Shown: positions 1 through 64,000 of the stretch, piece after piece | Position numbering within the stretch: position 1 is the first letter of the stretch | Layout: the number at the start of each line of letters is the position of its first letter | NCBI RefSeq assembly: GCF_051105105.1 | Contig: NZ_CP185339.1 | Reading direction: 5' to 3' (one strand) | DNA: 64,000 nt | DNA from: Nannocystis pusilla | Lineage (GTDB): Bacteria; Myxococcota_A; Polyangia; Nannocystales; Nannocystaceae | The notes under the pieces: model-generated | What the model was told of the DNA's origin: nothing | What the model saw: only the letters and a program-made list of their open reading frames with translations | Databases searched by the model: none | Position numbers and translations under genes: made by a program

Positions 1-1
1 C

Positions 2-490
2 GTCGGCGACCCGCGCGACGAGGAGACCTTCATCGGGCCGATCATCTCGGAGAAGGAGGCGGGCCGGATCGCCGAGTGGATCGACGCGGCGGTCAAGGCC
101 GGCGCCAGGCTCCTGTGCGGCGGCCAGCGCGACGGGGTGATGGTGGCGCCGACGCTGCTCGAGCACGTGCCGCGCGACCAGCCGATCGCCGCCGAGGAGG
201 CGTTCGGGCCGGTGGCGCTGCTGCAGGAGTTCGCCAGCTTCGACGAGGCGCTGTGGCAGGTCAACGACAGCAAGTTCGGCCTGCAGGCGGGCGTGTTCAC
301 CCGCGACATCGACCGCATGCACCAGGCGTGGGACTCGCTCGAGGTCGGCGGGGTGATCATCAACGACGTGCCGTCGTTCCGCGCCGACCCGATGCCCTAC
401 GGCGGGGTCAAGGAGTCCGGCCTCGGCCGCGAGGGGCTCCGCTTCGCCATCGAAGACATGTCGGAGATCCGGATGCTCGTGGTGCGGTGA
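2..490 (+). CDS. Aldehyde dehydrogenase family protein, C-terminal part (5' end outside window)
   Basis: Track ORF 137..490 stays open in-frame to the window edge. Translation VGDPRDEETFIGPIISEKEAGRI...PYGGVKESGLGREG is the conserved ALDH C-terminal catalytic region. Confidence 0.85.
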   Translation, partial: VGDPRDEETFIGPIISEKEAGRIAEWIDAAVKAGARLLCGGQRDGVMVAPTLLEHVPRDQPIAAEEAFGPVALLQEFASFDEALWQVNDSKFGLQAGVFTRDIDRMHQAWDSLEVGGVIINDVPSFRADPMPYGGVKESGLGREGLRFAIEDMSEIRMLVVR

Positions 491-562
491 CCTGAGGATG
501 TCCGTTCGAGCATGTCGCCAGGGACATGCTCGAAGAGACCTGTCGCCGCATTCGCGGCGGGC

Positions 563-1366
563 TCACACGACCGGGACGGTGCCGCCGTCGATGGTGGTCT
601 CGCTGCCGTGGATCGAGGCGGCGCGGTCGGAGACGAGGAAGGCGACGAGCTCGGCGACCTCCTCCGGCCGGCCGGGGCGGCCGATCGGGATGCCGCCGAG
701 CGAGGTCATGAGGCCGTTGCGGGCGGTGGCCTCGTCGGTGCCGGCCTCGGCGGCCAGGCGGACGACGAGGGCGTGGGCGGCGGCGGTCTCGACGTAGCCG
801 GGGGCGATGCTGTTGACGCGCACGCCCTGGGGGCCGAACTCCTTGGCCAGGCCCTTGCTGTAGGTGCTGAGGGCGGCCTTGGCCGCGGCGTAGGCGAGGG
901 TGGACTCGTAGAGCGGCATGCGCCGCTGGATCGACGAGACGTGGAGGATGACGCCGTAGCGCTGGGCGACCATGCCGGGCAGGAAGGCGCGGTCGAAGCG
1001 GACGGCGGCGAGCAGGTTGAGGTCGAGCTCGTGGCGCCACTGGTCGTCGTCGAGGGCGAGGGCGCCGCCGCCGGGAGCGGTCGAACCACCGGCGTTGTCG
1101 ACGAGGATGTCGAGGCCGCCGAAGGCGTCGGTCACGGCGCGGACGACCCGCTCGACGCCCTCGCGGGTGGAGATGTCGGCCTGCACGAACAGGGCCGGCT
1201 CCTGTCCTTCGGGCAAGGCGGAGCGCGCGGTGGTGGCGACCGAGGCGCCGCCGGCGGCGAGCCGGCGCACGATCGCGGCGCCCATGCCCTGCGTGCCGCC
1301 GGTGACGAGGACGCGCTTGCCGGTGAATTCGCGGGGGTCGTAGAAGAGGGGCGTTGCCTGGCTCAT
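563..1366 (-). CDS. Short-chain dehydrogenase/reductase (SDR) family oxidoreductase
   Basis: Track ORF of 267 aa. Rossmann motif VLVTGGTQGMGAAI, NAG motif, and catalytic Y..AAK (YAAAKAAL). Divergent from the HxlR regulator. Confidence 0.85.
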   Translation of the reverse strand: MSQATPLFYDPREFTGKRVLVTGGTQGMGAAIVRRLAAGGASVATTARSALPEGQEPALFVQADISTREGVERVVRAVTDAFGGLDILVDNAGGSTAPGGGALALDDDQWRHELDLNLLAAVRFDRAFLPGMVAQRYGVILHVSSIQRRMPLYESTLAYAAAKAALSTYSKGLAKEFGPQGVRVNSIAPGYVETAAAHALVVRLAAEAGTDEATARNGLMTSLGGIPIGRPGRPEEVAELVAFLVSDRAASIHGSETTIDGGTVPVV

Positions 1367-1453
1367 CGGTCAGTCTCCGGGCGAGCGCACGCGCGGCGCG
1401 TCGTTCGCCGCCGCCGATTGCTCGGACCGCGAAGATGGGACTAGTCTGGTGGA

Positions 1454-1834
1454 GTGACAAGTACGCACGAAAAAGTCAGCCGCTCACCCGCAGGTAAGTC
1501 CGAGCCGCTGACGCCGGAGGCGGCGGCCGAGGCGGTGAGCGAGGCGCTGGCGCTGCTCGAGGGGCGCTGGAAGCTGCGGATCTTGTTCAACCTGTTCGGT
1601 GGCAAGGTGCTGCGCTACTCGGAGCTCGAACGCGCCATCCCGGAGGTGTCGCAGAAGATGCTGGCGCAGCAGCTGCGCCGGCTCGAGAGCGACGGACTCG
1701 TGCAGCGCGAGGTGTTCGGCGAGGTGCCGCCGCGCGTCGAATACCGCCTGACCGATTGGGGCCAGTCGCTGTGCCCGACCCTCGATTCGCTGCTGCGCTG
1801 GTCGGCGCGGCGCGAGGCGGCGAGCGTGGAGTGA
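1454..1834 (+). CDS. HxlR-family winged-helix transcriptional regulator
   Basis: 126 aa. GRWKLRILFNLFGGKVLRYSELERAIPEVSQKMLAQQLRRLESDGLVQREVF is a typical HxlR/MarR-like HTH. Classic divergent pairing with the SDR. Confidence 0.8.
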   Translation: MTSTHEKVSRSPAGKSEPLTPEAAAEAVSEALALLEGRWKLRILFNLFGGKVLRYSELERAIPEVSQKMLAQQLRRLESDGLVQREVFGEVPPRVEYRLTDWGQSLCPTLDSLLRWSARREAASVE

Positions 1835-1940
1835 GCGGGGCGCCGTGAGCCGGGGGCGGCGGCCGCGAGCGCGTGGCGAGAGAGCGCCACGAGCGGGCGG
1901 CGAGCGACGTGCCGCGCGGCGTCGCGTTCGGCCGCGAGGC

Positions 1941-2250
1941 GGCTGTCGCCCTGGACAGGTGCTTCGCGGAAGGTGAGTGGCTGTCGCTTCGGACAGGTGG
2001 TCCGCGGAAGGTAAAAGGGCTGTCGCTTCGGACAGGCGGTCCACGGCGGTGAAGGGCTGTCGCTTCGGACAGTGCGCGCGGCCGTGAGGAGCTGCCTCTT
2101 CGGACAGGCGCGAGCTCGGTCGCGGGGCGGCTGTCGCTTCGGACAGGCGGTCCGGGCGGTGAACGGCTGTCGCTTCGGACAGGCGGTCCACGGATTTTGG
2201 CTGTCGTTTCGGACAGGCGCCCGGTGCTGCGACAGGCTGTCTCTTCGGAC
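1941..2250. repeat. Tandem array of 9 hairpin units (GCTGTCGCTTCGGACAGG, ~37 bp period) between convergent genes
   Basis: Units start near 1942, 1980, 2018, 2055, 2091, 2129, 2166, 2200 and 2236. Each has a 6-bp stem CTGTCG/CGGACAG around a CTTCG (UUCG-like) loop. Spacers are semi-conserved (GGTCCRCGG..GGTGAA). Track ORFs across it (1484..2275, 1615..2280, repeating ACPKRQP) are translation artefacts of the repeat. Confidence 0.8.
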
Positions 2251-2349
2251 AGGCGGAGCCATGCCGCCGGGACACTTCATCGGCGCGCGGTCGCGACGAA
2301 GCCGCCCGGAGTCGCGGGACGCCGGGCGGACGGGGCTCGGGCGCGCTTT

Positions 2350-2733
2350 TTAGCGCAGCGAGTTGCGGAGCCGCGGGATGGTGTCCGGGAGGACGACGCT
2401 GACGAGGATGCCGAGCGGCGCCTTGATGCAGTCGACGGCCATGCCCATGCGGTACTTGTCGGTCAGATCGACGACGATGATCATGACGTTGCCCTCCTCG
2501 CCGAGGCGCAGGAGCGTCTGATAGACGAAGTCGGGCACCGGCAGCTGGGACTTCTTGAGCGCCTCCGTGATTCGTTCACAGAGGATGTTGAAGAGGGCGC
2601 ACGCCTTGGGCGAGCTGCGGATGCCGGCGACCGACATACCGGACGTCTTGCTGAAGACGTCGATGGTGGCGAGGCCGCCCATCAGGCCGTCTTCGATCTC
2701 GGTGAGGGTCGAATTCACGTCTTTCAGGTTCAT
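2350..2733 (-). CDS. Small roadblock/LC7-like (MglB-like) domain protein, tentative
   Basis: Track ORF 2350..2970. The plausible start is the internal Met (MNLKDVNSTLTEIEDG...) at 2733, preceded by GAGAGG. 127 aa with an alpha-beta pattern reminiscent of the roadblock fold. Family assignment is by eye only. Confidence 0.4.
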   Translation of the reverse strand: MNLKDVNSTLTEIEDGLMGGLATIDVFSKTSGMSVAGIRSSPKACALFNILCERITEALKKSQLPVPDFVYQTLLRLGEEGNVMIIVVDLTDKYRMGMAVDCIKAPLGILVSVVLPDTIPRLRNSLR

Positions 2734-3094
2734 CTCGGTGTGCCTCTCGGGGCCGCGATCAGCGAGCAGGACCACACTACATGGAGCCGGGGTCCGATCG
2801 GTGGGGAGTCGGCGAGAAAGCGGCGCTGCCGTTCCGCGGGGACGAGCGCGTCGCGGGTTGCACGCGTTCCGCGAAAGCGGCCGCAGGGCCACCTCCGCGG
2901 CGGTTTGGCGTGGTGCGGGGTCGCGCAAACGGCGCCGGGCGGCGAGAAATCCCCCTCGGTCTGGGGGCATCCAGGGGCCTGGGGGGCCGGCGGCCGTAGA
3001 TCACCCCCGCCCCGGTCCGGGCGGCTCGGCGGTCAGATGTCCTGCACGTCAGGCGGGGCGGAGGGATGCGGCGCGCTCGCAAGGGAGGGCCGGC

Positions 3095-3270
3095 GGCTGT
3101 CCTTGAGGGCAGGTCAGGAGCGCTCGGCGACGCGCGGCGGTCGATCGAAGGCTGTCCTGGGGGACAGGTGATGCGCGGCGGCGGCGGTCGCGAGAGTCGG
3201 CCCGACGTCGCGACTGCGGCGAGGCCGGGTGAGCCGACCTCGCCGCGCGGGCTGTCCTTGCGGACAGGTT
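3095..3270. repeat. Three hairpin-family copies directly downstream of the DUF1552 gene stop
   Basis: gctgtccttgagggcagg (3098), ggctgtcctgggggacagg (3150) and gctgtccttgcggacagg (3251). The last lies 14 nt 3' of the stop at 3281-3283 on the minus-strand gene. Terminator-like. Confidence 0.6.
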
Positions 3271-3280
3271 TAGATGTCTC

Positions 3281-4663
3281 TCAGGCCAGGAGGGCGGCGC
3301 ACGGGGTGTTGGAGTAGCCGTCGCCGTCGGCGTTGGTGGCGCCGACCTCGGTGGCCTCCGGCACGACCGACTGCAGGCAGGCGAGCAGGATGTCGGAGGT
3401 GTTCTCGCTCGACTGCGAGTGGTAGTGCTCGGCGGGGTAGCGCAGGGTGCCGCCGCCGCGGCCGGCGACGATGCACGGCTGGTCGAACACGCTGTGGGTG
3501 TAGCCCGAGGCGGCGTCGCTGCCGAGGATCACGCACGAGTTGTCGAGCAGGTTGCCGTCGCCCTCGACCGTCTCCTTGAGGCGGTTCAGCAGGACCGCGA
3601 AGCACTCGACCGTCTTGATCGTGGCCTGGTCGACCGCCTCGTTGTCGGCGGTGTCGTGGGTCATGTCGTGGTGACCCTTGCTGTGGCCGAGGCTCTTGAA
3701 GATGTGGTAGCCGACCGAGCCCGAGAACTGGATGCTGACGATCCGGGTGAGGTCGCAGCGGAACGCCTCGATGATGATGTCGACCATGGCCGCGTTGACG
3801 AGCTCGATCGGCTCGGCGCCGTCGATGTCCATGTTGGTCTCGATCGGCATGCCCGGCAGGGTGCAGGCCGGCGGCAGGGTCTCGATCTGCTTCTTGATCT
3901 GCTCGACGCTGGCGAGGTGGGCGTCGAGGCGGAGCTTGTCGGCGCTGCCGACCCGCAGCTTGAGCGCCTTCACGTCCTCGCGCACGGCGTCGAGGATGTC
4001 GACGCGCGGGCCCTTGGTCGGGTCGTCGGGCGGGACGAAGCTCTCGAACAGGGCGGCGAACGCCTCCTGCGGGTTGAAGAACGGCGGCAGCGGCTGGTCG
4101 GGGCCCTTGTGCGAGAGGTACTGCAGGGTCGGCCCCTCGCCGGTGACGACTCGCTTCGACACCGCGAGCTGCAGCGACGGCAGGAAGGTCTGGCCGCCGA
4201 CGGCGGCGGCGGCGACCTGGTCGATCGAGGGGCCGCCGAACTTCGACGAGTAGCTGTTCTCGGCGTGCGGCAGCTCGATGAACGGGTAGCCGGAGAAGAA
4301 GCCGGCGCAGCCGTCGTGGTGGCCGCGGCGGTGCTTCGAGGAGGCCTTGATGTCGAAGCCGGTGAGCAGGTTGCAGTAGTCGCGCACGCCCTCGAGCGCG
4401 GCCAGCTGCGGGGTCAGCGGGTAGTTCGGCCCGGTCTCGGCGGGGGCCCAGCGGTTGCCCTTGCCGACGTCGGCGGGGTCGACGAGGGCGACGCCGTTGC
4501 CGAAGTGCCAGGTGATCATGCGCCGCGGCAGGGCGGTGCCGTCGGCGTGGGCGGTGCCGTTCGAGTTGAGCATGGCCTCGAGCAGCGGGAGCGCGAGCGC
4601 GACGGAGGTGCCCCCGGCGACGCCGCGGAGCAGGGTGCGACGGCTGAGTTGATGGCGCTTCAT
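3281..4663 (-). CDS. DUF1552 domain protein with Tat-like signal peptide
   Basis: Internal start MKRHQLSRRTLLRGVAGG (twin-Arg signal) in track ORF 3281..5575. AAGGAG RBS 8 nt upstream. Stop/start coupled to the upstream DUF1592 gene. Body matches the DUF1552 family. Confidence 0.8.
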   Translation of the reverse strand: MKRHQLSRRTLLRGVAGGTSVALALPLLEAMLNSNGTAHADGTALPRRMITWHFGNGVALVDPADVGKGNRWAPAETGPNYPLTPQLAALEGVRDYCNLLTGFDIKASSKHRRGHHDGCAGFFSGYPFIELPHAENSYSSKFGGPSIDQVAAAAVGGQTFLPSLQLAVSKRVVTGEGPTLQYLSHKGPDQPLPPFFNPQEAFAALFESFVPPDDPTKGPRVDILDAVREDVKALKLRVGSADKLRLDAHLASVEQIKKQIETLPPACTLPGMPIETNMDIDGAEPIELVNAAMVDIIIEAFRCDLTRIVSIQFSGSVGYHIFKSLGHSKGHHDMTHDTADNEAVDQATIKTVECFAVLLNRLKETVEGDGNLLDNSCVILGSDAASGYTHSVFDQPCIVAGRGGGTLRYPAEHYHSQSSENTSDILLACLQSVVPEATEVGATNADGDGYSNTPCAALLA

Positions 4664-4677
4664 GACTCGTGCTCCTT

Positions 4678-6492
4678 TCACTCCGGGGTGCCCACGCGCA
4701 GGAAGGCGGGGCTGGCGACGAGCTCGGCGAGGAGCTCCTTCATGCGGTACTCGTTGTCCTCGAACGCCTGGTCGAGGTCCTTCAGCGCCTCGGCCTCGCC
4801 GGGCACCTCGAGGTGGCCGGTGGCGTGGCGGAACAGGTTGCGCACGAGGCAGCGCGTGACCGCCGGGCTCTGGCGCAGGAGGGTGCCGAGCTCGCGGGCG
4901 CCGTCGAACTCGCCGAGGCTGTCGAGGTTGCTGACGGTATCGAGGGTGACGCCGTTCTCGACGAGGCGGAACACGCCGATGCCGTCGAAGTTCTCGAGGC
5001 CGAAGCCGATGTCGTCCATGAGCTTGTGGCAGCCCGAGCACGAGGGGTTGGTCTGGTGCTCGGCCAGGCGGTCGCGCATGGTCGGGTAGTCCTCGCCGAC
5101 CGGCAGCTCGGTGACGACGTTGGCCGGCGGCGCCGGGATGCCCTGACACATCAAGACCTCGCGCACGAACTTGCCGCGCAGGGTCGGCGAGGTGCTGCTG
5201 ATGTGCGCGTAGGCGGCGAGGAAGCCGCCCTGACCGAGCAGGCCGCCGCGCTTGCTGTCGACCGGGAGGTCGAACTGCTGCCAGGTGTCGCCGAGCACCG
5301 CAGGGTCGGGGATGAGGCCGTAGAGCGCGGCGAGCGGGCCGTTGGCGAAGGTGTACGGGGCGTCGAGGAAGTCGCGGAAGTCGGCCTCGCGCGTGAAGGC
5401 GATGTCGTCGATGAGCTTGAGCGACTCCTCGCGCATGGCGGCCCCGAGCGCGGGCGACCAGGCGGGGAAGGTGGCGGGATCCTTCGGCAGGGCCTCGAGC
5501 GTGCGCAGGCGCAGGACCTCGGCGAAGAACCCGCCGAGGGCGCCGCGCGCGGCTGGCGTTTCGAGCATGGTCCAAGCGACATCCCGGACGGCGTCGGCGG
5601 TGGCGAGGCCGTCGCCCTCGCCGAGGTCGATAAGCTCGCGCGTCGGAGTGGTGTCCATCAAGAAGAAGCTGAGGCGCGTGGCGAGCTCGACGCCGGTCAG
5701 CACGCGCTGCGCCGGATCGTCGGGATCGGGCTCGCCGACCTCGACCTGGTAGAGGAAGTAGGGCGACTGCAGCAGGCCGGCGACGGCGTACTCGCGGCCC
5801 GACTCCCAGTTGCCGAACGCCAGCGCGGCGTCGCGGCCGACCGCGCCGTAGCGATCGATCTCGGCCTGGGTGAGGCTGCGGCGCCAGGCGACGCGGCCGA
5901 AGTTGGCGACGAACTCCTTGTGACAGGCCTCGTCGTCGGCGCCGGTCGGCACACAGGTGTGGTAGCTGGCGAGGATGGCGTCGTCGGCGGCGGCCGCGAC
6001 CTTGCGCGCCGACTTCTCGTAGGTGTCGACGGCCTGATCGTTGAGCGCGAGCTGGGCGGCGCCGATCGCTTCGAAGCCGTTGAGCGCGCTGTCCGGCGGG
6101 GTCTCGACCACGGCGGCCGCGGCGTCGCCGAGCAGGTAGGCGACAGAGCTCCGGTACTGGCGCGCGAGCAGCAGACGCAGGCGCGCGGGGGCCGGGGCGA
6201 ACTCTTCCCCACCGCCGTCAGTCGGGTCGGTACCTTCGGTCGGATCGCCGTCGGTGCCGGCGGAGTTGGGCCCGCCGGTCTCGGTGGGATCCTCGCCGCC
6301 GGTCAGGGTGGGGTTGCTGGCGCTCTGGTCCTGGCCGGCGCCGTGGTAGCAACCGCCGGCGAGGCTCGCCGTGAGAGTGAGAAGGACCGCGAGCTCTCCC
6401 GGACCTTGCGGCCTGGATGGTGCGCGGGCGAAACGAGGCTGCCTGGGCATGGGCGGCTCCTTGCTGGGGGATCCACCATAAGGGAGGGTCAA
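4678..6492 (-). CDS. DUF1592/DUF1588/DUF1585-type protein (cytochrome-like CSGCH motif), lipoprotein-like N-terminus
   Basis: 604 aa track ORF with LAGGC lipobox-like N-terminus and a CSGCHKLMD motif. Canonical partner gene of DUF1552 in Planctomycetota and Myxococcota. An alternative start Met lies 14 codons in. Confidence 0.8.
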   Translation of the reverse strand: MTLPYGGSPSKEPPMPRQPRFARAPSRPQGPGELAVLLTLTASLAGGCYHGAGQDQSASNPTLTGGEDPTETGGPNSAGTDGDPTEGTDPTDGGGEEFAPAPARLRLLLARQYRSSVAYLLGDAAAAVVETPPDSALNGFEAIGAAQLALNDQAVDTYEKSARKVAAAADDAILASYHTCVPTGADDEACHKEFVANFGRVAWRRSLTQAEIDRYGAVGRDAALAFGNWESGREYAVAGLLQSPYFLYQVEVGEPDPDDPAQRVLTGVELATRLSFFLMDTTPTRELIDLGEGDGLATADAVRDVAWTMLETPAARGALGGFFAEVLRLRTLEALPKDPATFPAWSPALGAAMREESLKLIDDIAFTREADFRDFLDAPYTFANGPLAALYGLIPDPAVLGDTWQQFDLPVDSKRGGLLGQGGFLAAYAHISSTSPTLRGKFVREVLMCQGIPAPPANVVTELPVGEDYPTMRDRLAEHQTNPSCSGCHKLMDDIGFGLENFDGIGVFRLVENGVTLDTVSNLDSLGEFDGARELGTLLRQSPAVTRCLVRNLFRHATGHLEVPGEAEALKDLDQAFEDNEYRMKELLAELVASPAFLRVGTPE

Positions 6493-6620
6493 GATCTGCG
6501 TCCACGGCGCGCATCGTGAGGGGGGCTGTCTACTGAGGTTCCCTGTCCGCAGAAGACCCCACGCGCCGAGGTCGGGCCGTGACGCGCCCGCGAAAGCGTT
6601 GTATTACCGATCGTGGAGCG

Positions 6621-7151
6621 ATGAACCTCGTCCCGCCGACGTACATCTGCCTCGACCTGCCCGAGCCGCAGGCGTCGGAAGTGATGGCGCTGCGTCGCCG
6701 CTACTGTCAGCGCCTCAAAGACTTCCCGCCCGAGATCACGATCACGGGCTCGAGCGGCGTGGGCGCGATGCTGCCGCAGCTCCACTGGGACCGCGTCGAA
6801 CCCAAGCTCGAGGCCATCGCGCAGGAGTGGGCGCCGATCCGCGCGAGCCTCGGCGGGATGGTCCGCTTCCCGGACACCGACATCTTCTGCCTCAGCATGT
6901 CGGACCCGATGCCGTTCATGGCCCTCCACGAGGCGCTCAAACACTCGGGGATCGCGTTCGAGGAGAGCCAGTTCCCGTTCTTCCCCCACTGCACGATCCG
7001 CATGGCGGGGCCGCTCAGCGACGCGGACATCAGCGCGCTGTTCTCGTTGACCGTCCCCGGCGAGTTCACGATCGCCGAGCTGGCCCTGTATCAGCGCACG
7101 TCCGACGACCGGATCGTCCGCGTGTGGTCGCGGCCGCTCGCCGGCTCGTAG
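6621..7151 (+). CDS. 2H phosphoesterase (LigT-like) superfamily protein, tentative
   Basis: Start MNLVPPTYICLDL at 6621 (GGAGCG upstream) within track ORF 6579..7151. One clear H-x-T-x motif (PHCTIRM). The first motif is degenerate (EITITG). Confidence 0.4.
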   Translation: MNLVPPTYICLDLPEPQASEVMALRRRYCQRLKDFPPEITITGSSGVGAMLPQLHWDRVEPKLEAIAQEWAPIRASLGGMVRFPDTDIFCLSMSDPMPFMALHEALKHSGIAFEESQFPFFPHCTIRMAGPLSDADISALFSLTVPGEFTIAELALYQRTSDDRIVRVWSRPLAGS

Positions 7152-7211
7152 GCCCGTCGGCCGGCGAGAAGGTGTTGCCGGTCGGGCCCGCGCTCGGGTA
7201 CTCGGTCGATC

Positions 7212-9278
7212 GTGCGCAGATCCAGCCTCGTATCCCTCGTCGCCGTCGGCCTCGTCGCTTGCCAGGATCCGGCCGCCAGCAGCGCGACCGACAACGCCTC
7301 GAGCTCCGAGATGTCCGAGACGACAGGTCCGATGGAACCTGTCCCAACGACCTCGTCATCGGGCAGCTCCGGATCTACGGGCGCGCAGGACGGCTGCCCC
7401 GAGGGCTGCGCGATGGACGAAGCGTGTGTCGGGGGCAGCTGCGAGGCCGTCGGTCGCGCGGACATCGAGGCCGGCTGCCACCCGCTCGGCGACCCCGCAG
7501 GCCGCGGCCAGTGCGTGTACCCGTGGCCGTCGAACTTCTACACGACGCCGTCAGGCGACAGCCCGACCGGGCTGGCAGTGGCGTTGCCGGCGGCCCTGCT
7601 GCCGAAGAACACGCAGCAGGCGGAGTTCCCCGCAGACGAGTTCGTCAACGGAAAGCCAGGGTTCACTCCGAACGCGCAGCTCCGGTTCGCGTCGGCGCGG
7701 CCCATCGACGGGGCTTCGCTGCCGCCGCTGACCGACATCGGAAGTTCGCTGGCCGACGACGCGCCGATCGTGCTGCTCGAGGTCGGCTCGGGGGAACGCT
7801 GGCCGTACTTCGCGGAGGTCGATGCGACGGCAGTGGCAGGCGAACCCCAGACGATCTTCGTGCGGCCGATGCGGCAGCCGCGTGCAGGCGAGCGCTACGT
7901 AGTCGCCGTTCGTGGGCTGCGCGATAAAAACGGCGAGGAGATCCCGGCCTCGCCGCTGTTCCGCGCGCTGCGCGACGCGCTGACGACCGACGTGCCGCAG
8001 CTCGAGGCCGAGCGCGAACGCTACGACGAGATCTTCGCGGCGCTGGCCGCCGCAGGGATCGATCGCGGGTCGCTGCAGCTGGCGTGGGACTTCACGACGA
8101 ACACGCAGGCGGACCTGCAGCGCGACTTCACGGCGATCATGCCGCAGGTCGTGGCGAGCGCGGAGGCCGGAGACCTCGGCTACTCGATCGCGGAGGTGAG
8201 CGAATTTCCGGGTACGGAGGTGCCGCTGGTGGTGCGCGGGACGTTCACGGTGCCGAGCTGCCTGGGGGGCGACAGCGGGCCCGGCACGGTGTTCGCCCGC
8301 GATCCGGAGGGGCTGCCGGACTGCTCGAACACGGCGACCGCGAACTTCTGGATCGCGGTGCCGCAGGCGATCTACGAGGCGAAGACGCCGGCGCCGGTGG
8401 CGGTGTACGGGCACGGGCTGCTCGGCTCGGGCTCGGAGGCGGAGTCGGTGGCGAAGAAGAACGGGTCGCTCATCATGGCGGGGACCGACTTCTGGGGGAT
8501 GTCGGAGGACGACATCGCGGCGGTGCTCGGGATGCTCGGCGGCAACTTCGTCGGCGGCCGGACGCTGGGCGAACGACTGGTGCAGTCGACGGTGAACTTC
8601 ACGACGCTGGCGTACCTGGCCCAGGGCGAGCTGGCGCAGGAGCCGGCGCTCCAAGGGCTGATCGATCCGTCGACGGTGTACTACGTCGGCGGATCGCAGG
8701 GCGGGATCATGGGGGCGACGGTGACTGCGATGGCGCCGAACCTGCGACGCGGGGTGCTGGTGGTCGGCGCGTCGAACTACTCGCTGATGGTGTGGCGCTC
8801 GACGGCGTTCGAGCAGGTGAACTCGGTGTGGGCGGCGACGCAGCCGAGCACGCAGAACCGCGAGTTCCTGTTCGCGCTGTACCAGGCAGTGTTCGACGTG
8901 GCAGACCCGGTGACGTACCGCTCGGTGATCGAGGAGGCAGGCGATGCGCTGCTGCTCATCGAGTCGATCGGGGACGCACAGGTGGCAAACATCGCTTCGG
9001 AGGCGATGGCCCGCTCGTACGGGATGCGGATGGCAGGACCTTCGGTGTACCCGGTGTGGGGGATCGAGGATGCTCCGCCGGGGTTCACGGGGTCGGCGCT
9101 GCTGCAGGTCGATACGAAGAAGGGGCCGCTGCCTCCGGTCGAGAACCTGCCGGCTGGCGGGGACAACGGGGCGCACGGGGCGGCTGTCGACGATCCGGCG
9201 GTGCAGGGGATCCTCGGGGCGTTTCTGCTCGAGGGGGTGGTCTCGAACTCTTGCGATGGGGTTTGCGATCCCGGGTGA
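7212..9278 (+). CDS. Lipoprotein, possibly alpha/beta-hydrolase-like (GGSQGG nucleophile-elbow-like motif)
   Basis: 688 aa. Signal plus lipobox LVAC. Ser/Thr-rich linker and Cys-rich segment. YYVGGSQGGIMG resembles GxSxG. Confidence 0.6.
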   Translation: MRRSSLVSLVAVGLVACQDPAASSATDNASSSEMSETTGPMEPVPTTSSSGSSGSTGAQDGCPEGCAMDEACVGGSCEAVGRADIEAGCHPLGDPAGRGQCVYPWPSNFYTTPSGDSPTGLAVALPAALLPKNTQQAEFPADEFVNGKPGFTPNAQLRFASARPIDGASLPPLTDIGSSLADDAPIVLLEVGSGERWPYFAEVDATAVAGEPQTIFVRPMRQPRAGERYVVAVRGLRDKNGEEIPASPLFRALRDALTTDVPQLEAERERYDEIFAALAAAGIDRGSLQLAWDFTTNTQADLQRDFTAIMPQVVASAEAGDLGYSIAEVSEFPGTEVPLVVRGTFTVPSCLGGDSGPGTVFARDPEGLPDCSNTATANFWIAVPQAIYEAKTPAPVAVYGHGLLGSGSEAESVAKKNGSLIMAGTDFWGMSEDDIAAVLGMLGGNFVGGRTLGERLVQSTVNFTTLAYLAQGELAQEPALQGLIDPSTVYYVGGSQGGIMGATVTAMAPNLRRGVLVVGASNYSLMVWRSTAFEQVNSVWAATQPSTQNREFLFALYQAVFDVADPVTYRSVIEEAGDALLLIESIGDAQVANIASEAMARSYGMRMAGPSVYPVWGIEDAPPGFTGSALLQVDTKKGPLPPVENLPAGGDNGAHGAAVDDPAVQGILGAFLLEGVVSNSCDGVCDPG

Positions 9279-9281
9279 CGG

Positions 9282-9337
9282 CGGCGGTTCGGGTGTGGCG
9301 GTTCGGGTGTGGCGGTTCGGGTGTGGCGGTTCGGGGG
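9282..9337. repeat. Tandem 14-mer (GGCGGTTCGGGTGT) x4 immediately after the stop of the 7212..9278 gene
   Basis: Direct reading: ggcggttcgggtgtggcggttcgggtgtggcggttcgggtgtggcggttcgggggg. Confidence 0.8.
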
Positions 9338-9370
9338 GTCGGTTCGCGAATTGCCGACTGCGCCTCGCGG

Positions 9371-9472
9371 GGGGTCCGGGGAAGGTCCGGCCGCGAGTTA
9401 ACCGACCCGATGGGCGCTCGTGCCTCGCACCCATCGGGTCTCTAATTCGCGGCCGGCCCTTCCCCGGACCCC
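9371..9472. repeat. Long imperfect inverted repeat (~44-bp arms) forming a ~100-nt hairpin
   Basis: Left arm ggggtccggggaaggtccggccgcgagttaaccgacccgatggg. Right arm cccatcgggtctctaattcgcggccggcccttccccggacccc. Identical blocks GGGGTCCGGGGAAGG and GACCCGATGGG. Confidence 0.7.
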
Positions 9473-9555
9473 TGGCACGGCTGCAGCCGTGAGAGGCCGC
9501 CTCGCCGTCGTCGGCTCCGATGGCGGGTGTCTTTTGGGGCATGTCACGGGGCGCC

Positions 9556-9600
9556 TGTTCGGCGGCCAGGGCTGGCCGCCGAACAGACGCTTTCTCGCGT
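9556..9600 (+). terminator. Perfect 15-bp-stem hairpin (CTGTTCGGCGGCCAG ggc CTGGCCGCCGAACAG) followed by CTTTCTC
   Basis: Seen directly. Lies about 280 nt downstream of the nearest plus-strand stop, so it may terminate an unannotated transcript. Confidence 0.45.
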
Positions 9601-10004
9601 CCTTAACGGCGTGGCATCTCCGCGCGGGGAGGGCTGGCGATCGTCGACAGCGAGGTCGCCGACAGGGAGGCCGCCGTCGCCCGTCCCTGTCCGGCCTGCG
9701 CGGCCGCATGACGCGAGACCGCGAGGGGCGCGAGGCGTCGAGCATGTGTGGCCCCGTCGGCCTCCGCCTGTTCACGGGCGGAGCTGCGCGCGTCGATGAA
9801 CGGTGAGCGAGACGTTTACGAGGCTGCGACCCGCTGCGGGCGCTCCTCGTCGAGTCGGACGATGGCCGGCGGTTTGATGCAATGAGGGGCCGCATGTCGC
9901 CGATTCATCGCCGCGCGACACGGCGCTTCGAGCGGCGGGGTAGGCCATGCCTCCAGCGCCGCTCGCTCGCGGAGGGATACGCGCGGAGGCGTTGAGCCTG
10001 GCGA

Positions 10005-10090
10005 TGAAGACATGTCTCTTGGGGAATGTCGGATGAGCCATGTCGCGCAGGACATGCTCGGGAGGGCATGTCCGTCAGGGCATGGCGTGG
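10005..10090. repeat. Array of 3-4 CATGTC...GACATG hairpin-family elements overlapping the 3' end of the vWA gene
   Basis: gacatgtctcttggggaatgtc, catgtcgcgcaggacatg and gcatgtccgtcagggcatg. The minus-strand gene's stop (tca, 10075-10077) lies inside the last element. Confidence 0.7.
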
Positions 10091-11662
10091 AGGGTCGGCT
10101 GCAGCATGCCGGCGAGGCAGCCGAGGGCGGCGGTGTAGTCGCTGTCGCAGACGGACTCGATGCAGCAGCGCATGGCGCGTTCGTTGACGGCGGTGTCGGG
10201 GTCGTCGGGGATGTCGAGCGACTGGCAGACTTCCTGGATCCGCCCGGGGGGGACGGCCTGGCCGGCAGGGCCGACGCAGCCGGGGCCGATGCCGAACTCG
10301 AACTGCTTGTCGGCGGGGGTGTCGCTGTCGCCGGGCAAGATGTCGTCGGGCTGCCAGTCGCGGTAGACGAGGGCGTCGACGCCGCCGACGAGCGGCTCGA
10401 ACGGCGGGGCCTGGTTGTGCTCGGTGACCTGCGGGACGCCGCCGAGGACGAGCATGACGACGTCCTTGCCGTGGGCCTGGCGCAGGTCGGCGAGGGCCTC
10501 GGTGTAGCGGGCGACGGGCTGGAGGACGTGCTTGTCCTCGGACATGCACCACTCGTACTCGCCGTCGTCGTCGTCGTCGGCGCAGGTCATGCCGGCGTTC
10601 CAGCACACGGCGCTGGTCGGCTCGGTCCGCTGGCCGCTGCTGGGGTGGGACGGCCAGTACTTGCTGAACTCGGGGTCGTCGTGCAGCTTGGGGTCGAAGT
10701 AGGCGAAGTTGAGGGTGGAGCAGTCGGTCTCGTCGGTGACGATGACGACCGCCAGCGGGGCGCCGGGGCGCAAGAAGGGCCGCTCGCCGATGTTCCACCG
10801 CGCCCCCAGGTCGAGCGCGCGCAGCATGGCCTCGAGCGGCGACTCCATGCCGCAGCCGTCGATGCCCTGCGGGCCGATGCAGGCGAGGGCGTCAGCCGCG
10901 GGGTCGCCCATGCCGTCAGGGTCGATGACGTTGTGGCTGGTGGGGCTGAAGCGGATGAAGGGATCGGTGGGGACCGAGGGGGCAGCCTCGGCGCAGCGCG
11001 AGGTGCAGATCTCGGACATCTCCGGCGGATCGGCGCCAAGGCCGGTAAACCGCGCGAGCCTGTCGGTGCACGGGGTGTCGATCGGCTCGCCGTCGGCGGC
11101 GTCATAGTCGGGCTTCTCGAACGGGGTGCACAGCGGGTGCGGCACGTCGGTGGTGGTGACCATGATGTGCACGTCGGCGCCGACGAGCTGACCGTTGGCG
11201 TCGCTGAGGCCGCGCAGCAGCGAGACGAAGGCAGGGAAGCTGTCGGCGAGCTGGCTCTGCTCCTCGCCCATGGTGCCGGAGTTGTCGATGACGAACAGGA
11301 CGTTCGAGCTGCTCGCAGGCGCCGCCGTCGATGCAGCCGGTCTCCGGCGGCGGGTCCTCACCGGTGGTGACGGGCTCGCCGGTGGTGCCGTCAGGCGGGT
11401 CGCCGGTGGTGCCCGGCGACCCGGTGGTGGTCGGCAGCGGGCCGACTGTGGTGTCGTCGACGTGCTGCGAGGTGACGACGAGGGTGTCGATGCTGATGGT
11501 CTCGGCGCCGTCGGTGTCGCCCGGGAGCTCGCCCAGCGGGCTGGGATCGAGGATGCAGCCGAGATGTACGAAAGGACAGGTGAGAATCACGGCGAGGCAC
11601 GCCCTCGCCGCGGAGGCGATGGGGCTGCGGTGCGTTCGGGAAGTGGGCACGGGTCGTCTCAC
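10075..11662 (-). CDS. vWA-domain lipoprotein; signal, Thr/Pro linker and vWA lie in two frames, so there is an apparent 1-nt frameshift near 11320
   Basis: Frame A (track 11102..11662) has signal/lipobox AVILTCPFVHLGC plus a T/P-rich linker ending ...ETGCIDGGA. Frame B (track 10075..11361) continues AASTAAPASSSNVLFVIDNSGTM (MIDAS DxSxT) through a full vWA domain. Frames differ by 1 nt around ggcggcgcctgcgagc. Confidence 0.6.
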
Positions 11663-11674
11663 CCGCCGCGGGGG

Positions 11675-12385
11675 TCAGGGCTGCGCGGCCGATCCATTAC
11701 AGAGGGTGGCCGCCCGGTCGACCAGAGGCGAGCCCGGAAAACGCCGCGGGAAGCTGGCGGCCAGATCGCGGGCGGCGTCGCGCTGCCCGAGGGCGCAGCG
11801 GGCCTCGATCTCGAGCAGGCTGCGCTCGGCGGCCAAAATGCCGCCCGGGAACCGCCGGGCGTGCTCCTCGATAAGCTGCAGGCGTTCGCCAGGCGCGGCC
11901 AGCTTGGCCCGCCGCAGCAGGTCGACCTCGGCGGCGACGGTGTCCTCACGCGCAGGGCGGCGCGCCTTGGAGGTGTCCGCAGGGACAGGCTTGTCGGTGG
12001 GGAGCGCCTCGGGTGCGACCTCGGGCGCCGGAGCGGGCGCGGAGGCGCGGGCCGGATCGGGACGCTGGACGGACTCGGCGGTGTGGGTCGCGTCGTCTTC
12101 GCGGGCCTGGTACGGAGCAGCGACGTGGGTCTGCGGCGCCTCGCCGCCCTTCATGACGGCCCAGGTGAGAGCCAGCAGGACGCCGGCCGCCAAGGCGAAG
12201 CCGGCGAGCACCCGCGGGGCGAGGCGCGAGCGAGAGGGCGCTTCGTCGTCTAGATCGTCGCCGCCGCCCTCCTCGACGCGCTGCTCGAGCGCGGCGAGGA
12301 CTCGGTCGGCGATCGCGCGGTCGGGCGACTCGGCGCTGCGAAATGCGGCCAGGCGCGCCCGCGCCTCCGAACTCAGCGGTTCCAT
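11675..12385 (-). CDS. Anti-sigma factor (single TM, TPR-like C-terminal region)
   Basis: MEPLSSEARARLAAFR... starts 13 nt before the sigma gene stop. One TM helix VLAGFALAAGVLLALTWAV. It lies in the frame of track ORF 11675..12940. Confidence 0.65.
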   Translation of the reverse strand: MEPLSSEARARLAAFRSAESPDRAIADRVLAALEQRVEEGGGDDLDDEAPSRSRLAPRVLAGFALAAGVLLALTWAVMKGGEAPQTHVAAPYQAREDDATHTAESVQRPDPARASAPAPAPEVAPEALPTDKPVPADTSKARRPAREDTVAAEVDLLRRAKLAAPGERLQLIEEHARRFPGGILAAERSLLEIEARCALGQRDAARDLAASFPRRFPGSPLVDRAATLCNGSAAQP

Positions 12386-12940
12386 GCTGCTTGCCTCCCA
12401 TCCGCTCGTTCGGTCTCGGCGATGGCCCGCTCGAACTCGGCCCGAGCGGCCCGCAGACGCGAATAAACGGTGTTCAATTTGACATCGAGGGCCTGGGAGA
12501 TCTCCGGCGCCGTGAAGCCCTCGAGGTCGGCGAGGATGAAGACCATGCGCTTGTCGTTGTCGAGGCTGTCGAGGAAGCGTTGCACGAAATCGGCGGCCTC
12601 GGCGCGTTCGGCGACGCGCTCGCGCGGTTGATGGGTGTGGACGACGGCGAATGCCTGGATCCGGCGCTCGTGGCGCCGGAGGCCGCGGCGGAAGTCGCTG
12701 GCGACCCGCCGCGCGGTGCCGAACAGCCAACTCCGCAGCGAGATTCTGCGGGTCGAGGCCCGGGAGGCGGCGGTGCAGCACGAGGAACACGTCCTGGGCG
12801 GCGTCCTCGAGCTGGTCATAAGGGACCCCGAGGCGGCGAAGGATCCGCCAGACGAGGTCGAAGTATGCGTAGTACACGGTGGCGAACCCGCGCTGCGCGT
12901 GCTCCTCGGGGCCAGATATGGGCGGCTGAAGCTTCAGCAC
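12373..12940 (-). CDS. ECF (sigma-70 family) RNA polymerase sigma factor with an apparent +1 frameshift between regions 2.2 and 2.3 (~12760)
   Basis: Region 2 (FATVYYAYFDLVWRILRRLGV...EDAAQDVFLVLHRRLPGLDPQN) sits in the frame of ORF 11675..12940. Regions 2.3-4 (SWLFGTARRVASDFRR...FTAPEISQALDVKLNTVYSRLRAAR) sit in ORF 12373..12819. The switch is around aatctcgctgcgg. Confidence 0.7.
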
Positions 12941-12949
12941 GGCAGGTAC

Positions 12950-14029
12950 TTATTTCTTTGGCCGGGCCGAGGTCGATCCGTCACGCCGCGCGCCGGGCCC
13001 GAGACGAATCTCGAGGCCGCCGCCGAAGCGCACGCCGACCGGCTGGGTGATGAAGACGAGCTCGTCGCTGACGGTGAACTGGGCCCGCAGCGGGGCGATG
13101 ACGAAGTCGGTGCGGACGCCGAGGCCGACCCGCGGGTGCGGCGACCACACGAGGCCGAGTCCGAGCAGGACGGCGAACCAGGGCGGGCGGGCCTGTCGGC
13201 GGTCGATGGTGATGCCGGCGCCCTCGGCGAGGAGCTGACCGCCCTCGAGGCCGAGGCACACCGGGATCTCGAGCGAACCGGGGAGGAACCGGCCGCAACC
13301 GCGGACCCCCAGGGCCCAGCGGGCGACGACGCCGACCCGGGCGTCCTCGAAGGTCAGCGGGCGCGCCGGCATGTAGTGGCCCACGGCCTCGACGCGGAGG
13401 CGGTGGTAGAGGAAGCCGAACGCGCCGCCGATGTCGCCGGCGATCGTCGGGGTGGCGCCGGCGTCGATCGCCCCGTCGACGCGAAGGAGGACGCTGAGCT
13501 TGTGGGCGCGCGCGGGGCGGGCCGGGGGCGGACGCGAGGGCGGAGTGGCGGGCGGCTCAGGCGGGGGATCGCTGGCCGGCGGGGGATCGCTGGCCGGCGG
13601 GGGCTCGGGTCCGAGGGGCGCGGGCTCGACGAGGTCGGGCGGCGGCGGGACGGGGGTCGGAGGGGCGGGCTCGGGTCCGGGCTCGGGTTCAGGGGCCGGG
13701 GGCGCGAGCTGGTTGGCGAACTCGAGCGGGTCGATGGCGATGGCGATGATCAGGGCCGCGGCGCCGTCGAGCGACTCGCAAGCGTCGGCGCGCTCGACCC
13801 GGCGCTGAGTGAGGCGCTGCGTGTGGATGTCGAGCCGCAGCTCGTAGCGCCCGGCGACCCGGCGGACGACGCCGCGCACGCGCACGCCCTCGAGGTCGGG
13901 CGGTCGGGTGAGGGCGGCCAGAGCTTCGAGGACGTTGTCGCGGGTCGGGCAGCCGGCCGGGGCGCGCCACTCGATCGCGGGCGGTCCGGCCAGCGACAGG
14001 AGGAGCAGCGCGGAGGTCGGACCGAGCAT
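12950..14029 (-). CDS. Secreted hypothetical protein with Pro-rich linker, first gene of the sigma/anti-sigma/vWA cluster
   Basis: Internal start MLGPTSALLLLSLAGPPA (signal) in track ORF 12950..14149. Linker PPASDPPPASDPPP is encoded by a 21-bp DNA duplication. Beta-rich C-terminal domain. Stop is 10 nt from the sigma start. Confidence 0.5.
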   Translation of the reverse strand: MLGPTSALLLLSLAGPPAIEWRAPAGCPTRDNVLEALAALTRPPDLEGVRVRGVVRRVAGRYELRLDIHTQRLTQRRVERADACESLDGAAALIIAIAIDPLEFANQLAPPAPEPEPGPEPAPPTPVPPPPDLVEPAPLGPEPPPASDPPPASDPPPEPPATPPSRPPPARPARAHKLSVLLRVDGAIDAGATPTIAGDIGGAFGFLYHRLRVEAVGHYMPARPLTFEDARVGVVARWALGVRGCGRFLPGSLEIPVCLGLEGGQLLAEGAGITIDRRQARPPWFAVLLGLGLVWSPHPRVGLGVRTDFVIAPLRAQFTVSDELVFITQPVGVRFGGGLEIRLGPGARRDGSTSARPKK

Positions 14030-14318
14030 GGACGCAGCAGCCTCGGATGGTAGACGCGAGCCCCGCCGGGACGCCAGGGGGCTGCGGCGGGGCGATGGTG
14101 AGTTTGTTCGGCGTTCGGTGGCGTAGCGGTGAGCTGTCCTTCGGGACATGTGAGCAGCGAGCGCGACGCGGCGCCGGGGCGGAACCGCCCCGGCGCGCCG
14201 GGGCGCTCACGGCCGTGTCCGCGGGGTGTCAGCGCGGGCCCGGGGGCGGCGTTGTGGGGCTGCACGCCGAGGCACGAGGCTGTCAAGCTGGCCCGTGTCC
14301 CGGCCCAAGGAGACGCGC

Positions 14319-16490
14319 ATGAACCCGTGGATGAAGTGGATCCTCCTGGCGACCCCGCTCGCGCTGACGCAGTGCCGCTCGAGCTCGGTGACCCCGATCG
14401 GCACGGTGACGCCCGACGGCAACAACAACGTGATGCTGGCGCACGGGCAAGGGGACGTGGCCTACGAGGCGCCGCCGCACACGTTCTCGGCGCGTCCGCA
14501 TCCGCCGCGCAACCGCAGCGACGCGCCGCCGCCGAACCTGGCGGCGCTGCCGAAGATGGTGTCGCGGATCGATCAGTGCTACGGGCCGAGCGGCGGGGCC
14601 ATCGCGTCCGGTGGCGGTCCTTCGGGCGGGCCGATCCCCAAGCCGATCAAGAAGTCGACGCCGCCGAAGCCGAAGTACAAGCAGGTGACCTACGGCGGCG
14701 GCTCGGCGCCTCCGCCCGCGCCGTCGCCGATCCAGACGACGCCGTCGGCGGGGGCGCTCGGCAAGGGCGAGGGGGCGGCGGGTCGCGGCAGCAGCGGGGG
14801 ATTCGATGCCGGCGCAGCGGCGCCGCAGTCTCCTCCGCCGCCGCCGGTGACCGCCTCGAAGTCGGCGAACACGCGGGGGGACGCCGACATGCGGCGGGCC
14901 GAGAAGGCCGAGCAGAAGAAAAAGAAGGACTCGGGCCGCGGGCGCGACAAGGCGGCCGAGGAGCGCCCGGCCGCGAGCGCGCCGGCGCCGGCCGAGGCGC
15001 AGGTGGCCCGCGACGAGGCGGAGGACGCGAGCTCGGTGGCGTACGAGCCGGTCCAGCAGGTCGGCAACGACGACACGCAGTACAGCGACTGGGGTCAGGC
15101 GACGTACCTGTCGAACGACGACACGATGAGCCTGTCGTCGGCGCAGCGGGTGATCTTCGCCATCGACAAGTTCCTGCCGGTGCCGCTCGAGCACATCCGG
15201 CCGCACGAGCTGCTCAACTACTTCTCGTTCGAGACGGCCGAGGTGGCGCCGACCGACGACTTCTCGGTGCTGCCCGAGATCGCCAAAGATCCGAAGCAGG
15301 ACGGGATCTACAACCTGGCGCTGGCGATCCGCGGGCGCCCGGTCGACAAGCAGGCGCGGCGCAACGGCAACCTGACGTTCGTGGTCGACCGCTCGGGGTC
15401 GATGAGCGACGAGGGCCGCATGGACTACCTCAAGCGGGGCATGCGGAAGATGATGGGCGAGCTCAAGACCGGCGACCTCGTCAACGTGGTGCTGTTCGAC
15501 CACGAGGTGTGCGTGCCGGTCGAGAACTTCGTGGTCGGGCGCGACAAGCCGGAGGTGCTCGAGAAGGCGATCGAGCGCATGAAGCCGCGCGGGTCGACCG
15601 ACGTGCACGCGGGCCTGACCCGCGGCTACGAGCTGGCCGACCGCGGCTACCAGCACACCTACAACAACCGCGTGGTGCTCGTCACCGACGCGCTCGCCAA
15701 CACCGGCAACACCGACCCGCGGACCATGTCGATGGTGGCCAAGTACTACGACGAGCGGAAGATCCGCCTGTCGGGCGTCGGCGTCGGCACCGAGTTCAAC
15801 GACGCGCTGCTCGACAGGCTGACCGAGCGCGGCAAGGGGGCCTACGTGTTCCTCGGCTCCGAGGCCGAGGTCGACGCGGTGTTCGGCCCGCGCTTCATCT
15901 CGCTGCTCGAGACGACGGCGATGGACGTCCACTTCCAGCTGCACCTGCCGCCGTCGCTGCGCATGAACGTGTTCTACGGCGAGGAGAGCTCGGCGGTGAA
16001 GGAGGACGTGCAGGCGATCCACTACTTCGCCAACACGTCGCAGCTGTTCCTGTCCGACCTGATGGCGCGCGGCAAGAAGCTGCGGCCGCAGGACCAGATC
16101 ATGCTGACCATCGAGTACGAGGACCCGGAGTCGGGGCAGAAGATGGTCGAGGAGCGGGCGTTCCAGCTGGCGGAGATCGAGCGCGAGGCCTACAACATCC
16201 GCAAGGGCCGCCTGCTGATCGCGTGGGCCGATCGCCTGGCGCTGATGGCCTCGCGGCCGCAGCCGATCGGCACCGCGCCGGTCGCCGGGGCCTGGATCGA
16301 CGCCGACGGCTGGCAGCAGTGCGAGCAGGGCAAGGCCGACCTGCGCGACATGGCCCAGGGGATGAACGACCCCGAGGTCACCCGCGTGCTGTCGCTGTGG
16401 GACAAGTTCTGCGCGCGCTACGAGCAGCCGCGCAACCCCGTGCGCCGCACCCCGGCGTCCGGGCCCGACGCGTGGCCGTCGGCCCGCTGA
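14319..16490 (+). CDS. vWA-domain lipoprotein (BatA/VIT-like architecture)
   Basis: Start MNPWMKWILLATPLALTQC (lipobox) with GGAG upstream, within track ORF 14226..16490. Contains LTFVVDRSGSMSDEGRMDY (MIDAS). Divergent from the sigma cluster. Confidence 0.75.
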   Translation: MNPWMKWILLATPLALTQCRSSSVTPIGTVTPDGNNNVMLAHGQGDVAYEAPPHTFSARPHPPRNRSDAPPPNLAALPKMVSRIDQCYGPSGGAIASGGGPSGGPIPKPIKKSTPPKPKYKQVTYGGGSAPPPAPSPIQTTPSAGALGKGEGAAGRGSSGGFDAGAAAPQSPPPPPVTASKSANTRGDADMRRAEKAEQKKKKDSGRGRDKAAEERPAASAPAPAEAQVARDEAEDASSVAYEPVQQVGNDDTQYSDWGQATYLSNDDTMSLSSAQRVIFAIDKFLPVPLEHIRPHELLNYFSFETAEVAPTDDFSVLPEIAKDPKQDGIYNLALAIRGRPVDKQARRNGNLTFVVDRSGSMSDEGRMDYLKRGMRKMMGELKTGDLVNVVLFDHEVCVPVENFVVGRDKPEVLEKAIERMKPRGSTDVHAGLTRGYELADRGYQHTYNNRVVLVTDALANTGNTDPRTMSMVAKYYDERKIRLSGVGVGTEFNDALLDRLTERGKGAYVFLGSEAEVDAVFGPRFISLLETTAMDVHFQLHLPPSLRMNVFYGEESSAVKEDVQAIHYFANTSQLFLSDLMARGKKLRPQDQIMLTIEYEDPESGQKMVEERAFQLAEIEREAYNIRKGRLLIAWADRLALMASRPQPIGTAPVAGAWIDADGWQQCEQGKADLRDMAQGMNDPEVTRVLSLWDKFCARYEQPRNPVRRTPASGPDAWPSAR

Positions 16491-16597
16491 GGACGACGAC
16501 GAGGAAGGCCGCGTGCCGACGCTCCGTGAGCGGCGGCCGCGGCCTTCTGTTTCGGGGCGCTCACCGGCGTGAGCGGGCTCGGAGCCTGGCCCTGGGA

Positions 16598-16665
16598 GCA
16601 TGTCCTGAAGAGCCTGTCCTCCGGAGCATGCTCCGGAGGACCTGCCCTTCGGGTCACATGCAGGG
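16598..16665. repeat. Palindrome cluster between convergent gene ends, including a perfect 24-nt palindrome TCCTCCGGAGCATGCTCCGGAGGA
   Basis: gcatgtcctgaagagcctgtcctccggagcatgctccggaggacctgcccttcgggtcacatgcaggg. Lies between the vWA stop (16490) and the Cys-rich lipoprotein stop (16654). Confidence 0.7.
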
Positions 16666-17409
16666 CGGCGAGGCCTCGATCGTGTGGCCGCAGTGGACCT
16701 GGGCCTCGGCCGGGCCGGTGGCGGCGATCGTGAGGTGGTAGAGGCGGCAGGCGAGGGTGTTGCCGGCGGCGTCCTCGGTGTTGTACGGCTCGGTGTCCAT
16801 GAAGTTGGCGCAGGTGGCCATGCAGTCGCCGGGGCTCGGGTGCTCGGTCGGGCAGATCGAGGTGGCGATCGCGCAGAAGCCCTCGCAGCTCTGGCCGCAC
16901 GCGCCGGCGCCGCTGGGGCCGGCGTGGATGCAGTGGACGCCCGGATCGATCGAGGCCATGCCGGCGTGGTAGGCCCGGCAGGACAGCGAGTTGCCGGAGG
17001 TCTCGCCCGGCGAGCCCGGCGGGAGGCCGCCGCAGGCGCCGAGGCAGCTCTCGTTGCTCGGGTACTGGGCGTTGGTGCCGGTGCAGCTGCCCATCATCGC
17101 CGCGCAGTACATCTGGCAGCCGACGTTGGTGTCGCCGCCGGTGCTCGAGGTGCCGGTGGTCGGGTCGCTGGTGCTGGTGAGCGGATCGACGTTGCTGGTG
17201 GTGGTCGAGGTGGTGGGCTCGCCGGAGGTCCAGTCGGTCGTGGAGGTGCTGGTCGTCGTGGTGGTCGTGACGTCGCCGCTGACCTGGGTCGCGGTCGTGG
17301 TCATGACGGTGGTGCTCGCGGCCTGGCCGGTGTCGTCACCGCGCGAGTCGTCGAAGCAGGCGGGGAGCAGGAGGGTAACGAGGAGGGGAAGGTAGGCGCG
17401 AGAGGTCAT
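16654..17409 (-). CDS. Cys-rich lipoprotein with Thr-rich linker (paralog A)
   Basis: Start MTSRAYLPLLVTLLLPAC (lipobox) in track ORF 16654..17442. Poly-Thr linker. About 150-aa domain with ~16 Cys (CxxMMGSC...YHAG...HC). Ends SPPCM. Confidence 0.7.
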   Translation of the reverse strand: MTSRAYLPLLVTLLLPACFDDSRGDDTGQAASTTVMTTTATQVSGDVTTTTTTSTSTTDWTSGEPTTSTTTSNVDPLTSTSDPTTGTSSTGGDTNVGCQMYCAAMMGSCTGTNAQYPSNESCLGACGGLPPGSPGETSGNSLSCRAYHAGMASIDPGVHCIHAGPSGAGACGQSCEGFCAIATSICPTEHPSPGDCMATCANFMDTEPYNTEDAAGNTLACRLYHLTIAATGPAEAQVHCGHTIEASPPCM

Positions 17410-17460
17410 GCGTGGGCCTTGCGTGGCGGCGTGAACCGGCATGGTCGAAGGGACATGTCT

Positions 17461-18159
17461 TTACATGCAGGGTGGGGAGTTCTGGAGGGTGTGCGGGCAG
17501 TGCACGGCGGCGTCGGTCTCGCCGGTGGCCGCGACGGTGAGGTGGTAGAGGCGGCAGGCGAGGGTGTCGCCGGCGACGTTGCCGACGTTGAACTCCTCGT
17601 CGTCGGTGAAGCCGGCGCAGGTGGCGAGGCAGGCCTCGAGGCTCGGGTGCTCGCCGGGGCAGACGGACACGGCGAGGGCGCAGAAGCCGTCGCAGTTGTC
17701 GCCGCAGGCGCCGCCGCCGCTGGGGCCGGCGTGGACGCAGTGGGTGGGCGCGTCGGTGGCGGCGGCGTCGGTGTGGTAGCGGCGGCAGGCGTAGCTGTTG
17801 CCCGAGACGTCACCGCGCGCGCCGGCGGGGAAGCTGGCGCAGGCGCGCTTGCAGCTGTCGGCGCTCGGGTACTGGGCCTGCGGGTCGAGACAGTTCGTCA
17901 TGACGTTGGCGCAGTAGTCGGCGCACAGCGCCTCGTCGACGCCGGTGGTCGCGGTCTCGGTGTCGCTGGAGGTGGTCGACGTGGTGGTGAGCTCGGCGGT
18001 GGTGGGCCCGGCGGTGGTGGGCCCGGGGGTCGTGGCGGCGGCGGAGGTCGTGGTCGTGCTGCTGCCGTCGCTGCCGCTGCCGGTGCTCTCGTCCCCGGGC
18101 TCCGACTTGCAGGCGGCGAGCACGAGCGCGACGACGAGCGCGGTGGCCGGCTTCCCCAT
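17461..18159 (-). CDS. Cys-rich lipoprotein with Thr-rich linker (paralog B)
   Basis: 232 aa. Lipobox LVLAAC. Same Cys spacing and same C-terminus (SPPCM) as paralog A. A GACATGTC palindrome lies between the two genes (17440-17462). Confidence 0.7.
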   Translation of the reverse strand: MGKPATALVVALVLAACKSEPGDESTGSGSDGSSTTTTSAAATTPGPTTAGPTTAELTTTSTTSSDTETATTGVDEALCADYCANVMTNCLDPQAQYPSADSCKRACASFPAGARGDVSGNSYACRRYHTDAAATDAPTHCVHAGPSGGGACGDNCDGFCALAVSVCPGEHPSLEACLATCAGFTDDEEFNVGNVAGDTLACRLYHLTVAATGETDAAVHCPHTLQNSPPCM

Positions 18160-18310
18160 GGCGATCCGCAGTCTGCGGCCCGCGCGATCGCGTTGTCAAC
18201 CGCGGTCCGTGGGGCCGGAGAGCCGCAGCGGCGGCGCGTGATGCCTGTCTGAAAGGACAGGTGAGCAGAGGAGGCGGGCGCGGGGCCGCGGCGCGGCGCG
18301 TGGTCGCGCG

Positions 18311-18628
18311 TCAGCGCAGGCAGACGTGGCTGATCTCCTCGGCCGAGGCGGCCCGCGCGATGCACCCACGCGCGCCCGGCGGGAGCGACAGGCCCTCGCA
18401 GCGCTGCAGCTCGGGGACGAACCGCCGCGCGAACTCCTGCTGCTTGCGCCGCGTGAGTTCGGGGTCGCGGTAGCCCTGCTCGGCGAGCTCGAGAGCGACG
18501 ATCCGGTCGAGGATGACGGCGCAGTCGTCCGCGCCGGCCCGCTCCGAGCGACACGTGAGCAGCAACAGCGCGAGGCCCAGCGGGGCGAGGCGGGGCGGCT
18601 TCGGGGTCGGTGGCTGCGGGTCGAGCAT
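18311..18628 (-). CDS. Small secreted hypothetical protein (105 aa, 5 Cys)
   Basis: Signal LAPLGLALLLLTC. Immediately downstream of tonB. Confidence 0.45.
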   Translation of the reverse strand: MLDPQPPTPKPPRLAPLGLALLLLTCRSERAGADDCAVILDRIVALELAEQGYRDPELTRRKQQEFARRFVPELQRCEGLSLPPGARGCIARAASAEEISHVCLR

Positions 18629-18677
18629 GGGCGGCGATGGAGCGGTCTTCAGGACATGTCTCGAAGTGCAGGCGGAA

Positions 18678-19514
18678 TCAGCGGTCGCGGGTGAAGTGGA
18701 CGCGGATGGCAGGCGAGCGGGCGCGGACCGGGCGGCCGTCGCGGTCGAGGGCGGGGGTGAAGCGGGTGCGGCGGGCGCAGGCGAGGGCGGCGGCGCCGAA
18801 GCCGTCGCCGGGATCGGCGACGAGCTCGGCGGACTCGACGACGCCGCGGGCGTCGACGACGACGCGGATCGTGGTGACCTGTTCGTCGAGCGCGAGGCCG
18901 TCGGCCTCGAGCGGCCAGGGGCAGTTCCACTCGTCGCTGGCGAGGGCGACCGGGCGCGAGCGATCGACGGCGCCGGGTGGGGCAGGCGGAGGGCTGGCGG
19001 GCGGCGCGGGCGACGGCGACGGCTCCGAGCTGGCGTTCGGGACAGGTTTGGTGCCGGTGCCGGTCGAGCTGGTGGCGCCGCCGACGTAGGCGCTGGCGCT
19101 GCCGACGACGACGACGTTGCCGGTGAGGTCGAGGGCGCCCGGCGGGGCGGCGACGACCTTGCCGGCGCCGGCGGGGGCGGGCCGGGCCGGTCGCGCGGGC
19201 GCGGGCGCCGGCGGGGTCGCGGCGACGGCGGGGGCCGGCTCGTTGGCGGGCGGGGGCGGCTCTGACGGGGGCGGCTCGGGCGGCGGAGGCGGGGGCTCGG
19301 TGCGCTCGACGTCGGCGAGCTGCAGGCGGGTCAGCTCGTCGTGGACGCGCGCGGCCATGGTGGCGCTCCAGGTCTCCAGCGTGGGCTGGGCCCGCAAGAT
19401 CATCACCGCGACGCCGAGGTGCAGGAGGACGGCGACGATGATCGCGTGGTGCCGCCGCGAGGCCGGCGGCGCGGCGGCGGCGAACACCTGGGCGGCGATG
19501 CCCGGCCGGGTCAC
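18678..19514 (-). CDS. tonB: Energy transducer TonB (TM anchor, Pro-rich spacer, TonB_C domain)
   Basis: TM HHAIIVAVLLHLGVAVMIL. PPPPPPEPPPSEPPPP spacer. C-terminal VTTIRVVVDARGVVESAELVADPGDGFGAAALACARRTRFTPALDRDGRPVRARSPAIRVHF. Confidence 0.8.
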   Translation of the reverse strand: MTRPGIAAQVFAAAAPPASRRHHAIIVAVLLHLGVAVMILRAQPTLETWSATMAARVHDELTRLQLADVERTEPPPPPPEPPPSEPPPPANEPAPAVAATPPAPAPARPARPAPAGAGKVVAAPPGALDLTGNVVVVGSASAYVGGATSSTGTGTKPVPNASSEPSPSPAPPASPPPAPPGAVDRSRPVALASDEWNCPWPLEADGLALDEQVTTIRVVVDARGVVESAELVADPGDGFGAAALACARRTRFTPALDRDGRPVRARSPAIRVHFTRDR

Positions 19515-19524
19515 GCGCGGACCT

Positions 19525-19700
19525 CCGCGGCTGTTTTAAAAGACAGGTGAGGCGCGGCGGCGCTCGCCCGGGCTCGCGGCAGGGCTCGTGGAGGCGCCTG
19601 CACGAGCGCGGGGGAGGATGGCCCGAGGGACAGGTGGTGAGCCGCGCCGGGCGCGGCGGAGGATGTCCTGAACGACATGTGATTCGACGACCGGGTCACG
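19525..19700. repeat. Cluster of hairpin-family elements between tonB and exbD
   Basis: ctgttttaaaagacagg, gagggacaggtg and gatgtcctgaacgacatg. Confidence 0.5.
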
Positions 19701-20136
19701 GCGTCGCCTCCTGGCCGGCGGGGCCTGGCGCGGGGGACAGGGTGGCGAAGGCGACGCGGTAGACGCCGCCGCGCTGGAGGGCGTCGATGGTGGCGATCAC
19801 GCGGCGGTGGGGGACCTCGCCGTCGGCGTGGATGACGGCGCGGACCTGCGGGCTGCGGGCGCGCACCGCGGCGGCGCGGGCGACGAGCTCGTCGTCGCCG
19901 GCGATCGGCTCGCCGTCGACGAGGGTGGCGCCGCGCTCGGGGACGATCACCGACAGGACGACCTGGACCTCGCCGGCGGTGCTGGCCTCCGGCAGGTCCA
20001 TCTCGACCGCGGGGGTGACGATGATCTTGGCGGTGACGATGAAGATGATGAGCAGCACCAGGACGATGTCGACCATCGGCGTGACGTTGATGCCGACGAT
20101 CATGCCGCCCTGCTCGCCGCTGCTGTGGCCGGCCAT
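19696..20136 (-). CDS. exbD: ExbD/TolR family biopolymer transport protein
   Basis: MAGHSSGEQGGMIVGINVTPMVDIVLVLLIIFIVTA... is the canonical ExbD N-terminus. ATGA overlap with the exbB stop. Confidence 0.85.
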   Translation of the reverse strand: MAGHSSGEQGGMIVGINVTPMVDIVLVLLIIFIVTAKIIVTPAVEMDLPEASTAGEVQVVLSVIVPERGATLVDGEPIAGDDELVARAAAVRARSPQVRAVIHADGEVPHRRVIATIDALQRGGVYRVAFATLSPAPGPAGQEATP

Positions 20137-20825
20137 CAGCGCGCCTCCTGCTGTCCTTCGGGACCTGTCGTATCGGACATGTACGCGAGGACGAGGTTGG
20201 TGAGCGCCTCGCTGCCCTGGCACAGCGAGGTGATCTTGCGCTGGAAGGCGTTGTAGGCGGCGACCGCGGGGAGGGCCACGAGGAGGCCGACGGCGGTGGC
20301 GACGAGGGCCTCGGCGATGCTCGACATGACGGCGTTGGAGGCGACCTGCGAGGCGGCGCCGGTGCCCCCGCCGTGGCCGGGGGCGGCGTGGCCGAGCTCC
20401 TCGAAGGCGGCGATGACGCCGATGACCGTGCCGAGCAGGCCGACGAACGGGGCGTTGTTGCCGAGGGTGCCGAGGAAGATAAGGCCGCGCTCGAGCTGGC
20501 CGCGCTCGAGCGCGAGGGCGCTCTGCATGGCGTACTCGGCGGCCTTGGGCCCGCGGTCGGCGAGGCGCAGGCCGGCGGCGGCGATCGCCGCGGCGACGCT
20601 CGGCGAGGCGGCGAGCAGGCTCAGGGCGCCGTCGCGGTCGCCGCTCTGCAAGAGCGCGGCGACGCGACCGGCGAGCCCGCGCAGGTCGCCGCCGCGGGCG
20701 CGCAGGACCAGCCAGCGCTCGACGGTGAGGGCGACGCTGACGAGCGAGAGCAGGCCGAGCAGCCACAGCACCCAGCCGGCGCCGGCGCGGAGGAAGAGCT
20801 GCTGGAGGGCGTCGATCGAGGTCAT
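20136..20825 (-). CDS. exbB: MotA/TolQ/ExbB proton-channel family protein
   Basis: 229 aa with GTLGNNAPFVGLLGTVIGVIAAF and AEALVATAVGLLVALPAVAAYNAF. The C-terminal 14 aa (YMSDTTGPEGQQEAR) are encoded by hairpin-family elements at 20150-20195. Confidence 0.85.
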   Translation of the reverse strand: MTSIDALQQLFLRAGAGWVLWLLGLLSLVSVALTVERWLVLRARGGDLRGLAGRVAALLQSGDRDGALSLLAASPSVAAAIAAAGLRLADRGPKAAEYAMQSALALERGQLERGLIFLGTLGNNAPFVGLLGTVIGVIAAFEELGHAAPGHGGGTGAASQVASNAVMSSIAEALVATAVGLLVALPAVAAYNAFQRKITSLCQGSEALTNLVLAYMSDTTGPEGQQEAR

Positions 20826-20829
20826 GGGG

Positions 20830-21564
20830 TCATTCTTCGGCGGTCCAGGCGAACCGCGGCGGGACGGCGATCATGGCGAAGCGGACGGCGGCCAGCGCGT
20901 CGGCGGCGGGGGAGGCCGGATCGTCGGCGGCCAGGGCGGCGAGGTCGTGCGGGCCGGGGCCGAGCGCGGCGAGGGCGTCGAAGTCGACGCCGGCCCACCA
21001 GGCGGCGCCGTCGATGGTGACGTCGAGGGCGCCGCCGACGTCGAGGTCGAACGGGCCGACCCGCAGGCCCTCGATCGTGCGGCTGCCGCGGAGCACGGGG
21101 GCGACGTCGAGGTCGGCGGTGAACTCGAAGGACATGTCCGCAGAGACAGCCGTGCCGGCGAACCGGGCCGCGCGCCCGCCCGGGGCCCCGTCCTGGGCGC
21201 CCGGCTTGGCCTGCGTCTTGAGCCAGGTGACGCCGTAGTCGAGCATGGCCGAGCGGACCTGGCCGGGCAGGACGTCGAGCTCGCCGAGCGCCTGGGGCCC
21301 CGGGTCGCGCAGGTCGACGGGGGCGACCGCGGCGAACTCGGCGGCCGCGGTGGCGCACAGCTCGGAGGAGGCGGCCGCGGTGGCGCACAGGTAGAGCGGG
21401 CCGAGGCCGACTTCGGCCCGCGTGAGGGTCACGGTCCAGGCGCCCACGGTCAGCTCGGCCGCGGCCCCGCGCGCCCGCAGCGGGGCCTGAAAGGCCGGCT
21501 CGCCGGTGGCGCCGCAGGCGGCGCAGAGCAGGAGGAGCATGGCTGGTCGGAGGGACATGCGCAA
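20830..21564 (-). CDS. Lipoprotein of unknown function, translationally coupled upstream of exbB
   Basis: Lipobox LLLCAACG. Stop is 5 nt from the exbB start. Confidence 0.55.
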   Translation of the reverse strand: MRMSLRPAMLLLLCAACGATGEPAFQAPLRARGAAAELTVGAWTVTLTRAEVGLGPLYLCATAAASSELCATAAAEFAAVAPVDLRDPGPQALGELDVLPGQVRSAMLDYGVTWLKTQAKPGAQDGAPGGRAARFAGTAVSADMSFEFTADLDVAPVLRGSRTIEGLRVGPFDLDVGGALDVTIDGAAWWAGVDFDALAALGPGPHDLAALAADDPASPAADALAAVRFAMIAVPPRFAWTAEE

Positions 21565-21625
21565 AAAGACCGGTGACGATGGACAGGTGCGAGAGGACAG
21601 GTCCGGAGGGACAGGCGGCTAGAAG
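21555..21625. repeat. Direct repeats GGACAGG x3 plus GGGACATG between the TBDR stop and the lipoprotein start
   Basis: gggacatgcgcaaaaagaccggtgacgatggacaggtgcgagaggacaggtccggagggacaggcgg. Confidence 0.6.
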
Positions 21626-24246
21626 TGCAGGGTGAGGGTGCCCATGACGCTGAGCGGGGGGCCGGCGGCGAAGTGGCGGGCGGGCAGGAGGGAGGGGATC
21701 GGGCGGGTGCCCCAGTCGGACACGAAGTTGTACTCGGTGGCGGCCCAGCGGCGGGCCAGCAGGTTGAAGGCCTCGACGCCGACCTCGACGACCGACCAGC
21801 GCACCGCGGCGCTGGCGTCGAGGAGGTGGACGGGGTCGGCGAACTGTCCGTAGGGAAGTGGCCGCGGGGACAGGTAGGAGTAGCCGAGGCCGACGCGCAG
21901 GCCGAGCGGGCGGCCCTTGACCTGGGCGAGGTCCTTGTCGATGCCGATGTCGGCGCGCACGACCACCGGCGGGACGTAGGGCAGCAGCTGGCCGGGGACG
22001 TAGGGCGGAGAGGGGTTCTCGGCGGTGGCCGGCGGCGGGGCGCGCAGGACGGCGTGGACGTAGGTGACGCTGCCGGCGGCGACGAGCCACGGCAGCGGGC
22101 GCGCGATCAGCTGGACCGCGGCGCCGGCCCGCCGCGTCGGACCGACCTTCTCGAGCCGGCCTTCCTCGGGGTCGAAGGCGAGGTCCTGGGCGAGGAAGGT
22201 GGCGAAGCCGGCGGCGTTGAGCTGGAGGCGGCCGCCGAGCGGGCTCATGCGCACGCCGCCCTCGGTGCTGTGGACCTTGGCGAACGGGGCCCGCTCGCCC
22301 TCGTCGAGCTGGCGCGCCTGCGGCGAGCGGTAGCCCTGGCCGTAGGCGGCGAACAGGCTGACCCAAGGGACAGGCGCGACCTCGAGGCTGACGCGCGGGC
22401 CGGCGGCCACGCCGGTGGCGGTGCGGCGGTGGCCGACGAGGTGGCTCTCGATCTGGTAGGGGGCGATGAAGTTGCCGAGGCGGTCGTCGATGTCGTAGTG
22501 GAGGACGTCGGCCCGACCGCCGCCGCGCAGGCGCACGCGCTTGCCGAAGCGGAGGTCGAGGTCGCCGTAGAGGCCGACGTCGCTGGCGAGCACGGTGGCG
22601 TCGACGCGCCGGTCCCAGGTCTCGTTCTGCGGCGCCTGCAGCAGGTTCTGCGCCTGCTGGATGTTGTGGATCCGCGCGGCGGCGCCGACCTCGAGGGCGG
22701 CGTGGAACCACGGGGCGGGGCGCCAGCCGGCTGTCCGATGGGACAGGCGTATGCCGCCGCCGAAGTCGCGGTTCTGCTGCTCGATGAGGTCGCCGCGGCC
22801 GACCCACTGCGGCATGACGACGCCGCGCTGGGTGTAGCCGGTGAAGTTCTCGCGGCTGTGGAAGTCGACGAGGGCGGTCCACACCGCCATGCGGGTGACG
22901 GCCCCGCCCTCGCCGCGGCGCTCGAGCTCGAGCGAGAGGTGGCCGCGCGCGGCCGAGGCGGACTGACTGTTGGCCGAGGGGTCGCCGTAGCTGTCGTAGA
23001 AGCCGACGACGCCGGCGGCGACGTCGTCGCGGCGCAGGACGCCGGCGAGGCCGGCCCGCGCGGCGTAGGCGGCGACGTGGACCTTGCCGCGCCAGCCGCC
23101 CGCGGCCGAGAAGGCGAACTGGCCCATGGCCATGCCCGAGAGGCCGCCGCGGTTCATGCCGAAGCCGCGGGTGCGGCGGACGGCGGCGGCGGCGAAGGTC
23201 TCGTCCTCCTGGCCCTTGGGGGCCCACAGGACGAGCTGGCGGAAGGTGGCGAAGGAGCCGCCGGTGCTGCGCAGCTGGACGCCGCGGCGCGGGACGGCGA
23301 GGTCGAAGTCGATGCTGCCGGCGACCGCGAAGTCGCCCTGCCGCGGGTCGTAGACGCCCTCGGTGACGCGGATCGATCGCACGGTCTCGGGGACGATCCA
23401 GTTGAGGTCGGCGTAGCCCTGGCCGTGCAGGTGCGAGACCTGGTTGAGCGGCAAGGCGCCGGCGGTGATCTCGATGTCCTGGCCGTGCGCCGCGTTGAAG
23501 CCGCGCAGGGTGATCTCGTGCGCCACGGCCTCGCCCTCGGCCCGGGCGACGTAGACGCCGGGGGCGCTGCTCAGCATGTCGGCGGCGCTCTGCCGCGGCG
23601 GGGCGGCGAGGACGTCGCGCTCGACCACGAAGTCGCTGGCGGCCCGCGGCGGCGGCCGGCGGCTGCGCGCGGCGACGTCGAGCACCGGCTCGGGCTGGCT
23701 GGCCGAAGCGGCAGGTTGGGACGAGGGGGACGCGCTGTCCGAAGGGACAGGCCCGGAAGGGCTGGCCGAAGGGGCAGGTGGGGGCGACGCCGGCTGGCTG
23801 GCCGAAGAGCCAGGTTGCGAGGGACCCGGCTGGCTGGCCGCAGGGGCAGGTTGCCCGGGCGGGGCCGAAGGGGCAGGTTCACCCGCGGGCGCCTCGGCAG
23901 GCTGGGCCGGCGGGGCGAAGTTGAAGGGCACGCGGATCTTGACGGCCACCGCGACGTCGTCGCGGCGCGCGGGGTCGAACCGCCACTGCTTGACCGCGGC
24001 GACGGCGGCGTCGTCGAAGGCCGCGCCCCCGCTCTTCAGCACCTCGACGGCGCCGACCCGCCCGTCAGCCTCGACGGTGACGGCCAGCTCGACGGCGACG
24101 GTGTCGCTGCGCGCCTCGGCGAGCGGATAGACGGCGTCGACCCGGGTCCGCGGGCTCGGCGGGACCACCGCGGGCGCGGCGCGGCCCGGCGAGGCCCACA
24201 GGCACGCCGCGAGGCAGGTGCAGAGCGTGGCGCGTGCGCGTGGCAC
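21619..24246 (-). CDS. TonB-dependent outer-membrane receptor with N-terminal TonB_C-like domain
   Basis: 875 aa. Signal. AVYPLAEARSDTVAVELAVTVEADGRVGAVEVLKSGGAAFDDAAVAAVKQWRFDP matches the TonB C-terminal fold. Pro/Ser linker. Plug domain (ITLRGFNAAHGQDIEITAGALPLNQVSHLHGQGYADLNWI). Beta-barrel ending in terminal Phe (TLTLHF). Confidence 0.8.
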   Translation of the reverse strand: MPRARATLCTCLAACLWASPGRAAPAVVPPSPRTRVDAVYPLAEARSDTVAVELAVTVEADGRVGAVEVLKSGGAAFDDAAVAAVKQWRFDPARRDDVAVAVKIRVPFNFAPPAQPAEAPAGEPAPSAPPGQPAPAASQPGPSQPGSSASQPASPPPAPSASPSGPVPSDSASPSSQPAASASQPEPVLDVAARSRRPPPRAASDFVVERDVLAAPPRQSAADMLSSAPGVYVARAEGEAVAHEITLRGFNAAHGQDIEITAGALPLNQVSHLHGQGYADLNWIVPETVRSIRVTEGVYDPRQGDFAVAGSIDFDLAVPRRGVQLRSTGGSFATFRQLVLWAPKGQEDETFAAAAVRRTRGFGMNRGGLSGMAMGQFAFSAAGGWRGKVHVAAYAARAGLAGVLRRDDVAAGVVGFYDSYGDPSANSQSASAARGHLSLELERRGEGGAVTRMAVWTALVDFHSRENFTGYTQRGVVMPQWVGRGDLIEQQNRDFGGGIRLSHRTAGWRPAPWFHAALEVGAAARIHNIQQAQNLLQAPQNETWDRRVDATVLASDVGLYGDLDLRFGKRVRLRGGGRADVLHYDIDDRLGNFIAPYQIESHLVGHRRTATGVAAGPRVSLEVAPVPWVSLFAAYGQGYRSPQARQLDEGERAPFAKVHSTEGGVRMSPLGGRLQLNAAGFATFLAQDLAFDPEEGRLEKVGPTRRAGAAVQLIARPLPWLVAAGSVTYVHAVLRAPPPATAENPSPPYVPGQLLPYVPPVVVRADIGIDKDLAQVKGRPLGLRVGLGYSYLSPRPLPYGQFADPVHLLDASAAVRWSVVEVGVEAFNLLARRWAATEYNFVSDWGTRPIPSLLPARHFAAGPPLSVMGTLTLHF
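23700..23880. repeat. Degenerate tandem copies of the hairpin element (ctgtccgaagggacagg, ctggccgaaggggcagg ...) inside the TBDR CDS, encoding its SQP-rich linker
   Basis: At least 5 units read directly from the sequence. The minus-strand translation gives PAPAASQPGPSQPGSSASQPASPPPAPSASPSGP. Confidence 0.6.
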
Positions 24247-24470
24247 CGGGATCGAACGGTTAAGAGATCCCAGCCGAGGCCGTCAAGCGAGCGGGCCGCT
24301 CTCGCACTCGAGTCGCTGTTGTCAGCCGACTGCAGTTGCAATGCGAGTGCATGTGCGGCTGGCACGCGAACGCGCTTCGGCGGGCGACAGGGGCGTGCGC
24401 GGGCGCGACGGGGCGATCGACCGCGCGAGCGAGCCGCGGCGGAGGCCGCCCGGTCGGAGTTAGGTCACGA

Positions 24471-25916
24471 TCAACCGGGCGGGCGGTCGCCGCCGGCGAT
24501 GTCGAGCGCGCCGTCCATCAGCGGCCGCGGATCGCCGTCGACGTCGGTCCGCGGGTCGCCCTGCTTCCAGCGGGCGACGCCGGCGAGCGGGAGGCCGTCG
24601 CCGAACACGTGCAGGTCGCCGCCGTTCCAGTCCATGAAGATCTGCGGGACGGCCTGCGGCGGGATGACGCCGGTGTTGGTGTCGACGTTCTCGAGCTCGG
24701 AGGCGCTGACGACCGAGTCGGAGAGCTGGGCCGCGCTGGTGGCACAGGAGAAGGTGTTGACGAGGCCGTGGCTCAGGAGCGCCGAGTTGCGCGCGTCGAG
24801 CCCGGCGGTGCCGTCGAGGCAGGCGAACAGGCCCGACTCGTGCTGGGTGATGTCGCCGAGCGTGGTGTAGAGCAGGTGTGCGGCGCTGGCGTTGCCGATC
24901 TCGAGCGCGGCGCCCATGTTGAAGTGGGCGACGAGGCTGTTCTCCAGCCGCATGGTGGTGCCCTCGGCGATGTGGATGGAGTGGAGGTTCAGCGCGAGCT
25001 GGTTGCGGCGGACCACGGTGGTGCAGTCGGCGGCCGAGATGGCGCGACCGCCGTAGGCGACGATCCGGACGTTGTCGAGCCACAGCTGGGCGGAGGACCG
25101 GCAACGGACCGCGGCGGCGCCCTGACCGTTCTCGATGCGGATCCGCGAGACGTAGAGCTCGCTGTCGATGGCGAGGTCCTGCATCTCGACGCCGAGGAGG
25201 ATGGTGGGCTCGACGTCGACGGTGAAGGTGGTGAGCTCGCTGCCGAGGATGGCGACTTTGCGCCCGCCCTGTTCGAGGTGGATGCCGGTCGAATAGGTGC
25301 CGGGGAGCAGGTGGAGGACGAGGTGCACCGCGTCCTGGTGCTGGCTCATGGCCTGGCCGATCGAGCAGCACGGCTGATCCTTGGCGCAGGACTGCTCGCC
25401 GCAGACGAGGGTGGGGTCGATGAAGGCGTGGCTGGTGCTGTCCTTGGGGAAGCAGACGCCGTCGTCGAGCTCGCAGGCGGTCTCCGGGCACTCGTCGTGC
25501 TCGCGGCAGGCGCGGCAGACGTGATCGACCGGGTCGCACACGCCGCCGTTGCAGGTGGCGCTGTCGATGCACTCGACGCACTGGCCCTCGTGACACTGCT
25601 GGCCGGACTGGCACTCGGTGGCGTTGTCGCAGGGGCACACGTCGAGGTCGCAGGGCTGGCCGGTGGTGTCGGTCCCGGTCGAGGCGTCGCCGGTGAGCGT
25701 GCCGGTGCTCTCCTCGCCGGTGGTGGGCCCGGTGGGCCCGAGGCTGGTGCCCGGGCCCTCGCTGCTGACGGTGCTCCCGGTCTCGACCGTGGTGGTGCTG
25801 GTGGTGGCCGGGCCGTCGCTGCCGCCGGCGCCGGTCGTGTCGCTGCCGACCGGGTCGAAGCAGGCGGCGAAAAGGAGGGATGACGCGAGGGACAGGAGAG
25901 ATGTCTTCACGGTCAT
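24471..25916 (-). CDS. Lipoprotein with Thr-rich linker, Cys-rich module and parallel beta-helix-like repeats
   Basis: Lipobox LLFAAC. Block CPCDNATECQSGQQCHEGQCVECIDSATCNGGVCD. Repetitive beta-helix-like C-terminal half. Confidence 0.5.
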   Translation of the reverse strand: MTVKTSLLSLASSLLFAACFDPVGSDTTGAGGSDGPATTSTTTVETGSTVSSEGPGTSLGPTGPTTGEESTGTLTGDASTGTDTTGQPCDLDVCPCDNATECQSGQQCHEGQCVECIDSATCNGGVCDPVDHVCRACREHDECPETACELDDGVCFPKDSTSHAFIDPTLVCGEQSCAKDQPCCSIGQAMSQHQDAVHLVLHLLPGTYSTGIHLEQGGRKVAILGSELTTFTVDVEPTILLGVEMQDLAIDSELYVSRIRIENGQGAAAVRCRSSAQLWLDNVRIVAYGGRAISAADCTTVVRRNQLALNLHSIHIAEGTTMRLENSLVAHFNMGAALEIGNASAAHLLYTTLGDITQHESGLFACLDGTAGLDARNSALLSHGLVNTFSCATSAAQLSDSVVSASELENVDTNTGVIPPQAVPQIFMDWNGGDLHVFGDGLPLAGVARWKQGDPRTDVDGDPRPLMDGALDIAGGDRPPG

Positions 25917-26076
25917 GCTCTTTGGGTCATGGTGGTTGGGTCATGACGGTCGAGGCGGCGCCGGGTTCGCAAGCGCAGCGGCGCGGCGGGCTCGACCGAG
26001 GAGGACACGGGCGAGGACGCGTGCGCGCGAGCAGGCGGACATGGCAGCGCGTCGGCGCCGGGGCAGCGGCAGGGCT

Positions 26077-27783
<1,707 letters not shown>

Positions 27784-28593
27784 GCCTGGTCTCGCTTACC
27801 TACACCAGCCGTGGCCGTTCTGCACGCTAGAACGAAGTCCGTTCTGGAGCGAGGCCGTGGGCGGGCGCTGGTGCCCGGGGCGGGCGGATCTGCGCTGAAA
27901 CGGCGTCTGGCGCGACGTTGGCGGCGAAACGTCGACCGGCTGGGGTGTGCTCGCGGCGATCGAGCGCCGGGCCGTGCAGGCGAGCGGGATCCTCCCCGCC
28001 TGCCGGCCGTGATGTGGGTCCCCGGCGCGGCTCGCTGCCCCGCCGGCTGCGGTTCACGGGCAGCGACCGCCGCGCCGGGGTTCATCGTCGTGCACGTGCG
28101 CCGACCTCGGGGCTTCGGGCCTCAGGCTCGTCGCGCGAGGCTGGCGGACGCGACGGGAGATGACAGGGCGACGCGCGACGCGAGAGCCTCGGCAGCGACC
28201 GCGTCGCGACGAAGAACGCGAAGGCGTCGCAGTCCGCCGAACGCGGGGCGGCGCGCTGCAGCGAGGTGGCTGTCGGCCGCGAGGGCCCCGGAGGCGGCCC
28301 GTGCAGCGGCAGCGAGGGGCCCGGCGGCGCGCCGGCGGCGCGGATCAGCGCGACGCTCGGCGGGCGGAGGTGTTGTACACTCGCGCCGGTTTTTCCCCGG
28401 ATGTCGCGCCGCTTCGCCCGCACCTGGTCGCTCGCCCTCGTCGAGGTCGACCGCGCCTGTGCGGGCCCGGACGGGCCGCCCCCCTCGGCCCTGCCCGCAG
28501 CCCGGCCCTCGCCCCCCGAGGCGCCCTGCTGACCGCGATGGCGCCGCGCACCGGTCCGATCCGCCCTGTCCTTTCGGACATCCCCCACACGAC

Positions 28594-29478
28594 ATGAAGC
28601 ACGCCACGCGTCCCTCTCGGGTCCTGTCTCTCCTCACCGCGCTCGCTCTGGTGGCGCCCTCGCCGGCGCTGGCGGCACCCGCCCAGGACACCAAGGCGCT
28701 GGCGGCGTTCGAGGCCGGGTTCAACGAGGGACAGGCCAAGTTCGACCGCGGCGAGGACCTCGAGGCGGCGCGCACGTGGATCGCGGCGGCGGCCAACCTC
28801 AAGGAGACGACGGCCCACCGGGACAACCGCGCGGCCGTCTACGAGTACGTGGTCGACGCGTTCACGCGCGGGCTGCAGGGCGAGAAGCGGCCGGAGGCGT
28901 TGCGTGAGGCGGCCCAGGCGCTCGACGCCTACTGCGAGGGATTCACCCGCGCGTACGGGACCGAGACGCCCATCAGTCCCAAGATCGTGGCGGCGCGCGA
29001 CGACTTCAAGCAGCGGCTGGCCGAGGCCGAGGCCGCGTCGGCGGCCGAGAAGCCGCCGGTGGATAACCAGGTCGAGGGGCCCGAGGAACTGCCGCCGCCG
29101 CCGCCCGACGAGCTGCCGGAGCCCAAGCCGTGGAAGGGGCTGGCGATCGGCGGCGGGGTAATGATCGGGCTCGGCGTCGGCGCGGCGGTGGTGGCCGGGG
29201 TCGGCGGAGCGCGCGTGTCTTCGCTCGAGAAGCAGGTCGACGACCCGGCCAGCATGTGCGTGCTCAGCATGCCGTCGCCGTCGTGCCAGGACCTGCTCGA
29301 CCGCGGCAAGGCGGCCGAGTCGATGACCATTGCAGGGGCAGTGCTGGCCCCGCTGCTGGCGGGCGCCGGCGTGGCCCTGCTGGTCGTCGGGCTCAAGCGC
29401 CGCTCGCAGCCAAGCACCGCGTTCGCGCCGGCGCTGGCGCCGGGGTTCGTCGGGCTCAGCCTGCGCGGCTCGTTCTGA
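28594..29478 (+). CDS. Hypothetical membrane-anchored secreted protein
   Basis: Start MKHATRPSRVLSLLTALALVAPSPALA (signal) in track ORF 25618..29478. Two TM helices near the C-terminus. A hairpin CTGTCCtttcGGACAT lies 12 nt upstream of the ATG, with no obvious SD. Confidence 0.5.
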   Translation: MKHATRPSRVLSLLTALALVAPSPALAAPAQDTKALAAFEAGFNEGQAKFDRGEDLEAARTWIAAAANLKETTAHRDNRAAVYEYVVDAFTRGLQGEKRPEALREAAQALDAYCEGFTRAYGTETPISPKIVAARDDFKQRLAEAEAASAAEKPPVDNQVEGPEELPPPPPDELPEPKPWKGLAIGGGVMIGLGVGAAVVAGVGGARVSSLEKQVDDPASMCVLSMPSPSCQDLLDRGKAAESMTIAGAVLAPLLAGAGVALLVVGLKRRSQPSTAFAPALAPGFVGLSLRGSF

Positions 29479-29529
29479 CTCACCCGGTGACGTTGCCCGG
29501 CGCGTGCGAGCCGACCGGGCGAGCTCGCC

Positions 29530-29720
29530 GGGACGAAGAGGCATGTCCGCAAGGGCATGTCTTCGAGGGCAGGTCGTGAAGGGCATGTCGGGGAGGGCAT
29601 GTCCCCAAGGCCCGGGCGCGGTTGCGGCCCGCGGGCCTCCCGTCCAGGGGAGGCCGGCGTGTCCACGAGGACATGCTCGAAGAAGCATGTCCGATACGGC
29701 ATGCCCCCTTCGGGCACGCC
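29530..29720. repeat. Dense array of at least 8 hairpin-family elements (GGGCATGTC direct repeats, ~15-nt period, plus CATGTCC..GGACATG palindromes) between convergent genes
   Basis: gcatgtccgcaagggcatgtcttcgagggcaggtcgtgaagggcatgtcggggagggcatgtccccaagg ... gtgtccacgaggacatgctcgaagaagcatgtccgatacggcatgcccccttcgggcacgcc. Confidence 0.75.
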
Positions 29721-29723
29721 GGC

Positions 29724-31337
29724 CTACTCGCCGCCGAGGCAGACGCCGTCGCGGCGGGGGTCGCCGAAGCCCGACAGGCGGCCGTCCTTGGCGCGCTGGA
29801 CGGTGTGGACGCCGCCGAAGAACATGTTGAGGCCGGGCCAGGCGGTGGTGCGGGCGAACAGGCCGGCGAGGGTCTCGGCGGCGGCGGGGGAGAGGCCGGC
29901 CTCGAAGCTGACGTGGTCGTCCTCGACGTGGATCCGCGGGGCCGCGATCGCCGCGGGCAGGGGCAGGCCGAAGTCGAGGACGTTGGAGACGACCTGGAGG
30001 ACGGCGGTGCGGATCCGCTTCGAGCCGCCGCTGCCGCACACCAGCAGGCTGCCGTCGTCGCCGACGATCGCGGTCGGCGACATCATCGACGCCAGGCGCT
30101 GGTCGAGCGGCCAGGCGTGCGGGCCCGGCGGGTTGACGTCGTCCTCGCCGAGCATGTTGTTGAGCATCATGCCGGTGCCCGGGACGATCTCGCCGCAGCC
30201 CTCGCCGTTGCTGACGGTGGCGGTGGCGGCGTTGCCGGCGGCGTCGATGACGCTGACGTGGGTGGTGCCGCGGCTGCGCAGCGGGCCGGCCAGCGCCGCG
30301 GCGTGGGCGGCCAGCAGGTCGCCGCCGAGCCAGGCCGCCTCGACGCCCTCGCGCGGCGGGCCGGCGGCCGCGCGCGCGCGCACGGTCTCGGCCTGGACGC
30401 GGGCCAGCAGGGCCAGGTGCTCGGCTGTCTGAAAGCCCATGTCCTTCAGGCCATGTCCGGAGAGCAAGGCGAGGGCGAAGGCGATCATCAGGCCGCCGGC
30501 GGCCGGCGGCGGGTTGGTGAGCAGGGTGGCGTCGCGGTAGCGCAGGCGCAGCGGGGCGCGGGCCTGCACGCGGTAGGCGGCGAGGTCGTCGGCGGTGATG
30601 TGGCCGCCGGCCTCGCGGCTCTGGCGGACGATCGCGGCGGCGACGTCGCCGCGGTAGAACAGGTCCTCGCCCTCGCGCGCGAGCTGCTCGAGCATGTCCC
30701 CGAGGACAGGGTTGACGAGGCGCCCGCCGGCCTTGACCGGCGTCGGCGCGCCGCCCTCGACGGCCGCGGGATCGCCGAAGATCGCGCGGGCGGCCGGCAG
30801 CTCGAGGTAGATCGGCGCCACCAGCGTCATGAGGTAGGCCATGAACGGCGACACGGCGATGCCGTCGCGGGCGGCCTGCACCGCGGGCGCGGCGATGACG
30901 GGCATCGGCAGGCGCGCGAGCTCGCGGTGGACCGCGAACATGCCGGCGACGAGGCCCGGCGTGGCGGCGCAGCCGACTCCGATGTGGAACGCTTGCTGCG
31001 CGGTGCCCCAGTCGGTGATCACCTCGCGCGCGTTGGCCTCGGCCGGCGGCCGGCGCACGCGCGGCGTGTGGACGAAGGCGTCGTAGAGCCGCGGCTCGCC
31101 GCCGGCCGGGAGCGCGAGGATGAAGCCGCCGCCGCCCGGCGAGGCGAGCACCGGCTCGGCGACACACGCGGCCATCAGCGCGGCGAGCACGGCGTCGAAC
31201 GCGTTGCCCCCGGCCGCGAGCGCGTGCATGGCGGCCGCTGCGGTGACGGGGTGACCGGCGGCGACGCAGCCGCGGCGGTCGTGATGGAACTCGGGTGCCG
31301 TGACCGCTGTGTATCGTGCGTGAGGGGTCGCGCGCAA
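29724..31337 (-). CDS. ggt: Gamma-glutamyltranspeptidase family protein
   Basis: 537 aa. The nucleophile-region block TTHVSVIDAAGNAATATVSNGEGCGEIVPGTGMMLNNMLGE and GSGGSKRI are characteristic of GGT. Confidence 0.85.
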   Translation of the reverse strand: MRATPHARYTAVTAPEFHHDRRGCVAAGHPVTAAAAMHALAAGGNAFDAVLAALMAACVAEPVLASPGGGGFILALPAGGEPRLYDAFVHTPRVRRPPAEANAREVITDWGTAQQAFHIGVGCAATPGLVAGMFAVHRELARLPMPVIAAPAVQAARDGIAVSPFMAYLMTLVAPIYLELPAARAIFGDPAAVEGGAPTPVKAGGRLVNPVLGDMLEQLAREGEDLFYRGDVAAAIVRQSREAGGHITADDLAAYRVQARAPLRLRYRDATLLTNPPPAAGGLMIAFALALLSGHGLKDMGFQTAEHLALLARVQAETVRARAAAGPPREGVEAAWLGGDLLAAHAAALAGPLRSRGTTHVSVIDAAGNAATATVSNGEGCGEIVPGTGMMLNNMLGEDDVNPPGPHAWPLDQRLASMMSPTAIVGDDGSLLVCGSGGSKRIRTAVLQVVSNVLDFGLPLPAAIAAPRIHVEDDHVSFEAGLSPAAAETLAGLFARTTAWPGLNMFFGGVHTVQRAKDGRLSGFGDPRRDGVCLGGE

Positions 31338-31380
31338 CGGCGCTTGGCGCGTCGGGGGGCCGCCGGTATCCTCGCCGCCG

Positions 31381-32307
31381 ATGTCGACCCCGCATCCTGC
31401 TTCGCCCGAGGCCCGTGATCGTCTGGTGCTGGGAGTCGTCGGCGGCTCGGGGCTGTACGAGATCGAAGGGCTCGAAGAGGTCGAGCAGGTCGCGCTCGAG
31501 ACGCCCTTCGGACGACCGTCCGACGCCTACACGGTGGGGCTCCTGCCGCGGGTGGACGGGCTGCCGCCGGTGCGCGCGGTGTTCCTGCCGCGACACGGCC
31601 GCGGACACGTGCTGCTGCCTTCGGAGATCAACTTCCGCGCCAACGTCCACGGCTTCAAGCAGCTCGGCGTGACCCACCTGCTCAGCGTGTCGGCGGTCGG
31701 CTCGCTGCGCGAGGACATCGCGCCCGGCGACGTCGTCATCCCCGATCAGTTCATCGACCGCACGGCCGGCCGCGCCCAGACCTTCTTCGGCGGCGGGCTG
31801 GTGGCGCACGTGCAGATGGGCGACCCCGTCGACGCCGGGCTGTCGCGCCGCGTCGCCGGCGCGGCCGAGGCCGAGGGCGCCCGCGTCCACGTCGGCGGCA
31901 CCTGCGTGGTGATGGAGGGCCCGGCGTTCTCGACCCGCGCCGAGTCCAACCTGTACCGCTCGTGGGGCGCGCACGTGATCGGCATGACCGCGCTGCCCGA
32001 GGCGAAGCTCGCCCGCGAGGCCGAGATCGCCTACGCCCTGGTCGCGCTGGCCACCGACTACGACTGCTGGCACCAGAGCGAGGGCGAGGTCAGCGTCGAG
32101 GCGGTGATCGCGGTGCTGAAGGCCAACGTGGCGCTGTCGCGCCGGCTCATCGCCCGCGTGGCCGCGGGGCTGCCGGTGTCGACCGCCGAGCTGCCGTACC
32201 CGCGCGCGCTGCAGCACGCGCTCATCACCGACAAGGCGCGGATCCCGGCCGACACGCGCAAGCGCCTCGAGCTGATCGCAGGGCACCTGCTGCAGGCGCC
32301 GGAGTGA
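31381..32307 (+). CDS. mtnP: S-methyl-5'-thioadenosine phosphorylase (PNP/MTAP family)
   Basis: 308 aa with VLGVVGGSGLYEI, FLPRHGRGH and ATDYDCW. The true start may be downstream of 31381, because the divergent ggt start is only 43 nt away. Confidence 0.8.
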   Translation: MSTPHPASPEARDRLVLGVVGGSGLYEIEGLEEVEQVALETPFGRPSDAYTVGLLPRVDGLPPVRAVFLPRHGRGHVLLPSEINFRANVHGFKQLGVTHLLSVSAVGSLREDIAPGDVVIPDQFIDRTAGRAQTFFGGGLVAHVQMGDPVDAGLSRRVAGAAEAEGARVHVGGTCVVMEGPAFSTRAESNLYRSWGAHVIGMTALPEAKLAREAEIAYALVALATDYDCWHQSEGEVSVEAVIAVLKANVALSRRLIARVAAGLPVSTAELPYPRALQHALITDKARIPADTRKRLELIAGHLLQAPE

Positions 32308-32375
32308 GATGTCCCCGAGGACATGTGCCAGTGCGCATGTCCGTCGATGCCTGTCCTTTCAGGCATGTTTGAACG
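32308..32375. repeat. Three hairpin-family elements between the mtnP stop and the PfkB start
   Basis: gatgtccccgaggacatg (perfect ATGTCC/GGACAT), gcatgtccgtcgatgcc and gcctgtcctttcaggc. Confidence 0.7.
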
Positions 32376-32396
32376 AACAGCAACGAAGAGAGAGCC

Positions 32397-33338
32397 ATGA
32401 CCGTCAGTAAGCCCCACCTCGTCGTCGTCGGCAGCGTCGCCATCGACTGGATCATCACGCCCCGCGCCGAGCGGCCCGAGAGCGTCGGCGGGTCGGCGAC
32501 CTTCTTCGCGATGGCGGCGTCGTACCTGTCCCAGGTGCGGCTGGTCGGCGTGGTCGGGCGCGACTTCCCCGACTACGCGGTGGCCGACCTCAAGGCGGCC
32601 GGCGTCGACACGTCCGGCCTCGAGATCGTGCAGGACGGGCTGACCTTCCGCTGGAAGGGCCAGTACCACGAGAACATGAACGACCGGACGACGCTCGAGA
32701 CGCACCTCAACGTGTTCGAGAAGTTCCAGCCGCGCCTGCCGGACGAGTTCCGCGGCAGCGAGTTCCTGTTCCTGGCCAACATCCAGCCGCGCCTGCAGAG
32801 CGACGTGTTCGCGCAGATGCAGCGGCCGCGCCTGGTCGGCCTCGACACGATGAACCTGTGGATCTCGATCGCCAACGACGACCTCAAGGCGGTGCTCAAG
32901 AACGTGGACGTGCTGACCCTCAACGACGAGGAGGCCCGCCAGCTCAGCGGCGAGCACAACATCGTGAAGGCGGCCCGCGCGGTCCGGGCCCTCGGCCCCC
33001 GCAACGTGGTGATCAAGCGCGGCGAGTACGGGGCGCTGCTGTTCGACGCGGACGGCGAGGTGTTCTCGGCGCCGGCGCTGCCGCTCGAAGACGTGGTCGA
33101 CCCGACCGGCGCCGGCGACAGCTTCGCGGGCGGCTTCATGGGCTATCTGGCCCGCCCCGGGGTGGAGACGAGCGGGGCGTCGCTGCGCACGGCGATGATC
33201 TACGGGTCGGTGATGGCTTCGTTCTGCGTCGAGGGGTTCTCGTACGACCGGCTGAAGGGGCTCGATGCGGCGACGATCCAGAAGCGCTTCGAGACGTTCG
33301 CTGCGCTGACGAACTTTGCTCGGGCCAGCTTGACCTGA
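32397..33338 (+). CDS. PfkB-family carbohydrate/nucleoside kinase
   Basis: 313 aa. N-terminal VVVGSVAIDWI and the C-terminal DPTGAGDSFAGGF anion-hole motif of ribokinase-like kinases. Confidence 0.8.
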   Translation: MTVSKPHLVVVGSVAIDWIITPRAERPESVGGSATFFAMAASYLSQVRLVGVVGRDFPDYAVADLKAAGVDTSGLEIVQDGLTFRWKGQYHENMNDRTTLETHLNVFEKFQPRLPDEFRGSEFLFLANIQPRLQSDVFAQMQRPRLVGLDTMNLWISIANDDLKAVLKNVDVLTLNDEEARQLSGEHNIVKAARAVRALGPRNVVIKRGEYGALLFDADGEVFSAPALPLEDVVDPTGAGDSFAGGFMGYLARPGVETSGASLRTAMIYGSVMASFCVEGFSYDRLKGLDAATIQKRFETFAALTNFARASLT

Positions 33339-33394
33339 GCCGGGGCGCCGCCCACCGCGAGCAGCGTGAGCAGGCTGTGCCTGTCACCCGCTGC

Positions 33395-33500
33395 CGAAGA
33401 TGCGGCGGCCGCATGCGTGTCCTCGCGGTCGTCTCCGACCCCGACGCCATCGCCCGCATCCTGCACGGCGCCGGGTTCCTCCTGCGCCCGCCCTTCGTCC
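33395..33500 (+). pseudogene. Possible 3'-terminal remnant of an IS transposase gene (C..CGGRMRVLAVVSDPDAIARILH..G motif)
   Basis: Frame of track ORF 32858..33811 reads CRRCGGRMRVLAVVSDPDAIARILHGAGFLLRPP. I recall this as similar to conserved C-terminal tails of some IS-family transposases. There is no upstream catalytic domain. Low confidence. Confidence 0.3.
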
Positions 33501-33807
33501 TCGCTGCCCATCTCGGGCCGATGGCCGGGCGCTTCGTCATGCTTGCGTTTCTCCTTGCGGCCAGGACTCTGCCAAATCCTCCCGTCCGCGCGCTGCACTG
33601 CGCGCTGCTCACCGGGCCGCGCCGTACTCGCCCTCGCGCCCGAAATTCTCGCTTCTCAGGCACTGGACCCGGCGCGGGAAGTACGGCATCAAACTTCTTG
33701 AGCGCAGGGCAAGACGGACCGGTTCACCTTCAAGTGACCCACGCAGGCAGCCGGGACCGGCATGCCGGTTCCGGCCCCAAAACAGACGTTGAAGAGGGCA
33801 GAATAAG

Positions 33808-34377
33808 ATGAATATCGATCAAATGCTCGAGGCGGCAGTTCACGTCAATGAACTGCAAAGATTTCAAAACTATTATCTGATCAATTTTTACGGCGATCAT
33901 ATCGGATGGCCTATGCGAGTGCCGGCCGACTATAGTGATGGCTACTGCAGCATACGGGCAGAATCGGGCGAATGGGCGAGAGATGATCCGCGCTTCCAAT
34001 GGCATTTCAACGATGCGCAAGGCCCGCATCGGGTCCCGAGTTATCCAGAGTTCGAGGCTGTGACGATTGTATGCCGGTTCAAGGCTGTCTTCGCATTCCA
34101 GGATGATGCGATTACCACCGACATTGATTTTCCATTTTATAGAGTAAAGGGGCATTCTGGCTTGAATTCCGCGTTCGAGGATCGCGCCAATTTCGGGCTT
34201 GTGCCGGTCGAGGGAAAGAAATGGTTCAATATGATCTCCTTGGCGACTTTCAACGGATCGCCCACATTTATCAGTTGTGGGCCCAGGAATGGGCCGAGCG
34301 TCTGGGCTGAGCCGGAATCATGGGCCCACAAAGGTATCAGCGACCTGCGATGGCTCGCCGTTCCCGCGACGGGATAG
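33808..34377 (+). CDS. Hypothetical protein in a low-GC islet (orphan-like)
   Basis: 189 aa. Visibly AT-richer codon usage (aatatcgatcaaatgctc..., ttttacggcgatcat). No recognisable family. Confidence 0.5.
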   Translation: MNIDQMLEAAVHVNELQRFQNYYLINFYGDHIGWPMRVPADYSDGYCSIRAESGEWARDDPRFQWHFNDAQGPHRVPSYPEFEAVTIVCRFKAVFAFQDDAITTDIDFPFYRVKGHSGLNSAFEDRANFGLVPVEGKKWFNMISLATFNGSPTFISCGPRNGPSVWAEPESWAHKGISDLRWLAVPATG

Positions 34378-34634
34378 ATCTGCGCGCCCACATCCGCCCG
34401 AGCCCAGGTGCTTGATCCCCGGGTTTGATGGCGCAGTCTTCTCACAGGCATGGAGGGACGCGCCATGGGCCAGGTGCTTCACGGCTGCGCCACCACGACG
34501 GAGGCGATCCGTCGAGCGATACAGCATCGTCAAGCGAGCCTGAGGACGCCGGCCAAACGCGACGGGATCGCTGCTACCGCTAGATGACTGTCTCCATGCC
34601 CTCCAGCCGACCATCCCGCACCTGACCCGGGGAC

Positions 34635-34693
34635 GTCGGCGTCGATGCGACGGCCAGGGCGGGCCGTCGCATCGACGCCTTCTTTCGAGCTTT
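34635..34693 (+). terminator. Perfect 18-bp-stem hairpin GGCGTCGATGCGACGGCC-agggcg-GGCCGTCGCATCGACGCC followed by TTCTTTCGAGCTTTC
   Basis: Seen directly at 34635-34676, with a T-rich tail. Lies downstream of a short ORF fragment (MGQVLHGCATTTEAIRRAIQHRQASLRTPAKRDGIAATAR, 34457-34579). Confidence 0.6.
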
Positions 34694-34862
34694 CGGCGCG
34701 GCCTGGTTGGCGGCGAACTCCAGGGCGCGCGGGCGCGAGCGCGTGGGACGGGTCCGCAGAACGCTGTGTCCTCGCGTCGCGGCGGGGAGACGTGCGCAGC
34801 ATCAACCTTCATCGTTGCCGGATCTGCGACCTGTCGCATATTCGATGCGCCTGGAGAATCTC

Positions 34863-35030
34863 ATGACCGACACCACGATCGCGTTGAGCGGCCTCTCGTG
34901 CACAATCCCCTATGTTCGGAATTGCGAGGTCGATCACGACGATCAGGACGACCACGACGATGACGACGACCAGGACGAAAACGACGACCTCGACGATGAT
35001 GACGATGACGGCTTCGGGCCGCAGTACTGA
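34863..35030 (+). CDS. Small Cys-containing peptide with extreme poly-Asp/Glu C-terminal tail (55 aa), hypothetical
   Basis: MTDTTIALSGLSCTIPYVRNCEVDHDDQDDHDDDDDQDENDDLDDDDDDGFGPQY. GGAGAA lies 7 nt upstream. An alternative start 6 codons earlier is MRLENL. Within track ORF 34707..35030. Confidence 0.35.
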   Translation: MTDTTIALSGLSCTIPYVRNCEVDHDDQDDHDDDDDQDENDDLDDDDDDGFGPQY

Positions 35031-35042
35031 GCGGGGCCGCAG

Positions 35043-35336
35043 GTGGGCGTGCCCGCGGGCGACAAGCACGAGGCCAACGGGGTCGCCTGGTACTTCAGCG
35101 GCGATTGGTCGTGGGGCTTCGCGCTCGCAGGCGACGAGGTGAATCGTACGGAATGCGACACTGCTGAGGACCACTCGAAGCTGCGCCTGTGTCGGCACAC
35201 CATCGGTACCCAGCTCGATAACGGCTGGCGCTGTGGCGCGGACACGTCCCTCGACGATTCGTTCGAGTTCGAGCGGTGGGTCTTCGCGGCCGATGGACGA
35301 GGGGGCAAGAACGACATGGCCCCGCAGACAGGTTGA
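35043..35336 (+). CDS. Small Trp/Cys-containing hypothetical protein (GTG start), 12 nt after the acidic peptide stop
   Basis: Track ORF of 97 aa (GVAWYFSGDWSWGFALAGDEV...CRHTIGTQLDNGWRCG). No family recognised. Confidence 0.3.
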   Translation: MGVPAGDKHEANGVAWYFSGDWSWGFALAGDEVNRTECDTAEDHSKLRLCRHTIGTQLDNGWRCGADTSLDDSFEFERWVFAADGRGGKNDMAPQTG

Positions 35337-35337
35337 C

Positions 35338-36321
35338 TCAGGACCGCGAGCGCGCGGCCGGGGGCCGGAGGGCGGCGACGACGAGGGCGCGGAAGAACTG
35401 CGCGCCGGGGTCGGCGTCGGTGCGCGCGTGCCAGTGCAGCGCGAGCGGGAAGTCGACGATCTCGAGCGGGGCGGCGACGGTGCGCAGGGGGAGGCGGCGG
35501 CTGACCTCGGCGGCGAAGCGGCGCGGGAGGCCGGTCATCCAGTCGGTGCGCGAGACGGCGACCGCGGCGGCCATGAAGTGCGGGACGGTGAGGACGACGC
35601 GGCGGCGCAGGCCGGCGCGGGCGAGGTTGTCGCGGGCGACGCGGTGGCCGTGGCCGCCCTCGCCGAGGATCTGCACGTCGACGTAGGGGGTGGCCTCGAA
35701 GGCGGCGCGGTCGAGGCGACGGCCGACCTTGCGGTTGTCGCGGCGGACGACGAGGACGCCCTGTTCGCTGTAGAGCGGGGTCTGGCGCAGGCCGGGGGCC
35801 GTGACCGCGGCGGGGGCGAGGGCGAGGTCGACGAGGCCGGCGGCGAGGCCGTCGCTGGCGATCAGCCGCTCGACCGTGACGACCTGCAGGGAGGCGCGAG
35901 GGAGCTGGCGTTCGAAGCGGGCGACGATCCGCGGCAGGTCGGAGACCTCCTGGTTGTCGGTGAGGGCGATGGAGAAGCGGCGGGTGGTGGTGGCAGGGTC
36001 GAACTCGCGGCCAGCGGCGAGGGCGGCCCGCAGCTCGTGCAGGCCGGCGGCGATCCGCGGCTGCAGCTGGACCGCCACCGGCGTCGGCGCCAGGCCGCGG
36101 CCCCGCCGAACCACGAGCGGGTCGCCGACGACCTCGCGCAGCCGCGCGAGGGCGTTCGAGACCGCCGACTGGGTGACGTGCAGGCGCCGCGCCGCCGCGG
36201 TGGCGCTGCCCTCGGTGAGCACTGCGTCGAGGACGAGGAACAGGTTGAGGTCGATCGCTGCGAGATCCACGAGTATCACCGCTGGTGATGGATACGATGA
36301 GGGAATATCACTGGTCGTCAT
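35338..36321 (-). CDS. LysR-family transcriptional regulator
   Basis: N-terminal HTH (IDLNLFLVLDAVLTEGSATAAARRLHVTQSAVSNALARLRE) plus a LysR substrate-binding domain. Divergent from the NTF2-like gene. Confidence 0.85.
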   Translation of the reverse strand: MTTSDIPSSYPSPAVILVDLAAIDLNLFLVLDAVLTEGSATAAARRLHVTQSAVSNALARLREVVGDPLVVRRGRGLAPTPVAVQLQPRIAAGLHELRAALAAGREFDPATTTRRFSIALTDNQEVSDLPRIVARFERQLPRASLQVVTVERLIASDGLAAGLVDLALAPAAVTAPGLRQTPLYSEQGVLVVRRDNRKVGRRLDRAAFEATPYVDVQILGEGGHGHRVARDNLARAGLRRRVVLTVPHFMAAAVAVSRTDWMTGLPRRFAAEVSRRLPLRTVAAPLEIVDFPLALHWHARTDADPGAQFFRALVVAALRPPAARSRS

Positions 36322-36346
36322 CGCCGGCCAGGGCTACTCCGGTCGC

Positions 36347-36820
36347 ATGCAAACCGACGAGGCGGCGATCCGTGGGCATGTGCTGGCGACCTTCGAGGCG
36401 TGGAGCCGCGGCGACGCGCGGGCGTTCGCGGCCCTGTTCGCGCCGGAGGTCGATTACGTGACGTTCGACGGCGGGCTGGCGCGCGGGCGGGCGGAGGTCG
36501 AGCGGGCCCACGCGGCGCTGTTCGCCACGGTGCTGCGCGGGACGAGCCTGCGCGGGGAGGTCACGGCCGTGCGCCGGATCGGCGACGACGCGGCGGTGGC
36601 CCACGCGATCGGCGGGGCAGTGTGGCCGTGGCAGCGCGGGATCCCGGCGGACCGGCTGTCCCGGCAGACCTACGTGCTGGTCCGCGCCGGCGAGGGCTGG
36701 ACGATCACGGCGTTTCACAACACGCGGGTGCGGCCGCTGCCGCCCCCGGAGTCGCTCGCGTTCAAGCTGTTCGCGTGGTTCGTGCGGCTGCGGCTGCGGC
36801 TGCGCGGGGCGATCGGGTGA
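36347..36820 (+). CDS. NTF2-like (SnoaL/DUF4440/SgcJ-EcaC-type) small protein
   Basis: Start MQTDEAAIRGHVLATFEAWSRGDARAFAALFAPEVDYVTFDG within track ORF 35801..36820. Confidence 0.6.
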   Translation: MQTDEAAIRGHVLATFEAWSRGDARAFAALFAPEVDYVTFDGGLARGRAEVERAHAALFATVLRGTSLRGEVTAVRRIGDDAAVAHAIGGAVWPWQRGIPADRLSRQTYVLVRAGEGWTITAFHNTRVRPLPPPESLAFKLFAWFVRLRLRLRGAIG

Positions 36821-37012
36821 GTGAACGAGCGCACGCAGGCGCAGGGGGCCGCGGGCGGGCCGCCCGCGAGCGCGCGTGCGTGAGGCCGAACGAGGTTCGG
36901 CGCAGCACGCGGACGGGCGAGAGGGCGCTTCGCCGCGCGCGTCGCCGAGCGGGGCCGGGGGGCGCGGGCGAACCTGGTGGTTTTCCCCGGCGGGCCACGC
37001 CAGGGTATTTGC

Positions 37013-40000
37013 ATGGGCGACGCAGGGACAGCCGACCCGGCGAAGTACCGCGCCACCGGACTGCTCAGTCAGAGCGCAGGCGCGGGCATCTACCGCGCGG
37101 TTCGGGTGGAGGACAACCGCGCGGTCGTCATCAAGACGCTCGACCCACGGCTGCGTCCGGCGCGGGAGCTCGAGCGCTTGCGGGCGGAGTACGAGCTCGG
37201 GCGGTCGCTCGACATCCCGGGGACGGTCAAGCCGATCGCGCTGGACACGTACCGCGGCATGCCGGCGCTGGTGCTCGAGCACTTCGAGGGGACGTTCCTC
37301 GAGCAGCTGCTCACGGCGACGCCGCTGCCGCTCGAGCGCTTCTTGACGCTGGCGATCGGCATCGCCGGGGCGGTCGAGGAGCTCCACCGGCGCGACGTGA
37401 TCCACAAGGACCTCAAGCCCGACAACATCGTGGTCGACCCGGTCCGCGGCGAGGTCAAGCTGGCCAACCTCGGGGTGGCGTCGCCGCGGCACCGCGAGCC
37501 CGGGCTCGCGCCGACCGCGGGGATCTTGACCGGATCGCTGCCGTACATGTCGCCGGAGCAGACCGGGCGGATGAACCGACCGCTCGACTTCCGCAGCGAC
37601 CTCTACTCGCTGGGCGTCACGTTCTATCGGATGCTCACCGGGCGCCTGCCGTTCCGCGCCAGCGATCCGCTGGAATGGATCCACTGCCACGTGGCGCGCC
37701 GCGTCACGCCGCCTTCGGCGCTGCGTCCGTCGGTGCCGGAGGTGGTGTCGGCGATCGTGGTAAAGCTGCTGGCCAAGGTCGCGGAGGACCGCTACCAGAG
37801 CGCGCGAGGGCTGCGTCGCGACCTCGAGCGGTGCCTGGCGGCATGGCACGCGCACGGGCGGATCGAGCCGTTCCCGCTCGGCGAGGAGGACCTGTCGGAG
37901 CGGCCCCGCGTGCCGCAGCAGCTGTACGGCCGCGAGCGCGAGCTGGCGGCGCTCCGCGGCGCGTTCGAGGCGATGGTCGAGACCGGAGCGCCGGGGGTCG
38001 TGCGCGTGTCCGGCTATTCAGGGGTGGGCAAGTCGACGCTCGTCCACAAGCTGCAACGACCGATCGTCCAGGCCCACGGGTTCTTCCTCTCGGGCAAGTT
38101 CGATCAGTACCAGCGAGGGATCCCCTACGCGACGCTCTCGCAGGCCTTCCGCGCCCTGGTCCGCGACATCCTCGCCGAGCCGGACGAGCGCGTCAGCGAG
38201 TGGCGCGGACGCTTGACGGCGGCGCTCGGCCTGAACGCGCGGCTGATCGTCGACATCATCCCGGAGCTGGCGCTCGTGATCGGCGAGCAGCCGCCCGTGC
38301 CCGAGCTGTCGGGGCCCGACGCGCAGAGCCGGTTTCACCTGGTCTTTCGCCAATTCCTCGGGGTGTTCACGGCCCGCGAGCACCCCGTGGCGCTGTTCCT
38401 CGACGACCTGCAATGGGTCGATTCGGCCAGCCTGGCGCTGCTCACCCACCTGGTCACGCACCCGGACGTCCATTACTTCCTGTGGATCTGCGCTTACCGG
38501 GACAACGAGGTGAGCGGGGCGCACCCCTTGATGACGGCGCTCGCGCGGGTGCGCGCGGCCAACGTGGCGGTGCGCGACATCTTCCTCGGGCCGCTGTCCG
38601 AGGAGCACCTCGCCGCGCTCGTCACTGCGACGTTCGGCGGGCGCGTCCGCGACGCGGCGGCGCTCGCCCGCCTGATCCACGGCAAGACCGCCGGCAACCC
38701 GTTCTTCGCGCTGCAGTTCTTGAATATGCTGCACCAGGAGGGGCTCATCGCGATCGACCTGTCATCCGGACTGTGGGCCGGCGACATCCCGCGGATCCAG
38801 GCCAAGACGGCGACGAGCAACGTCGCCGAGCTGATGGTGCAGACGCTGCAGCGCCTGTCACCGGCGGCGCGCGAGGCCCTCGAGCTGGCCGCCTGTCTCG
38901 GCGGCGTCTCCGAGCTCGGCCTGCTCGCGGCGCTCGCCGAGCGGCCGGAGGAGGAGGTACGGCGCGACCTGTCGGCGGCGGTCCAGGCGGGGCTGGTGCT
39001 GCGCGACGGCGACACCTACAAGTTCGTCCACGACCGCGTGCAAGAGGCGGCGTTCAGCCTGATCCCCGCGGCGGAGCGGGCGGCCGTCCACCTGCGGATC
39101 GGGCGGGCGCTGCTGGCTCGCCTGGCGCGCGAGGAGCTCGAGGCGCAGCTGTTCGAGGTCGCCGGTCATTTCGAAGCGGGGGCGCACCTGCTCGAGCCGA
39201 GCGAGGAGAAGGTGCGGGTCGCAGCGCTCCACCTGGCGGCCGGACGCAAGGCCCAGGCCGCGACCGCCTACGACGCGGCGGTCCGCTACTACTCGGCCGG
39301 CAGCGCGCTGCTCGGCGCCGAGGCGTGGGACGAGCAGCATTCGCTGGCCTTCTCCCTGGGGTTCGGGCGGGCCGAGTGTGAATATTTGCAGGGCCGATTC
39401 GACGCTGCCGAGTCGCAATTCGGGGCGCTGTTCGAGCACGCGCGGACCCGCCGCGAGCGCGCGGAGATCCGGCGGGTCGAGGTCGATCTGTTCACGAGCC
39501 GGCAGGAGCTCCGCACCGCGGTCGAGCGCGGGATCGAGGGCCTGCAGTGGCTCGGGGTCGAGGTGCCGGTCCACCCGACGCGCGCGCAGGTGCAGCGCGA
39601 GCTGCAGACCATCCAGGAGGCGCTCGGCGAGCGGCGGATCGAAGATCTCGTCGATCTGCCGCCGCTCGTCGACCCCGACATGCGCGCGGCGCTCGGGATC
39701 CTCGCGGTGCTGTTCGCGCCGGCGCTCAACACCGACCCCGAGCTGCCGTTCCTCTGCTATTGCCGCATGGTCGAGATCAGCCTGCGCCACGGCAACGGCG
39801 AGGCCTCGGCGCTCGGCTACGCGTACTTCGGGATGGTGCTGGGCCCGTCGTTCGGCCGCTATCGCGAGGGGTACCAATTCGGCAAGCTGGGGTACGACCT
39901 GGCGGAGCGGCTCGGGCTGGTGGCGTACCGCGCCAAGCTCCACTGCATCTTCGGCGATTGCATCTGCTTCTGGACGCAGCACCTGCGCGGCGCGCTGCGC

Positions 40001-42718
40001 TACCTCGACACCGCGTTCCAGACGGCGCTGCAGACCGGCGACATCACGTTCGCCTGCTACTGCTGCAATCATTACGTGGCCGACCTGCTGGTCCTCGGCG
40101 AGCCGCTCGACCAGGTCGACCAGGAGATCGAGCGCCGGCTGGACTTCACGCGCAACGCGAACTTCGCCGGCTCGTCGCAGGTGCTGGTCGGGATCCAGCG
40201 GCTGGTCCGCAACCTCCAGGGGCGGACCTGCAGCCGCGCGAGCTTCAGCGACGAGGTCTTCGACGACGAGGCGTACCAGGCGGAGATGACCGCGTCGCCG
40301 TGGATGGTGGTGAAGTGCTGGTACTTCATCATGAAGCTGCAGGGCCTGTTCCTCAGCGGCGATTACGCGGCGGCGCTGGCGGCCGGCGACGCGGCGGGGC
40401 CGCTGCTGTGGTGCTCGCTGGCGCATATCCAGGAGCCCGAGTACTGGTATTATTACGCGCTGGCGCTGGCGGCCCACGTGTCATCCTCCGCGCCGGTGCG
40501 GCAGCGAGAGGCGCTCGCGGTGCTGGCGCGCCACGAGGCGAAGCTGGCGGAGTGGGCGGCCTCCTGCCCGCAGAACTTCGGCCACAAGCACGCGCTGATC
40601 TCGGCCGAGATCGCCCGCCTCGAGGGCCGCGAGCGCGACGCCCTGCAATGCTACGACCGCGCGATCAAGGGGGCGCGGGAGCACGGCTTCGTGCAAAACC
40701 TGGCGATCGCCCACGAGCTGCTGGCCCGCTTCTACCGCGATCGCGGGCTCGAGATGCTGGCGGAGACGCACCTGCAGGCCGCGCGCGCCGGCTACTTGAA
40801 GTGGGGCGCGCACGGCAAGGTCCGCCAGCTCGACGAGCAGGAGGAGGGCCTGTCCGAGGCGCCGCCGGGCGGCAGCCAGGCCAGCGACACGGTCACCGCG
40901 GAGCACATCGATCTGCTGGCGGTGACCAAGGCGTCGCAGTCGATCTCGAGCGAGATCGTGCAGGAGAAGCTGCTCCGCCGCTTGCTCAGCGTGGTGCTCG
41001 AGCAGAGCGGGGCCCACACCGCGCACCTCATCGGGGTCCGGCACGGCGAGCTGACGCTCGAGGCCAGCGCCACGCTCGACGAGGCGGGGATGCGCGCCGA
41101 CCTGCGCCGACGCGGGCCCGAAGAGCTCGCCAGGCTGGTCCCGGCGTCGATCGTGCAATACGTCCAGCGCACCGGGGAGCGCGTGCTCCTCGACGACGCG
41201 CGCGCCGACCCGGGTCGGTTCGGCCTCGACGAGTACGTGGCGCAGGTCCAGCCGCGCTCGCTCCTGTGCTTCCCGATCCGCCGCCGCGGCACGGTGCAGG
41301 ACGTCCTCTACCTCGAGAACAGCCTGGTCCCGAGCGCGTTCCGCAGCGAGCACCTGACGGTGCTCGAGCTGCTGGCCGCGCAGGCCGCGATCTCGCTCGA
41401 GAACGCGACGCTGCTGACGCAGGAGCAGGCGGCGCGGCAGGCGGCCGAGGCGGACCACCGGCGCGCGGCGTTCCTCGGCGACGCGAGCAAGCTGCTCGGC
41501 GAGTCGCTCGACTATGAAGAGGTGCTGCATCGGCTGGCCGACCTGTGCGTGGGCTCGTTCGCCGACTGGTGCGCGATCGATATCGTCGAGGGCCAGGAGA
41601 TCCGCCGCCGCACGTCGGCGTCGGCCAGCTCCGCGGAGGCGGGGGTGCTCGAGGAGATGCGCGCCCGCTACCCGCCGCGCCTGGATTCACCGCACCCGTC
41701 GTCGACGGCGATCCGCGCCGGCGCGCCGCTCCTCGTCGAGATGACCGACGAGAACCTCGCGCGCTACTGCGTCGACGCGGGCCACGTCCGGCTGCTGCGC
41801 GAGCTCGGGGTCAGGACGGCGATCGTGGCGCCGCTCCCGGCCGGCTCGCGGATCATCGGCGCCATCACTCTCGGCTCGCGGCGCCCCGAATTCCGCTACA
41901 CGACCGCCGACCTCGAGCTGCTGGTGGAGCTGTCCCGCCGCGCGGCGATGGCGATCGACAACGCCAGGCTGTACCGCCAGACCCAGGCGGCGCTGCGGCT
42001 GCGCGACGAGTTCCTGTCGGTCGCGTCGCACGAGCTGCGCACGCCGATGACGTCGCTGACCCTCGCGCTGCAGACGATCGTCAAGCGGACCCCGAGCGGC
42101 AAGCCGCTCGATCCGCAGGTGACGAGCAAGCTGCTCGATCTGGCGATCCGTCAGTCGGGGCGGATGAACCGGCTGATCGGCGATCTCCTCGACGTGTCGC
42201 GCATCGAGACCTGGCAGCTCGCGCTGTCGCTCGCCGAGGTCGAGCTGAGCGGCCTCGTGCGCGAGGTCGTGGCCCGGTTCCAGCCCGACCTGGCGCGCGC
42301 CGGCAGCTCGGCGACGATCGAGGCCCCGGCGCCGGTGGTCGGACGCTGGGACCGCTCGCGCCTCGAGCAGGTCGTCTCCAACATCCTCTCGAACGCGGCC
42401 AAGTTCGGGGCCGGGGCGCCGATCGAGATCGCGGTGGTGCGCGCCGGCGACGTGGCCCGGTTGACGATCCGCGACCACGGGCTCGGCATCGACCCGGACC
42501 GCTTGCCGCGGATCTTCGACCGCTTCGAGCGCGGCGTGTCGGCGCAGAACTACGGCGGGCTCGGGCTGGGCCTCTACATCGCGCGCAGGATCGTCGAGGG
42601 CCACTGTGGTACGATCCGCGCCACGAGCACGCCGGGCGAGGGGACGACGTTCATCGTCGAGCTGCCGTGCACGAGCGCGCCTTCGCCCGCGGCGACCGAC
42701 GGAGGTCCACAGTCATGA
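37013..42718 (+). CDS. Giant multidomain signalling protein: Ser/Thr kinase, P-loop AAA/NTPase, TPR-like region, GAF domains, and histidine kinase (HisKA + HATPase_c)
   Basis: Kinase motifs HKDLKPDNIVV, GSLPYMSPEQ. P-loop VSGYSGVGKSTLVHKL. H-box LSVASHELRTPMTSL. C-terminal G-boxes (GLGLGLYIARRIVEGHCGTIRAT). The start could also be 36977. Confidence 0.85.
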   Translation: MGDAGTADPAKYRATGLLSQSAGAGIYRAVRVEDNRAVVIKTLDPRLRPARELERLRAEYELGRSLDIPGTVKPIALDTYRGMPALVLEHFEGTFLEQLLTATPLPLERFLTLAIGIAGAVEELHRRDVIHKDLKPDNIVVDPVRGEVKLANLGVASPRHREPGLAPTAGILTGSLPYMSPEQTGRMNRPLDFRSDLYSLGVTFYRMLTGRLPFRASDPLEWIHCHVARRVTPPSALRPSVPEVVSAIVVKLLAKVAEDRYQSARGLRRDLERCLAAWHAHGRIEPFPLGEEDLSERPRVPQQLYGRERELAALRGAFEAMVETGAPGVVRVSGYSGVGKSTLVHKLQRPIVQAHGFFLSGKFDQYQRGIPYATLSQAFRALVRDILAEPDERVSEWRGRLTAALGLNARLIVDIIPELALVIGEQPPVPELSGPDAQSRFHLVFRQFLGVFTAREHPVALFLDDLQWVDSASLALLTHLVTHPDVHYFLWICAYRDNEVSGAHPLMTALARVRAANVAVRDIFLGPLSEEHLAALVTATFGGRVRDAAALARLIHGKTAGNPFFALQFLNMLHQEGLIAIDLSSGLWAGDIPRIQAKTATSNVAELMVQTLQRLSPAAREALELAACLGGVSELGLLAALAERPEEEVRRDLSAAVQAGLVLRDGDTYKFVHDRVQEAAFSLIPAAERAAVHLRIGRALLARLAREELEAQLFEVAGHFEAGAHLLEPSEEKVRVAALHLAAGRKAQAATAYDAAVRYYSAGSALLGAEAWDEQHSLAFSLGFGRAECEYLQGRFDAAESQFGALFEHARTRRERAEIRRVEVDLFTSRQELRTAVERGIEGLQWLGVEVPVHPTRAQVQRELQTIQEALGERRIEDLVDLPPLVDPDMRAALGILAVLFAPALNTDPELPFLCYCRMVEISLRHGNGEASALGYAYFGMVLGPSFGRYREGYQFGKLGYDLAERLGLVAYRAKLHCIFGDCICFWTQHLRGALRYLDTAFQTALQTGDITFACYCCNHYVADLLVLGEPLDQVDQEIERRLDFTRNANFAGSSQVLVGIQRLVRNLQGRTCSRASFSDEVFDDEAYQAEMTASPWMVVKCWYFIMKLQGLFLSGDYAAALAAGDAAGPLLWCSLAHIQEPEYWYYYALALAAHVSSSAPVRQREALAVLARHEAKLAEWAASCPQNFGHKHALISAEIARLEGRERDALQCYDRAIKGAREHGFVQNLAIAHELLARFYRDRGLEMLAETHLQAARAGYLKWGAHGKVRQLDEQEEGLSEAPPGGSQASDTVTAEHIDLLAVTKASQSISSEIVQEKLLRRLLSVVLEQSGAHTAHLIGVRHGELTLEASATLDEAGMRADLRRRGPEELARLVPASIVQYVQRTGERVLLDDARADPGRFGLDEYVAQVQPRSLLCFPIRRRGTVQDVLYLENSLVPSAFRSEHLTVLELLAAQAAISLENATLLTQEQAARQAAEADHRRAAFLGDASKLLGESLDYEEVLHRLADLCVGSFADWCAIDIVEGQEIRRRTSASASSAEAGVLEEMRARYPPRLDSPHPSSTAIRAGAPLLVEMTDENLARYCVDAGHVRLLRELGVRTAIVAPLPAGSRIIGAITLGSRRPEFRYTTADLELLVELSRRAAMAIDNARLYRQTQAALRLRDEFLSVASHELRTPMTSLTLALQTIVKRTPSGKPLDPQVTSKLLDLAIRQSGRMNRLIGDLLDVSRIETWQLALSLAEVELSGLVREVVARFQPDLARAGSSATIEAPAPVVGRWDRSRLEQVVSNILSNAAKFGAGAPIEIAVVRAGDVARLTIRDHGLGIDPDRLPRIFDRFERGVSAQNYGGLGLGLYIARRIVEGHCGTIRATSTPGEGTTFIVELPCTSAPSPAATDGGPQS

Positions 42719-43113
42719 CGGTCGAAAAGAAGGAGGCTGGCGGACTGGTGCTCGTCGTCGACGACGACCCCAACGTCTGCGAGACGCTGCAGACGGTGCT
42801 CGAGGTGTCGGGCTATCGCGTCGCCGCGGCGGGCAACGGTCAGGAGGCCCTGAACGCGCTGCGCAGCGGGGTCCGCCCGTGCCTGGTCCTGCTCGATCTG
42901 ATGATGCCGGTGATGAACGGGCAGGAGTTCCGCGCCGAGCAACGCGAGGACCCGGCGATCGCCGGGGTCCCGGTGGTGGTGGTCTCGGGCGATCACCGCG
43001 TGGCCGAGAAGGCGGTCGAGATGGGCCTGGAAGGGCTGAGCAAGCCGATCGACATCGACGATCTGCTGCAGCTCGTGGGCCGCTTCTGCGGGCCGCCGGC
43101 GTGCACGTGCTGA
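42715..43113 (+). CDS. Single-domain response regulator (CheY-like receiver)
   Basis: MTVEKKEAGGLVLVVDDDPNVCETL...LDLMMPVMNG...VVVVSG. ATGA overlap with the kinase stop. GGAGG RBS. Confidence 0.85.
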   Translation: MTVEKKEAGGLVLVVDDDPNVCETLQTVLEVSGYRVAAAGNGQEALNALRSGVRPCLVLLDLMMPVMNGQEFRAEQREDPAIAGVPVVVVSGDHRVAEKAVEMGLEGLSKPIDIDDLLQLVGRFCGPPACTC

Positions 43114-43157
43114 CTTCGACGTTCGCGACCTTCGAGGGTCCGCGAGCGCGCGCCGCG

Positions 43158-44660
43158 TCACTGCGGGAGGACGAGCTTGAGGCCCTGGCCGGTCATGTCG
43201 GAGTAGGTGTAGGGATTGACGAGGCCGGTGACGACGAGCTTGATCTCGTAGGTGTCGGGGTCGACCTTGTAGGCCTTGTTGGCCTTGTCGACGACCCACA
43301 CGTAGCCCTCGTTGTCGATGCTGACGCCCCACGGCGAGCCGCAATCGGGTAGCGTGATGTTCTGGTTGGTCCAGGTCTTGGTGTCGCCGTCGAGCTCGAT
43401 GAGGCGGCACGGGCCGTTGGCGGCGCCCCACACCCGGTTCTCGTCGTCGACGGCGATGCCGAGCGCGCCGCCGCCGTTGTTGCCGCCGTTGCCCATGCCC
43501 TGCCACTGCTTGGCGACCGGGTCGTAGAAGTACATGTGATCGGTGCCGGAGAAGCTGCCGACCCACATGTTGCCGTTCTGGTCGACGCCCATGCCGTACT
43601 TGTACTGGCCGGGGGAGAGGCCGAGCTCCTCGATCTCGAGGGTGGCGGCGTCGATGCGGATCGAGACCTCGTTGTCGTAGCCGATGACGAACAGGTCGCC
43701 GGCGGAGTTGACGGCGCCGCCGTAGGGGCCGAACGTGTTGGTGGTCCAGCCGGGGCGCTGGACGTCGTCGAGGATCGCGCCGGTGTCGCCTTCGAGGCGC
43801 GCGAAGTGGGCGACGCCGTTCACGTCCTTGTAGCCGACCCACAGCCGCGGGACCGGGGTCTCGCAGGTGACGGGGTCCTGAGCCACCCCCTCCCACGCGG
43901 TCGGGCGCGCGCCGCCGTAATAGCCGTCGGCCAGCGGCAGCGCGGTGTGCCACACCACGCATTCGTCCTGACCCCACGGGCGAATGTCGCCAGGGCCGGT
44001 CGAGGTGTCGATCACGCCGTTGCCGTTGTTGTCGACGCACTTCTCCGGCAATGCCATGACCTTGGTGACGCTGCCCGGATTGCGGTTGCTGACCGCGACG
44101 TCGCCGAACTGGTTGACGGAGGTGCGCGACGGCTCGCCGCTGCCGGGCACCGGGTTGGTGTAATAGCGGCCCTCCTCGACGCCCGTCATCGTGTTGATCT
44201 TGGAGACGGTGCCCTGGGTGGTGTTGGCGATCCAGATGTAATCGAAGGTGACGGGCTGATCGTCGGGCGGACAGACCGGCGGGCCGCCCATGTCGAGCTT
44301 CATGCCGCCCGTGGTGGTCGTCGTCGTCGCGGTGGTCGCGGTGCCGTCGGTGCTGGTGACCGTGACGCCCTCGGTGGTCGTGGCGGTGGTCGTGCTCGTC
44401 GGCGCGGTGGTGGTCGGCGCGGTGGTGGTGGTGCCCTGCGTCTCGCCCTGCGTGCCGGTGCCCGTGGGCACGTCGCCCGAGGTCTCGGTGGCGGTGCCAG
44501 TGCCGGTCATCGTCCCGGCGGTGCCGGTCGGGCTGGTGCCCTGGGTGGCCGTGCCGTCGCTCGTCGTGCCGCCGCCGGCGTCGCTGCATCCGTGGATCGC
44601 CCCGAGAGAGGCGAGGGTAAATGCGGTGGCTTGCCAGCGAAGACGAGTCGAACTACGCAT
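43158..44660 (-). CDS. Lipoprotein with long Thr-rich linker and beta-propeller-like domain
   Basis: Lipobox LASLGAIHGC. Linker TTTAPTTTAPTSTTTATTTEGVTVTSTDGTATTATTTTTTGG. Repeated GxxxVD/W-rich blocks. Confidence 0.55.
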   Translation of the reverse strand: MRSSTRLRWQATAFTLASLGAIHGCSDAGGGTTSDGTATQGTSPTGTAGTMTGTGTATETSGDVPTGTGTQGETQGTTTTAPTTTAPTSTTTATTTEGVTVTSTDGTATTATTTTTTGGMKLDMGGPPVCPPDDQPVTFDYIWIANTTQGTVSKINTMTGVEEGRYYTNPVPGSGEPSRTSVNQFGDVAVSNRNPGSVTKVMALPEKCVDNNGNGVIDTSTGPGDIRPWGQDECVVWHTALPLADGYYGGARPTAWEGVAQDPVTCETPVPRLWVGYKDVNGVAHFARLEGDTGAILDDVQRPGWTTNTFGPYGGAVNSAGDLFVIGYDNEVSIRIDAATLEIEELGLSPGQYKYGMGVDQNGNMWVGSFSGTDHMYFYDPVAKQWQGMGNGGNNGGGALGIAVDDENRVWGAANGPCRLIELDGDTKTWTNQNITLPDCGSPWGVSIDNEGYVWVVDKANKAYKVDPDTYEIKLVVTGLVNPYTYSDMTGQGLKLVLPQ

Positions 44661-44888
44661 CGCTCGATGAGAGCAGAAACCCTCGATCGAGACAAGCGCG
44701 AGAGCGCTCGCAGGGCCTGGGAAGGGGCCAGGCGAGGCCGCTTGATCATCTGGCAGGTCGAGGTCGGGAATAGGCGCGGGTAGGCATCGGTGCGTCCCTT
44801 GCGCGGGACCGCGAGCGCGCCGCCGTCGGTGATGGCGACGAGGGCCCGGTCGCGGTCGAGGAGGCGCGCGGGTCGTTGCGACGACGGA

Positions 44889-46421
44889 TCAGCGCGGCGG
44901 GAACGGGAGGGTCCAGATGCCCGGCCTGGACGCCTCGAGGTCGAGGTACAGGAGCCCGACGCCCTCGACGAGCGCCGCCTCGCCTGTCCTTTCGACCAGG
45001 AGCTCGTAATCACCGGTGTCGGGGTCGACCAGCGCGTACTCGAACTCGTGCTTGATCTCGTCGTCGCTGATGTCGAGGCGCGAGAGGAGGCGGCCGTCCT
45101 CCAGGGGGAGCCACGAATCGCCGATCCGCGGGATCACCGTGGTGGCCTCGCCCGAGGCCAGATCGACGGCGATTCGTCGCATGCTGCCGTCGCCGTTCGG
45201 GCGCTCGTAATGCACGCGACCGCTGTCGTGGGTCAGGCGGAACCGCCAGTCCGGCTCGGGGCCGCGGTAGACCTCGACCATGGCGCCGGTCAGCGCGTTC
45301 CACACCGCGATCACGTGGTCCTCGGGATCGGGCACGACGAGCGCGAATCCGGGGTAACTCCCCTCGATGAAGGACGAGGAGCCGACGTGGTCGGGGATCG
45401 CGAGGGGCTCGAGGGTGTCGAGGCGGTAGGCCTCGACGAAGCGAGAGTCGAGGCCCCGGAGCGCGAACACCGTGGTGTCCGGGCCGGCCGCCACGCGCCA
45501 ATGGCCGGCGCCGGTCGTCGGACCGCGGCCCCAGGATTCGGCCGCGAAGTCGTTGACGGTGACCTCGCGCTCCTCGCCGGTCTCGAGGTCGCGGATGCGT
45601 ACGGGCTCGGACGCGTCGTCGCCCATGACCTGGTAGAGCAGGTGGAGGTGGTCGTCGGCGGTCCACACCGATTCGATGTATCGCGCGCCGTCGAGGATGT
45701 GCGCGGCCTCGCCGGTCTCGCGGTCGAAGGTGTCGACGCTGCCGTCGTCGCGGAGCATGAAGGCCAGGTTGTCGGCCTGGTAGTAACGGACGATGTCGTC
45801 GCCGATGAGCACGGCCTGCGTGTCGGGGTCGCCGCTGTGGAAGTAGCGGCGCGAGCGCGCGCCGCCGAGCCCCGCCACGCCGTCGGTGACGCGGCCCGGC
45901 GCCGTACTGGTCAGGGTGAATCCGTACACCGTGCCGAAGTCGCCGCCGCGCCACTCCACTGACAGCAAGTCGTCTTCGTCGCCCGGGGGCGGGGAGAAGT
46001 CACCGACTCGCCGGATCTCGTCGCGGCCGGGGACCTCGAGGCGATCGATCAAGTCCAGCGTGTAATCCTGCCCGAATTTGTAGAACACCGGGCCTTGCTC
46101 GGAGTTCATCACCGAATAGGCCGTGTATGGGCGGGCCTCCTCGGCGACGAGCTCGGGGGCGCCGCCGCAGAGGGGGACGAGGTCGAACCGGGTCTTTTGC
46201 TCCGCGTCGTCGAAGGCGTAGAGCAGGTGATCGTCGGTGACCCACATGTTGAGGCTGGACGATCGCTCGTCCGGATCCCAACCGGCGGGCAGCGGCACGA
46301 GGAGGGACGGCTGGTCGAGCGCGCAACCATCCTCGGGCTGGTCCTCAAGCGGGCGATCGCCGCACGCGAAGAGAAAGAGGGTCGATAGGGCGAAGACGGC
46401 GGACAGGCTTCGAGTTCCCAT
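44889..46421 (-). CDS. Lipoprotein, hypothetical (beta-rich)
   Basis: Lipobox LFLFACG. 510 aa. No family recognised. Confidence 0.5.
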   Translation of the reverse strand: MGTRSLSAVFALSTLFLFACGDRPLEDQPEDGCALDQPSLLVPLPAGWDPDERSSSLNMWVTDDHLLYAFDDAEQKTRFDLVPLCGGAPELVAEEARPYTAYSVMNSEQGPVFYKFGQDYTLDLIDRLEVPGRDEIRRVGDFSPPPGDEDDLLSVEWRGGDFGTVYGFTLTSTAPGRVTDGVAGLGGARSRRYFHSGDPDTQAVLIGDDIVRYYQADNLAFMLRDDGSVDTFDRETGEAAHILDGARYIESVWTADDHLHLLYQVMGDDASEPVRIRDLETGEEREVTVNDFAAESWGRGPTTGAGHWRVAAGPDTTVFALRGLDSRFVEAYRLDTLEPLAIPDHVGSSSFIEGSYPGFALVVPDPEDHVIAVWNALTGAMVEVYRGPEPDWRFRLTHDSGRVHYERPNGDGSMRRIAVDLASGEATTVIPRIGDSWLPLEDGRLLSRLDISDDEIKHEFEYALVDPDTGDYELLVERTGEAALVEGVGLLYLDLEASRPGIWTLPFPPR

Positions 46422-46568
46422 GACAGGCCCGACAGGGCTGCGTAAGCCTGGATCGGCGGGGCCGGGCGTTCAAGGGCGGGCCGGAGGACGGGCGTGCGCG
46501 GGCGATCGCGGGCTCGCGTGTGAGCGCGCCACGTTGCCCTCGCCGGCGTTTGATCGTAGGCGTAGGCG

Positions 46569-47930
<1,362 letters not shown>

Positions 47931-47933
47931 GGT

Positions 47934-50257
47934 TCAGGGGACGTTGAAGGTCGCGACGTCGGTGGGGCTGCCGCTGGCCGGCGGGACGTGAGCGGTGACG
48001 CTCCACGAATGATTGGACCACTGCGAACCGCCGAGGATGCACGGGTTGTCGGCCGGGGTGAAGGTGCACTCGCCCCAGCCGTCGTCGCCGAGCGGGACGC
48101 ACTGGAGGTCCCACTCGGGGAGGCCGCCGCGGAAGGCGGTGTTGACGACGTAGTCGTAGAGGCCGTGCTGCTGGTGCGTCGCGTTCACGTGGATGGTGAA
48201 CTGATGCGGGCTGTTCACGTCCTCGGTGGTGGCGGCCCCGGGCGCGCGGAACACCAGCTTCGGGTATTGCTGGCAGTCGAGGAGGACGCCGTCGCGCGGG
48301 CGGACGATGACGGGGCCGCCCGACAGCGGCTCGCAAGCCGGCCCCGTGGCCTCGCACTCCTTCCAGATCTCGCCGGCGGCGAGGATGATCTTGATCGCGT
48401 CGAACAGCTCGCTGCCGAAGGCCTCCCACCCGAACTCGGCGCCGCCCTCCCAGAAGGCCATGTTGCAGGTCTCGCAGCCGTTCATGGTGTTGCGCAGGCC
48501 GACGGTGGCCAGCGGCGCGACGTAGGGGCCGTCGAGGAAGCCGAGCGTCATCACGAACTTGGCCAGCAAGGTGGCGCTGAGCCTCGGGGCCCATGGCGGC
48601 GCCGAAGTTGTCGAGGAAGCCGTTCACGTGGGTCTCTAGCCCGGTCCGCCAGCCGGTGTGATCCTTGAAGGCGGTGCCGGTGGCGCTCGCAGCGACGGTG
48701 CCGGTGAACTTGTAGGCGGCCTCGATCTCCAGCTCGGGCCGCAGCATGATCGACACCGGGATGGCCAGCGGCAAAGTCCCGAGGTAGAACTCGCCGAACT
48801 CGAGGGACTGGGTGAGGCCGGCCTTGACGATGATGCTGGCGTGGATGGTCGGCGTGATCGCCACGTCCGCGTGGGGGATGCTGAGCCAGTCGACGTCGAG
48901 CTCGAAGCGCTCGAACGTCGAGGCCGGGGGAGAAGTGGAGCTCGCCGTGGCCGCCGAACTTGAACACCAGCCTGGGGCCGCCAGGAGGGGGGATCGGGTC
49001 CTCGTCGAGCGCGAGCGTTCCGAGCTCCACGAGCTCGCCGGAGCCCGCGGGCTCGGGGAGCACGACGATCTCGTCGGGGCACGGCGCCTCGACGCAGGCG
49101 ATGTCGGAGGTGTCGATCGGCAGGTCGCGCACGCCGAAGAAGCCGCCGGCGAGGACGGCGTCGAGGCCGACCGGCTCGCCGAGGAGCACGAGGTCGGCGT
49201 CGTCGTAGGTGACGGATTCGACGCGCAGCATGTAGCCGCGCGCGCCGCCGTGGCCGACGACGACCTCGCCCGCGGCGACGTCGGGGAGCGTCGCCGCGTC
49301 CTTGAAGTGGAGCACGACCTGGCTCAGGTCGGGGGCGGGCTTGACGGTGACGTCGGCGCCGAGGAAGTCGGGCCGCTGCTCGAGGAAGTGGACATCGGGC
49401 TTGTAGTCGAGGTGGTTGGCGTAGATGTCGGTGCCGGCCCAGATCCGCCGCTGGCCGTCGCTGACGACGAGCTCGGGCCGGTGCTTGCCGACGGCGTAGG
49501 TCCACTGCGGCAGGGCGGCGGTCTTGACGAGCTCGGTGGTGCGGCTGCAGGGCTCGTGGATCACGTCGGGCTGGCCGTCGGCGTCGAAGTCGAACTCGCA
49601 GCGCAGCTGGGCTGCCGGGTCGGCGGTGAGCCGCCAGCCGAAGTGGGCGGACACGGGAGCGTCGCCCCAGCCGGCCTCGACGGGATCGAAGCGCTCGACC
49701 GTGAGGGGGGCCTCGTCGCAGGTGTCGTCGCCGCCGATCGCGGCGAAGATCAGGCGCGACTGGGCGGCGTAGGAGAGCTTGGGCCGCTGGACCGGGAGCG
49801 GCTCGCCGAACGCGAGGTCGAGCTCGTAGTAGCAGTCGGGCAAGCGCACGCGCAGGAGGTAGGTGTCGCCGGTGAGGCGGGTGGTGTGGACGTCGAAGGC
49901 GGTCGGCGGGTGGATCGGGTCGAGGCCGAGGTTGATGCCCTGGGTGGTGTAGGCGGCGAGGGTGAGGCGACGGTGGTCGGCGGCGCACTGGGGGGTGACC
50001 GCGAAGGACAGCTCGACGACGTCGCGGGGCCGCGCGAGCTCGGCGAGGCCGGTGGCGAGGTCGGTGGTGACGTCGAGGGTGCCGTCGTCGTGATGCAGGC
50101 GCAGCTTGGTGTCGGTGAGACAGTCGAGCCCGGGAGCGGCCATGAGGCTGGCCTCGCGCGGGGAGATTTCGGTCTGCGGCGCGAGCTCGGGGTCGCAAGC
50201 GGCGACGACTGCGAGGCTGACGGCAGAAATGAGGAGGCGCGGCGGAAGAGCGGGCAT
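47934..50257 (-). CDS. Large lipoprotein split over three frames by two 1-nt frameshifts, both at C-homopolymers (~48925 ccccc; ~48590 cccc)
   Basis: Start MPALPPRLLISAVSLAVVAAC (lipobox) in track ORF 48551..50938. Continues as ...FERFELDVDWLSIPHADVAITPT... in ORF 47788..48864, then ...LLAKFVMTLGFLDGPYVAPLA... to the stop in ORF 47934..48569. Removing one C at each site restores a single frame. Confidence 0.55.
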
Positions 50258-50582
50258 GGTCGTTCTCGCCGGCGGCAGTGCAGCGCCCATGCCACGCGCG
50301 TCGGCGGGGCGCAGGGCGGTTGGAGGCGGGTTGTGGTCGGGCGGTCGACACCCGCCGCGTGGGCGTGGTCCGGCCGACGACAGGGGCGGGAGAGCGAGGG
50401 TCGGGGCGCCGGGTGAGGGTCGGCGGCTCGTGGGCACCAGCGGGTGGCGAGCCCGGAGCGGACGGCCTCGGCCTCGCGCGCGTGGCCGTCGGCGGACGCG
50501 AGGTTCACGGCCGGCGCGCGGCGCTGCCAACCGGGGCGGCCTCGCGCCCCCAGTCGGGCCCGGGACTTGCACAGGCGCGGGC

Positions 50583-51512
50583 ATGCGACCTGTCTTGCAG
50601 TCCTGGACCCCTGTCCGCCTCCTCCTCGCGTCCCTGCTGTGGACCGCCTGTGCCCCCGAAGACGAGGAGGTCGAGCTCCGCGTCCTGCTCACCGGCGGCA
50701 ACTCGGGCGGCGGCCCGGTGTTCAACACCCACGCCCTCGACGACCACCAATTCTCCGAGCTCGGGCCGCTCGGGGTGCCGCACGTCGGCGCGGGGCTCGA
50801 CGGGGTGGCGCTCGCGGGCGACGTCGCGTTGACGGAGCTGGGAGTGGACACCGGCGAGCTCGTCGGTGTGGACGGGGTCGGCGAGGAGCACCGCGGGGCC
50901 GCGCTGCTGGGCTCGGAGTGGACCATCGGCTTCAACATGGGGCTCGTGTCGCTGCCGATGTTCCTGCTCGACGTGCTCGAGATCGACGGCGTGCCGCACT
51001 ACCAGTTCTTCCACCACCAGGGCGACGTCGAGGTGCCGAACTGTCCCGAAGGCCAGGGCGGCCCCGGCCTCGCGCGGGTGCTGTCGGGGCTCACCATCCA
51101 CGAGGCCACCGGCGAGGTGATGTCCGCGCCGGGGCTGCTCTACCTGGCCTGCGACACCGGCGCGACCGGCAAGGCGGCGGCGCTCGGGTACTATGATTTG
51201 GCGAAGACGACGCAAGACCTCGAATTGTTCGAGACGGCGATCCGGGTGGTCCGCGCCGATTATTGCTACGACGGGAGCGCGCACACGCAGGCCGGGGTCT
51301 CGGTGGTGCTGGAGGACGTGTGGGGGATCCACGGGACCACCGACGAAACCTTCAAGAGCCCGGTGGAGGCCGCGTGGGGCCGGGCGGGGCTGATCTGCCG
51401 CGGCAAGGGCCGGCTCGACGCGATCGATTGCCACGACAAGATCCCCACGTGTCCGGTGGGGGCGACGTTCGCGTCGCTGCCGGACGCGCTGTTCATCACC
51501 CGCCTGCCGTGA
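50583..51512 (+). CDS. ADYC-domain lipoprotein
   Basis: Start MRPVLQSWTPVRLLLASLLWTAC (lipobox) in track ORF 50106..51512. C-terminal motif VVRADYCYDGSAHTQAG is the ADYC signature. Confidence 0.7.
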   Translation: MRPVLQSWTPVRLLLASLLWTACAPEDEEVELRVLLTGGNSGGGPVFNTHALDDHQFSELGPLGVPHVGAGLDGVALAGDVALTELGVDTGELVGVDGVGEEHRGAALLGSEWTIGFNMGLVSLPMFLLDVLEIDGVPHYQFFHHQGDVEVPNCPEGQGGPGLARVLSGLTIHEATGEVMSAPGLLYLACDTGATGKAAALGYYDLAKTTQDLELFETAIRVVRADYCYDGSAHTQAGVSVVLEDVWGIHGTTDETFKSPVEAAWGRAGLICRGKGRLDAIDCHDKIPTCPVGATFASLPDALFITRLP

Positions 51513-53055
51513 ACGCGCTGGGATGGTTCGGCGAGCGAGGGGGATGTCCGCGGGGACATGTCACTCGAGGCGGCCGTGCCAGATTCGAGCGATCGCCGAC
51601 CTGGTACGCGCCGCACACCGCGAACTCGAGCGCGCCGGCCGGGGCGGGCTGGTAAGTCGGTGATTCGACGTAGATCGCCGACGGGGCGGCGAAGCCGGGG
51701 TCGGGGCCGGCGACGTTGACGATCTCGGCGGCCGCCCAGTCGACCGGCCCGCAGCGCCGGTTCGGGGACCGCAGCAGCTCGACGCCCTGGCCGCCGGCGC
51801 TGCCGCGGACGAGCCACAGGCGGTCGTCCGCGGGTCGGATGAAGCGGGCGCGATAGGTGTCGGGGAACACGTGCAGCGGGGCGGTGTGGCCGGCCCAGCT
51901 CGCGCCGGCGGGGCGGTGATAGTACGCGACGACGCCGTCGAAGTAGGCGAGCACGTGGGTGTCGCCGGCGTCGTCGTGGAACAGGTCGGCGCCGCTGCGG
52001 ACCTGCGCGGCCGGGTCGGGTGGCTCGAGGGACAGGAACGTAGGGACCTGTCCTAAAGTGACGTCAGCGACCACCGCGGCGTACGTGCCGTCGGGGTACT
52101 GACCGGTGAAGGTCTGGCCGACCAGCGCGAGCTGGCCGCCGGGCGTGGCCATGGCGTGGACGTAGCCGAGGTCGTTGGCGCCGCCGAGGTCGACCTCGAC
52201 CGGCCCGTTCCAGCCGCCGCCGAAGTTGTAGGTGTAGACCCAGCGACCGGGGCCGCCGCCCTCGCCGACGACGGTAAACCACACGACGCGCGCGCCGGGG
52301 CCGAGCACCGCGGCGCCGACGTAGTTCGAGGCGGGCGGGGTGGTGTAGACCTGGCCGCTGATGAGCACTGCGTTGCAGGCGTGCACCGACGGATCGGCGG
52401 TGTCGAGGTAGCACTCCTCGAGGAAGTGCTGCTGGATGTTGACGCCGTAGGTGAGGATCGTCGAGCCGACCAGCACGCTGGCGGCGTTCTGCTGGATTCC
52501 GTCGGTGTGCGGCTGTTCGGCGACGAGGCTCCACGCGGGCTCGCCGGCGCCGCGGCGGAGGTAGCGGATCGTGCGGTTGTGATCCACGTCCTCGCCCGCG
52601 TCGACGTGAAACCACAGGCTGTCGTCGGGCGCGCGCATGAGGCCGCGCAGGTGCGGGCCCCAGCCGCCGTGCATCTCGACGTAGGCGCGGTTGTCGTCGG
52701 TGAGGAGCGTCAGGGCGACCTCCGGCGGCGGGGCGACCTCGGTAGTACCGGTGCCGGTGATCGTGGGGTCGGGCGCGTCGCCGGTGGTCGAGGTGGTGAC
52801 GGGCTCGCCGGAGGGGGTCGTCGTCGTTGCGACCTCGGTGGTGGCGAGCGTGGTGGCTGGATCGACGCCGGTGCTCGCGGAGGTGAGCGGGGGGGCGTCG
52901 GTGGTGCCGGCGCTGTCCGCCGGGCAGGCGGCGAGCAGCAGCGCGGCTGCGAATCGCAGGCGCGGGCGGAGCGAGCGAGGGACACGCACATGGCGGACGC
53001 CAGCCTCGGCGGTGGGCATGAGGGCAGTGTGACGCGAGGCCGCGCGCGGGCTCAA
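51496..53055 (-). CDS. Lipoprotein, hypothetical, with Thr-rich linker
   Basis: AALLLAACP lipobox after an N-terminal extension; the start may be the Met 12 codons in. The 3' end overlaps a perfect hairpin ATGTCCgcggGGACAT at ~51545-51570. Contains an in-frame GGACAGG..CCTGTCC element at ~52030-52065. Confidence 0.5.
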   Translation of the reverse strand: MSPRAASRHTALMPTAEAGVRHVRVPRSLRPRLRFAAALLLAACPADSAGTTDAPPLTSASTGVDPATTLATTEVATTTTPSGEPVTTSTTGDAPDPTITGTGTTEVAPPPEVALTLLTDDNRAYVEMHGGWGPHLRGLMRAPDDSLWFHVDAGEDVDHNRTIRYLRRGAGEPAWSLVAEQPHTDGIQQNAASVLVGSTILTYGVNIQQHFLEECYLDTADPSVHACNAVLISGQVYTTPPASNYVGAAVLGPGARVVWFTVVGEGGGPGRWVYTYNFGGGWNGPVEVDLGGANDLGYVHAMATPGGQLALVGQTFTGQYPDGTYAAVVADVTLGQVPTFLSLEPPDPAAQVRSGADLFHDDAGDTHVLAYFDGVVAYYHRPAGASWAGHTAPLHVFPDTYRARFIRPADDRLWLVRGSAGGQGVELLRSPNRRCGPVDWAAAEIVNVAGPDPGFAAPSAIYVESPTYQPAPAGALEFAVCGAYQVGDRSNLARPPRVTCPRGHPPRSPNHPSAFTAGG

Positions 53056-53100
53056 GTCGCGGCCCGGCGCGAGGACGCGCCGGGCGAGGGGTCCGGGCCC

Positions 53101-53874
53101 TCAAAAGCCGCAGCAGGTCGCTGCCTTGGCGACGATGGCGTCGCCCGCGGCGCAGACGCCCTCGGCCGCGCACTCGCCGACGGCCAACTCGTCCTCGAGG
53201 CAGGTGCAGGTCTGAGCGTCGCAGACCATCTTCTGCACCGGCCCGTCGGGGCACTCGAGCTGGACCTCGCACTCGTCGCCGCCGCCGAGCACGCTCTGAG
53301 CGCACTCGTCCCCGGCGCAGGCGGCGGTGACTGCGGCCTTCTGCTCGCTGCAGGCGGCGCTATTCTCGTCGACGGACACCAGCAGGTCGTCGCAGCTCAG
53401 GGCGGTGAAGCAGACGAGGACGTTGAGGTTGGCCTGCTTGCATTCGCCGACGAGCCCCCATTGATTGTCGCTGCAGCCGGCGATGCAGCCGGCGAGATCA
53501 GGCTGGAAGCCGCATTCGCCCCAGCGCTCGCAGTAACCCTGGCAGGCGCTCAGGGCGTCGGGATCGAGGCCGCCCGTGGTGGTGTCGACGTCGGTCGTCG
53601 CGCCGGTGTCGGTGGACGGATCGCCGGTGGTGACGTTGGTAGTGACGTCGGTGGTCGCGTCGGTGGTCGCGTCGGTGGGGGTCTCGCCGTCGCTGGTGGT
53701 GGGCGTGGCCTCGGTGGTGCTGGTGGGCGATTCGTCGGTGGTCGCGGCGGTGTCGTCCGTCGTCGGTGCGTCCGCGGTCGCGCCGGTGGTGTCCGCGGGG
53801 CCGTCGCCGTCGTCGCCGCAGGCGCCGGTGAAGAGGAGCATCGCAAACGGGAGTACGAAGATTCTTGCTGACAT
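53101..53874 (-). CDS. Cys-rich lipoprotein with acidic Thr/Asp-rich linker
   Basis: Start MSARIFVLPFAMLLFTGACG in track ORF 53101..54729. About 30 Cys in the C-terminal 150 aa, ending CCGF. Confidence 0.6.
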   Translation of the reverse strand: MSARIFVLPFAMLLFTGACGDDGDGPADTTGATADAPTTDDTAATTDESPTSTTEATPTTSDGETPTDATTDATTDVTTNVTTGDPSTDTGATTDVDTTTGGLDPDALSACQGYCERWGECGFQPDLAGCIAGCSDNQWGLVGECKQANLNVLVCFTALSCDDLLVSVDENSAACSEQKAAVTAACAGDECAQSVLGGGDECEVQLECPDGPVQKMVCDAQTCTCLEDELAVGECAAEGVCAAGDAIVAKAATCCGF

Positions 53875-54486
53875 GATAATCCTACGCGGTGCTGCGATTC
53901 GCGGGGCCCGAAGCCGGCCGCGTCGCCGCGCCATGCCGGAGTAGCTGCGAGAGGCGTGGCGGCGGATCACGGCGGCGTCGCGGGGAGGCTGTTGCGTCCG
54001 CACGCGGCGGCGCGGACGGCGGTGAAACCAATCGGGCTGGCGACCCGGTGATGCGAAACGCCACATGTTGCACCGACGCTCGGCCGGCGACACCACCCGG
54101 GCACACCGCGGGGAGCGGCGCGTTCGCGAGCGGGGGCGAGGACCGGTCGTCCTCGCTCGCCGAGGATGGCTCTCCGATCTTGCGATGGCGCGGATGCCCG
54201 AAGGACCGCGCCACGCGCTGGCCGCTCCGACGCTTGGTGGACGTTCGTCGGTTGGATGGTCAATTAAACATGTTCGATTGGTAATGTCTTCATGTTTATG
54301 TCTCCAAGAACATGCCCGATTGGACCTGTCGAATAGGGCACATCGCTCACGGGTCGAGCCCATTAAAGGAGGTCGAACAATGGGCTGCGCTAGTTGCGCA
54401 TCTCGTGGCTGACATGTACGAAAGTGCAGGTCGGCGCGTTTCCGCGCCTCCGCTTTGGAAGGCCGCCAGGGGCCGAAAATTCTCGC

Positions 54487-54516
54487 TTGACGGCTTACTA
54501 CACCTGTAGTACTACG
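54487..54516 (+). promoter_or_regulatory. Promoter plus BlaI-type operator: TTGACG (-35) then a 7-2-7 palindrome TACTACA-CC-TGTAGTA just upstream of the repressor start
   Basis: ttgacggcttactacacctgtagtactacg read directly. The TACA/TGTA half-sites match the BlaI/MecI/CopY operator style. Embedded in a locally AT-richer intergenic stretch (54240-54520). Confidence 0.6.
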
Positions 54517-54526
54517 TTTGTCGTTC

Positions 54527-54928
54527 ATGGGTGAGGTACTCCAGCTCAGCGATCTGCAGCTCGGCCTGCTGCGGATCTTGTGGGACCGCGGGGAGGCGAC
54601 GGCGCTCGAGGTGCATGCGGCTCTGGTCGAGCAAGAGCGGGGGCTCGCGCCGACGACGGTGTCGACGATGCTGTCGCGGCTGGAGAAGAAGGGGACCATC
54701 GCGCACCGCACGGAGGGCCGGCAGTTCATCTACCGGGCGCTCGTCTGTGAGGTGGACGTGAGGCGCTCGATGCTGGGCAGGCTCACCGACTACTTCTTCG
54801 GCGGGGACGTGGCGGCGCTGGTCAGCCACCTCGTCGAGGGCCGCGACGCCGAACCGGACGACGTTGCGCGCCTGCAACAACTATTGGCCGAACGATCCGG
54901 CGGAGCTGAGGAACACGACGATGTTTGA
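54527..54928 (+). CDS. BlaI/MecI/CopY-family transcriptional repressor
   Basis: MGEVLQLSDLQLGLLRILWDRGEATALEVHAALVEQERGLAPTTVSTMLSRLEKKGTIAHRTEGRQFIYRALV. The track ORF begins 3 codons earlier at a TTG. Confidence 0.8.
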   Translation: MGEVLQLSDLQLGLLRILWDRGEATALEVHAALVEQERGLAPTTVSTMLSRLEKKGTIAHRTEGRQFIYRALVCEVDVRRSMLGRLTDYFFGGDVAALVSHLVEGRDAEPDDVARLQQLLAERSGGAEEHDDV

Positions 54929-57143
54929 TCTTGCGATCGATCCTGCCGGCCTCGCCGGTCTCGCGGCGCCTGCCGCTCACACGACGGTGAGCTGGCTCGG
55001 CACCTACTTCGTCCACTCGACGGTGCTCATCGGCGGCGTGTGGATGTTCAGCCGCTTCCTGCCGCTCGACGCGCTGACCCGCAGCTTGCTGTGGAAGACA
55101 TCGCTGGTCGGCGGGCTGTTCACGGCGACGCTGCAGACGGGGCTCGGGGTCGAGCCGATGTTCGGCCGCGTCACCGTGGCGGCGAGCAGCCCGGACCTGG
55201 GCGCGCCCACGACGGCCCCGGCGCCGCCGCCGGTGGTGGAGGAGGAGCCGGCGACGCTGCTGGTGCCGTTCACCCGCGCGTGCGTCGGCTGCGAGTCGCA
55301 CGTGGTAGTCGTCAGCGACGACGACATCACGGCGGTGTTCGCCTCGCCGCCGCTGTTCGTCGACGCGCCGGGCTGGGCGGTCGCGCCGACGCCGGCGCTG
55401 ATGCCCGCGCCGACGACCGAGCCGCCGCTGGCGGCCGCGCCGATGCAGATCGCTACGGCGGGTCCGGTCGGGGGCGTGAGCGCGGCGGTGTGGGCATTCG
55501 CGGGGCTGTTCGTGTTCGGCGCCGCGGCCTCGCTCGGCCGGCTCGGGATGACGTTCTCTCGCCTGCGCCGCGGGCTCCGCGGTCGTCGCCTGCTCGGCTC
55601 GGGCTCGCTGCGCGAGCGCCTGACGCGGCTGCTGGCCCACGCGCGGCTGCCCGGCCACAGCGTCACGCTGAGCGAGTCGGCGGACATCAGCTCGCCCATC
55701 GCCCTCACCGGCCGCGAGATCGTGGTGCCGGAGCAGGTGCGCGAGCTGGCGCCGCGGCAGCAGGAGGCGATGCTGGCCCACGAGCTGGCCCACGTGCTGC
55801 GCCGCGATCCGGCGTGGCAGGTGATGGCGGCGTTCGTCGAGTCGCTGCTGTTCTTCCAGCCGCTCAATCGAGTGGCCCGTCGCGGCATGCAGGAGGCGGC
55901 GGAGGAGCTGTGCGACGACTGGGCGGTCCGCCACACCGGTTCGGAGGTGCACCTGGCGCGCTGCCTGGCCGAGGTCGCGGCGTGGCCTGGCCATCGGGAC
56001 ATGTCGGCGTTCGCCAGCCCGATGGCGGGGCACGCCTCGCAGCTGGTGCGCCGGGTGCAGCGCCTGCTCGACGTGCACCTGCGCGACCGCGGGCTGTGGG
56101 CCCGGCGCTGGCGGGTGGCCCTCGGCGCGGCGCTGCTGGCGATGGTGACGTTCGGCGCGCCCGGGCTGTCGATCGCGGCCGAGGCGCAAGATGCCCCCGA
56201 GTGGCCGACGACGCCCGACAACGGGCCGGCGCCGCAGCCGTCGCTGTCGTTCGTCCACGTGCCCGAGACGCCGATCGTGGCCGTGCGGACGCCGCATAGC
56301 CACGCGGTCCACGGGCACGACATCATCGTCGTCGAGCATGCGCAGGAGCTGACCCGCAAGCAGAAGCGACTGCTGCGCCGCGCCGAGCGGCACGCCCGCA
56401 AGGCGGCCAAGCTGCGCGCCAAGAGCGGGCTGTACGCGGTGCCGGCGACGCACGCGGTGTACGTGCCGGTGTCGCACGTGACGCCGCCGACGCCGCCGAC
56501 GCCGCCGACGCCGCCGACGCCGCCGACGCCGCCGACGCCGCCGACGCCGCCGAGCTTCAAGGTCGTCGTCGCGCACGACCACGACGACTGCGACGACGAC
56601 GATCACGACGTGATGGTCCACCGGATGGCCGTCCCGCACGTGGCCGTCCACCCGCCCGTGTTCCACGTGCCGGACATCGACGAGGAGGCGATCGCGGCCC
56701 AGGCCGAGGCGATCGCGGCCCAGGTCGAAGCCCAGCTCCAGGGCCTCGACGAGCAGATCGAGCGCGAGCTGGAGAGCATCGACTTCGACAAGATCGCCGC
56801 CGACGTGGAGCGCGGGGTCAAGGCGTCGCTCCGCGGCGTCGAGCGGGCCCGCGAGGACGCCGAACGGGCCCGCGAAAACGCCGAGCGGGCGCGCGAGCGG
56901 GCGGACCGGGCGCGCGAGCAGGGCGACCGGGCGCGTGAACAGGGCGACCGGGCGCGCGAGCGGGCCGAGCGGGCGCGCGAGCGGGCCGAGCGGCAGGCCG
57001 AGAAGGGCCGCCGCAAGGCCGACGCTTCGCGGGCCGCGGCCGCGGTCCGCAGCGCGGTCGACGAGGCGCTGCGCGACGGAGTGATCGACGCCGAGGAGCA
57101 GCGCAAGATCAGCGAGGCGGCCCGCCAGGTCCGCATGAAGTGA
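54921..57143 (+). CDS. BlaR1/M56-family membrane metallopeptidase signal transducer with unusual C-terminus ((PPT)8 tract plus charged coiled-coil RAREQGD repeats)
   Basis: Start MFDLAIDPAG overlaps the repressor stop. Four TM helices. HELAHVLRRD zinc motif. A 9-bp tandem repeat (ccgccgacg x8, ~56473-56550) encodes PPTPPT... C-terminal ERARENAERARERADRAREQGDRAREQGDRARERAERARERAERQ. Confidence 0.8.
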   Translation: MFDLAIDPAGLAGLAAPAAHTTVSWLGTYFVHSTVLIGGVWMFSRFLPLDALTRSLLWKTSLVGGLFTATLQTGLGVEPMFGRVTVAASSPDLGAPTTAPAPPPVVEEEPATLLVPFTRACVGCESHVVVVSDDDITAVFASPPLFVDAPGWAVAPTPALMPAPTTEPPLAAAPMQIATAGPVGGVSAAVWAFAGLFVFGAAASLGRLGMTFSRLRRGLRGRRLLGSGSLRERLTRLLAHARLPGHSVTLSESADISSPIALTGREIVVPEQVRELAPRQQEAMLAHELAHVLRRDPAWQVMAAFVESLLFFQPLNRVARRGMQEAAEELCDDWAVRHTGSEVHLARCLAEVAAWPGHRDMSAFASPMAGHASQLVRRVQRLLDVHLRDRGLWARRWRVALGAALLAMVTFGAPGLSIAAEAQDAPEWPTTPDNGPAPQPSLSFVHVPETPIVAVRTPHSHAVHGHDIIVVEHAQELTRKQKRLLRRAERHARKAAKLRAKSGLYAVPATHAVYVPVSHVTPPTPPTPPTPPTPPTPPTPPTPPSFKVVVAHDHDDCDDDDHDVMVHRMAVPHVAVHPPVFHVPDIDEEAIAAQAEAIAAQVEAQLQGLDEQIERELESIDFDKIAADVERGVKASLRGVERAREDAERARENAERARERADRAREQGDRAREQGDRARERAERARERAERQAEKGRRKADASRAAAAVRSAVDEALRDGVIDAEEQRKISEAARQVRMK

Positions 57144-57168
57144 GGCGGTAGGTCCTCAGGTGTCCAGA

Positions 57169-57200
57169 GGGACATGCTCGCTCGAGCATGTCCCTTTTTT
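57169..57200 (+). terminator. Intrinsic terminator: perfect 12-bp stem GGGACATGCTCG-ct-CGAGCATGTCCC followed by TTTTTT
   Basis: Seen directly, 26 nt after the BlaR1-like stop. Followed at 57203-57250 by three tandem GGGCATGGCC-cgaa units, each forming a small GCCCgaaGGGC hairpin. Confidence 0.75.
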
Positions 57201-57317
57201 CATGGCCCGAAGGGCATGGCCCGAAGGGCATGGCCTTTCGGGCATGCCCGCAAAGATGACCTCGGCGCGGCCGCGGCGGCCTCGCGGGTCGGCGCGGCGA
57301 CCGAGGGCGGAGCGCGG

Positions 57318-57872
57318 TCAGGGGGCCGCCCAGGTGCAGGGGTCGGGCGTGGTCTCGCCGCCGGCGTCGGGATCGGCGGGCAGGTCGAGGGAGACGACGA
57401 GGCGGTCCTGCAGCTTGATCGCTCCGGCCAGCGCCTTGTACGGGGCGATGCCCCACTGGGAGGGCACGAGCGTGAAGTCGGCGCGCAGGCGGTCGCCCTC
57501 GACGCGGACCGGGGCGCGCACCGGAGCTGTCCTTCCGAGCATGACCAATCGGCCATCCAGGATCCCGCCGGGGGTGAGCGCCCCGGTGAAGGTGACCTCC
57601 GGGTGCTGCGCGGTCAGCAGGATCTCGTCGGTGATGTTGCGCTGGATCTTGGCCTTGTCGCCGGCGCCGAGGCCGTCGACGTCGACGCGCCCGTCCTTGC
57701 CGACGACGCCGTCGACCTTCAGCGTGGCCGGCCAGAAGCGACCGCTGAGCGCGGTGCCTTCGCGGCGGATCTCGAAGCGACCCAGCGACAGCCGGAGATC
57801 GTGGGCGAGCCGCGCGAGCAGGCCGTCCTTGAACGTGAAGACGTGGATCGTGCCTTTGTCCTGCGTGTTCAT
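57318..57872 (-). CDS. YceI-like family protein
   Basis: Start MNTQDKGTIHVFTFKDG in track ORF 57318..58199. 184 aa with a YceI-like beta-barrel pattern (FTGALTPGGILDGRLVMLGRTAPV). Confidence 0.7.
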   Translation of the reverse strand: MNTQDKGTIHVFTFKDGLLARLAHDLRLSLGRFEIRREGTALSGRFWPATLKVDGVVGKDGRVDVDGLGAGDKAKIQRNITDEILLTAQHPEVTFTGALTPGGILDGRLVMLGRTAPVRAPVRVEGDRLRADFTLVPSQWGIAPYKALAGAIKLQDRLVVSLDLPADPDAGGETTPDPCTWAAP

Positions 57873-58183
57873 GGGAATTCCCGGTCCGTTGCCTGCGTTG
57901 CCAGTCCGTCGCCGGCGGGCGGCGGGTCGAGGACGGCCACCGCGAGAGCAGCCAATTCCACATTGCGGATGTGGATGTAGGGGCGCATCGTCGCTTCGAG
58001 CGTGCTGTGACGGGCTAGCTTCTGCAAGGCCAGCGGAGGCACACCGACCTGCGCGGCGAGCTTCAGGGCGGTGTGTCGGTGCATGTGAGGGGCCTTGGGC
58101 GCAACACCCGCCTCCCGCTGGATGGCATCGACCCGGGTGGCGTCTCCGCGAGCTCGACCCCGAAGCGGCCCACCCGCGGACAT
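57869..58183 (-). pseudogene. 3' fragment of a tyrosine recombinase/phage-integrase gene (catalytic H-x-x-R ... Y box only)
   Basis: Track ORF of 104 aa. PHMHRHTALKLAAQVGVPPLALQKLARHSTLEATMRPYIHI is the integrase C-terminal catalytic region (HxxR, catalytic Tyr). No N-terminal or core domain upstream. It abuts the YceI start. Confidence 0.6.
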
Positions 58184-58265
58184 CCCGTGGCGGCGTCATC
58201 TCGACCGGACGCCCGGCGGCTCGGGGGGCGGCGTCTCGTCCATGCTCCCAGGTTTTAAAGCTCCG

Positions 58266-58874
58266 TTACCCGCTCTTCTCCCGCGAGGGATGAGCCCCGA
58301 CGCCGAACTGGTACCCGAACGCTGCGATGTCGGCCGCGTAGATCTCTTCGACGATCGACCTGGTCTCGTCTTCGTAATAGTCAGTGTAGAATTTGTGTTC
58401 AGTCTTGAAGACATGCGGCAACTGTCTGGCCCCGATCTGAAGATGTGAGCAGATCCTGGCGAAGTCGCTCTGAAGCGCCTCGAAGCGGCCGATGAAATCG
58501 ACGGCGATCGTTCCCCCGACGCTCAGGCGTGTCACCTGCGGCGACAACGCGTCTTCTAGCCACAGTGCCGAGGATGACAGCCTGACCCCGTTCTTCAGCC
58601 GTCGTAGCATCTCGGAGAAGTCATAGTCGAACAGACGCTGATGATCTCTGCTCCAGAAGTACCTGGACACCAACCAGTCCCATGGATTGCGGACGAACGC
58701 GAACTTGTAGTACGTGCGAAACCTGTCGGGGAAATTTTCGCTGTAGAAGGCCGCCGTCGCGTGTTTCAGATCCACGTCCCTTCGATCGGCCGCAGCATCG
58801 AAGACCTTTTCGATGCTGGTTCCCCCCGTCTTGTTGATATGGATAAAGATGAATTTGTGAGCATCGGAGATCAT
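58266..58874 (-). CDS. Sulfotransferase family protein (PAPS-dependent; 5'-PSB-like KTGGTS and 3'-PB-like RNPWDWLVSRY motifs)
   Basis: 202 aa starting MISDAHKFIFIHINKTGGTSIEKVF. GC visibly lower (~55%) than surrounding genes. Confidence 0.7.
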   Translation of the reverse strand: MISDAHKFIFIHINKTGGTSIEKVFDAAADRRDVDLKHATAAFYSENFPDRFRTYYKFAFVRNPWDWLVSRYFWSRDHQRLFDYDFSEMLRRLKNGVRLSSSALWLEDALSPQVTRLSVGGTIAVDFIGRFEALQSDFARICSHLQIGARQLPHVFKTEHKFYTDYYEDETRSIVEEIYAADIAAFGYQFGVGAHPSREKSG

Positions 58875-58901
58875 GAGGAGACCCCAGAGGAAGTCGGTGC
58901 G

Positions 58902-59774
58902 TCAGATGGATGGGGCGTCCGGCTCGCGGTCGGCGCCACCGATGAGGATCGCATACACGACGGCCTCCGTGGCCGGCTCCAGGCCGAGCAGCGCGTTGAA
59001 GGGCTCGTCCCAGAAGCCGCCGACGGGCACCGCGTGAAGGTCGAGCGCCGTGGCCGCGAGCAGGATGTTCTGCGCGATGTGCCCGGCTTCCAGCAGCGCG
59101 AATCGATACCCGCGCTCGAGGTACTTCGCCTGGACGCGGGCGAACACGACGGTGAGCGCGAGCACCAGCGGAGGCCCGGAATCGAAGAGATCGGGCGGCA
59201 GGAACTCTCGCATCACGTCGAAGCCGGCGACCGGACGCACGAGCTCGAGGGCGTGATCGAGCGCGGCGTAGTGATACACGCCAGGAGTGAGCGCTTCGAG
59301 CGAGAAGACGAGCGGGTAGACCTCCACCGGGTAGAGCCCGCCGGGCGACGGCGCGGCGCGGCGTGGAACCTCCAGCGGCGCGGTGACGCCCGCCGAGAGC
59401 TCGAGCAATTTCGCCAGCTCGCGCTGGGAGACGGTTCTACGCGAGAACGTCCGCGCCGATCGCCGCCGGCGGATCAACGCCTCGAAGCTGGCGGTCAGCG
59501 GCTCCGGCCGCGGCAGAGCGATCGTGGGCGCGCCGGGGTATCGCTTGTAGTCGAGGTTGAGCGTGAGGGCCTCGACCTCCGCGACGGTCAGGGTGCCGGT
59601 CCACTCCGGACCCATGGAGCTGTGCTGGTGATAGACGCGTGAGGCCGGCCAGCGGCACTCCGCGGGCAGGCCGAACGGCGCGAATTGAGCCCGGCGCTCC
59701 ACGTCCATGCGCTGGCGCAGCGCCTCCAACGCGCGGCCGATCTGCTCGGCCGTCCACGGCGCTTCGTCGTTCAC
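58902..59774 (-). CDS. SagB-type dehydrogenase / nitroreductase-superfamily protein (McbC/SagB-like)
   Basis: GTG start (VNDEAPWTAEQ...) with GGAGGTG 5 nt upstream, in the frame of track ORF 58902..61061. RRRSARTFS...RRAAPSPGGLYPVEVYPLVF...AKYLERGYRFALLEAGHIAQNILLAATALDLHAVPVGGFWD matches the SagB-type dehydrogenase domain. Confidence 0.7.
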   Translation of the reverse strand: MNDEAPWTAEQIGRALEALRQRMDVERRAQFAPFGLPAECRWPASRVYHQHSSMGPEWTGTLTVAEVEALTLNLDYKRYPGAPTIALPRPEPLTASFEALIRRRRSARTFSRRTVSQRELAKLLELSAGVTAPLEVPRRAAPSPGGLYPVEVYPLVFSLEALTPGVYHYAALDHALELVRPVAGFDVMREFLPPDLFDSGPPLVLALTVVFARVQAKYLERGYRFALLEAGHIAQNILLAATALDLHAVPVGGFWDEPFNALLGLEPATEAVVYAILIGGADREPDAPSI

Positions 59775-61061
59775 GTCGCACCTCCGAGGTTCTGCTCGGG
59801 CGCAACGACGGCGAGGAGCCCGAGACCGACGAGTTTTTCGGCGAGGGCGAGCTTGGCGGGGGCGGTCAGGCCGTCGTCGATGTCGGCGATCCGAAACGGA
59901 CCCTCCGCGGCGAGGATGCCACGCAAGGCCGCCTCTGCGACCCTGCCTGTCCGGAGCATGCCGCCTCCGGCGAGGACGAGCACGGCTGCGTCGGCGTCTC
60001 GCGTGAGCTGGAATTCGAGCTCCGGCCGGCGCGCCACCAGGGTCTGCAACGAGATCTCGTGCGCCATGAACGACGATTCCAGGCGGGCGAGCGGAGGAGC
60101 CATCATTCCCTGCAGGTGGCGCTGCGCGAGGCCCTCGCACAGATCCTCGAGACTCAAGTTCGCAAGCGCCTCGCGCACCCGCTCGAGGCGGGCCGCGAAC
60201 TCTCGGCGGAGCGGCTCGTGCCGATGTCCGTCGAACAACGCGCCCGCCGGGAGCGGGGCCGTGAAATCGCGGGTCCGGGCGAGGCTCGCCCGCAGGAGGT
60301 CCAGCACGGAGCTCCACTGGAACGGCTTGAACACGACAGTGAGGGAGAACGAGGCTGATTCGTTCGTGACCTCGTGGACGAAGCCGCGGGGGAGGTAGAG
60401 CAGGTCGCCGGGTTCGAGGACCAGGTCGTGCGTCGGCTCCCCGAGGTCGGCCCGGGAGTGCATGCCCGGACCCTCGGCCTCGACGCGGGGAAAGATCTGC
60501 CATCGCTTCGAACCGGAGATCTGGAGCGTGAAGATCTCCGTCTCGTCGTGATGCGGGCCCAGGCCGGCCGCCCTGGGGGGCGCGATGTAACACGAGAGCG
60601 AATCTTCTGGGGTGCTGGAGCGTGCGCTCCATCTGCCGCAACATCGCCATCACGGGGGCGCCGGGATCCAGGAAGCATTCCATGCGCCGCAGCCGAATCG
60701 GGCTTCCGAGCAGCACACGCTCGTGGAGCTCGTCGAGCGCGGCCGGCGGAGCTGCCGGCCAATGGCCGTCCTGCGACGGTGTGGTGATCGAGCGCCGGCC
60801 GAATATCCCCTCTATCGAGAGGTAGCGCTCGACCTCGGCGAGGTGGATGAGGTCTTTATAGTAGTCGCGCCTCCCGCGGGCCAGGTGGAGCGGGCGTCTC
60901 CCCCAGTACTCCGAGCAGAACGCGTGGAACGGCAGCGGCTCGATGAGCGCGGCGAACGACCAGGGCGCCGCGAAGACGGCGGAGCCCTCGCCGCGAACGA
61001 GGAAACGCTCCCCGAGGTCGAGGTCACGCGGAAGCCCAGCGGGACGGCCGTGCATCGACAA
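59771..61061 (-). CDS. JmjC/cupin-4-like Fe(II)/2OG oxygenase (HHDE facial triad) with apparent 1-nt frameshift at a G/C4 run (~60610)
   Basis: N-terminal part MSMHGRPAG...FHAFCSEYWGRRPLHL...MERTLQHP in the frame of ORF 58902..61061. Continues in another frame as EDSLSCYIAPPRAAGLGPHHDETEIFTLQISGSKRWQIFP...LEPGDLLYLPRGFVHEVTN (track 59771..60463). Deleting one C in cacccca joins them. Confidence 0.65.
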
Positions 61062-61328
61062 TAGGTGGGACGGAATGTCGGGGGCTCGATGGAGCGAATG
61101 ATCGAACGTCGTTGGCAGCCGCCGTAAGGCGTTCTTCTGGTGTGATTGTTGGTTCAGAACCGAGCCTCTCGAATTCGACCTGCCGCGCCGTCGGGCGGCC
61201 GGACGTGGCGATGATTCAGCGCTGCTGTAACGAAGCTAACCTCACTCGATGATTCGCCGGCGACATATTCGACAAGGGCTCGGACTCGGCTCATTTAACA
61301 TACCGCCAAATGCACCCGGAGGATTGGG
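61062..61328. promoter_or_regulatory. Divergent promoter region between the oxygenase/SagB/sulfotransferase operon and the precursor-peptide genes; AT-richer; GGAGGATTGGG-ATG RBS for the precursor
   Basis: 267-bp intergenic stretch with reduced GC. A strong SD lies immediately before 61329. Confidence 0.5.
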
Positions 61329-61610
61329 ATGGCAGACAAGACGAAGCAGGCCAAGTTCGACGAGATTTTGGGACGCGCGATCCGTGACCGAGAGTTCAGG
61401 ATGAAGCTCGTGAACAACCCGAAGGCGACGGCCGCAGAGGTCGGGCTGACGGAAGAGGAGGCGAACCTGATCACGGGCGGTCTGGCGATCGGGAATACGT
61501 TGCTCTCGCCGGGCAGCGTCGCGTGGTGCACGGCCAAGACGTGCTACGAGAAGGGCGATTCGCGCTCTCTCGACATCGACCCGGTCAAAAAAGGCGGCGG
61601 TCAGCCGTAG
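61329..61610 (+). CDS. Putative RiPP precursor peptide with NHLP (nitrile-hydratase-leader-like) leader, GG cleavage motif and Cys/Ser/Thr core
   Basis: MADKTKQAKFDEILGRAIRDREFRMKLVNNPKATAAEVGLTEEEANLITGG | LAIGNTLLSPGSVAWCTAKTCYEKGDSRSLDIDPVKKGGGQP. The leader aligns residue-for-residue in character with the NHLP/TOMM-type leader pattern (..KAW.DeaFkq.LL.nPkaa..e.G..lpe). Strong RBS. Confidence 0.6.
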   Translation: MADKTKQAKFDEILGRAIRDREFRMKLVNNPKATAAEVGLTEEEANLITGGLAIGNTLLSPGSVAWCTAKTCYEKGDSRSLDIDPVKKGGGQP

Positions 61611-61622
61611 GCGAGGCGACAC

Positions 61623-61874
61623 GTGCGGTCATTCGCCGAGAGCTGCGCCTTACTCGACAGCATCGTCGGTCGCTGCGTGCGCGAGCCGGAGTTCGCGGAG
61701 CGCGTGCTCGACGAGCCCGAGGCGGCGCTCGCCGCCTACGGGCTCGCCAGACACGAGCTCGACGACTTCCTCGCGCTCGCCGGCGACCACAAGCAGGAGG
61801 CCGCGGAGACCTGGGCGGCGATCCGGGCGGGCATCGAAGCCCGGCGGCGGGCGCGTCGTCATCCTCGCGGATGA
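61623..61874 (+). CDS. Second NHLP-like leader-containing small protein (GTG start), possible second precursor or degenerate copy
   Basis: VRSFAESCALLDSIVGRCVREPEFAERVLDEPEAALAAYGLARHELDDFLALAGDHKQEAAETWAAIRAGIEARRRARRHPRG. The central segment parallels the leader of the upstream peptide. No GG/Cys-rich core is apparent. Confidence 0.4.
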   Translation: MRSFAESCALLDSIVGRCVREPEFAERVLDEPEAALAAYGLARHELDDFLALAGDHKQEAAETWAAIRAGIEARRRARRHPRG

Positions 61875-61890
61875 GGCCGATGCGAGCGGT

Positions 61891-62535
61891 TCACGGCTCG
61901 GCCCAGAGCCTCAGCAGTCCATCGTAGGACCTGCGGAGCCGATCGCCTTCTGCCTGGGTCCCGCCCCCGAAGAGCTCGAGGTAGTGCAGCGCGCAGCCCA
62001 TGTCGTAGAGGATCTCTCGCTGGGCCGGGTCGCGGACCCGGCTCTGAACTCGAAGTGTGCCGCTCCAGCGCGTCCCACGAGTCACTGGAGCGACACGATG
62101 CGACGCCGACGCAGGGAGCACGACGCACACGCCAGCGCCTTCCCTGTACGTCTCGTCGCCGTAGCCGCTGTCGATCAGGAGCTCGCCGCCGTCATAGTCG
62201 GCCGGATCGCTCAGGAGGACGGTGGCGAACGCGTCGACGCGAGCCAGAGCGGTGCGCTCGCCGCCTGGGGGCGGGTGAATATCGGTACAGCGCCCCATTT
62301 CGTGGCACGCGAACGTCACGGGGGCGACTGCGCTCGGCTGGACGCCGAGGCAGAAGAGGGGGTGGGCACGCAGCGCGTCCGCCAGGCGCCGGCCGGCCTC
62401 GCCCTCGACCTCTGCGTCGACTTCGCTCGCTACCCGCGAGGTCGGTCTGCCGCCGCGAACGCGACCGGAGAGCGATTCTGCCAGTCGGGCGGCCGCCGCG
62501 GCGGGCAGCACGTCGTGCAGGCGGATGATCATCAT
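61891..62535 (-). CDS. PKHD-type (PiuC/YbiX-like) Fe(II)/2OG hydroxylase paralog with atypical first metal motif (HEM instead of HxD)
   Basis: Start MMIIRLHDVLPAAAAARL in track ORF 61891..62913. LLSDPADYDGGELLIDSGYGDETYREGAGVCVVLPASASHRVAPVTRGTRW parallels PiuC-type LFLSDPxxYxGGELVV...SxLHxVxPVTRGxR. Confidence 0.65.
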   Translation of the reverse strand: MMIIRLHDVLPAAAAARLAESLSGRVRGGRPTSRVASEVDAEVEGEAGRRLADALRAHPLFCLGVQPSAVAPVTFACHEMGRCTDIHPPPGGERTALARVDAFATVLLSDPADYDGGELLIDSGYGDETYREGAGVCVVLPASASHRVAPVTRGTRWSGTLRVQSRVRDPAQREILYDMGCALHYLELFGGGTQAEGDRLRRSYDGLLRLWAEP

Positions 62536-62611
62536 GCAGAATGCATGGACCAGGGGAGGGCGGCAGGCAAGGACCGGGCCCAATCTCAGGGTCTGCAGAC
62601 AGGTGCGAATC

Positions 62612-63259
62612 ATGCCCATGTGCTTCGTCATCAAGAATGTATTGAGTCTGGAAGACCTCACGCAAATCCGCGCGTCGCTGATGAATGAGGCGTTCATCGA
62701 CGGCCGGGCAACGTCGACGCTCGCAGGCAAGAATAACCTCCAGCTCCCGCAAGAGGGGGCGACGTACGAGGCGGCCAGCGCGCTGGTGCGGCGCCGCCTG
62801 CTGGCGAACGAGAGCTTCCAGCTCGCCGTGTACCCGCGAACCCTCACGTCGCCGCTCTTCAGCAAGTATGAGATGGGGATGGAATACCCCGAGCACGTCG
62901 ACAGCGCGGTCATGGGCGGGTGCCGGGCCGACGTCGCGGTGACGCTGTTCCTCAGCGAGCTCGATGCCTATGAAGGCGGCGAGTTGGTCGTGGACACCGG
63001 GAATGGCGAGCGTCGCTATCGACTCGACGCGGGCGACGCCATCGCCTATCCGGCGTCGACGCTCCATCGCGTGGCTCGTGTCGCCCGCGGGACGCGGCTC
63101 GTCGCGGTGATGTGGGTGCAGAGCCTGATCCGCGATCCCGCGAAGCGACAGCTCCTCCACGACCTCGGCTCCGCCGTGAATGACCTGAAGGAGAGCGTCT
63201 ACAGCGCGCGAGTGCGCCGCAGCCACGCGAACCTGCTGCGACTGTGGGCCGAGCTCTGA
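62612..63259 (+). CDS. PKHD-type (PiuC/YbiX-like) Fe(II)/2OG hydroxylase, canonical HVD...H...R
   Basis: Start MPMCFVIKNVLSLEDLTQIRASL in track ORF 62525..63259. EHVDSAV, LFLSELDAYEGGELVVDTGNGERRYRLDAGDAIAYPASTLHRVARVARGTRLVAVMWVQSLIRD closely follows the E. coli PiuC/YbiX pattern. Divergent from the paralog, sharing a ~76-bp intergenic region. Confidence 0.75.
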   Translation: MPMCFVIKNVLSLEDLTQIRASLMNEAFIDGRATSTLAGKNNLQLPQEGATYEAASALVRRRLLANESFQLAVYPRTLTSPLFSKYEMGMEYPEHVDSAVMGGCRADVAVTLFLSELDAYEGGELVVDTGNGERRYRLDAGDAIAYPASTLHRVARVARGTRLVAVMWVQSLIRDPAKRQLLHDLGSAVNDLKESVYSARVRRSHANLLRLWAEL

Positions 63260-63295
63260 TCGCCGGCGGCGGCGGCGGCGGGGGCTGAGCCGCGT

Positions 63296-64000
63296 TCAAA
63301 GCGCGCCGCGGAGGTGCTCCACCGTGCGCAGCGCCAGCGCGATCACGGCGAGGGTCGGATTCGCATAACCTCCGGTGGGGAACACGGAGCTGCCGGCGAT
63401 GAACAGGTTCTCTATCCCATGGACCTTCGCGTCGCGATCGACGACCCCAAAGCGGGGATCCGTGCTCATGCGCGTCGTCCCGAGGTGATGGCAACCCCAG
63501 GGGCGATAATGGTCCTTGTTGGTGGGCTGCGAGGGCCAGGGAGCGTCCCTCGTCACTGCGAGCTCGACGCGGCCCTCGCCGTGGCGCTCGAGGGCGGCCG
63601 CGACGATCTCGGCGGTGGTGCAGATGCTGTCCCAGTCGAGCGGCGTGAGCTGCCAATCGAGGCGAGCGACGGGCACCCCGAAGGCGTCGAGCTCGTCGGC
63701 GAGGGTCACGCGGCTGTCCGGGTTCGGGCTTTGCTCGGCGCGCAGCAGCAGCCGCACGCGGGCGACGTCCGGATCGGAGCTGCCCTCCGGGGCGTCGTCC
63801 GGCCACAGTTGTACGGTCGCGTTGAGCAGACGATGAGCGCGCTGCGCCGCTGCGGTCAGGCCCAGCGCCGACATGGTCGCGTGGCCGAGGGCCGGGTCGA
63901 TGTGCTCTTGATAGGCGTGCCACCGCCCTCGGCTGGGCAGCGCGGCGATGCCGATCTGGACGTGCGGGTGCTCCATGAACCAGCGGCCCACATGATCGTG
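63296..64000 (-). CDS. GMC-family FAD oxidoreductase, C-terminal part (5' end beyond window)
   Basis: Track ORF 63296..63991 is open to the window edge. HHLGTTRMSTDPRFGVVDRDAKVHGIENLFIAGSSVFPTGGYANPTLAVIALALR is the GMC_oxred_C signature. Confidence 0.8.
   Translation of the reverse strand, partial: HDHVGRWFMEHPHVQIGIAALPSRGRWHAYQEHIDPALGHATMSALGLTAAAQRAHRLLNATVQLWPDDAPEGSSDPDVARVRLLLRAEQSPNPDSRVTLADELDAFGVPVARLDWQLTPLDWDSICTTAEIVAAALERHGEGRVELAVTRDAPWPSQPTNKDHYRPWGCHHLGTTRMSTDPRFGVVDRDAKVHGIENLFIAGSSVFPTGGYANPTLAVIALALRTVEHLRGAL

Follow-up and report, generated by a model that had tools for sequence, protein, structure and literature searches.

What are the short GC-rich hairpins that recur behind gene after gene in a 64,000-nt stretch of Nannocystis pusilla DNA (contig NZ_CP185339.1; hereafter the window)? 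An earlier note on this stretch had described them as a high-copy family of GC hairpins, occurring as arrays and singletons, REP/BIME-like and doubling as terminators, or alternatively as a half-site bound by a protein. Our analysis revealed that the family is real and that every array and singleton named in the note is present. A pattern count against shuffled sequence, the kind of check that the note had suggested genome-wide, yielded, for the consensus CMTGTCC-N4-GGACAKG (CMTGTCCNNNNGGACAKG) with up to three mismatches, 95 matches in the 64-kb window versus 10.57 +/- 3.15 in shuffled sequences (largest shuffled count 22), and with up to two mismatches 56 matches versus 1.5 expected. The exact pattern TGTCC-N3-6-GGACA was found 14 times versus 0.13 expected, with a spacer of 4 nt in all 14 cases. 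Tandem Repeats Finder likewise reported an array with a period of 36–39 bp at 1941-2256 and 14-bp arrays at 10039-10094, 16595-16638, 21581-21615 and 29540-29610, while no Rfam family reached its gathering score anywhere in the window. Nannocystis loci sampled without bias contain ~8 matches per 10 kb, from which the copy number is likely to be in the thousands, up to roughly 10^4 per genome.

The basic unit is an inverted repeat, C[A/C]TGTCC-N4-GGACA[T/G]G, flanked in the sequence logo by G/G/R only. Its CATG form corresponds to a 10-bp palindrome, GGRCATGYCC, with a symmetric logo; the copies that we term type I (GCTGTCC-N4-GGACAGG) have no CATG. Spacer length is strictly fixed (121 matches for N4, 0–5 for N3 and for N5 to N8). 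Neighbouring hairpins within arrays have the CATG core in common, and the spacing from neighbour to neighbour is 14 bp in 282 cases, 15 bp in one and 13 bp in none. This strict register, which is absent from the earlier account of the arrays, follows from the unit, in which a 10-bp palindrome is joined to 4 nt: GGRCATGYCC tiles at a fixed 14 bp, so that on either strand any two neighbours can form a hairpin whose stem reaches up to 10 bp and whose loop has 4 nt. What the note had read as "direct triplets" turned out to be, at 21570-21615, a decayed 14-bp array and no separate direct-repeat motif. A second type of array has a period of 36–39 bp. Hairpin stability alone would require neither a common arm sequence nor an invariant 4-nt loop.

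Positions of the elements are given here relative to genes predicted from codon bias. Nine copies of GCTGTCG-CTTC-GGACAGG, separated by linkers of ~18 nt (period 36–39 bp), lie at 1942..2253 in a 515-nt convergent spacer between an HxlR-like gene (1535-1834, +) and the gene 2350-2775 (-). Convergent spacers also contain two units in the 14-bp register at 497..532, which start 7 nt past the stop of the gene 2-490 (+) and form a hairpin with a 10-bp stem at 507-532, and a pair of arrays sharing one spacer at 29542..29720, where 29542-29615 adjoins the gene 28594-29478 (+) and 29658-29720 adjoins the stop of a gamma-glutamyltranspeptidase gene (29724-31229, -). Further 14-bp arrays are found at 9997..10094 (five to six units, running into the stop of the gene 10075-11271, -), at 16585..16652 (four units including the perfect 16-bp palindrome CCGGAGCATGCTCCGG at 16621-16636, ending 10 nt from the stop of the gene 16654-17409, -) and, in decayed form, at 21542..21615, ending 4 nt from the stop of a TonB-dependent receptor gene (21619-24246, -). 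Three in-register units at 20150..20195 fall within the last 20 codons of the ExbB gene (20136-20825, -), whose ORF reads into the array, and two weak units in register at 7310..7341 have + strand genes on either side. Three hairpins at 32308..32367 begin 1 nt past the stop of the PNP gene (31426-32307, +), and the array at 57159..57246 follows a BlaR1-like gene (54987-57143, +) and includes, at 57169-57200, a canonical terminator made of two units, GGGACATGCTCG/CGAGCATGTCCC and then T6.

Type I singletons (GCTGTCC-N4-GGACAGG) at 3096, 3151 and 3251, accompanied by a weak copy at 3273 (region 3096..3290), are located downstream of the stop of the gene 3281-4663 (-); one hairpin at 17440..17457, in the 51 nt that separate two genes of the same strand, lies 4 nt past the stop of one of them, the gene 17461-18159 (-); a weak hairpin at 18655..18672 lies 6 nt past the stop of a TonB-like gene (18678-19514, -), and two hairpins at 19617..19679 follow the stop of the ExbD gene (19696-20136, -). 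Other singletons are GATGTAC-GAAA-GGACAGG (11563..11580), CCTGTCT-GAAA-GGACAGG (18244..18261) and GATGTCC-GCGG-GGACATG (51543..51560), the last in the overlap of two convergent ORFs. Divergent spacers, a rare place for the family, contain the singleton GCTGTCC-TTCG-GGACATG at 14133..14150 and weak, AT-richer units in the 14-bp register at 54269..54430 (54269-54328 and 54399-54430). The first of these and the hairpin CCTGTCC-TTTC-GGACATC at 28565..28582, which precedes the start of the gene 28594-29478 (+) by 12 nt, had both been placed in the earlier note, at 14133 and 28566 respectively, in just these settings; the latter hairpin is conserved in position between N. pusilla and N. exedens.

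The placement 3' of stop codons and between convergent genes proposed in that note is borne out by counts over spacers. In a sample drawn partly from loci picked for having arrays, convergent spacers have 15.6 matches per kb, tandem spacers 6.4 and divergent spacers 1.3, as compared with 0.65 in coding sequence, which is 10–24 times below the 3' spacers. Elements are present in 57 of the 63 spacers between convergent genes, in 76 of 146 tandem spacers and in 17 of 68 divergent ones. An element lies within 100 nt of 32 of 56 gene 3' ends (57%) versus two of 36 pure 5' regions (6%), the enrichment of 3' ends over 5' regions in unbiased loci having a P-value of 2e-7, and the median distance from the stop codon to the first element is 11–15 nt. 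Where a 6-kb cluster is present in one genome and absent from another, each gene retains its own array. The elements are thus features of transcription-unit 3' ends, and they remain with the upstream gene where a different gene has come to lie downstream.

Pairing was analyzed across the spacer and within the palindromic core. Complementarity across the spacer amounts to 430 versus 379 +/- 11 expected (z 4.5), while symmetry within the 10-mer (358 versus 380 expected) shows no excess, which favours the hairpin. Positions 2 and 17 of the hairpin vary together, forming either A-T or C-G (odds ratio 6.6), and a single compensatory change from T-A to C-G was found between orthologues. Predicted folds of the arrays are stable whichever strand is taken (z from -1.3 to -7.2), and none of the signs that might single out a sense strand was found. 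The ratio of G.T to A.C mismatches (152:63 in loci of positive GC skew, 46:75 in loci of negative skew) is set by the sign of the skew and not by gene direction; the 10 nt that follow contain on average 1.88 T residues in sense versus 2.02 in antisense orientation; and loop tetramers are as frequent as their complements (GAAG/CTTC, TTCG/CGAA). The earlier note had pointed to such loops; because the preference is strand-symmetric, it is not evidence for the RNA tetraloops that the note had seen in them.

Comparison of orthologues revealed differences at 24 of 64 loop sites, 28 of 217 arm sites and 1146 of 9463 third codon positions. Loops thus diverge ~3 times faster than arms, and the arms evolve at approximately the rate of synonymous sites, hence they can be called constrained only relative to the loops, whose fast divergence could reflect hypermutability instead of neutrality. 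In the hairpins at 32308..32367, compared in five genomes, the arms are nearly invariant and the loops variable. Two N. pusilla strains differ by an indel of exactly one 14-nt unit. A search for 14-bp arrays over 185,579 species listed 120 loci, of which 43 are from Nannocystis (8 assemblies), and among the loci listed such arrays occur almost only in this genus. Loci from sister Nannocystaceae (21 kb each) yielded two and zero matches and have unrelated hairpins at the same places. The family was not found in IMG/VR, and no description of it was found in the literature searched.

The best reading of these data is that the elements are a new, untagged, REP-like family of strand-symmetric hairpins. 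We put at roughly one half the probability that they represent a family of short extragenic palindromes, specific to Nannocystis and very high in copy number, which is REP/BIME-like in behaviour and places hairpins at transcript ends. We infer a role as terminator or stabiliser from position only. Transcribed from either direction, the hairpins would become structures at the end of the transcript, where they could pause or terminate RNA polymerase or block 3'-exonucleases. E. coli REPs within 15 nt of a stop codon were reported to stall ribosomes (PMC12306157); many Nannocystis elements lie equally close, and hairpins within ~15 nt of a stop could disturb terminating ribosomes in the same fashion. 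The shared sequence and fixed geometry would stem from an origin by copying, with slippage within arrays plus a dispersal step, and a dedicated protein recognising the units may contribute as well.

Protein binding is central to a different explanation, which we regard as unlikely: a protein that is dimeric or oligomerises would bind the elements as double-stranded DNA and so mark where transcription units end, and the hairpin potential would be a by-product of the inverted-repeat site. Gyrase, a nucleoid-associated protein or a factor acting as a roadblock or in termination would be examples. The arm sequence is specific, the 4-bp spacer invariant in length and free in sequence, the elements are fully strand-symmetric, and the strict 14-bp phasing would set neighbouring sites at regular angular offsets; moreover, E. 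coli BIMEs are reported to bind gyrase and IHF (PMC2817692). The invariant spacer argues for recognition of a fixed geometry, in line with the protein-binding half-site proposed in the earlier note. However, independent recognition of half-sites does not explain why complementarity across the spacer goes beyond what the two half-site consensuses would give, a result that favours the hairpin; the symmetric 10-mer has no such excess, one orthologue carries a compensatory double change, and no candidate protein was found.

Could the hairpins then be ordinary Rho-independent terminators, selected at the RNA level only and resembling each other incidentally? Their location 4–20 nt past stops and in 57 of 63 convergent spacers, as well as their stable GC-rich predicted RNA folds, would fit, and a minority of units are followed by a T5-6 tract in the sense direction, e.g. 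57169-57200. For the rest, the sense-strand U-tract directly 3' of the hairpin is missing, and neither G.U pairs nor U-tracts nor tetraloops favour the transcribed strand; for elements "doubling as terminators", as in the earlier proposal, the argument is one of position. Canonical sites with a hairpin plus T-run are not enriched (15 versus 12.7 expected in 60 kb), which makes the present family the commonest recognisable 3' structure. Independently arisen terminators would not all use the same arm sequence, keep strictly to 4 nt in the loop and share an exact 14-bp register, nor would they be expected to be confined to one genus, with unrelated hairpins at the same places in sister taxa. We therefore consider this explanation rather improbable. 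A repeated hairpin of conserved sequence at gene 3' ends is also known from another GC-rich genome in which U-tracts are scarce: TRIT, reportedly presented by Gardner et al. 2011 (the RNIE paper) as a sequence-conserved, terminator-like hairpin of Mycobacterium tuberculosis. TRIT has roughly a hundred copies, which are single hairpins; unlike the Nannocystis family, it is neither arrayed nor palindromic at the level of the unit.

The likeness to REPs claimed in the earlier note is one of behaviour. As in the REP and BIME arrays of E. coli and Pseudomonas, short, imperfect extragenic palindromes are present in high copy (>100 per genome), enriched after stops and between convergent genes and arrayed, with array copy number varying between strains, and the family is restricted to one lineage. 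E. coli K-12 has a few hundred REPs, and the Nannocystis density (~10^4 per genome by extrapolation; 57% of 3' ends) is well above this, with a much shorter unit (a hairpin of 18–24 nt versus ~35 nt) and a more regular build. Membership in the classical REP/RAYT class, in contrast, is unsupported: there is no GTAG or CGTC tag, and the arrays are head-to-tail 14-bp tilings instead of inverted doublets. REP palindromes carry a conserved terminal tetranucleotide, GTAG (or CGTC), on one side (PMC3733652), whereas GTAG or CTAC occurs within 8 nt of three of 327 elements versus ~12 expected, and CGTC or GACG near 40 of 327 versus ~98 expected. Neither inverted doublets nor alternating orientations with set linkers, as in REPINs and BIMEs, were seen in the arrays; as the Nannocystis unit is itself palindromic, it forms overlapping head-to-tail tilings, not alternating Y and Z REPs with defined linkers. 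In the REPIN-RAYT system a single-copy RAYT gene is flanked by repeats (PMC5581495), and no RAYT was found with tblastn and E. coli RayT in 0.49 Mb of Nannocystis DNA, ~4% of one genome (best E = 4.7).

It is quite improbable, then, that the elements are non-autonomous REPINs copied by a RAYT encoded elsewhere in the genome. Their distribution, copy number, restriction to one lineage and vertical persistence would agree with this, and arms of specific sequence in a fixed geometry would be suitable targets for an HUH enzyme. Both tags, however, are below expectation, the arrays lack spacer-separated inverted doublets, such turnover as was observed is local slippage by 14 nt, and the lack of a RayT match in so small a fraction of the genome adds a weak argument. 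Known families of a similar kind are the untagged REP-like stem-loop families of M. tuberculosis, D. radiodurans, Bordetella, Brucella and cyanobacteria (PMC3733652). Like these, the Nannocystis family is a lineage-specific set of small intergenic palindromic repeats with no terminal tag and no known mobilisation. None of these families is, to our knowledge, built of self-tiling 10+4-bp units or has loops whose length never varies.

Hyper-abundant short motifs are also known from Neisseria, where inverted pairs of DNA uptake sequences (DUS) at gene ends form terminator-like hairpins, and from cyanobacteria, where HIP1 (GCGATCGC) is a highly iterated palindrome; USS, DUS and HIP1 are common inside genes, and DUS and HIP1 are defined by the motif itself. 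That the Nannocystis elements serve in DNA uptake, or are an iterated palindrome of the HIP1 type that goes with a methyltransferase specific for CATG or RCATGY, is very improbable, even though their core is a hyper-abundant short palindrome containing RCATGY and inverted pairs lie at gene ends, because nearly all copies are extragenic (0.65 per kb in coding regions versus 15.6 in convergent spacers, and 10–24 times below 3' spacers overall), the constraint acts on pairing across the 4-nt spacer and not on the 10-mer, and type I copies are entirely without CATG.

Returning to the untagged, REP-like hairpins that we favour, we can tentatively go one step further, to a proposal that we rate as rather unlikely: the arrays might be sequence-coded punctuation for the ends of transcription units, read by a dedicated Nannocystis protein. 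Such a protein (e.g. a domesticated HUH nuclease, or another binder specific for hairpins or inverted repeats) would recognise the TGTCC-N4-GGACA geometry in DNA or RNA, the 14-bp-phased arrays would provide stop or insulator signals that are graded and work in both directions, and the units would be maintained and spread by this protein too. If true, this would explain the invariant 4-nt spacer, the common arm sequence, the complete strand symmetry and the restriction to one genus, four features of which none is accounted for by the stability of the hairpin alone.

The short inverted repeats C[A/C]TGTCC-N4-GGACA[T/G]G singled out in the earlier note are real: in the window exact TGTCC-N3-6-GGACA has 14 matches against 0.13 expected, with a 4-nt spacer in 14/14, the motif CMTGTCCNNNNGGACAKG with up to 3 mismatches has 95 matches against 10.6 ± 3.2 expected, and all arrays and singletons listed in that note were found. 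The spacer is strictly 4 nt, with 121 N4 hits and only 0–5 for N3, N5, N6, N7 and N8 in 148 kb from loci not selected for repeats. The inverted repeat that makes up the basic unit takes two forms. Type I, G-GCTGTCC-N4-GGACAGG-TG, occurs as singletons or in arrays with a period of 36–39 bp, e.g. at 1942-2253. In type II, CATG at the junction yields a 10-bp palindrome, GGRCATGYCC, followed by 4 nt, and the units tile head to tail in arrays of the formula (GGACATGTCC-N4)n. Neighbouring units are spaced by 14 bp in 282 cases, by 15 bp in one and by 13 bp in none in 0.49 Mb of Nannocystis DNA, where 28 bp is the second commonest spacing. Arrays comprise 1 to about 6 units, and the unit logo is symmetric, with almost no information at the spacer positions. 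A CRISPR-like or coding nature of the 36–39-bp array (1941-2253) was rejected, as it shows no coding signal and its "spacers" are semi-conserved linkers; Rfam and tRNA scans of the window returned no matches.

The window has a G+C content of 71.6%, and its genes, which encode Ser/Thr kinases, an FHA-sigma54 activator, DUF1552/DUF1592 proteins and a TonB-ExbBD cluster, fit a myxobacterium. The PfkB-family kinase at 32397-33338 shares 99% identity with its counterpart in Nannocystis pusilla and 96–97% with the kinases of other Nannocystis species, and orthologous loci were collected via its homologs. Counted with up to 2 mismatches, five Nannocystis genomes have 6–10 motif matches per 10 kb, a Nannocystaceae MAG with a 74%-identical PfkB has 1.0, and Paraliomyxa has 0; in the latter two the equivalent spacers hold unrelated hairpins or repeats. 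Type I copies, but nearly no CATG arrays, occur in a more distant Nannocystis MAG, whose PfkB is 80% identical. When one genome per species, for 185,579 species, was scanned for four CATGs spaced by 14 bp, at least 120 loci matched. Among the matches listed, 8 Nannocystis assemblies account for 43, each of which contains additional family members; the non-Nannocystis loci among the matches listed have at most 2 family hits each. The same array pattern gave 79 loci in IMG/VR, 0 of them with the family. Extrapolation from the repeat-unbiased loci (the window and the PfkB loci of three species) would put the total at about 10^4 matches per genome.

The family is concentrated at the ends of genes, as defined by our own codon-bias gene models. 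Hits per kb amount to 15.6 in convergent, 6.4 in tandem and 1.3 in divergent spacers and to 0.65 in coding sequence, in a sample that includes loci chosen for their arrays. In the repeat-unbiased loci an element lies within 100 nt of 32/56 gene 3' ends and of 2/36 purely 5' regions (Fisher p = 2e-7). In our sample the family is present at about half of gene 3' ends and in nearly all convergent spacers. The first element follows the stop codon at a median distance of 11–15 nt and frequently overlaps it, and the median distance from the last element to the next start codon is 115 nt. Arrays stay with the upstream gene: a gene for a 294-aa protein and a gamma-glutamyltranspeptidase gene each have an array at the 3' end, with or without an intervening 6-kb OEP-MFP-RND efflux cluster. 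N. pusilla and N. punicea have this cluster, whereas the window and N. exedens lack it (window 29479-29723 compared with loci L001 1132-7328, L002 and L004 from related genomes). Both junctions of the cluster carry repeat arrays, which may therefore be break-points of recombination or insertion.

A non-palindromic 14-bp tandem repeat, GGCGGTTCGGGTGT (9283-9346, 4.6 copies, 94% matches), starts 5 nt past the stop codon of the plus-strand gene 7413-9278; it shares the period and the gene-end position of the palindromic arrays, but not their sequence. Another tandem repeat, of ~13–14 bp, lies in the PNP-PfkB spacer of a Nannocystaceae MAG (locus L006, 9880-9925).

Comparison of orthologous loci revealed that arms and loops evolve at different rates. 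In the PNP-PfkB spacer of five genomes, three hairpins have near-identical arms and loops that differ at most positions. In independent orthologous pairs, differences were found at 24/64 loop positions, 28/217 arm positions and 1146/9463 third codon positions (loops versus third codon positions p = 2e-7, loops versus arms p = 3e-5); arms change ~3 times more slowly than loops, and the spacer length is constant. The loops are therefore either the sole unconstrained sites or hypermutable. The number and content of units differ between species in arrays at the same gene end, and two N. pusilla strains differ by exactly one 14-nt unit with flanking CATGT, the hallmark of slippage. Units thus undergo local 14-bp slippage. 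In N. pusilla locus L013 (3560-3860) a ~95-bp segment with family units is tandemly triplicated, so composite repeats larger than the unit can arise from units; N. exedens has unrelated sequence at this position.

The symmetry of the repeats could reflect a binding site for a dimeric protein, in line with the protein-binding half-site offered as an alternative in the earlier note, or a stem-loop. Since each type II unit approximates its own reverse complement, two neighbouring units can pair into a stem of up to 10 bp with a 4-nt loop, and the predicted folds of arrays are stable on both strands (z -1.3 to -7.2). We analyzed three flanking positions on each side of non-coding CATG pairs 14 bp apart (n = 266). 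Complementarity across the spacer reached 430 against 379 ± 11 expected from base frequencies (z 4.5; 0 of 5000 permutations were as high). In the same pairs symmetry inside the single 10-mer was not enriched (358 versus 380 expected), and units two places apart showed no signal. Hairpin positions 2 and 17 covary as A-T or C-G (odds ratio 6.6, p = 3e-5), to which subfamily structure contributes, and one orthologous pair exhibits a compensatory T-A to C-G change. The excess of complementarity, the covariation and the compensatory change together indicate that the maintained feature is pairing across the spacer, i.e. the stem-loop, and the symmetric 10-mer was rejected as the constrained feature, its internal symmetry being no higher than expected.

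The earlier note had proposed that the elements double as terminators. T5-6 follows a few units of the family on the sense strand (e.g. 57169-57200). Sites with the canonical hairpin-plus-T-run consensus occur at chance frequency (15 versus 12.7 expected in 60 kb), and the T content downstream of the hairpins is equal on the sense and antisense strands, with no U-tract bias. Selection at the RNA level is expected to favor G.U-compatible mismatches on the sense strand; instead, stem G.T and A.C mismatches stand at 152:63 in loci with positive GC skew and 46:75 in loci with negative skew, alike for both gene orientations. As mismatches track the sign of the local skew rather than gene direction, they lend no support to selection on the RNA. 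The preferred loops form complementary pairs of equal frequency (GAAG/CTTC, TTCG/CGAA), and hence provide no evidence for the UUCG/GNRA tetraloops read into them previously.

The skew itself is strong and uniform (+0.04 to +0.18) whatever the gene orientation in the window and in loci L001–L127 of N. pusilla contig_2. Along the N. pusilla contig its sign flips between ~2.3–3.5 Mb and 6.1–8.6 Mb, as expected for replichores, and it shapes which mismatches the repeats carry, as well as their unpaired flanks. A perfect 18-bp stem at 34638-34679, GGCGTCGATGCGACGGCC...GGCCGTCGCATCGACGCC, which has a T-rich tail and is unrelated to the family, is the strongest terminator-like site of the canonical kind in the window; the ~4 kb around it (32–36 kb) have 67% GC, compared with 72% for the whole window.

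Hits within ORFs lie either in conserved domains or in Pro/Ala/Ser-rich linkers, where they encode PVP[ST]D[ST]; they are conserved as coding sequence is. Hairpin-like copies were found in two unrelated proteins, in the linker of a TonB_C-Plug-barrel receptor (23734-23850) and in the C-terminal tail of a Ser/Thr kinase (26383-26439), and P-V-P-[ST]-D-[ST] is repeated several times in the receptor linker of the distant Nannocystis MAG (L005). These linker copies are either repeat units taken up into coding sequence or chance resemblances; in-frame insertions into genes are known from the RPEs of Rickettsia. The final ~14 codons of ExbB (20150-20195, tail MSDTTGPEGQQEAR) consist of three units in the 14-bp register, and the tail of its ortholog in L005 diverges beyond the common LVLAY, which suggests that arrays can lengthen or truncate ORFs. 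Genes for a Penicillinase_R (BlaI/MecI-type) repressor (54527-54928) and, after it, a BlaR1 peptidase-M56 sensor (54987-57143) are preceded, at a distance of 16 nt, by a perfect inverted repeat unrelated to the family, TACTACA-CC-TGTAGTA (54496-54511), which resembles the TACA/TGTA operator of such repressors. The BlaR1-like gene also contains a perfect 9-bp tandem repeat, GACGCCGCC (56480-56553, 8.2 copies, 100% matches).

The proposed REP/BIME-like character holds for the behavior of the family, but not for classical membership: classical REP families are marked by a GTAG or CGTC tag (PMC3733652) and organized in doublets or alternating layouts, whereas the Nannocystis family has neither tag and neither organization. 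A RAYT gene is part of the REP system (PMC5581495); a tblastn search with E. coli RayT revealed nothing in 0.49 Mb of Nannocystis DNA, a small sample. We found no prior description of the family in the literature searched. The best-supported interpretation is a REP-like family that is new and carries no tag, with hairpins that mark where transcription units end, symmetrically for the two strands. Judging by their position, the hairpins could play a role in the formation or stability of transcript ends, and copies within 15 nt of a stop codon might modulate translation termination, as reported for E. coli REPs (PMC12306157). Stability alone does not explain the invariant geometry and the common arm sequence, which leaves room for a dedicated recognition protein or a mechanism that copies exact units.

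The arrays are likely to cause trouble in assembly and PCR, and could serve as strain-typing markers or as candidate terminator parts for myxobacterial engineering. The family is a clear case of palindromic repeats with fixed geometry, slow arms, ~3 times faster loops and slippage of units between strains, and this pattern of evolution is relevant to the question of a selfish, structural or functional nature of REP-like elements. Very GC-rich bacteria have few canonical hairpin-plus-U-tract terminators, and the family bears on how transcription units end in these organisms.

What the first reader, a model, noticed from the sequence alone, without database searches (positions are those of the whole stretch)
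20150..52065. The same hairpin elements occur in-frame inside coding sequences, building linkers and a C-terminal tail
Seen directly in five places. (1) The TonB-dependent-receptor linker is encoded by a degenerate array of at least 5 elements (23700-23880, reading SQP-rich on the minus strand). (2) The Ser/Thr kinase carries two copies encoding EPVPSDT/EPVPTDT (26390-26460). (3) The last 14 codons of ExbB and the exbB-exbD junction are made of two elements (20150-20195). (4) The GGT CDS has CTGTCtgaaagcccATGTCCttcaGGcCATGTCC spanning SGHGLKDMGFQT (30425-30470). (5) The lipoprotein at 51496..53055 contains one (52030-52065). Inference: either the elements insert into tolerant disordered coding regions and are domesticated, or the motif is under DNA- or RNA-level selection that overrides codon choice.
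Basis: partly seen in the sequence, partly recalled or inferred. Interest (0 to 1): 0.6.

Follow-up and report, generated by a model that had tools for sequence, protein, structure and literature searches.

The report
Genus-wide palindrome written into genes
A short gapped palindrome (TGTCC-4 bases-GGACA) that litters the spaces between Nannocystis genes is also spelled out inside real protein-coding genes, mostly by unusual codon choices made in place, not by inserted DNA, so some force acting on the DNA sequence itself overrides normal codon usage.

Summary
The window is Nannocystis DNA (72% GC). It carries a strict repeat, TGTCC-N4-GGACA, often chained on a 14-bp lattice (GGACATGTCC+N4). 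There are 22 near-exact copies against 0.26 expected. The spacing is never anything but 4. The motif is present only in Nannocystis and close Nannocystaceae loci.

Within coding DNA there are 5-7 exact copies against 0.085 expected when synonymous codons are shuffled.

The insertion reading fails wherever it can be tested. Orthologues lacking the repeat have the same length. In TBDR they even have the same peptide (SHRT) with ordinary codons, AGC CAC CGC ACC instead of TCC CAT CGG ACA.

Stems are conserved above loops and flanks. No alternative complementary stems occur. 33 of 49 compatible peptide sites in Nannocystis are written as the motif, against 0 of 37 in other myxobacteria.

Only the disordered TBDR linker (and perhaps the kinase linker) shows gain of motif-bearing 27/36-nt units.

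Best reading: a genus-specific, sequence-specific pressure on DNA, like cyanobacterial HIP1 or uptake sequences. The agent is unknown.

The parts
23699..23877 (-). TBDR linker between the TonB_C domain and the plug. Six motif-bearing units, spaced 36/27/36/36/27 nt, encode (Q)P[AV]PS[AD]S.
   Evidence: 12 of 27 Pro codons are CCT and linker GC3 is 0.77, against 0.96 for the gene. Copy number differs among Nannocystis species. The linkers in L008-L011 are shorter and motif-free.
22732..22745 (-). Exact motif inside the TBDR beta-barrel, encoding L-S-H-R-T (CTG TCC CAT CGG ACA).
   Evidence: The codons are identical in all 8 Nannocystis sequences. L008, L009, L011 and L012 have (L)ASHRT (ASHRS in L009) with ordinary codons (GCC AGC CAC CGC ACC in L012 and L008; TCG or CAT at one codon each in L011 and L009) and no indel. 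The site lies within the Pfam barrel match.
22359..22372 (-). One-mismatch motif in the TBDR barrel, encoding PVPWVS (CCT GTC CCT TGG GTC AGC).
   Evidence: L006 and L007 have PLPWL (CCG CTG CCG TGG CTG) with no indel.
26385..26437 (-). Two exact motifs 39 nt apart in the kinase's Pro-rich linker, encoding EPVPSDT and EPVPTDT.
   Evidence: The first CCT codon is kept in 12 of 12 copies across six species, and the second in 9 of 12.
20152..20179 (-). Two contiguous one-mismatch units on the 14-bp lattice, in the last codons of ExbB (YMSDTTGPEGQ).
   Evidence: Tail length is the same in orthologues lacking the family. L006 and L007 carry CTGTCCTCGGAGACAG at the same spot.
30425..30458 (-). Degenerate three-unit lattice in a variable loop of GGT (SGHGLKDMGFQT), with five A/T-ending rare codons.
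   Evidence: There is no length change in L004, L006, L007 or L012. L007 has CTGTCCTTCGGGTCAGG in the same loop.
30695..30708 (-). Exact motif in GGT, encoding NPVLGDM.
   Evidence: The window has CCT GTC CTC GGG GAC ATG where L007 has CCC GAG CTC GGC GAC CTG, with no indel.
21135..21148 (-). One-mismatch motif in the 244-aa gene between TBDR and exbB, encoding AVSADMS.
   Evidence: The rare GCT codon is kept in all six close species. The loop codons vary (A/S/G) while the stems are fixed. L008 has GCG GTC CAG GGC GAT CAG.
52030..52053 (-). GGACAGG ... GGACCTGTCC inside the 519-aa secreted or lipoprotein-like ORF (TLGQVPTFLSL).
   Evidence: The segment is homologous in all relatives with no insertion. 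N. exedens has ACC ATG GGT CAA GTC CCG where the window has ACT TTA GGA CAG GTC CCT.
51545..51558 (-). Exact motif that normally lies just after the stop codon. Here a +1 frameshift makes it read as part of a 29-residue C-terminal tail.
   Evidence: Orthologues end ...GDRSIWHGRLE* with TGA abutting CATGTCC. The window has an extra A (TCGAATCTGG).
11974..11987 (-). Exact motif encoding DKPVPADTS in ORF 11675-12940.
   Evidence: It is conserved as DKPVPSDTS in L004. The ORF has no Pfam hit.
14135..14148 (-). Exact motif overlapping the predicted ATG start of gene 12950-14149 (ATG TCC CGA AGG ACA).
   Evidence: The motif position is conserved in all six close species while the flanks diverge.
29540..29720 (.). 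Reference intergenic arrays on the 14-bp lattice (GGGCATGTCC+N4), between a convergent + gene and GGT.
   Evidence: RNA fold z is -3.7 (29535-29615, + strand) and -3.9 (29640-29725, - strand).
1941..2256 (.). Reference intergenic array. Eight to nine hairpin units are spaced 34-39 bp. The spacings are not all multiples of 3, so the array is non-coding.
21565..21618 (.). Intercistronic spacer between TBDR and the 244-aa gene, made of GGACAGG at a 14-bp period.
   Evidence: It is not a predicted hairpin in the sense RNA (z +0.2).
19539..19690 (.). The exbD-tonB spacer, with three elements. Relatives have expanded it to 5 or more tandem copies.
   Evidence: L003 has a 39-bp period and L002 has repeats of about 78 bp.

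Best explanation
The five places are genuine members of a Nannocystis-specific iterated gapped palindrome, TGTCC-N4-GGACA, extended to C[CA]TGTCC...GGACA[GT]G and chained as GGACATGTCC+N4 on a 14-bp lattice.

Inside structured protein regions the motif was not inserted. It was written in place by substitutions. Most are synonymous or conservative, and they exploit peptides that happen to be compatible: [LMV]-S-x-[RGW]-T in one frame, x-V-[PLHQR]-x-D-x in another, C-P-x-G-[HQ] in the third. It is then maintained.

The pressure acts on the nucleotide sequence and is sequence-specific, not merely structure-specific. I infer that it acts on double-stranded DNA. The most likely agent is a genus-specific dimeric protein that reads two 5-bp half-sites one helical turn apart. 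Its effect could be functional binding, a self-DNA or uptake-type bias, or biased repair. This is the same class of phenomenon as cyanobacterial HIP1 and uptake signal sequences.

In unconstrained disordered linkers (TBDR, probably the kinase) motif-bearing 27/36-nt units have also been multiplied by tandem duplication. That gives Pro-rich PVPSDS-type modules.

Shown: the motif grammar, genus restriction, excess in CDS, absence of indels, rare-codon composition, and stems conserved above loops and flanks.
Inferred: the DNA-level agent and its nature.
For: Grammar. TGTCC-N4-GGACA occurs 64 times in 222 kb of Nannocystis DNA. No other spacing from 0 to 17 occurs more than once. It occurs once in 377 kb of other loci. 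GGACA.TGTCC adjacency occurs 15 times and the 14-bp direct period 25 times.

Genus restriction. The motif is found in the window, L001-L007 and L012, with a single copy in L009. It is absent from L008, L010, L011 and L013-L031, whose GC content is mostly similar.

Excess from codon choice. 7 exact hits against 0.085 expected, and 8 one-mismatch hits against 2.05. Half of all CCT codons sit in motif contexts.

Origin in place without indels. This holds at TBDR SHRT and PVPWVS, GGT NPVLGDM and the 244-aa gene, the GGT loop, the ExbB tail and the lipoprotein-like gene. L012 made its own copy at FLSYGT where the others have FAAYGQ.

Saturation. 33 of 49 compatible peptide sites are realised in Nannocystis against 0 of 37 elsewhere, P=5e-12.

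Maintenance. Conservation of stems/loops/flanks is 83/67/61% intergenic and 89/81/79% in CDS. A/T-ending synonymous codons in stems are conserved in 5 of 7 cases against 14 of 57 elsewhere, P=0.02.

Sequence-specific, not structure-specific. 56 of 62 complementary TGxxC-N4-GxxCA pairs are the canonical one. Many lattice members are half-sites in register that cannot pair. In the minus-strand operon spacers the sense RNA folds worse than the antisense strand.
Against: - The agent is unidentified and nothing here shows protein binding.
- Intergenic copies concentrate downstream of genes. All 6 convergent gaps have arrays and none of about 6 divergent gaps does. Those counts rest on crude gene calls. 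This distribution is what an RNA-level, REP-like role predicts.
- Two 3'-UTR arrays fold significantly (z about -3.8).
- The poorer folding of the sense strand is confounded by GC skew, because the G-rich strand gains G.U pairs.
- The conservation tests use few sites, and the orthologous loci are not independent.
- Alignments of variable loops (GGT loop, ExbB tail) could hide offsetting indels.
- No outgroup is available for the kinase linker.
Confidence: 0.6

Rival explanations
1. RNA-level function, REP-like. The motif works as a short tetraloop hairpin in transcripts. It would act as a 3'-end protector, terminator or processing signal recognised by a sequence-specific RNA-binding protein or RNase. 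The coding copies would be selected for the same mRNA-level role.
For: Intergenic copies lie in 3' UTRs and intercistronic spacers and avoid divergent promoter gaps. Arrays at 29535-29615(+) and 29640-29725(-) fold with z -3.7 and -3.9. Exact coding copies form local hairpins (z -1.8 to -2.0). The loops are free in sequence and always 4 nt long.
Against: There is no compensatory covariation: the stem sequence is fixed, not merely its pairing. Common variants (TGGCC...GGGCA, TGTCG...GGACA) put G.G mismatches in the stem. Lattices of unpaired half-sites keep the 14-bp register. Sense-strand spacers of the minus-strand operon fold worse than their antisense. Near-saturation of compatible peptides points to a general pressure, not site-by-site mRNA function.
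Confidence: 0.2
2. Neutral drive without function at each site. Thousands of copies would act as donors for short templated conversion (template switching or micro gene conversion). Alternatively a biased repair or uptake process would convert near-matches to the consensus, and selection would only remove harmful copies.
For: At TBDR 22732, 8-9 of 15 nucleotides changed in one patch, including an AGC to TCC serine switch, while the flanking codons stayed fixed. Array copy number varies between close species. Copies sit where proteins tolerate them: loops, tails and linkers. Uptake sequences behave this way (PMC2817400).
Against: Positions are stable and stems conserved across six species, which the HIP1 study interprets as selection (PMC5861425). 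A 14-bp donor is far below usual recombination lengths (general knowledge). Nothing here separates drive from selection.
Confidence: 0.15
3. Mobile hairpin elements (REP/RAYT-, MITE- or RPE-like) inserted in frame into tolerant coding regions and were domesticated.
For: The TBDR linker is longer and motif-built only in Nannocystis, and its unit number varies. Three 14-bp units make exactly 14 codons. Intergenic arrays expand and contract.
Against: There is no length difference from motif-free orthologues at eight coding sites. At TBDR SHRT the peptide predates the motif. There is no GTAG/CGTC tag, and the flank consensus is CAC[CA]. No target duplications were seen. Linker unit spacings are 27/36 nt, consistent with in-frame tandem duplication and not the 14-bp lattice.
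Confidence: 0.07
4. Protein-level explanation or coincidence. PVPSD-type peptides would be selected linker modules, and the nucleotide resemblance would follow from shared ancestry of those modules or from chance.
For: PVP[ST]D[ST] recurs in three proteins: the kinase, the TBDR linker and ORF 11675-12940.
Against: The motif occurs in all three reading frames and encodes unrelated peptides (LSHRT, PVLGDM, AVSADMS, CPRGH). The excess remains when protein sequence is held fixed. Identical peptides in other myxobacteria never use these codons (0 of 37).
Confidence: 0.03

Closest known systems
HIP1 (Highly Iterated Palindrome 1, GCGATCGC) of cyanobacteria
   Same: Both are short palindromes, hugely over-represented, lying both within and between ORFs. 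Codon usage does not explain either. Sites of both are conserved between genomes above background, and the function of both is unknown (PMC5861425, PMC4390886). Here the figures are 22 against 0.26, coding excess and stems conserved above flanks.
   Different: The sequence and phylum differ. This motif is gapped (5+4+5), forms tandem 14-bp lattices and longer arrays, and is concentrated at gene 3' ends. No link to methyltransferases could be examined. Long-range periodicity cannot be tested in 64 kb.
DNA uptake signal sequences (USS of Pasteurellaceae, DUS of Neisseria)
   Same: Both are genome-wide short motifs that accumulate in coding DNA by substitution. Both raise the frequency of the peptides they encode and sit at tolerant positions (PMC2817400). 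Uptake sequences are also often found as inverted pairs downstream of genes (general knowledge). Here compatible peptides are about twice as frequent as in relatives, 0.85 against 0.43 per 1000 codons.
   Different: USS and DUS are asymmetric ungapped words, and pairing is optional. This motif is an obligate palindrome with fixed spacing. Competence or biased uptake in Nannocystis is unknown and untested.
REP / BIME elements (repetitive extragenic palindromes) and their RAYT transposases
   Same: Both are short GC-rich palindromes with a common consensus and many copies. Both sit in 3' UTRs and between cistrons of operons, often in clusters (definition in PMC12306157).
   Different: REPs seldom overlap coding regions, whereas these do so far above chance. 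There is no GTAG/CGTC tag. The stem is only 5-7 bp. Copies arise in place, not by transposition. Presence of a RAYT could not be examined.
Rickettsia palindromic elements (RPE) and other mobile palindromes inserted in frame into genes
   Same: Both are palindromic repeats found within ORFs and translated.
   Different: RPEs are insertions of about 100-150 bp that add residues relative to orthologues (general knowledge). Here the motif is 14 bp, and eight tested coding sites show no added length.

Membership tests
REP (repetitive extragenic palindrome) | Extragenic; seldom overlaps protein-coding regions | tested here: not met
   There are 5-7 exact and 8 one-mismatch copies in 27 CDS, against 0.085 and 2.05 expected. 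Some lie inside Pfam-matched domains of TBDR and GGT.
REP (repetitive extragenic palindrome) | Short palindrome with a shared consensus, in many copies, near gene ends | tested here: met
REP (repetitive extragenic palindrome) | GTAG or CGTC tetranucleotide tag at one end (PMC3733652 abstract), with a cognate RAYT | tested here: not met
   The flank profile of 94 copies gives CAC[CA] before TGTCC, with no GTAG or CGTC. Presence of a RAYT gene elsewhere in the genome is not testable with these tools.
HIP1-like iterated palindrome | Palindrome over-represented by orders of magnitude, both within and between ORFs | tested here: met
   About 85-fold over dinucleotide shuffles and about 60-80-fold over synonymous shuffles in CDS.
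HIP1-like iterated palindrome | Motif sites conserved between genomes more than the surrounding sequence | tested here: met
   Stems/loops/flanks are 83/67/61% conserved intergenic and 89/81/79% in CDS, with P=1.6e-8 and 6e-6. The number of sites is small.
HIP1-like iterated palindrome | Sequence GCGATCGC, cyanobacterial host, associated orphan methyltransferases | tested here: not met
   The motif is TGTCC-N4-GGACA in a myxobacterium. Methylation is not testable.
DNA uptake sequence (USS/DUS) | Accumulates in coding DNA by substitution at tolerant positions and enriches its encoded peptides | tested here: met
   Compare PMC2817400.
DNA uptake sequence (USS/DUS) | Preferential uptake of motif-bearing DNA by a naturally competent host | not testable with these tools
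   This needs transformation or uptake assays in Nannocystis.
In-frame mobile palindromic insertions (RPE-type) | The element is an insertion relative to orthologues lacking it | tested here: not met
   No indel is seen at TBDR 22732 and 22359, GGT 30695 and 30425, the 244-aa gene at 21135, the ExbB tail, or the lipoprotein-like gene at 52030. The result is inconclusive only for the TBDR and kinase linkers.
Intrinsic (Rho-independent) terminator | GC-rich hairpin followed by a run of U | tested here: not met
   Direct reading shows that most copies have no T-run after the stem. I did not run the terminator scan tool.
Rfam RNA families | Match to a curated covariance model at the gathering score | tested here: not met
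   No match anywhere in the window.

The most novel reading that the evidence does not exclude
Nannocystis carries a so far undescribed genome-wide 'signature' system. A genus-specific protein would recognise the 14-bp gapped palindrome on double-stranded DNA, acting as a self-DNA marker, an uptake or recombination specificity, or a nucleoid organiser. Its pressure would be strong enough to rewrite codons, and even amino acids, wherever proteins allow. It would fill about half of all compatible peptide sites and build linker modules. That would make it an independent second example of the unsolved HIP1-type phenomenon, in a culturable organism and with a motif geometry that makes the binder easy to look for.
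Probability: 0.35. Interest if true: 0.8.

Novelty: new variant of a known kind. Interest (0 to 1): 0.62.

Why it matters
Hyper-abundant short motifs that override codon usage are known from only a few lineages, such as HIP1 in cyanobacteria and uptake sequences in Pasteurellaceae and Neisseriaceae. For HIP1 the cause is still unknown after decades.

This is an apparently undescribed case in a myxobacterial genus, and it has several useful properties:
- an unusually informative grammar, with two 5-bp half-sites, an invariant 4-bp gap and a 14-bp lattice
- clean outgroups that lack it
- clear before-and-after codon states, for example AGC CAC CGC ACC becoming TCC CAT CGG ACA for the same SHRT peptide

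These make the question 'what reads this motif, and is it selection or drive?' directly testable by pull-down, methylome, uptake and 3'-end mapping experiments.

There are also practical points:
- Rare-codon patches and Pro-rich PVPSD linkers in Nannocystis genes need not indicate horizontal transfer or functional peptide motifs.
- Elements abutting stop codons readily become C-terminal tails after frameshifts.

Tried and rejected
- **Rfam scan of the window.** No family matched.
- **Viral contig scan for a double unit (TGTCC-N4-GGACATGTCC-N4-GGACA).** No match. There is no sign of a phage origin.
- **Literature searches.** Searches on Nannocystis or myxobacterial palindromic and REP repeats found no description.
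- **Retron/msDNA lead.** The 'repetitive sequences similar to msDNA' of N. exedens (Lampson & Rice 1997, cited in PMC6868368) are described as local duplications of msr/msd of retron Ne160. That is a different thing. I dropped the lead, though I could not read the original paper.
- **Maximum-order Markov k-mer enrichment.** Uninformative for a gapped motif.
- **Half-site counts alone.** These give only about a 2-fold excess. The signal lies in the spacing.
- **G.U versus A.C mismatch orientation, and plus/minus-strand folding, as a test of RNA-level function.** Inconclusive, because the G-rich strand always folds better whatever the gene direction.
- **Covariation search for alternative stems.** Essentially none found.
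- **Synonymous-site conservation over all third positions.** Not significant (15/17 against 1304/1773, P=0.13). Only the A/T-ending subset is (P=0.02).
- **Sigma-54 promoter and CRP/FNR-site resemblance.** Considered from memory only. The sigma-54 spacing does not fit. The 5-4-5 geometry resembles FNR-type sites, but that is a lead and not a test.
- **Gene calls.** My GC3-based calls are crude. Statements about intergenic classes rest on them.

Full report
**What the window is.** The window is 72% GC with GC3 near 95%.
- ExbB 20136-20825(-)
- ExbD 19696-20136(-)
- TonB 18678-19514(-)
- a TonB-dependent receptor (TBDR) with an N-terminal TonB_C domain, 21619-24246(-)
- a Ser/Thr kinase 26077-27783(-)
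- GGT 29724-31337(-)

A scan of one genome per species with the TBDR found orthologous loci with 10-kb flanks:
- Nannocystis pusilla, punicea, radixulma, bainbridge and sp. RBIL2 (L001-L005), 89-95% identity
- Nannocystis and Nannocystaceae MAGs (L006, L007, L012), 67-70% identity
- more distant relatives (L008-L011), 53-64% identity
- other Myxococcota and Bradyrhizobium as outgroups

**The repeat family.** CTGTCCNNNNGGACAG with at most one mismatch occurs 22 times, against 0.26 expected. The grammar is strict.
- In 222 kb of Nannocystis DNA, TGTCC-N4-GGACA occurs 64 times. No other spacing from 0 to 17 occurs more than once.
- The reverse arrangement GGACA.TGTCC occurs only with zero spacing (15 times).
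- Direct half-site repeats peak at a 14-bp period.
- In 377 kb from other taxa the N4 form occurs once.

The unit is therefore GGACATGTCC+N4 on a 14-bp lattice. Single 'hairpins' are the junction of two units.

Longer tandem arrays that each carry one hairpin also exist. The window has one at 1941-2256 with a 34-39 bp period. Relatives have periods of 27, 39 and about 78 bp.

The family is present in the window, L001-L007 and L012. L009 has a single copy. It is absent from L008, L010, L011 and all other loci, most of which have similar GC content. Loop sequences are free, and the flank is asymmetric, CAC[CA]TGTCC. Rfam has no match.

**The five reported places.** All five are real.

1. *TBDR linker.* It holds six units at 23699-23877, spaced 36/27/36/36/27 nt. 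They encode (Q)P[AV]PS[AD]S with CAA and CCT codons. 12 of 27 Pro codons are CCT, against 6% in the window's genes.
2. *Kinase.* It has two exact copies, GAA CCT GTC CCT TCG GAC ACA and GAA CCT GTC CCG ACG GAC ACC.
3. *ExbB.* It ends with two contiguous one-mismatch units at 20152-20179. The TGATG overlap with exbD lies just outside them.
4. *GGT.* It has a degenerate three-unit lattice at 30425-30458, with five rare A/T-ending codons in 14.
5. *The 519-aa ORF.* It has GGACAGG...GGACCTGTCC at 52030-52053, including a TTA codon.

- TBDR barrel 22732 (exact) and 22359
- GGT 30695 (exact)
- the 244-aa gene at 21135
- ORF 11675-12940 at 11974 (exact)

**Is it more than chance in coding DNA?** I held each protein sequence fixed and shuffled synonymous codons within each of 27 confident CDS (13.6k codons). 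That gives 0.085 exact and 2.05 one-mismatch copies. The observed counts are 7 and 8.

Two of the seven are special. One overlaps a start codon (14135). One lies in a frameshift-generated tail (51545, discussed below). The remaining five still give P about 3e-8.

**Insertion or in-place origin?** This is the key test, and the outgroups answer it.

- *TBDR 22732.* All eight Nannocystis sequences read CTG TCC CAT CGG ACA (LSHRT). L012 and L008 read GCC AGC CAC CGC ACC (ASHRT); L011 has ASHRT with TCG for Ser and L009 has ASHRS with CAT for His. The length is the same and the neighbouring codons are conserved. So the peptide predates the motif. The motif was written over it with rare codons and a serine codon-family switch.
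- *TBDR 22359.* PLPWL (CCG CTG CCG TGG CTG) became PVPWV (CCT GTC CCT TGG GTC).
- *L012.* It independently made a copy at FLSYGT (CTG TCC TAT GGG ACA) where all the others have FAAYGQ.
- *GGT 30695.* CCC GAG CTC GGC GAC CTG became CCT GTC CTC GGG GAC ATG.
- *The 244-aa gene.* Across species the loop codons change amino acid (A/S/G) while the stems stay fixed.
- *The GGT loop and the ExbB tail.* Both have the same length in orthologues with and without the family.
- *The site at 52030.* It lies in a segment that aligns across about 18 homologues without a gap. N. exedens still has ACC ATG GGT CAA GTC CCG where the window has ACT TTA GGA CAG GTC CCT. This is a recent gain by substitution.

Insertion and domestication is therefore not supported, except possibly in linkers. 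The TBDR linker is motif-built, longer and variable in unit number only in Nannocystis. The in-frame 27/36-nt spacing points to tandem duplication of a motif-bearing unit.

**Strength and nature of the pressure.**

- *Saturation of compatible peptides.* Of the peptide sites whose amino acids allow an exact motif, 33 of 49 in Nannocystis loci are realised. In other Myxococcota the figure is 0 of 37 (P=5e-12). The ORF calls are crude and the orthologous sites are not independent; roughly half of the unique sites are realised. Compatible peptides are also about twice as frequent in Nannocystis.
- *Conservation between species.* Comparing the window with the three more divergent congeners, stems/loops/flanks are 83/67/61% conserved in intergenic DNA and 89/81/79% in CDS. 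A/T-ending synonymous codons within stems are conserved in 5 of 7 cases, against 14 of 57 elsewhere (P=0.02). The test over all third positions is not significant.
- *No alternative stems.* 56 of 62 complementary TGxxC-N4-GxxCA pairs are the canonical one. So the sequence itself is maintained, not merely the pairing.

**DNA level or RNA level?**

*For RNA.* Arrays sit in 3' UTRs and intercistronic spacers. All six convergent gaps have them, and none of about six divergent gaps does. Single copies lie next to two start codons (crude gene calls). Two 3'-UTR arrays fold with z of about -3.8.

*Against RNA as the sole level.*
- Common variants place G.G mismatches in the stem.
- Lattices of unpaired half-sites keep the 14-bp register, as at 21565-21618 (z +0.2).
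- The ExbB and GGT segments do not fold.
- In the minus-strand operon spacers the sense strand folds worse than the antisense, although GC skew confounds this.
- The near-saturation of compatible peptides suggests a general pressure, not site-specific mRNA roles.

I therefore favour a sequence-specific reader of double-stranded DNA. Two 5-bp half-sites about one helical turn apart with a free spacer is the usual geometry of a dimeric DNA-binding protein (general knowledge; an inference). Its effect could be functional binding, a self or uptake marker, or biased repair. I put about 0.55 on DNA over RNA.

**Comparison with known systems.** The behaviour matches three known kinds in part.
- *HIP1.* It is over-represented within and between ORFs, conserved and of unknown function (PMC5861425, PMC4390886).
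- *Uptake sequences.* They accumulate in coding DNA and enrich their encoded peptides at tolerant positions (PMC2817400).
- *REP elements.* The location of the intergenic arrays resembles them (definition in PMC12306157).

It is not a member of any of these, for these reasons:
- the sequence and host differ
- the palindrome is gapped and forms a lattice
- coding overlap is far above the REP norm
- there is no GTAG/CGTC tag
- it is not an RPE-type insertion

No description was found in the searchable literature. The msDNA-like repeats reported for N. exedens are a different, local duplication.

**Side result.** The ORF 51496-53055 carries a +1 frameshift near its end. An extra A makes TCGAATCTGG where N. 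exedens has TCGATCTGG. Orthologues end ...GDRSIWHGRLE* with TGA directly abutting CATGTCC-N4-GGACAT. In the window the frame reads through into that 3'-UTR element and gives a 29-residue tail. This shows how a 'C-terminal tail made of an element' can arise. It may also be a sequencing error.

**Verdict.** It is a new variant of the iterated-motif phenomenon, of moderate to high interest, and its agent remains unknown.

Noticed in passing
window 51575-51585 (ORF 51496-53055, minus strand): A +1 frameshift (extra A, TCGAATCTGG against TCGATCTGG in N. exedens) replaces the conserved C-terminus IWHGRLE* with a 29-residue tail. The tail reads through the normal TGA into the 3'-UTR repeat element. 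It is either a real mutation or a sequencing error.
   Followed up: yes
window 9283-9346: A tandem repeat GGCGGTTCGGGTGT x4.6 (94% matches) has the same 14-bp period as the palindrome lattice but an unrelated sequence. It lies just downstream of gene 7212-9278. A long inverted repeat follows at about 9360-9470.
   Followed up: no
window 14135-14149 and 21550-21564: The predicted ATG start codons of two minus-strand genes (12950-14149 and 20830-21564) lie inside motif units (CAC ATG TCC ...). Another exact copy ends 16 nt upstream of the ATG at 28597. No Shine-Dalgarno sequence is visible at these starts.
   Followed up: partly
window 18160-21618, intercistronic spacers of the TBDR-exbB-exbD-tonB operon: The sense strand of these spacers is strongly C-rich and G-poor (plus-strand GC skew +0.26 to +0.43) and poorly structured. 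CCTGTCC recurs every 14 nt. This composition resembles Rho-utilisation sites. I did not test that idea.
   Followed up: no
window 32310-51040: This 19-kb stretch has no exact or one-mismatch motif. It includes the 1913-aa kinase/AAA/GAF/histidine-kinase gene at 36977-42718, which has typical GC3. Motif density is very uneven along the window.
   Followed up: no
window 33400-35300 and 58000-62000: These are lower-GC segments (0.66-0.67). The first has AT-rich stretches and an Asp-rich 9-bp repeat at 34931-35010. Neither has any motif copy, so they are possibly recently acquired DNA.
   Followed up: no
window 56480-56553 and 56840-56993 (gene 54864-57143, BlaR1/M56 peptidase-like): There is a perfect 9-bp repeat (GACGCCGCC x8.2) and 21/63-bp repeats inside the coding sequence. 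They are unrelated to the palindrome family.
   Followed up: no
L005 10001-12660 and L001 10001-12659: The TBDR orthologue in Nannocystis sp. RBIL2 is split by a frameshift near residue 662. The N. pusilla orthologue's stop-to-stop ORF is about 280 codons longer than the others (1164 against about 885; tblastn alignment ended at query residue 850). These are likely assembly errors or pseudogenisation.
   Followed up: no
L002 about 14850-15330; L003 14620-14860; L080 2980-3060: Intergenic arrays at orthologous positions differ greatly in copy number between species. N. punicea has 5 or more units of about 78 bp in the exbD-tonB spacer. N. radixulma has a 39-bp period there. N. exedens has five lattice units after the stop of the lipoprotein-like gene, against 1-2 in the window.
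   Followed up: partly
window 21619-24246: The TonB-dependent receptor carries its own TonB_C-like domain at the N-terminus (residues 51-111), ahead of the plug and barrel. This architecture is shared by all 12 orthologues.
   Followed up: partly

Follow-up and report, generated by a model that had tools for sequence, protein, structure and literature searches.

What gave rise to the low-GC segment that separates a PfkB-family sugar kinase gene from a LysR-family regulator gene in a Nannocystis pusilla-like myxobacterium, and what is the strikingly acidic, cysteine-containing peptide encoded in it? We examined the segment within a 64-kb window (the whole stretch of DNA that was analysed; GC content 71.6%). 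A preliminary description had taken the segment for a horizontally acquired or decayed mobile islet. This reading held: the segment is missing from the orthologous spacer of N. punicea and N. radixulma, and it contains two IS-family remnants and a low-GC gene that is found in another context in two short Logan contigs (L001 and L002). The spacer is very probably the residue of at least three events, in which a structured repeat and a ~215-aa gene were gained, the gene died, and an IS-bearing block replaced the 5' part of the repeat.

In 570-nt windows, the GC content averaged 0.716 (sd 0.038) and fell to a minimum of 0.521 at 33701. The described drop in GC content between the two flanking genes was thus reproduced, with its deep portion limited to a 189-aa ORF; the remaining blocks of the islet are mildly low (0.64-0.69). 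The flanking genes are convergent and belong to the core genome, PfkB being 89-98% and LysR 83-98% identical across five Nannocystis genomes. Similarity on the PfkB side stops at 33338-33353. The gap between the two genes measures ~85 nt in L007 (N. punicea) and L008 (N. radixulma) and varies from 1.2 to 7 kb in the pusilla/exedens clade, where Nannocystis sp. RBIL2 (L004) has 1.16 kb, N. exedens (L006) has 3.8 kb and Na p29 (L005) has 7 kb. Judged from these alignments, the PfkB-LysR spacer is a site of insertion that varies by strain within the Nannocystis pusilla/exedens clade, and a clear one that could be useful when Nannocystis genomes are compared.

Table 1. Features of the PfkB-LysR spacer, its flanks and the second repeat copy (positions in the 64-kb window)
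Feature	Position	Strand	Basis
Complete second copy of the ~270-nt structured repeat	9349..9615	+	alignment, folding
PfkB-family sugar kinase gene, left flank, core genome	32397..33338	+	Pfam PfkB, E=1e-35
Imported mosaic block (IS91/ISCR tail, 189-aa gene, IS481 head), ~1.25 kb	33384..34630	+	absent from five reference genomes
Probable IS91/ISCR-family (HUH-Y2, rolling-circle) transposase C-terminal remnant	33389..33500	+	NCBIfam ISCR_clade_Ia match
189-aa orphan gene, low GC	33808..34377	+	ORF call, GC, dN/dS
IS481-family transposase N-terminus, first 40 codons, truncated HTH	34465..34587	+	tblastn
Surviving 3' end of the ~270-nt structured dispersed repeat, including the 18-bp hairpin and T-rich tail	34631..34702	+	homology, folding
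Dead-gene 5' fragment (55-aa ORF), signal-like N-terminus and Asp/His-rich linker	34863..35030	+	alignment with intact copies
Dead-gene 3' fragment (97-aa ORF)	35043..35336	+	alignment, profile search
LysR-family regulator gene, right flank, core genome	35338..36321	-	Pfam HTH_1 and LysR_substrate

The acidic peptide is explained by the intact alleles found next to LysR at the same site, a 216-aa gene in RBIL2 and a 215-aa gene (protein P0186) in L009, which is another N. pusilla strain (GCA_049337375). The intact protein begins with a signal-like N-terminus, short and hydrophobic, continues with an Asp/His-rich linker of hypervariable sequence and carries a six-cysteine domain of 155 aa; it is probably secreted. 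Employing the 97-aa ORF as a query in a profile search, we found 859 clusters (defined at 50% identity) at E<=1e-3 in which the full domain is present, in most cases at the C-terminus or as a repeated module. The complete domain is ~155 aa long with six conserved cysteines, of which the third and sixth are lost jointly in some members, and with invariant GW, WY, CD, R.CWH and G.R.G residues, all of them present in the L004 and L009 alleles. This 'GPQ...CWH...RCG' domain co-occurs with DUF4215/TIGR02232 cysteine-rich acidic repeats, thrombospondin (TSP) type 3 repeats, MopE motifs and PEP-CTERM; it is an extracellular domain that has no name yet. A Foldseek search of the PDB with its predicted structure found nothing; a resemblance to the TLDc fold is weak, and the third and sixth cysteines are predicted to pair. 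The family, with ~860 clusters, is widespread and is without a Pfam or NCBIfam model.

Compared with the intact alleles, the window copy is broken in several places. The 55-aa ORF ends at a TGA (35028-35030) where the intact copies have the Trp of 'LYW' (TGG changed to TGA), and the residues after this TGA match the first 10 residues of the domain. The 97-aa ORF, the small W/C-rich ORF that had been noted 12 nt downstream, was recovered in the same reading frame as the 55-aa ORF. In it the domain start (GPQVGVPAGD) is fused directly to the C-terminal half of the domain, of which it matches the C-terminal ~80 residues. The junction, 35063|35064, marks an in-frame 195-nt deletion that removed 65 residues, including three of the six conserved cysteines. 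In addition, the invariant CWH motif has become CRH, and the original stop codon is lost, so that the old stop is read through. The window copy accordingly falls short of the complete domain in three ways: three cysteines instead of six, CRH for CWH, and 65 residues missing. A related contig, L003, has the same TGA, a second Trp changed to TGA, and a different, frameshifting 148-nt deletion.

The acidic tail had been described as 34 residues with ~85% Asp/Glu; we measured 32 residues with 62.5% Asp/Glu, rising to 77% in a 26-residue core. Against Pfam and NCBIfam the 55-aa peptide gave only insignificant matches, and its likeness to ZrgA, ZnuA and NOA36, which consists of insignificant matches to Asp/His-rich loops, was rejected as compositional. 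The suggestion that it is an unusual precursor, effector, antitoxin or chaperone-like polyanion was not borne out, since the peptide corresponds to the N-terminus and linker encoded by a broken ~215-aa gene that is intact in L004 and L009. Nor does it resemble a stand-alone acidic small protein or RiPP-type precursor, for intact relatives fuse the acidic part to the domain in one protein of ~200-216 aa. The fallback proposal, that the peptide is non-coding, came nearest to the truth, a nonsense mutation together with a deletion having broken the gene. The 5' fragment retains an intact ATG and Shine-Dalgarno-like GGAGA, both of them conserved, and the 55-aa product could still be made. The acidic peptide is just the front half of a broken gene, and the region is therefore an ordinary one. 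A striking small ORF such as this extreme poly-Asp peptide can result from gene decay, and comparing the intact alleles of sister strains settles such cases; the importance of this hardly extends beyond annotation.

The two fragments might also be regarded as a functional two-gene module born by fission of the ancestral gene. Such a module could be a chaperone-like pair or an antitoxin-toxin pair, or it could combine a poly-Asp peptide, secreted or modified, with a small protein as its partner. L003 likewise has both ORFs and the stop codon that separates them, the first ORF has a conserved ribosome-binding site and ATG, and dN/dS is 0.34 in the first half of the 97-aa ORF. However, overall dN/dS is 0.6-0.84, and the start of the 97-aa ORF is not conserved, GTG in the window corresponding to GCG in L003, where the ORF starts elsewhere, inside extra sequence. 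The 97-aa fragment is without three of the six conserved cysteines and the predicted N-terminal strands of the fold; invariant residues have been lost copy by copy (CWH to CRH here, ANG to VDE in L003), and L003 carries further, different lesions. The neighbours of the 55-aa ORF are PfkB, IS debris and LysR, with no gene for a modifying enzyme or transporter adjacent. In pairwise comparisons of the ~215-aa gene, dN/dS was 0.28-0.36 where both copies were intact and 0.44-0.84 where a dead copy was involved. We consider a fission-born module very unlikely, and decay of one gene remains the preferred reading. The 3' fragment has kept a 90-codon open frame without indels despite 21% divergence from L003, and some residual constraint may act on it.

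Upstream of the dead gene lies the hairpin. Folding bore out the described perfect 18-bp stem at 34638-34679 with a T-rich tail: the arms (34638-34655 and 34662-34679) form 18 perfect pairs, 14 of them G-C, around a 6-nt loop, followed by the tail TTCTTTCG. It is the 3' stem of a dispersed, ~270-nt structured repeat. Homology to L004, L005 and L009 begins at 34631-34634, and the complete copy elsewhere in the window is 81-82% identical to the copies of L004 and L005, which lie downstream of PfkB, and to that of L009, which lies upstream of the intact ~215-aa gene (the L009 stretch, as fetched, does not include PfkB). The complete copy folds at -194 kcal/mol (z=-10.9), and between the hairpin of the spacer (34638-34679) and that of the complete copy (9551-9590) there are compensatory changes at four stem pairs. 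These are the only two copies in the 64-kb window, one of them truncated. In the window (at 9349), L004 and L005, the repeat sits just 3' of stop codons in convergent spacers.

The hairpin had been proposed as a possible IS terminal repeat. This was ruled out, because no second copy of an arm was found in the window at <=2 mismatches and the repeat to which it belongs is unrelated to the IS fragments. Rfam gave no family at gathering score anywhere in the window; its E-value matches to the repeat were generic miRNA-hairpin models on both strands, and identity with a miRNA hairpin was rejected. A metagenome scan with a 19-mer from the repeat returned one unrelated chance match (L010). With its GC-rich, perfect stem-loop directly followed by a U-tract, the hairpin is terminator-like, and it may act as a terminator. 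It resembles intrinsic (Rho-independent) terminators in these respects but differs in its 18-bp stem, much longer than the usual terminator stem. The position just 3' of stop codons in convergent spacers is shared with REP/MITE-like structured intergenic repeats; an additional long hairpin of ~105 nt and the lack of an Rfam family set the repeat apart from both terminators and REP/MITE-like repeats. The ~270-nt repeat may be a mobile or regulatory RNA/DNA element.

The imported block to the left of the hairpin has no blastn match in L004-L008. It is common to L001 and L002 at 87% identity, from 33384 to the contig ends at 34535/34537, and its left neighbour in these contigs differs from that in the window. 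At its left end, the transposase C-terminal-like remnant of the preliminary description could be assigned: the peptide CRRCGGRMRVLAVVSDPDAIARILH (about 33389-33465) matched NCBIfam ISCR_clade_Ia (NF052416) at profile positions 447-484 of 509 (E=1e-3), and the longer copy in L001 matched positions 442-501 (E=3.8e-7). Both matches fall far short of the cut-off set for the whole protein, as those of a fragment would. On enterobacterial plasmids, ISCR regions show weak similarity to the tail (36% identity over 65 aa), and the frame of the tail keeps a GC3 of 0.9 as far as about 33500. At 33389-33470 it contains the CxxC-containing, zinc-binding-type C-terminal region that resembles members of the IS91/ISCR family. 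The HUH motif and the two catalytic tyrosines (Y2) of the ~400-500-aa IS91/ISCR transposase were not found, the matches reaching only profile positions ~442-501 of 509, and the sequence upstream is PfkB or unrelated. The likeness to the family lies in the C-terminal tail, whereas the HUH/Y2 region, recognisable ends and a complete ORF are lacking. By this short C-terminal match, the tail appears to be the remnant of an IS91/ISCR transposase gene, not an element.

At the other end of the block, the short HTH-like ORF fragment at 34465-34584 proved to be the N-terminus of an IS481 transposase, 83-86% identical over 35 aa in tblastn to sites annotated as IS481 family transposase. It shares the N-terminal HTH (MGQVLHG.ATTTEA.RRAIQ) with that family but is cut after 40 codons, with the DDE domain and the right end missing. 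The ORF ends after 45 aa, and the repeat hairpin comes next downstream. No intact copy of IS91 or IS481 was seen within the 64-kb window, and nothing of relevance came from a search of the literature on insertion sequences in Nannocystis.

Elements of the ISCR family mobilise the DNA next to them, and the whole 2-kb segment could in principle be one recently acquired islet, brought in all at once as the cargo of a rolling-circle element of the IS91/ISCR type. The transposase tail lies at the left edge of the segment, and the GC content is under the genome mean throughout, as such a delivery would have it. However, only ~30-60 transposase codons are left and no ori/ter ends were identified; moreover, RBIL2 and GCA_049337375 have the repeat hairpin and the ~215-aa gene but not the left-hand block, and L001/L002 have this block but not the right-hand part. 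Because each part occurs without the other, the left and right parts have separate histories, and delivery as a single islet is highly improbable.

A stepwise history would accommodate these observations, its order and the involvement of IS elements being what we infer from them. An ancestor would first have gained the ~270-nt structured repeat, ending in its terminator-like hairpin, together with the ~215-aa gene. TGG would then have changed to TGA at the Trp just before the domain, after which the in-frame 195-bp deletion would have taken the first half of the domain along with three cysteines of the six. Later lesions would be a 12-bp deletion and the losses of the invariant Trp and of the stop codon. 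The two open stretches that survived are what was described as the acidic Cys peptide and the W/C-rich ORF. Finally, a ~1.25-kb block from elsewhere would have taken the place of the 5'-most 220 nt of the repeat, probably through IS-mediated recombination or deletion, so that only the hairpin was left. That the TGA is instead read through, or recoded as selenocysteine or Trp, to yield one 156-aa protein with a shortened domain is extremely improbable: the fragments do share one frame here and the deletion is a multiple of three, but the parts are in different frames in L003, which has a second TGA, the intact relatives have Trp (TGG) there and not Cys or Sec, the deleted 65 residues hold three conserved cysteines and five secondary-structure elements of a confident predicted model, and no SECIS element reached the Rfam gathering score in the window.

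The described 189-aa orphan ORF with its AT-richer codons was confirmed. Its GC content is 0.525 and its GC3 0.59, compared with a GC3 of 0.97 for PfkB and 0.94 for LysR. Profile searches of Pfam, NCBIfam, PHROGs, PADLOC and the PDB gave no match, nor did tblastn against plasmids and phages or a viral-contig scan, and an AlphaFold2 model (pLDDT 34) was unusable. Exact-sequence look-ups of the window ORFs and of protein P0002 were also without match, the index apparently lacking the gene calls of the source genome. Among 5.8 billion proteins, a single homologue was found (P0001, 90% identity). Relative to the L001 copy, dN/dS of the 189-aa ORF is 0.21, and that of an antisense 141-aa ORF is 0.93. 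On these substitution rates, purifying selection evidently acts on the orphan gene, which is probably functional. A reading in which it is functional cargo with a new, definable role, the member of an entirely new family carried between Nannocystis genomes beside IS91/ISCR and IS481 elements, is unlikely; co-option of a still translated 55-aa Asp/His-rich fragment as a small metal-binding or polyanionic peptide is much less likely than that. As examples of such a cargo role, a defence, immunity or toxin-related protein may be named.

Employing windowed GC calculation, we confirmed the described drop in GC content between the convergent PfkB and LysR genes. GC was 0.49-0.52 across 33700-34300, and the lowest 570-nt window (0.521) lay ~5 sd under the mean of 0.716 (sd 0.038; window GC, 71.6%). 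This deep dip coincides with a 189-aa ORF (GC 0.525, GC3 0.59, vs GC3 of 0.97 in PfkB and 0.94 in LysR); the adjoining blocks (GC 0.64-0.69) are only mildly low. The features listed in the preliminary description (a transposase tail, the 189-aa ORF, an HTH fragment, a hairpin and two small ORFs) were all found where stated, and 'decayed mobile islet' is a correct term for them: there are two IS fragments, and the spacer content varies among strains. A LysR-based scan of species-representative genomes returned five Nannocystis loci, in which the PfkB-LysR spacer differs in length and content. Overall, this is an ordinary site of debris that varies from strain to strain; what merits recording is an orphan gene that may be functional, together with a domain family lacking a model and a structured repeat.

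Features of the studied locus and of related loci (lesions from A8, the alignment of ~215-aa gene copies)
Feature	Sequence	Position	Strand	Remarks
189-aa ORF	window	33808-34377		
HTH-like fragment	window	34465-34584		
Hairpin arms	window	34638-34655/34662-34679		
~270-nt repeat, truncated copy	window	34631-34702		
~270-nt repeat, complete copy	window	9349-9615	+	81-82% identical; 71 nt past another gene's stop
~270-nt repeat	L004	12116-11845	-	
~270-nt repeat	L005	17964-17695	-	
~270-nt repeat	L009	3563-3829	+	
55-aa acidic ORF	window	34863-35030		
97-aa ORF	window	35043-35336		
Intact 216-aa gene	L004	11028-11675	-	RBIL2
Intact 215-aa allele P0186	L009	4001-4648	+	N. pusilla GCA_049337375; directly adjoins LysR
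Lesion	window	35028-35030		TGG to TGA
Lesion	window	35063/35064		in-frame 65-codon (195 nt) deletion; 3 of 6 cysteines gone
Lesion	window			4-codon deletion
Lesion	window			CWH motif, invariant Trp to Arg
Lesion	window			original stop codon lost
PcrB-like gene	L001	31-732	-	left neighbour of block
ISCR tail	L001	1080-1325	+	
Spacer, N. punicea	L007			~85 nt, empty
Spacer, N. radixulma	L008			~85 nt, empty
Spacer, Nannocystis sp. RBIL2	L004			1.16 kb; structured repeat, intact 216-aa gene
Spacer, N. exedens DSM 71	L006	10970-14790		~3.8 kb; unrelated genes, incl. large ORF with weak AAA_16 match
Spacer, N. pusilla Na p29	L005	10990-17990		~7 kb; unrelated genes, incl. second LysR-family gene and HEAT-repeat protein

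The transposase C-terminal-like remnant (CRRCGGRMRVLAVVSDPDAIARILH) aligns to the NCBIfam model for ISCR clade Ia transposases at its C-terminal end (E=1e-3), and a longer copy in the short Logan contig L001 covers positions 442-501 of the model's 509 (E=3.8e-7). The remnant is 36% identical to ISCR regions in thousands of plasmids. In its frame, third-position GC is 0.9 until ~33500 and is lost beyond, which fits a short coding remnant. The HTH-like fragment proved to be the start of an IS481 family transposase (83-86% identity over 35 residues to sites so annotated) and ends after 45 codons. Neither piece is an element in itself, only a fragment of one.

Searches of Pfam, NCBIfam, PHROGs, PADLOC, PDB, plasmids, phages and viral contigs gave no match to the 189-aa ORF. 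Its sole homologue among 5.8 billion proteins was P0001 (90% identity), which two short Logan contigs carry. When the window was compared with L001, dN/dS was 0.21 in the frame of the ORF vs 0.93 in that of a 141-aa antisense ORF; on this substitution pattern, it most likely represents a genuine gene kept by purifying selection, with foreign base composition. The AlphaFold2 model of its product was unusable (pLDDT 34). L001 and L002 show the same order of ISCR tail, 189-aa gene and IS481 head, with a PcrB-like gene, not PfkB, on the left and an ISCR tail ~100 nt longer. Because the left neighbour differs and homology has an abrupt left edge at 33384, the block 33384-34630 is a unit occurring in at least two contexts; the longer transposase remnant beside the PcrB-like gene indicates independent truncation at different sites.

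The perfect hairpin is present as described (18/18 pairs, a 6-nt loop and the T-rich tail TTCTTTCG). It is not an IS end: in RBIL2, Na p29 and GCA_049337375 a ~270-nt element terminates, on its 3' side, in this hairpin, and the window has a complete second copy of that element. Window homology to these three opens at 34631-34634, immediately left of the hairpin, and the imported block stands in place of the element's first ~220 nt. The repeat occupies gene-flanking spacers, just 3' of stop codons in the window, RBIL2 and Na p29 (~25 nt past the PfkB stop in the latter two). It matched no Rfam family. Its predicted fold comprises a ~105-nt long hairpin and a terminal hairpin of terminator-like appearance (-194 kcal/mol, z=-10.9). 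As read from the alignment, four base pairs differ by compensatory double changes between the window's two terminal hairpins, which argues for conservation of the stem as such. Possible identities of the repeat are a MITE/REP-like element and an sRNA plus its own terminator. In the related metagenome contig L003, homology to the window has its start precisely at the hairpin's right arm (L003 1-40); the 22 nt to its left, at the contig end, differ and fold into a separate 8-bp hairpin (CCAGATCC GTGA GGATCTGG), which suggests that another repeat or IS was inserted at the loop.

The 55-aa ORF had been suggested to encode a special acidic peptide. Its acidic tail is present but less extreme than claimed (32 residues, 62.5% Asp/Glu; 77% in a 26-residue core), and the idea of a special peptide was not borne out. 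The intact RBIL2 gene encodes MNFTTIALSGLLCTIPYLQNCEV, then an Asp/His linker, then a full six-cysteine domain. With the TGA read through, the window translates as '...DDDDDGFGPQY*AGPQVGVPAGD/KHEANGVAWYF...': the stop occupies the position of Trp in the relatives' 'LYW', and ten residues of the domain start precede a jump to its second half. In L003 there are an acidic ORF of 53 aa and, at 61% identity, a 115-aa homologue of the 97-aa ORF; the LysR end there is nearly identical. The first TGA is common to L003 and the window; L003 further has another Trp codon turned into TGA, a distinct deletion of 148 nt that shifts the frame, and substituted residues in the invariant ANG motif. dN/dS was 0.28-0.36 for the pair of intact alleles, against 0.44-0.84 in pairs with a broken copy (adjacent LysR gene, 0.11-0.20, dS 0.09). 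The intact alleles, the lesions and these ratios show that the 55-aa and 97-aa ORFs are the halves of one pseudogene. The 97-aa ORF is 100% identical to an N. pusilla hypothetical protein. Paralogues with the same N-terminus occur elsewhere in N. punicea, N. radixulma and Na p29, being absent from their fetched PfkB-LysR loci; since their linkers vary widely in length and composition, the poly-acidic tract is a hypervariable low-complexity linker. The dead gene with its upstream spacer (34650-35336) is 12-22% diverged from L003, and the abutting LysR stretch (35338-35753) 3.4% (dS 0.084). This gap could reflect relaxed constraint combined with lost GC3 pressure; alternatively, divergent alleles may have been exchanged at the site.

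An exhaustive profile search with both small proteins returned 859 clusters (50% identity) at E<=1e-3, exemplified by proteins P0004-P0262, in which the query aligns with just the last ~80 residues of a ~155-aa domain. The full domain opens 'LYW.GPQ.(D/N)VP..DLVGW..CF', has six conserved cysteines and follows the pattern GPQ...GW..C...C.G..LMLACR...ANG.GWYF..SWGF...CD...RLCWHT...G.RCG...ER. It is usually C-terminal or repeated, and is accompanied by DUF4215/TIGR02232 cysteine-rich acidic repeats, thrombospondin type 3 repeats, MopE motifs or PEP-CTERM. Neither Pfam nor NCBIfam has a model for it; the AlphaFold2 domain model is confident, with solved TLDc domains as the only, and weak, structural neighbours. 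In some members the third cysteine and the sixth are missing jointly, which suggests a disulfide between them. Together with the classical signal peptides (as in P0153) or PEP-CTERM anchors of some members, this putative bond points to an extracellular protein.

In the history that we propose, PfkB and LysR would originally have lain ~85 nt apart, and the repeat and the ~215-aa gene would then have been inserted. The gene would next have been inactivated; the TGA is common to the window and L003, and the deletions would have arisen later and separately. Last, the block of ISCR tail, orphan gene and IS481 head would have been imported, with loss of the 5' part of the repeat, plausibly by way of IS481 copies that mediated recombination or deletion.

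The window has a second low-GC patch (0.56-0.60), containing a 202-aa ORF (58266-58874, minus strand) whose N-terminus, FIFIHINKTGGTS, is sulfotransferase-like by eye, and beside it a short ORF (57869-58183, minus strand) resembling a tyrosine recombinase C-terminus. This patch may be another small acquired islet.
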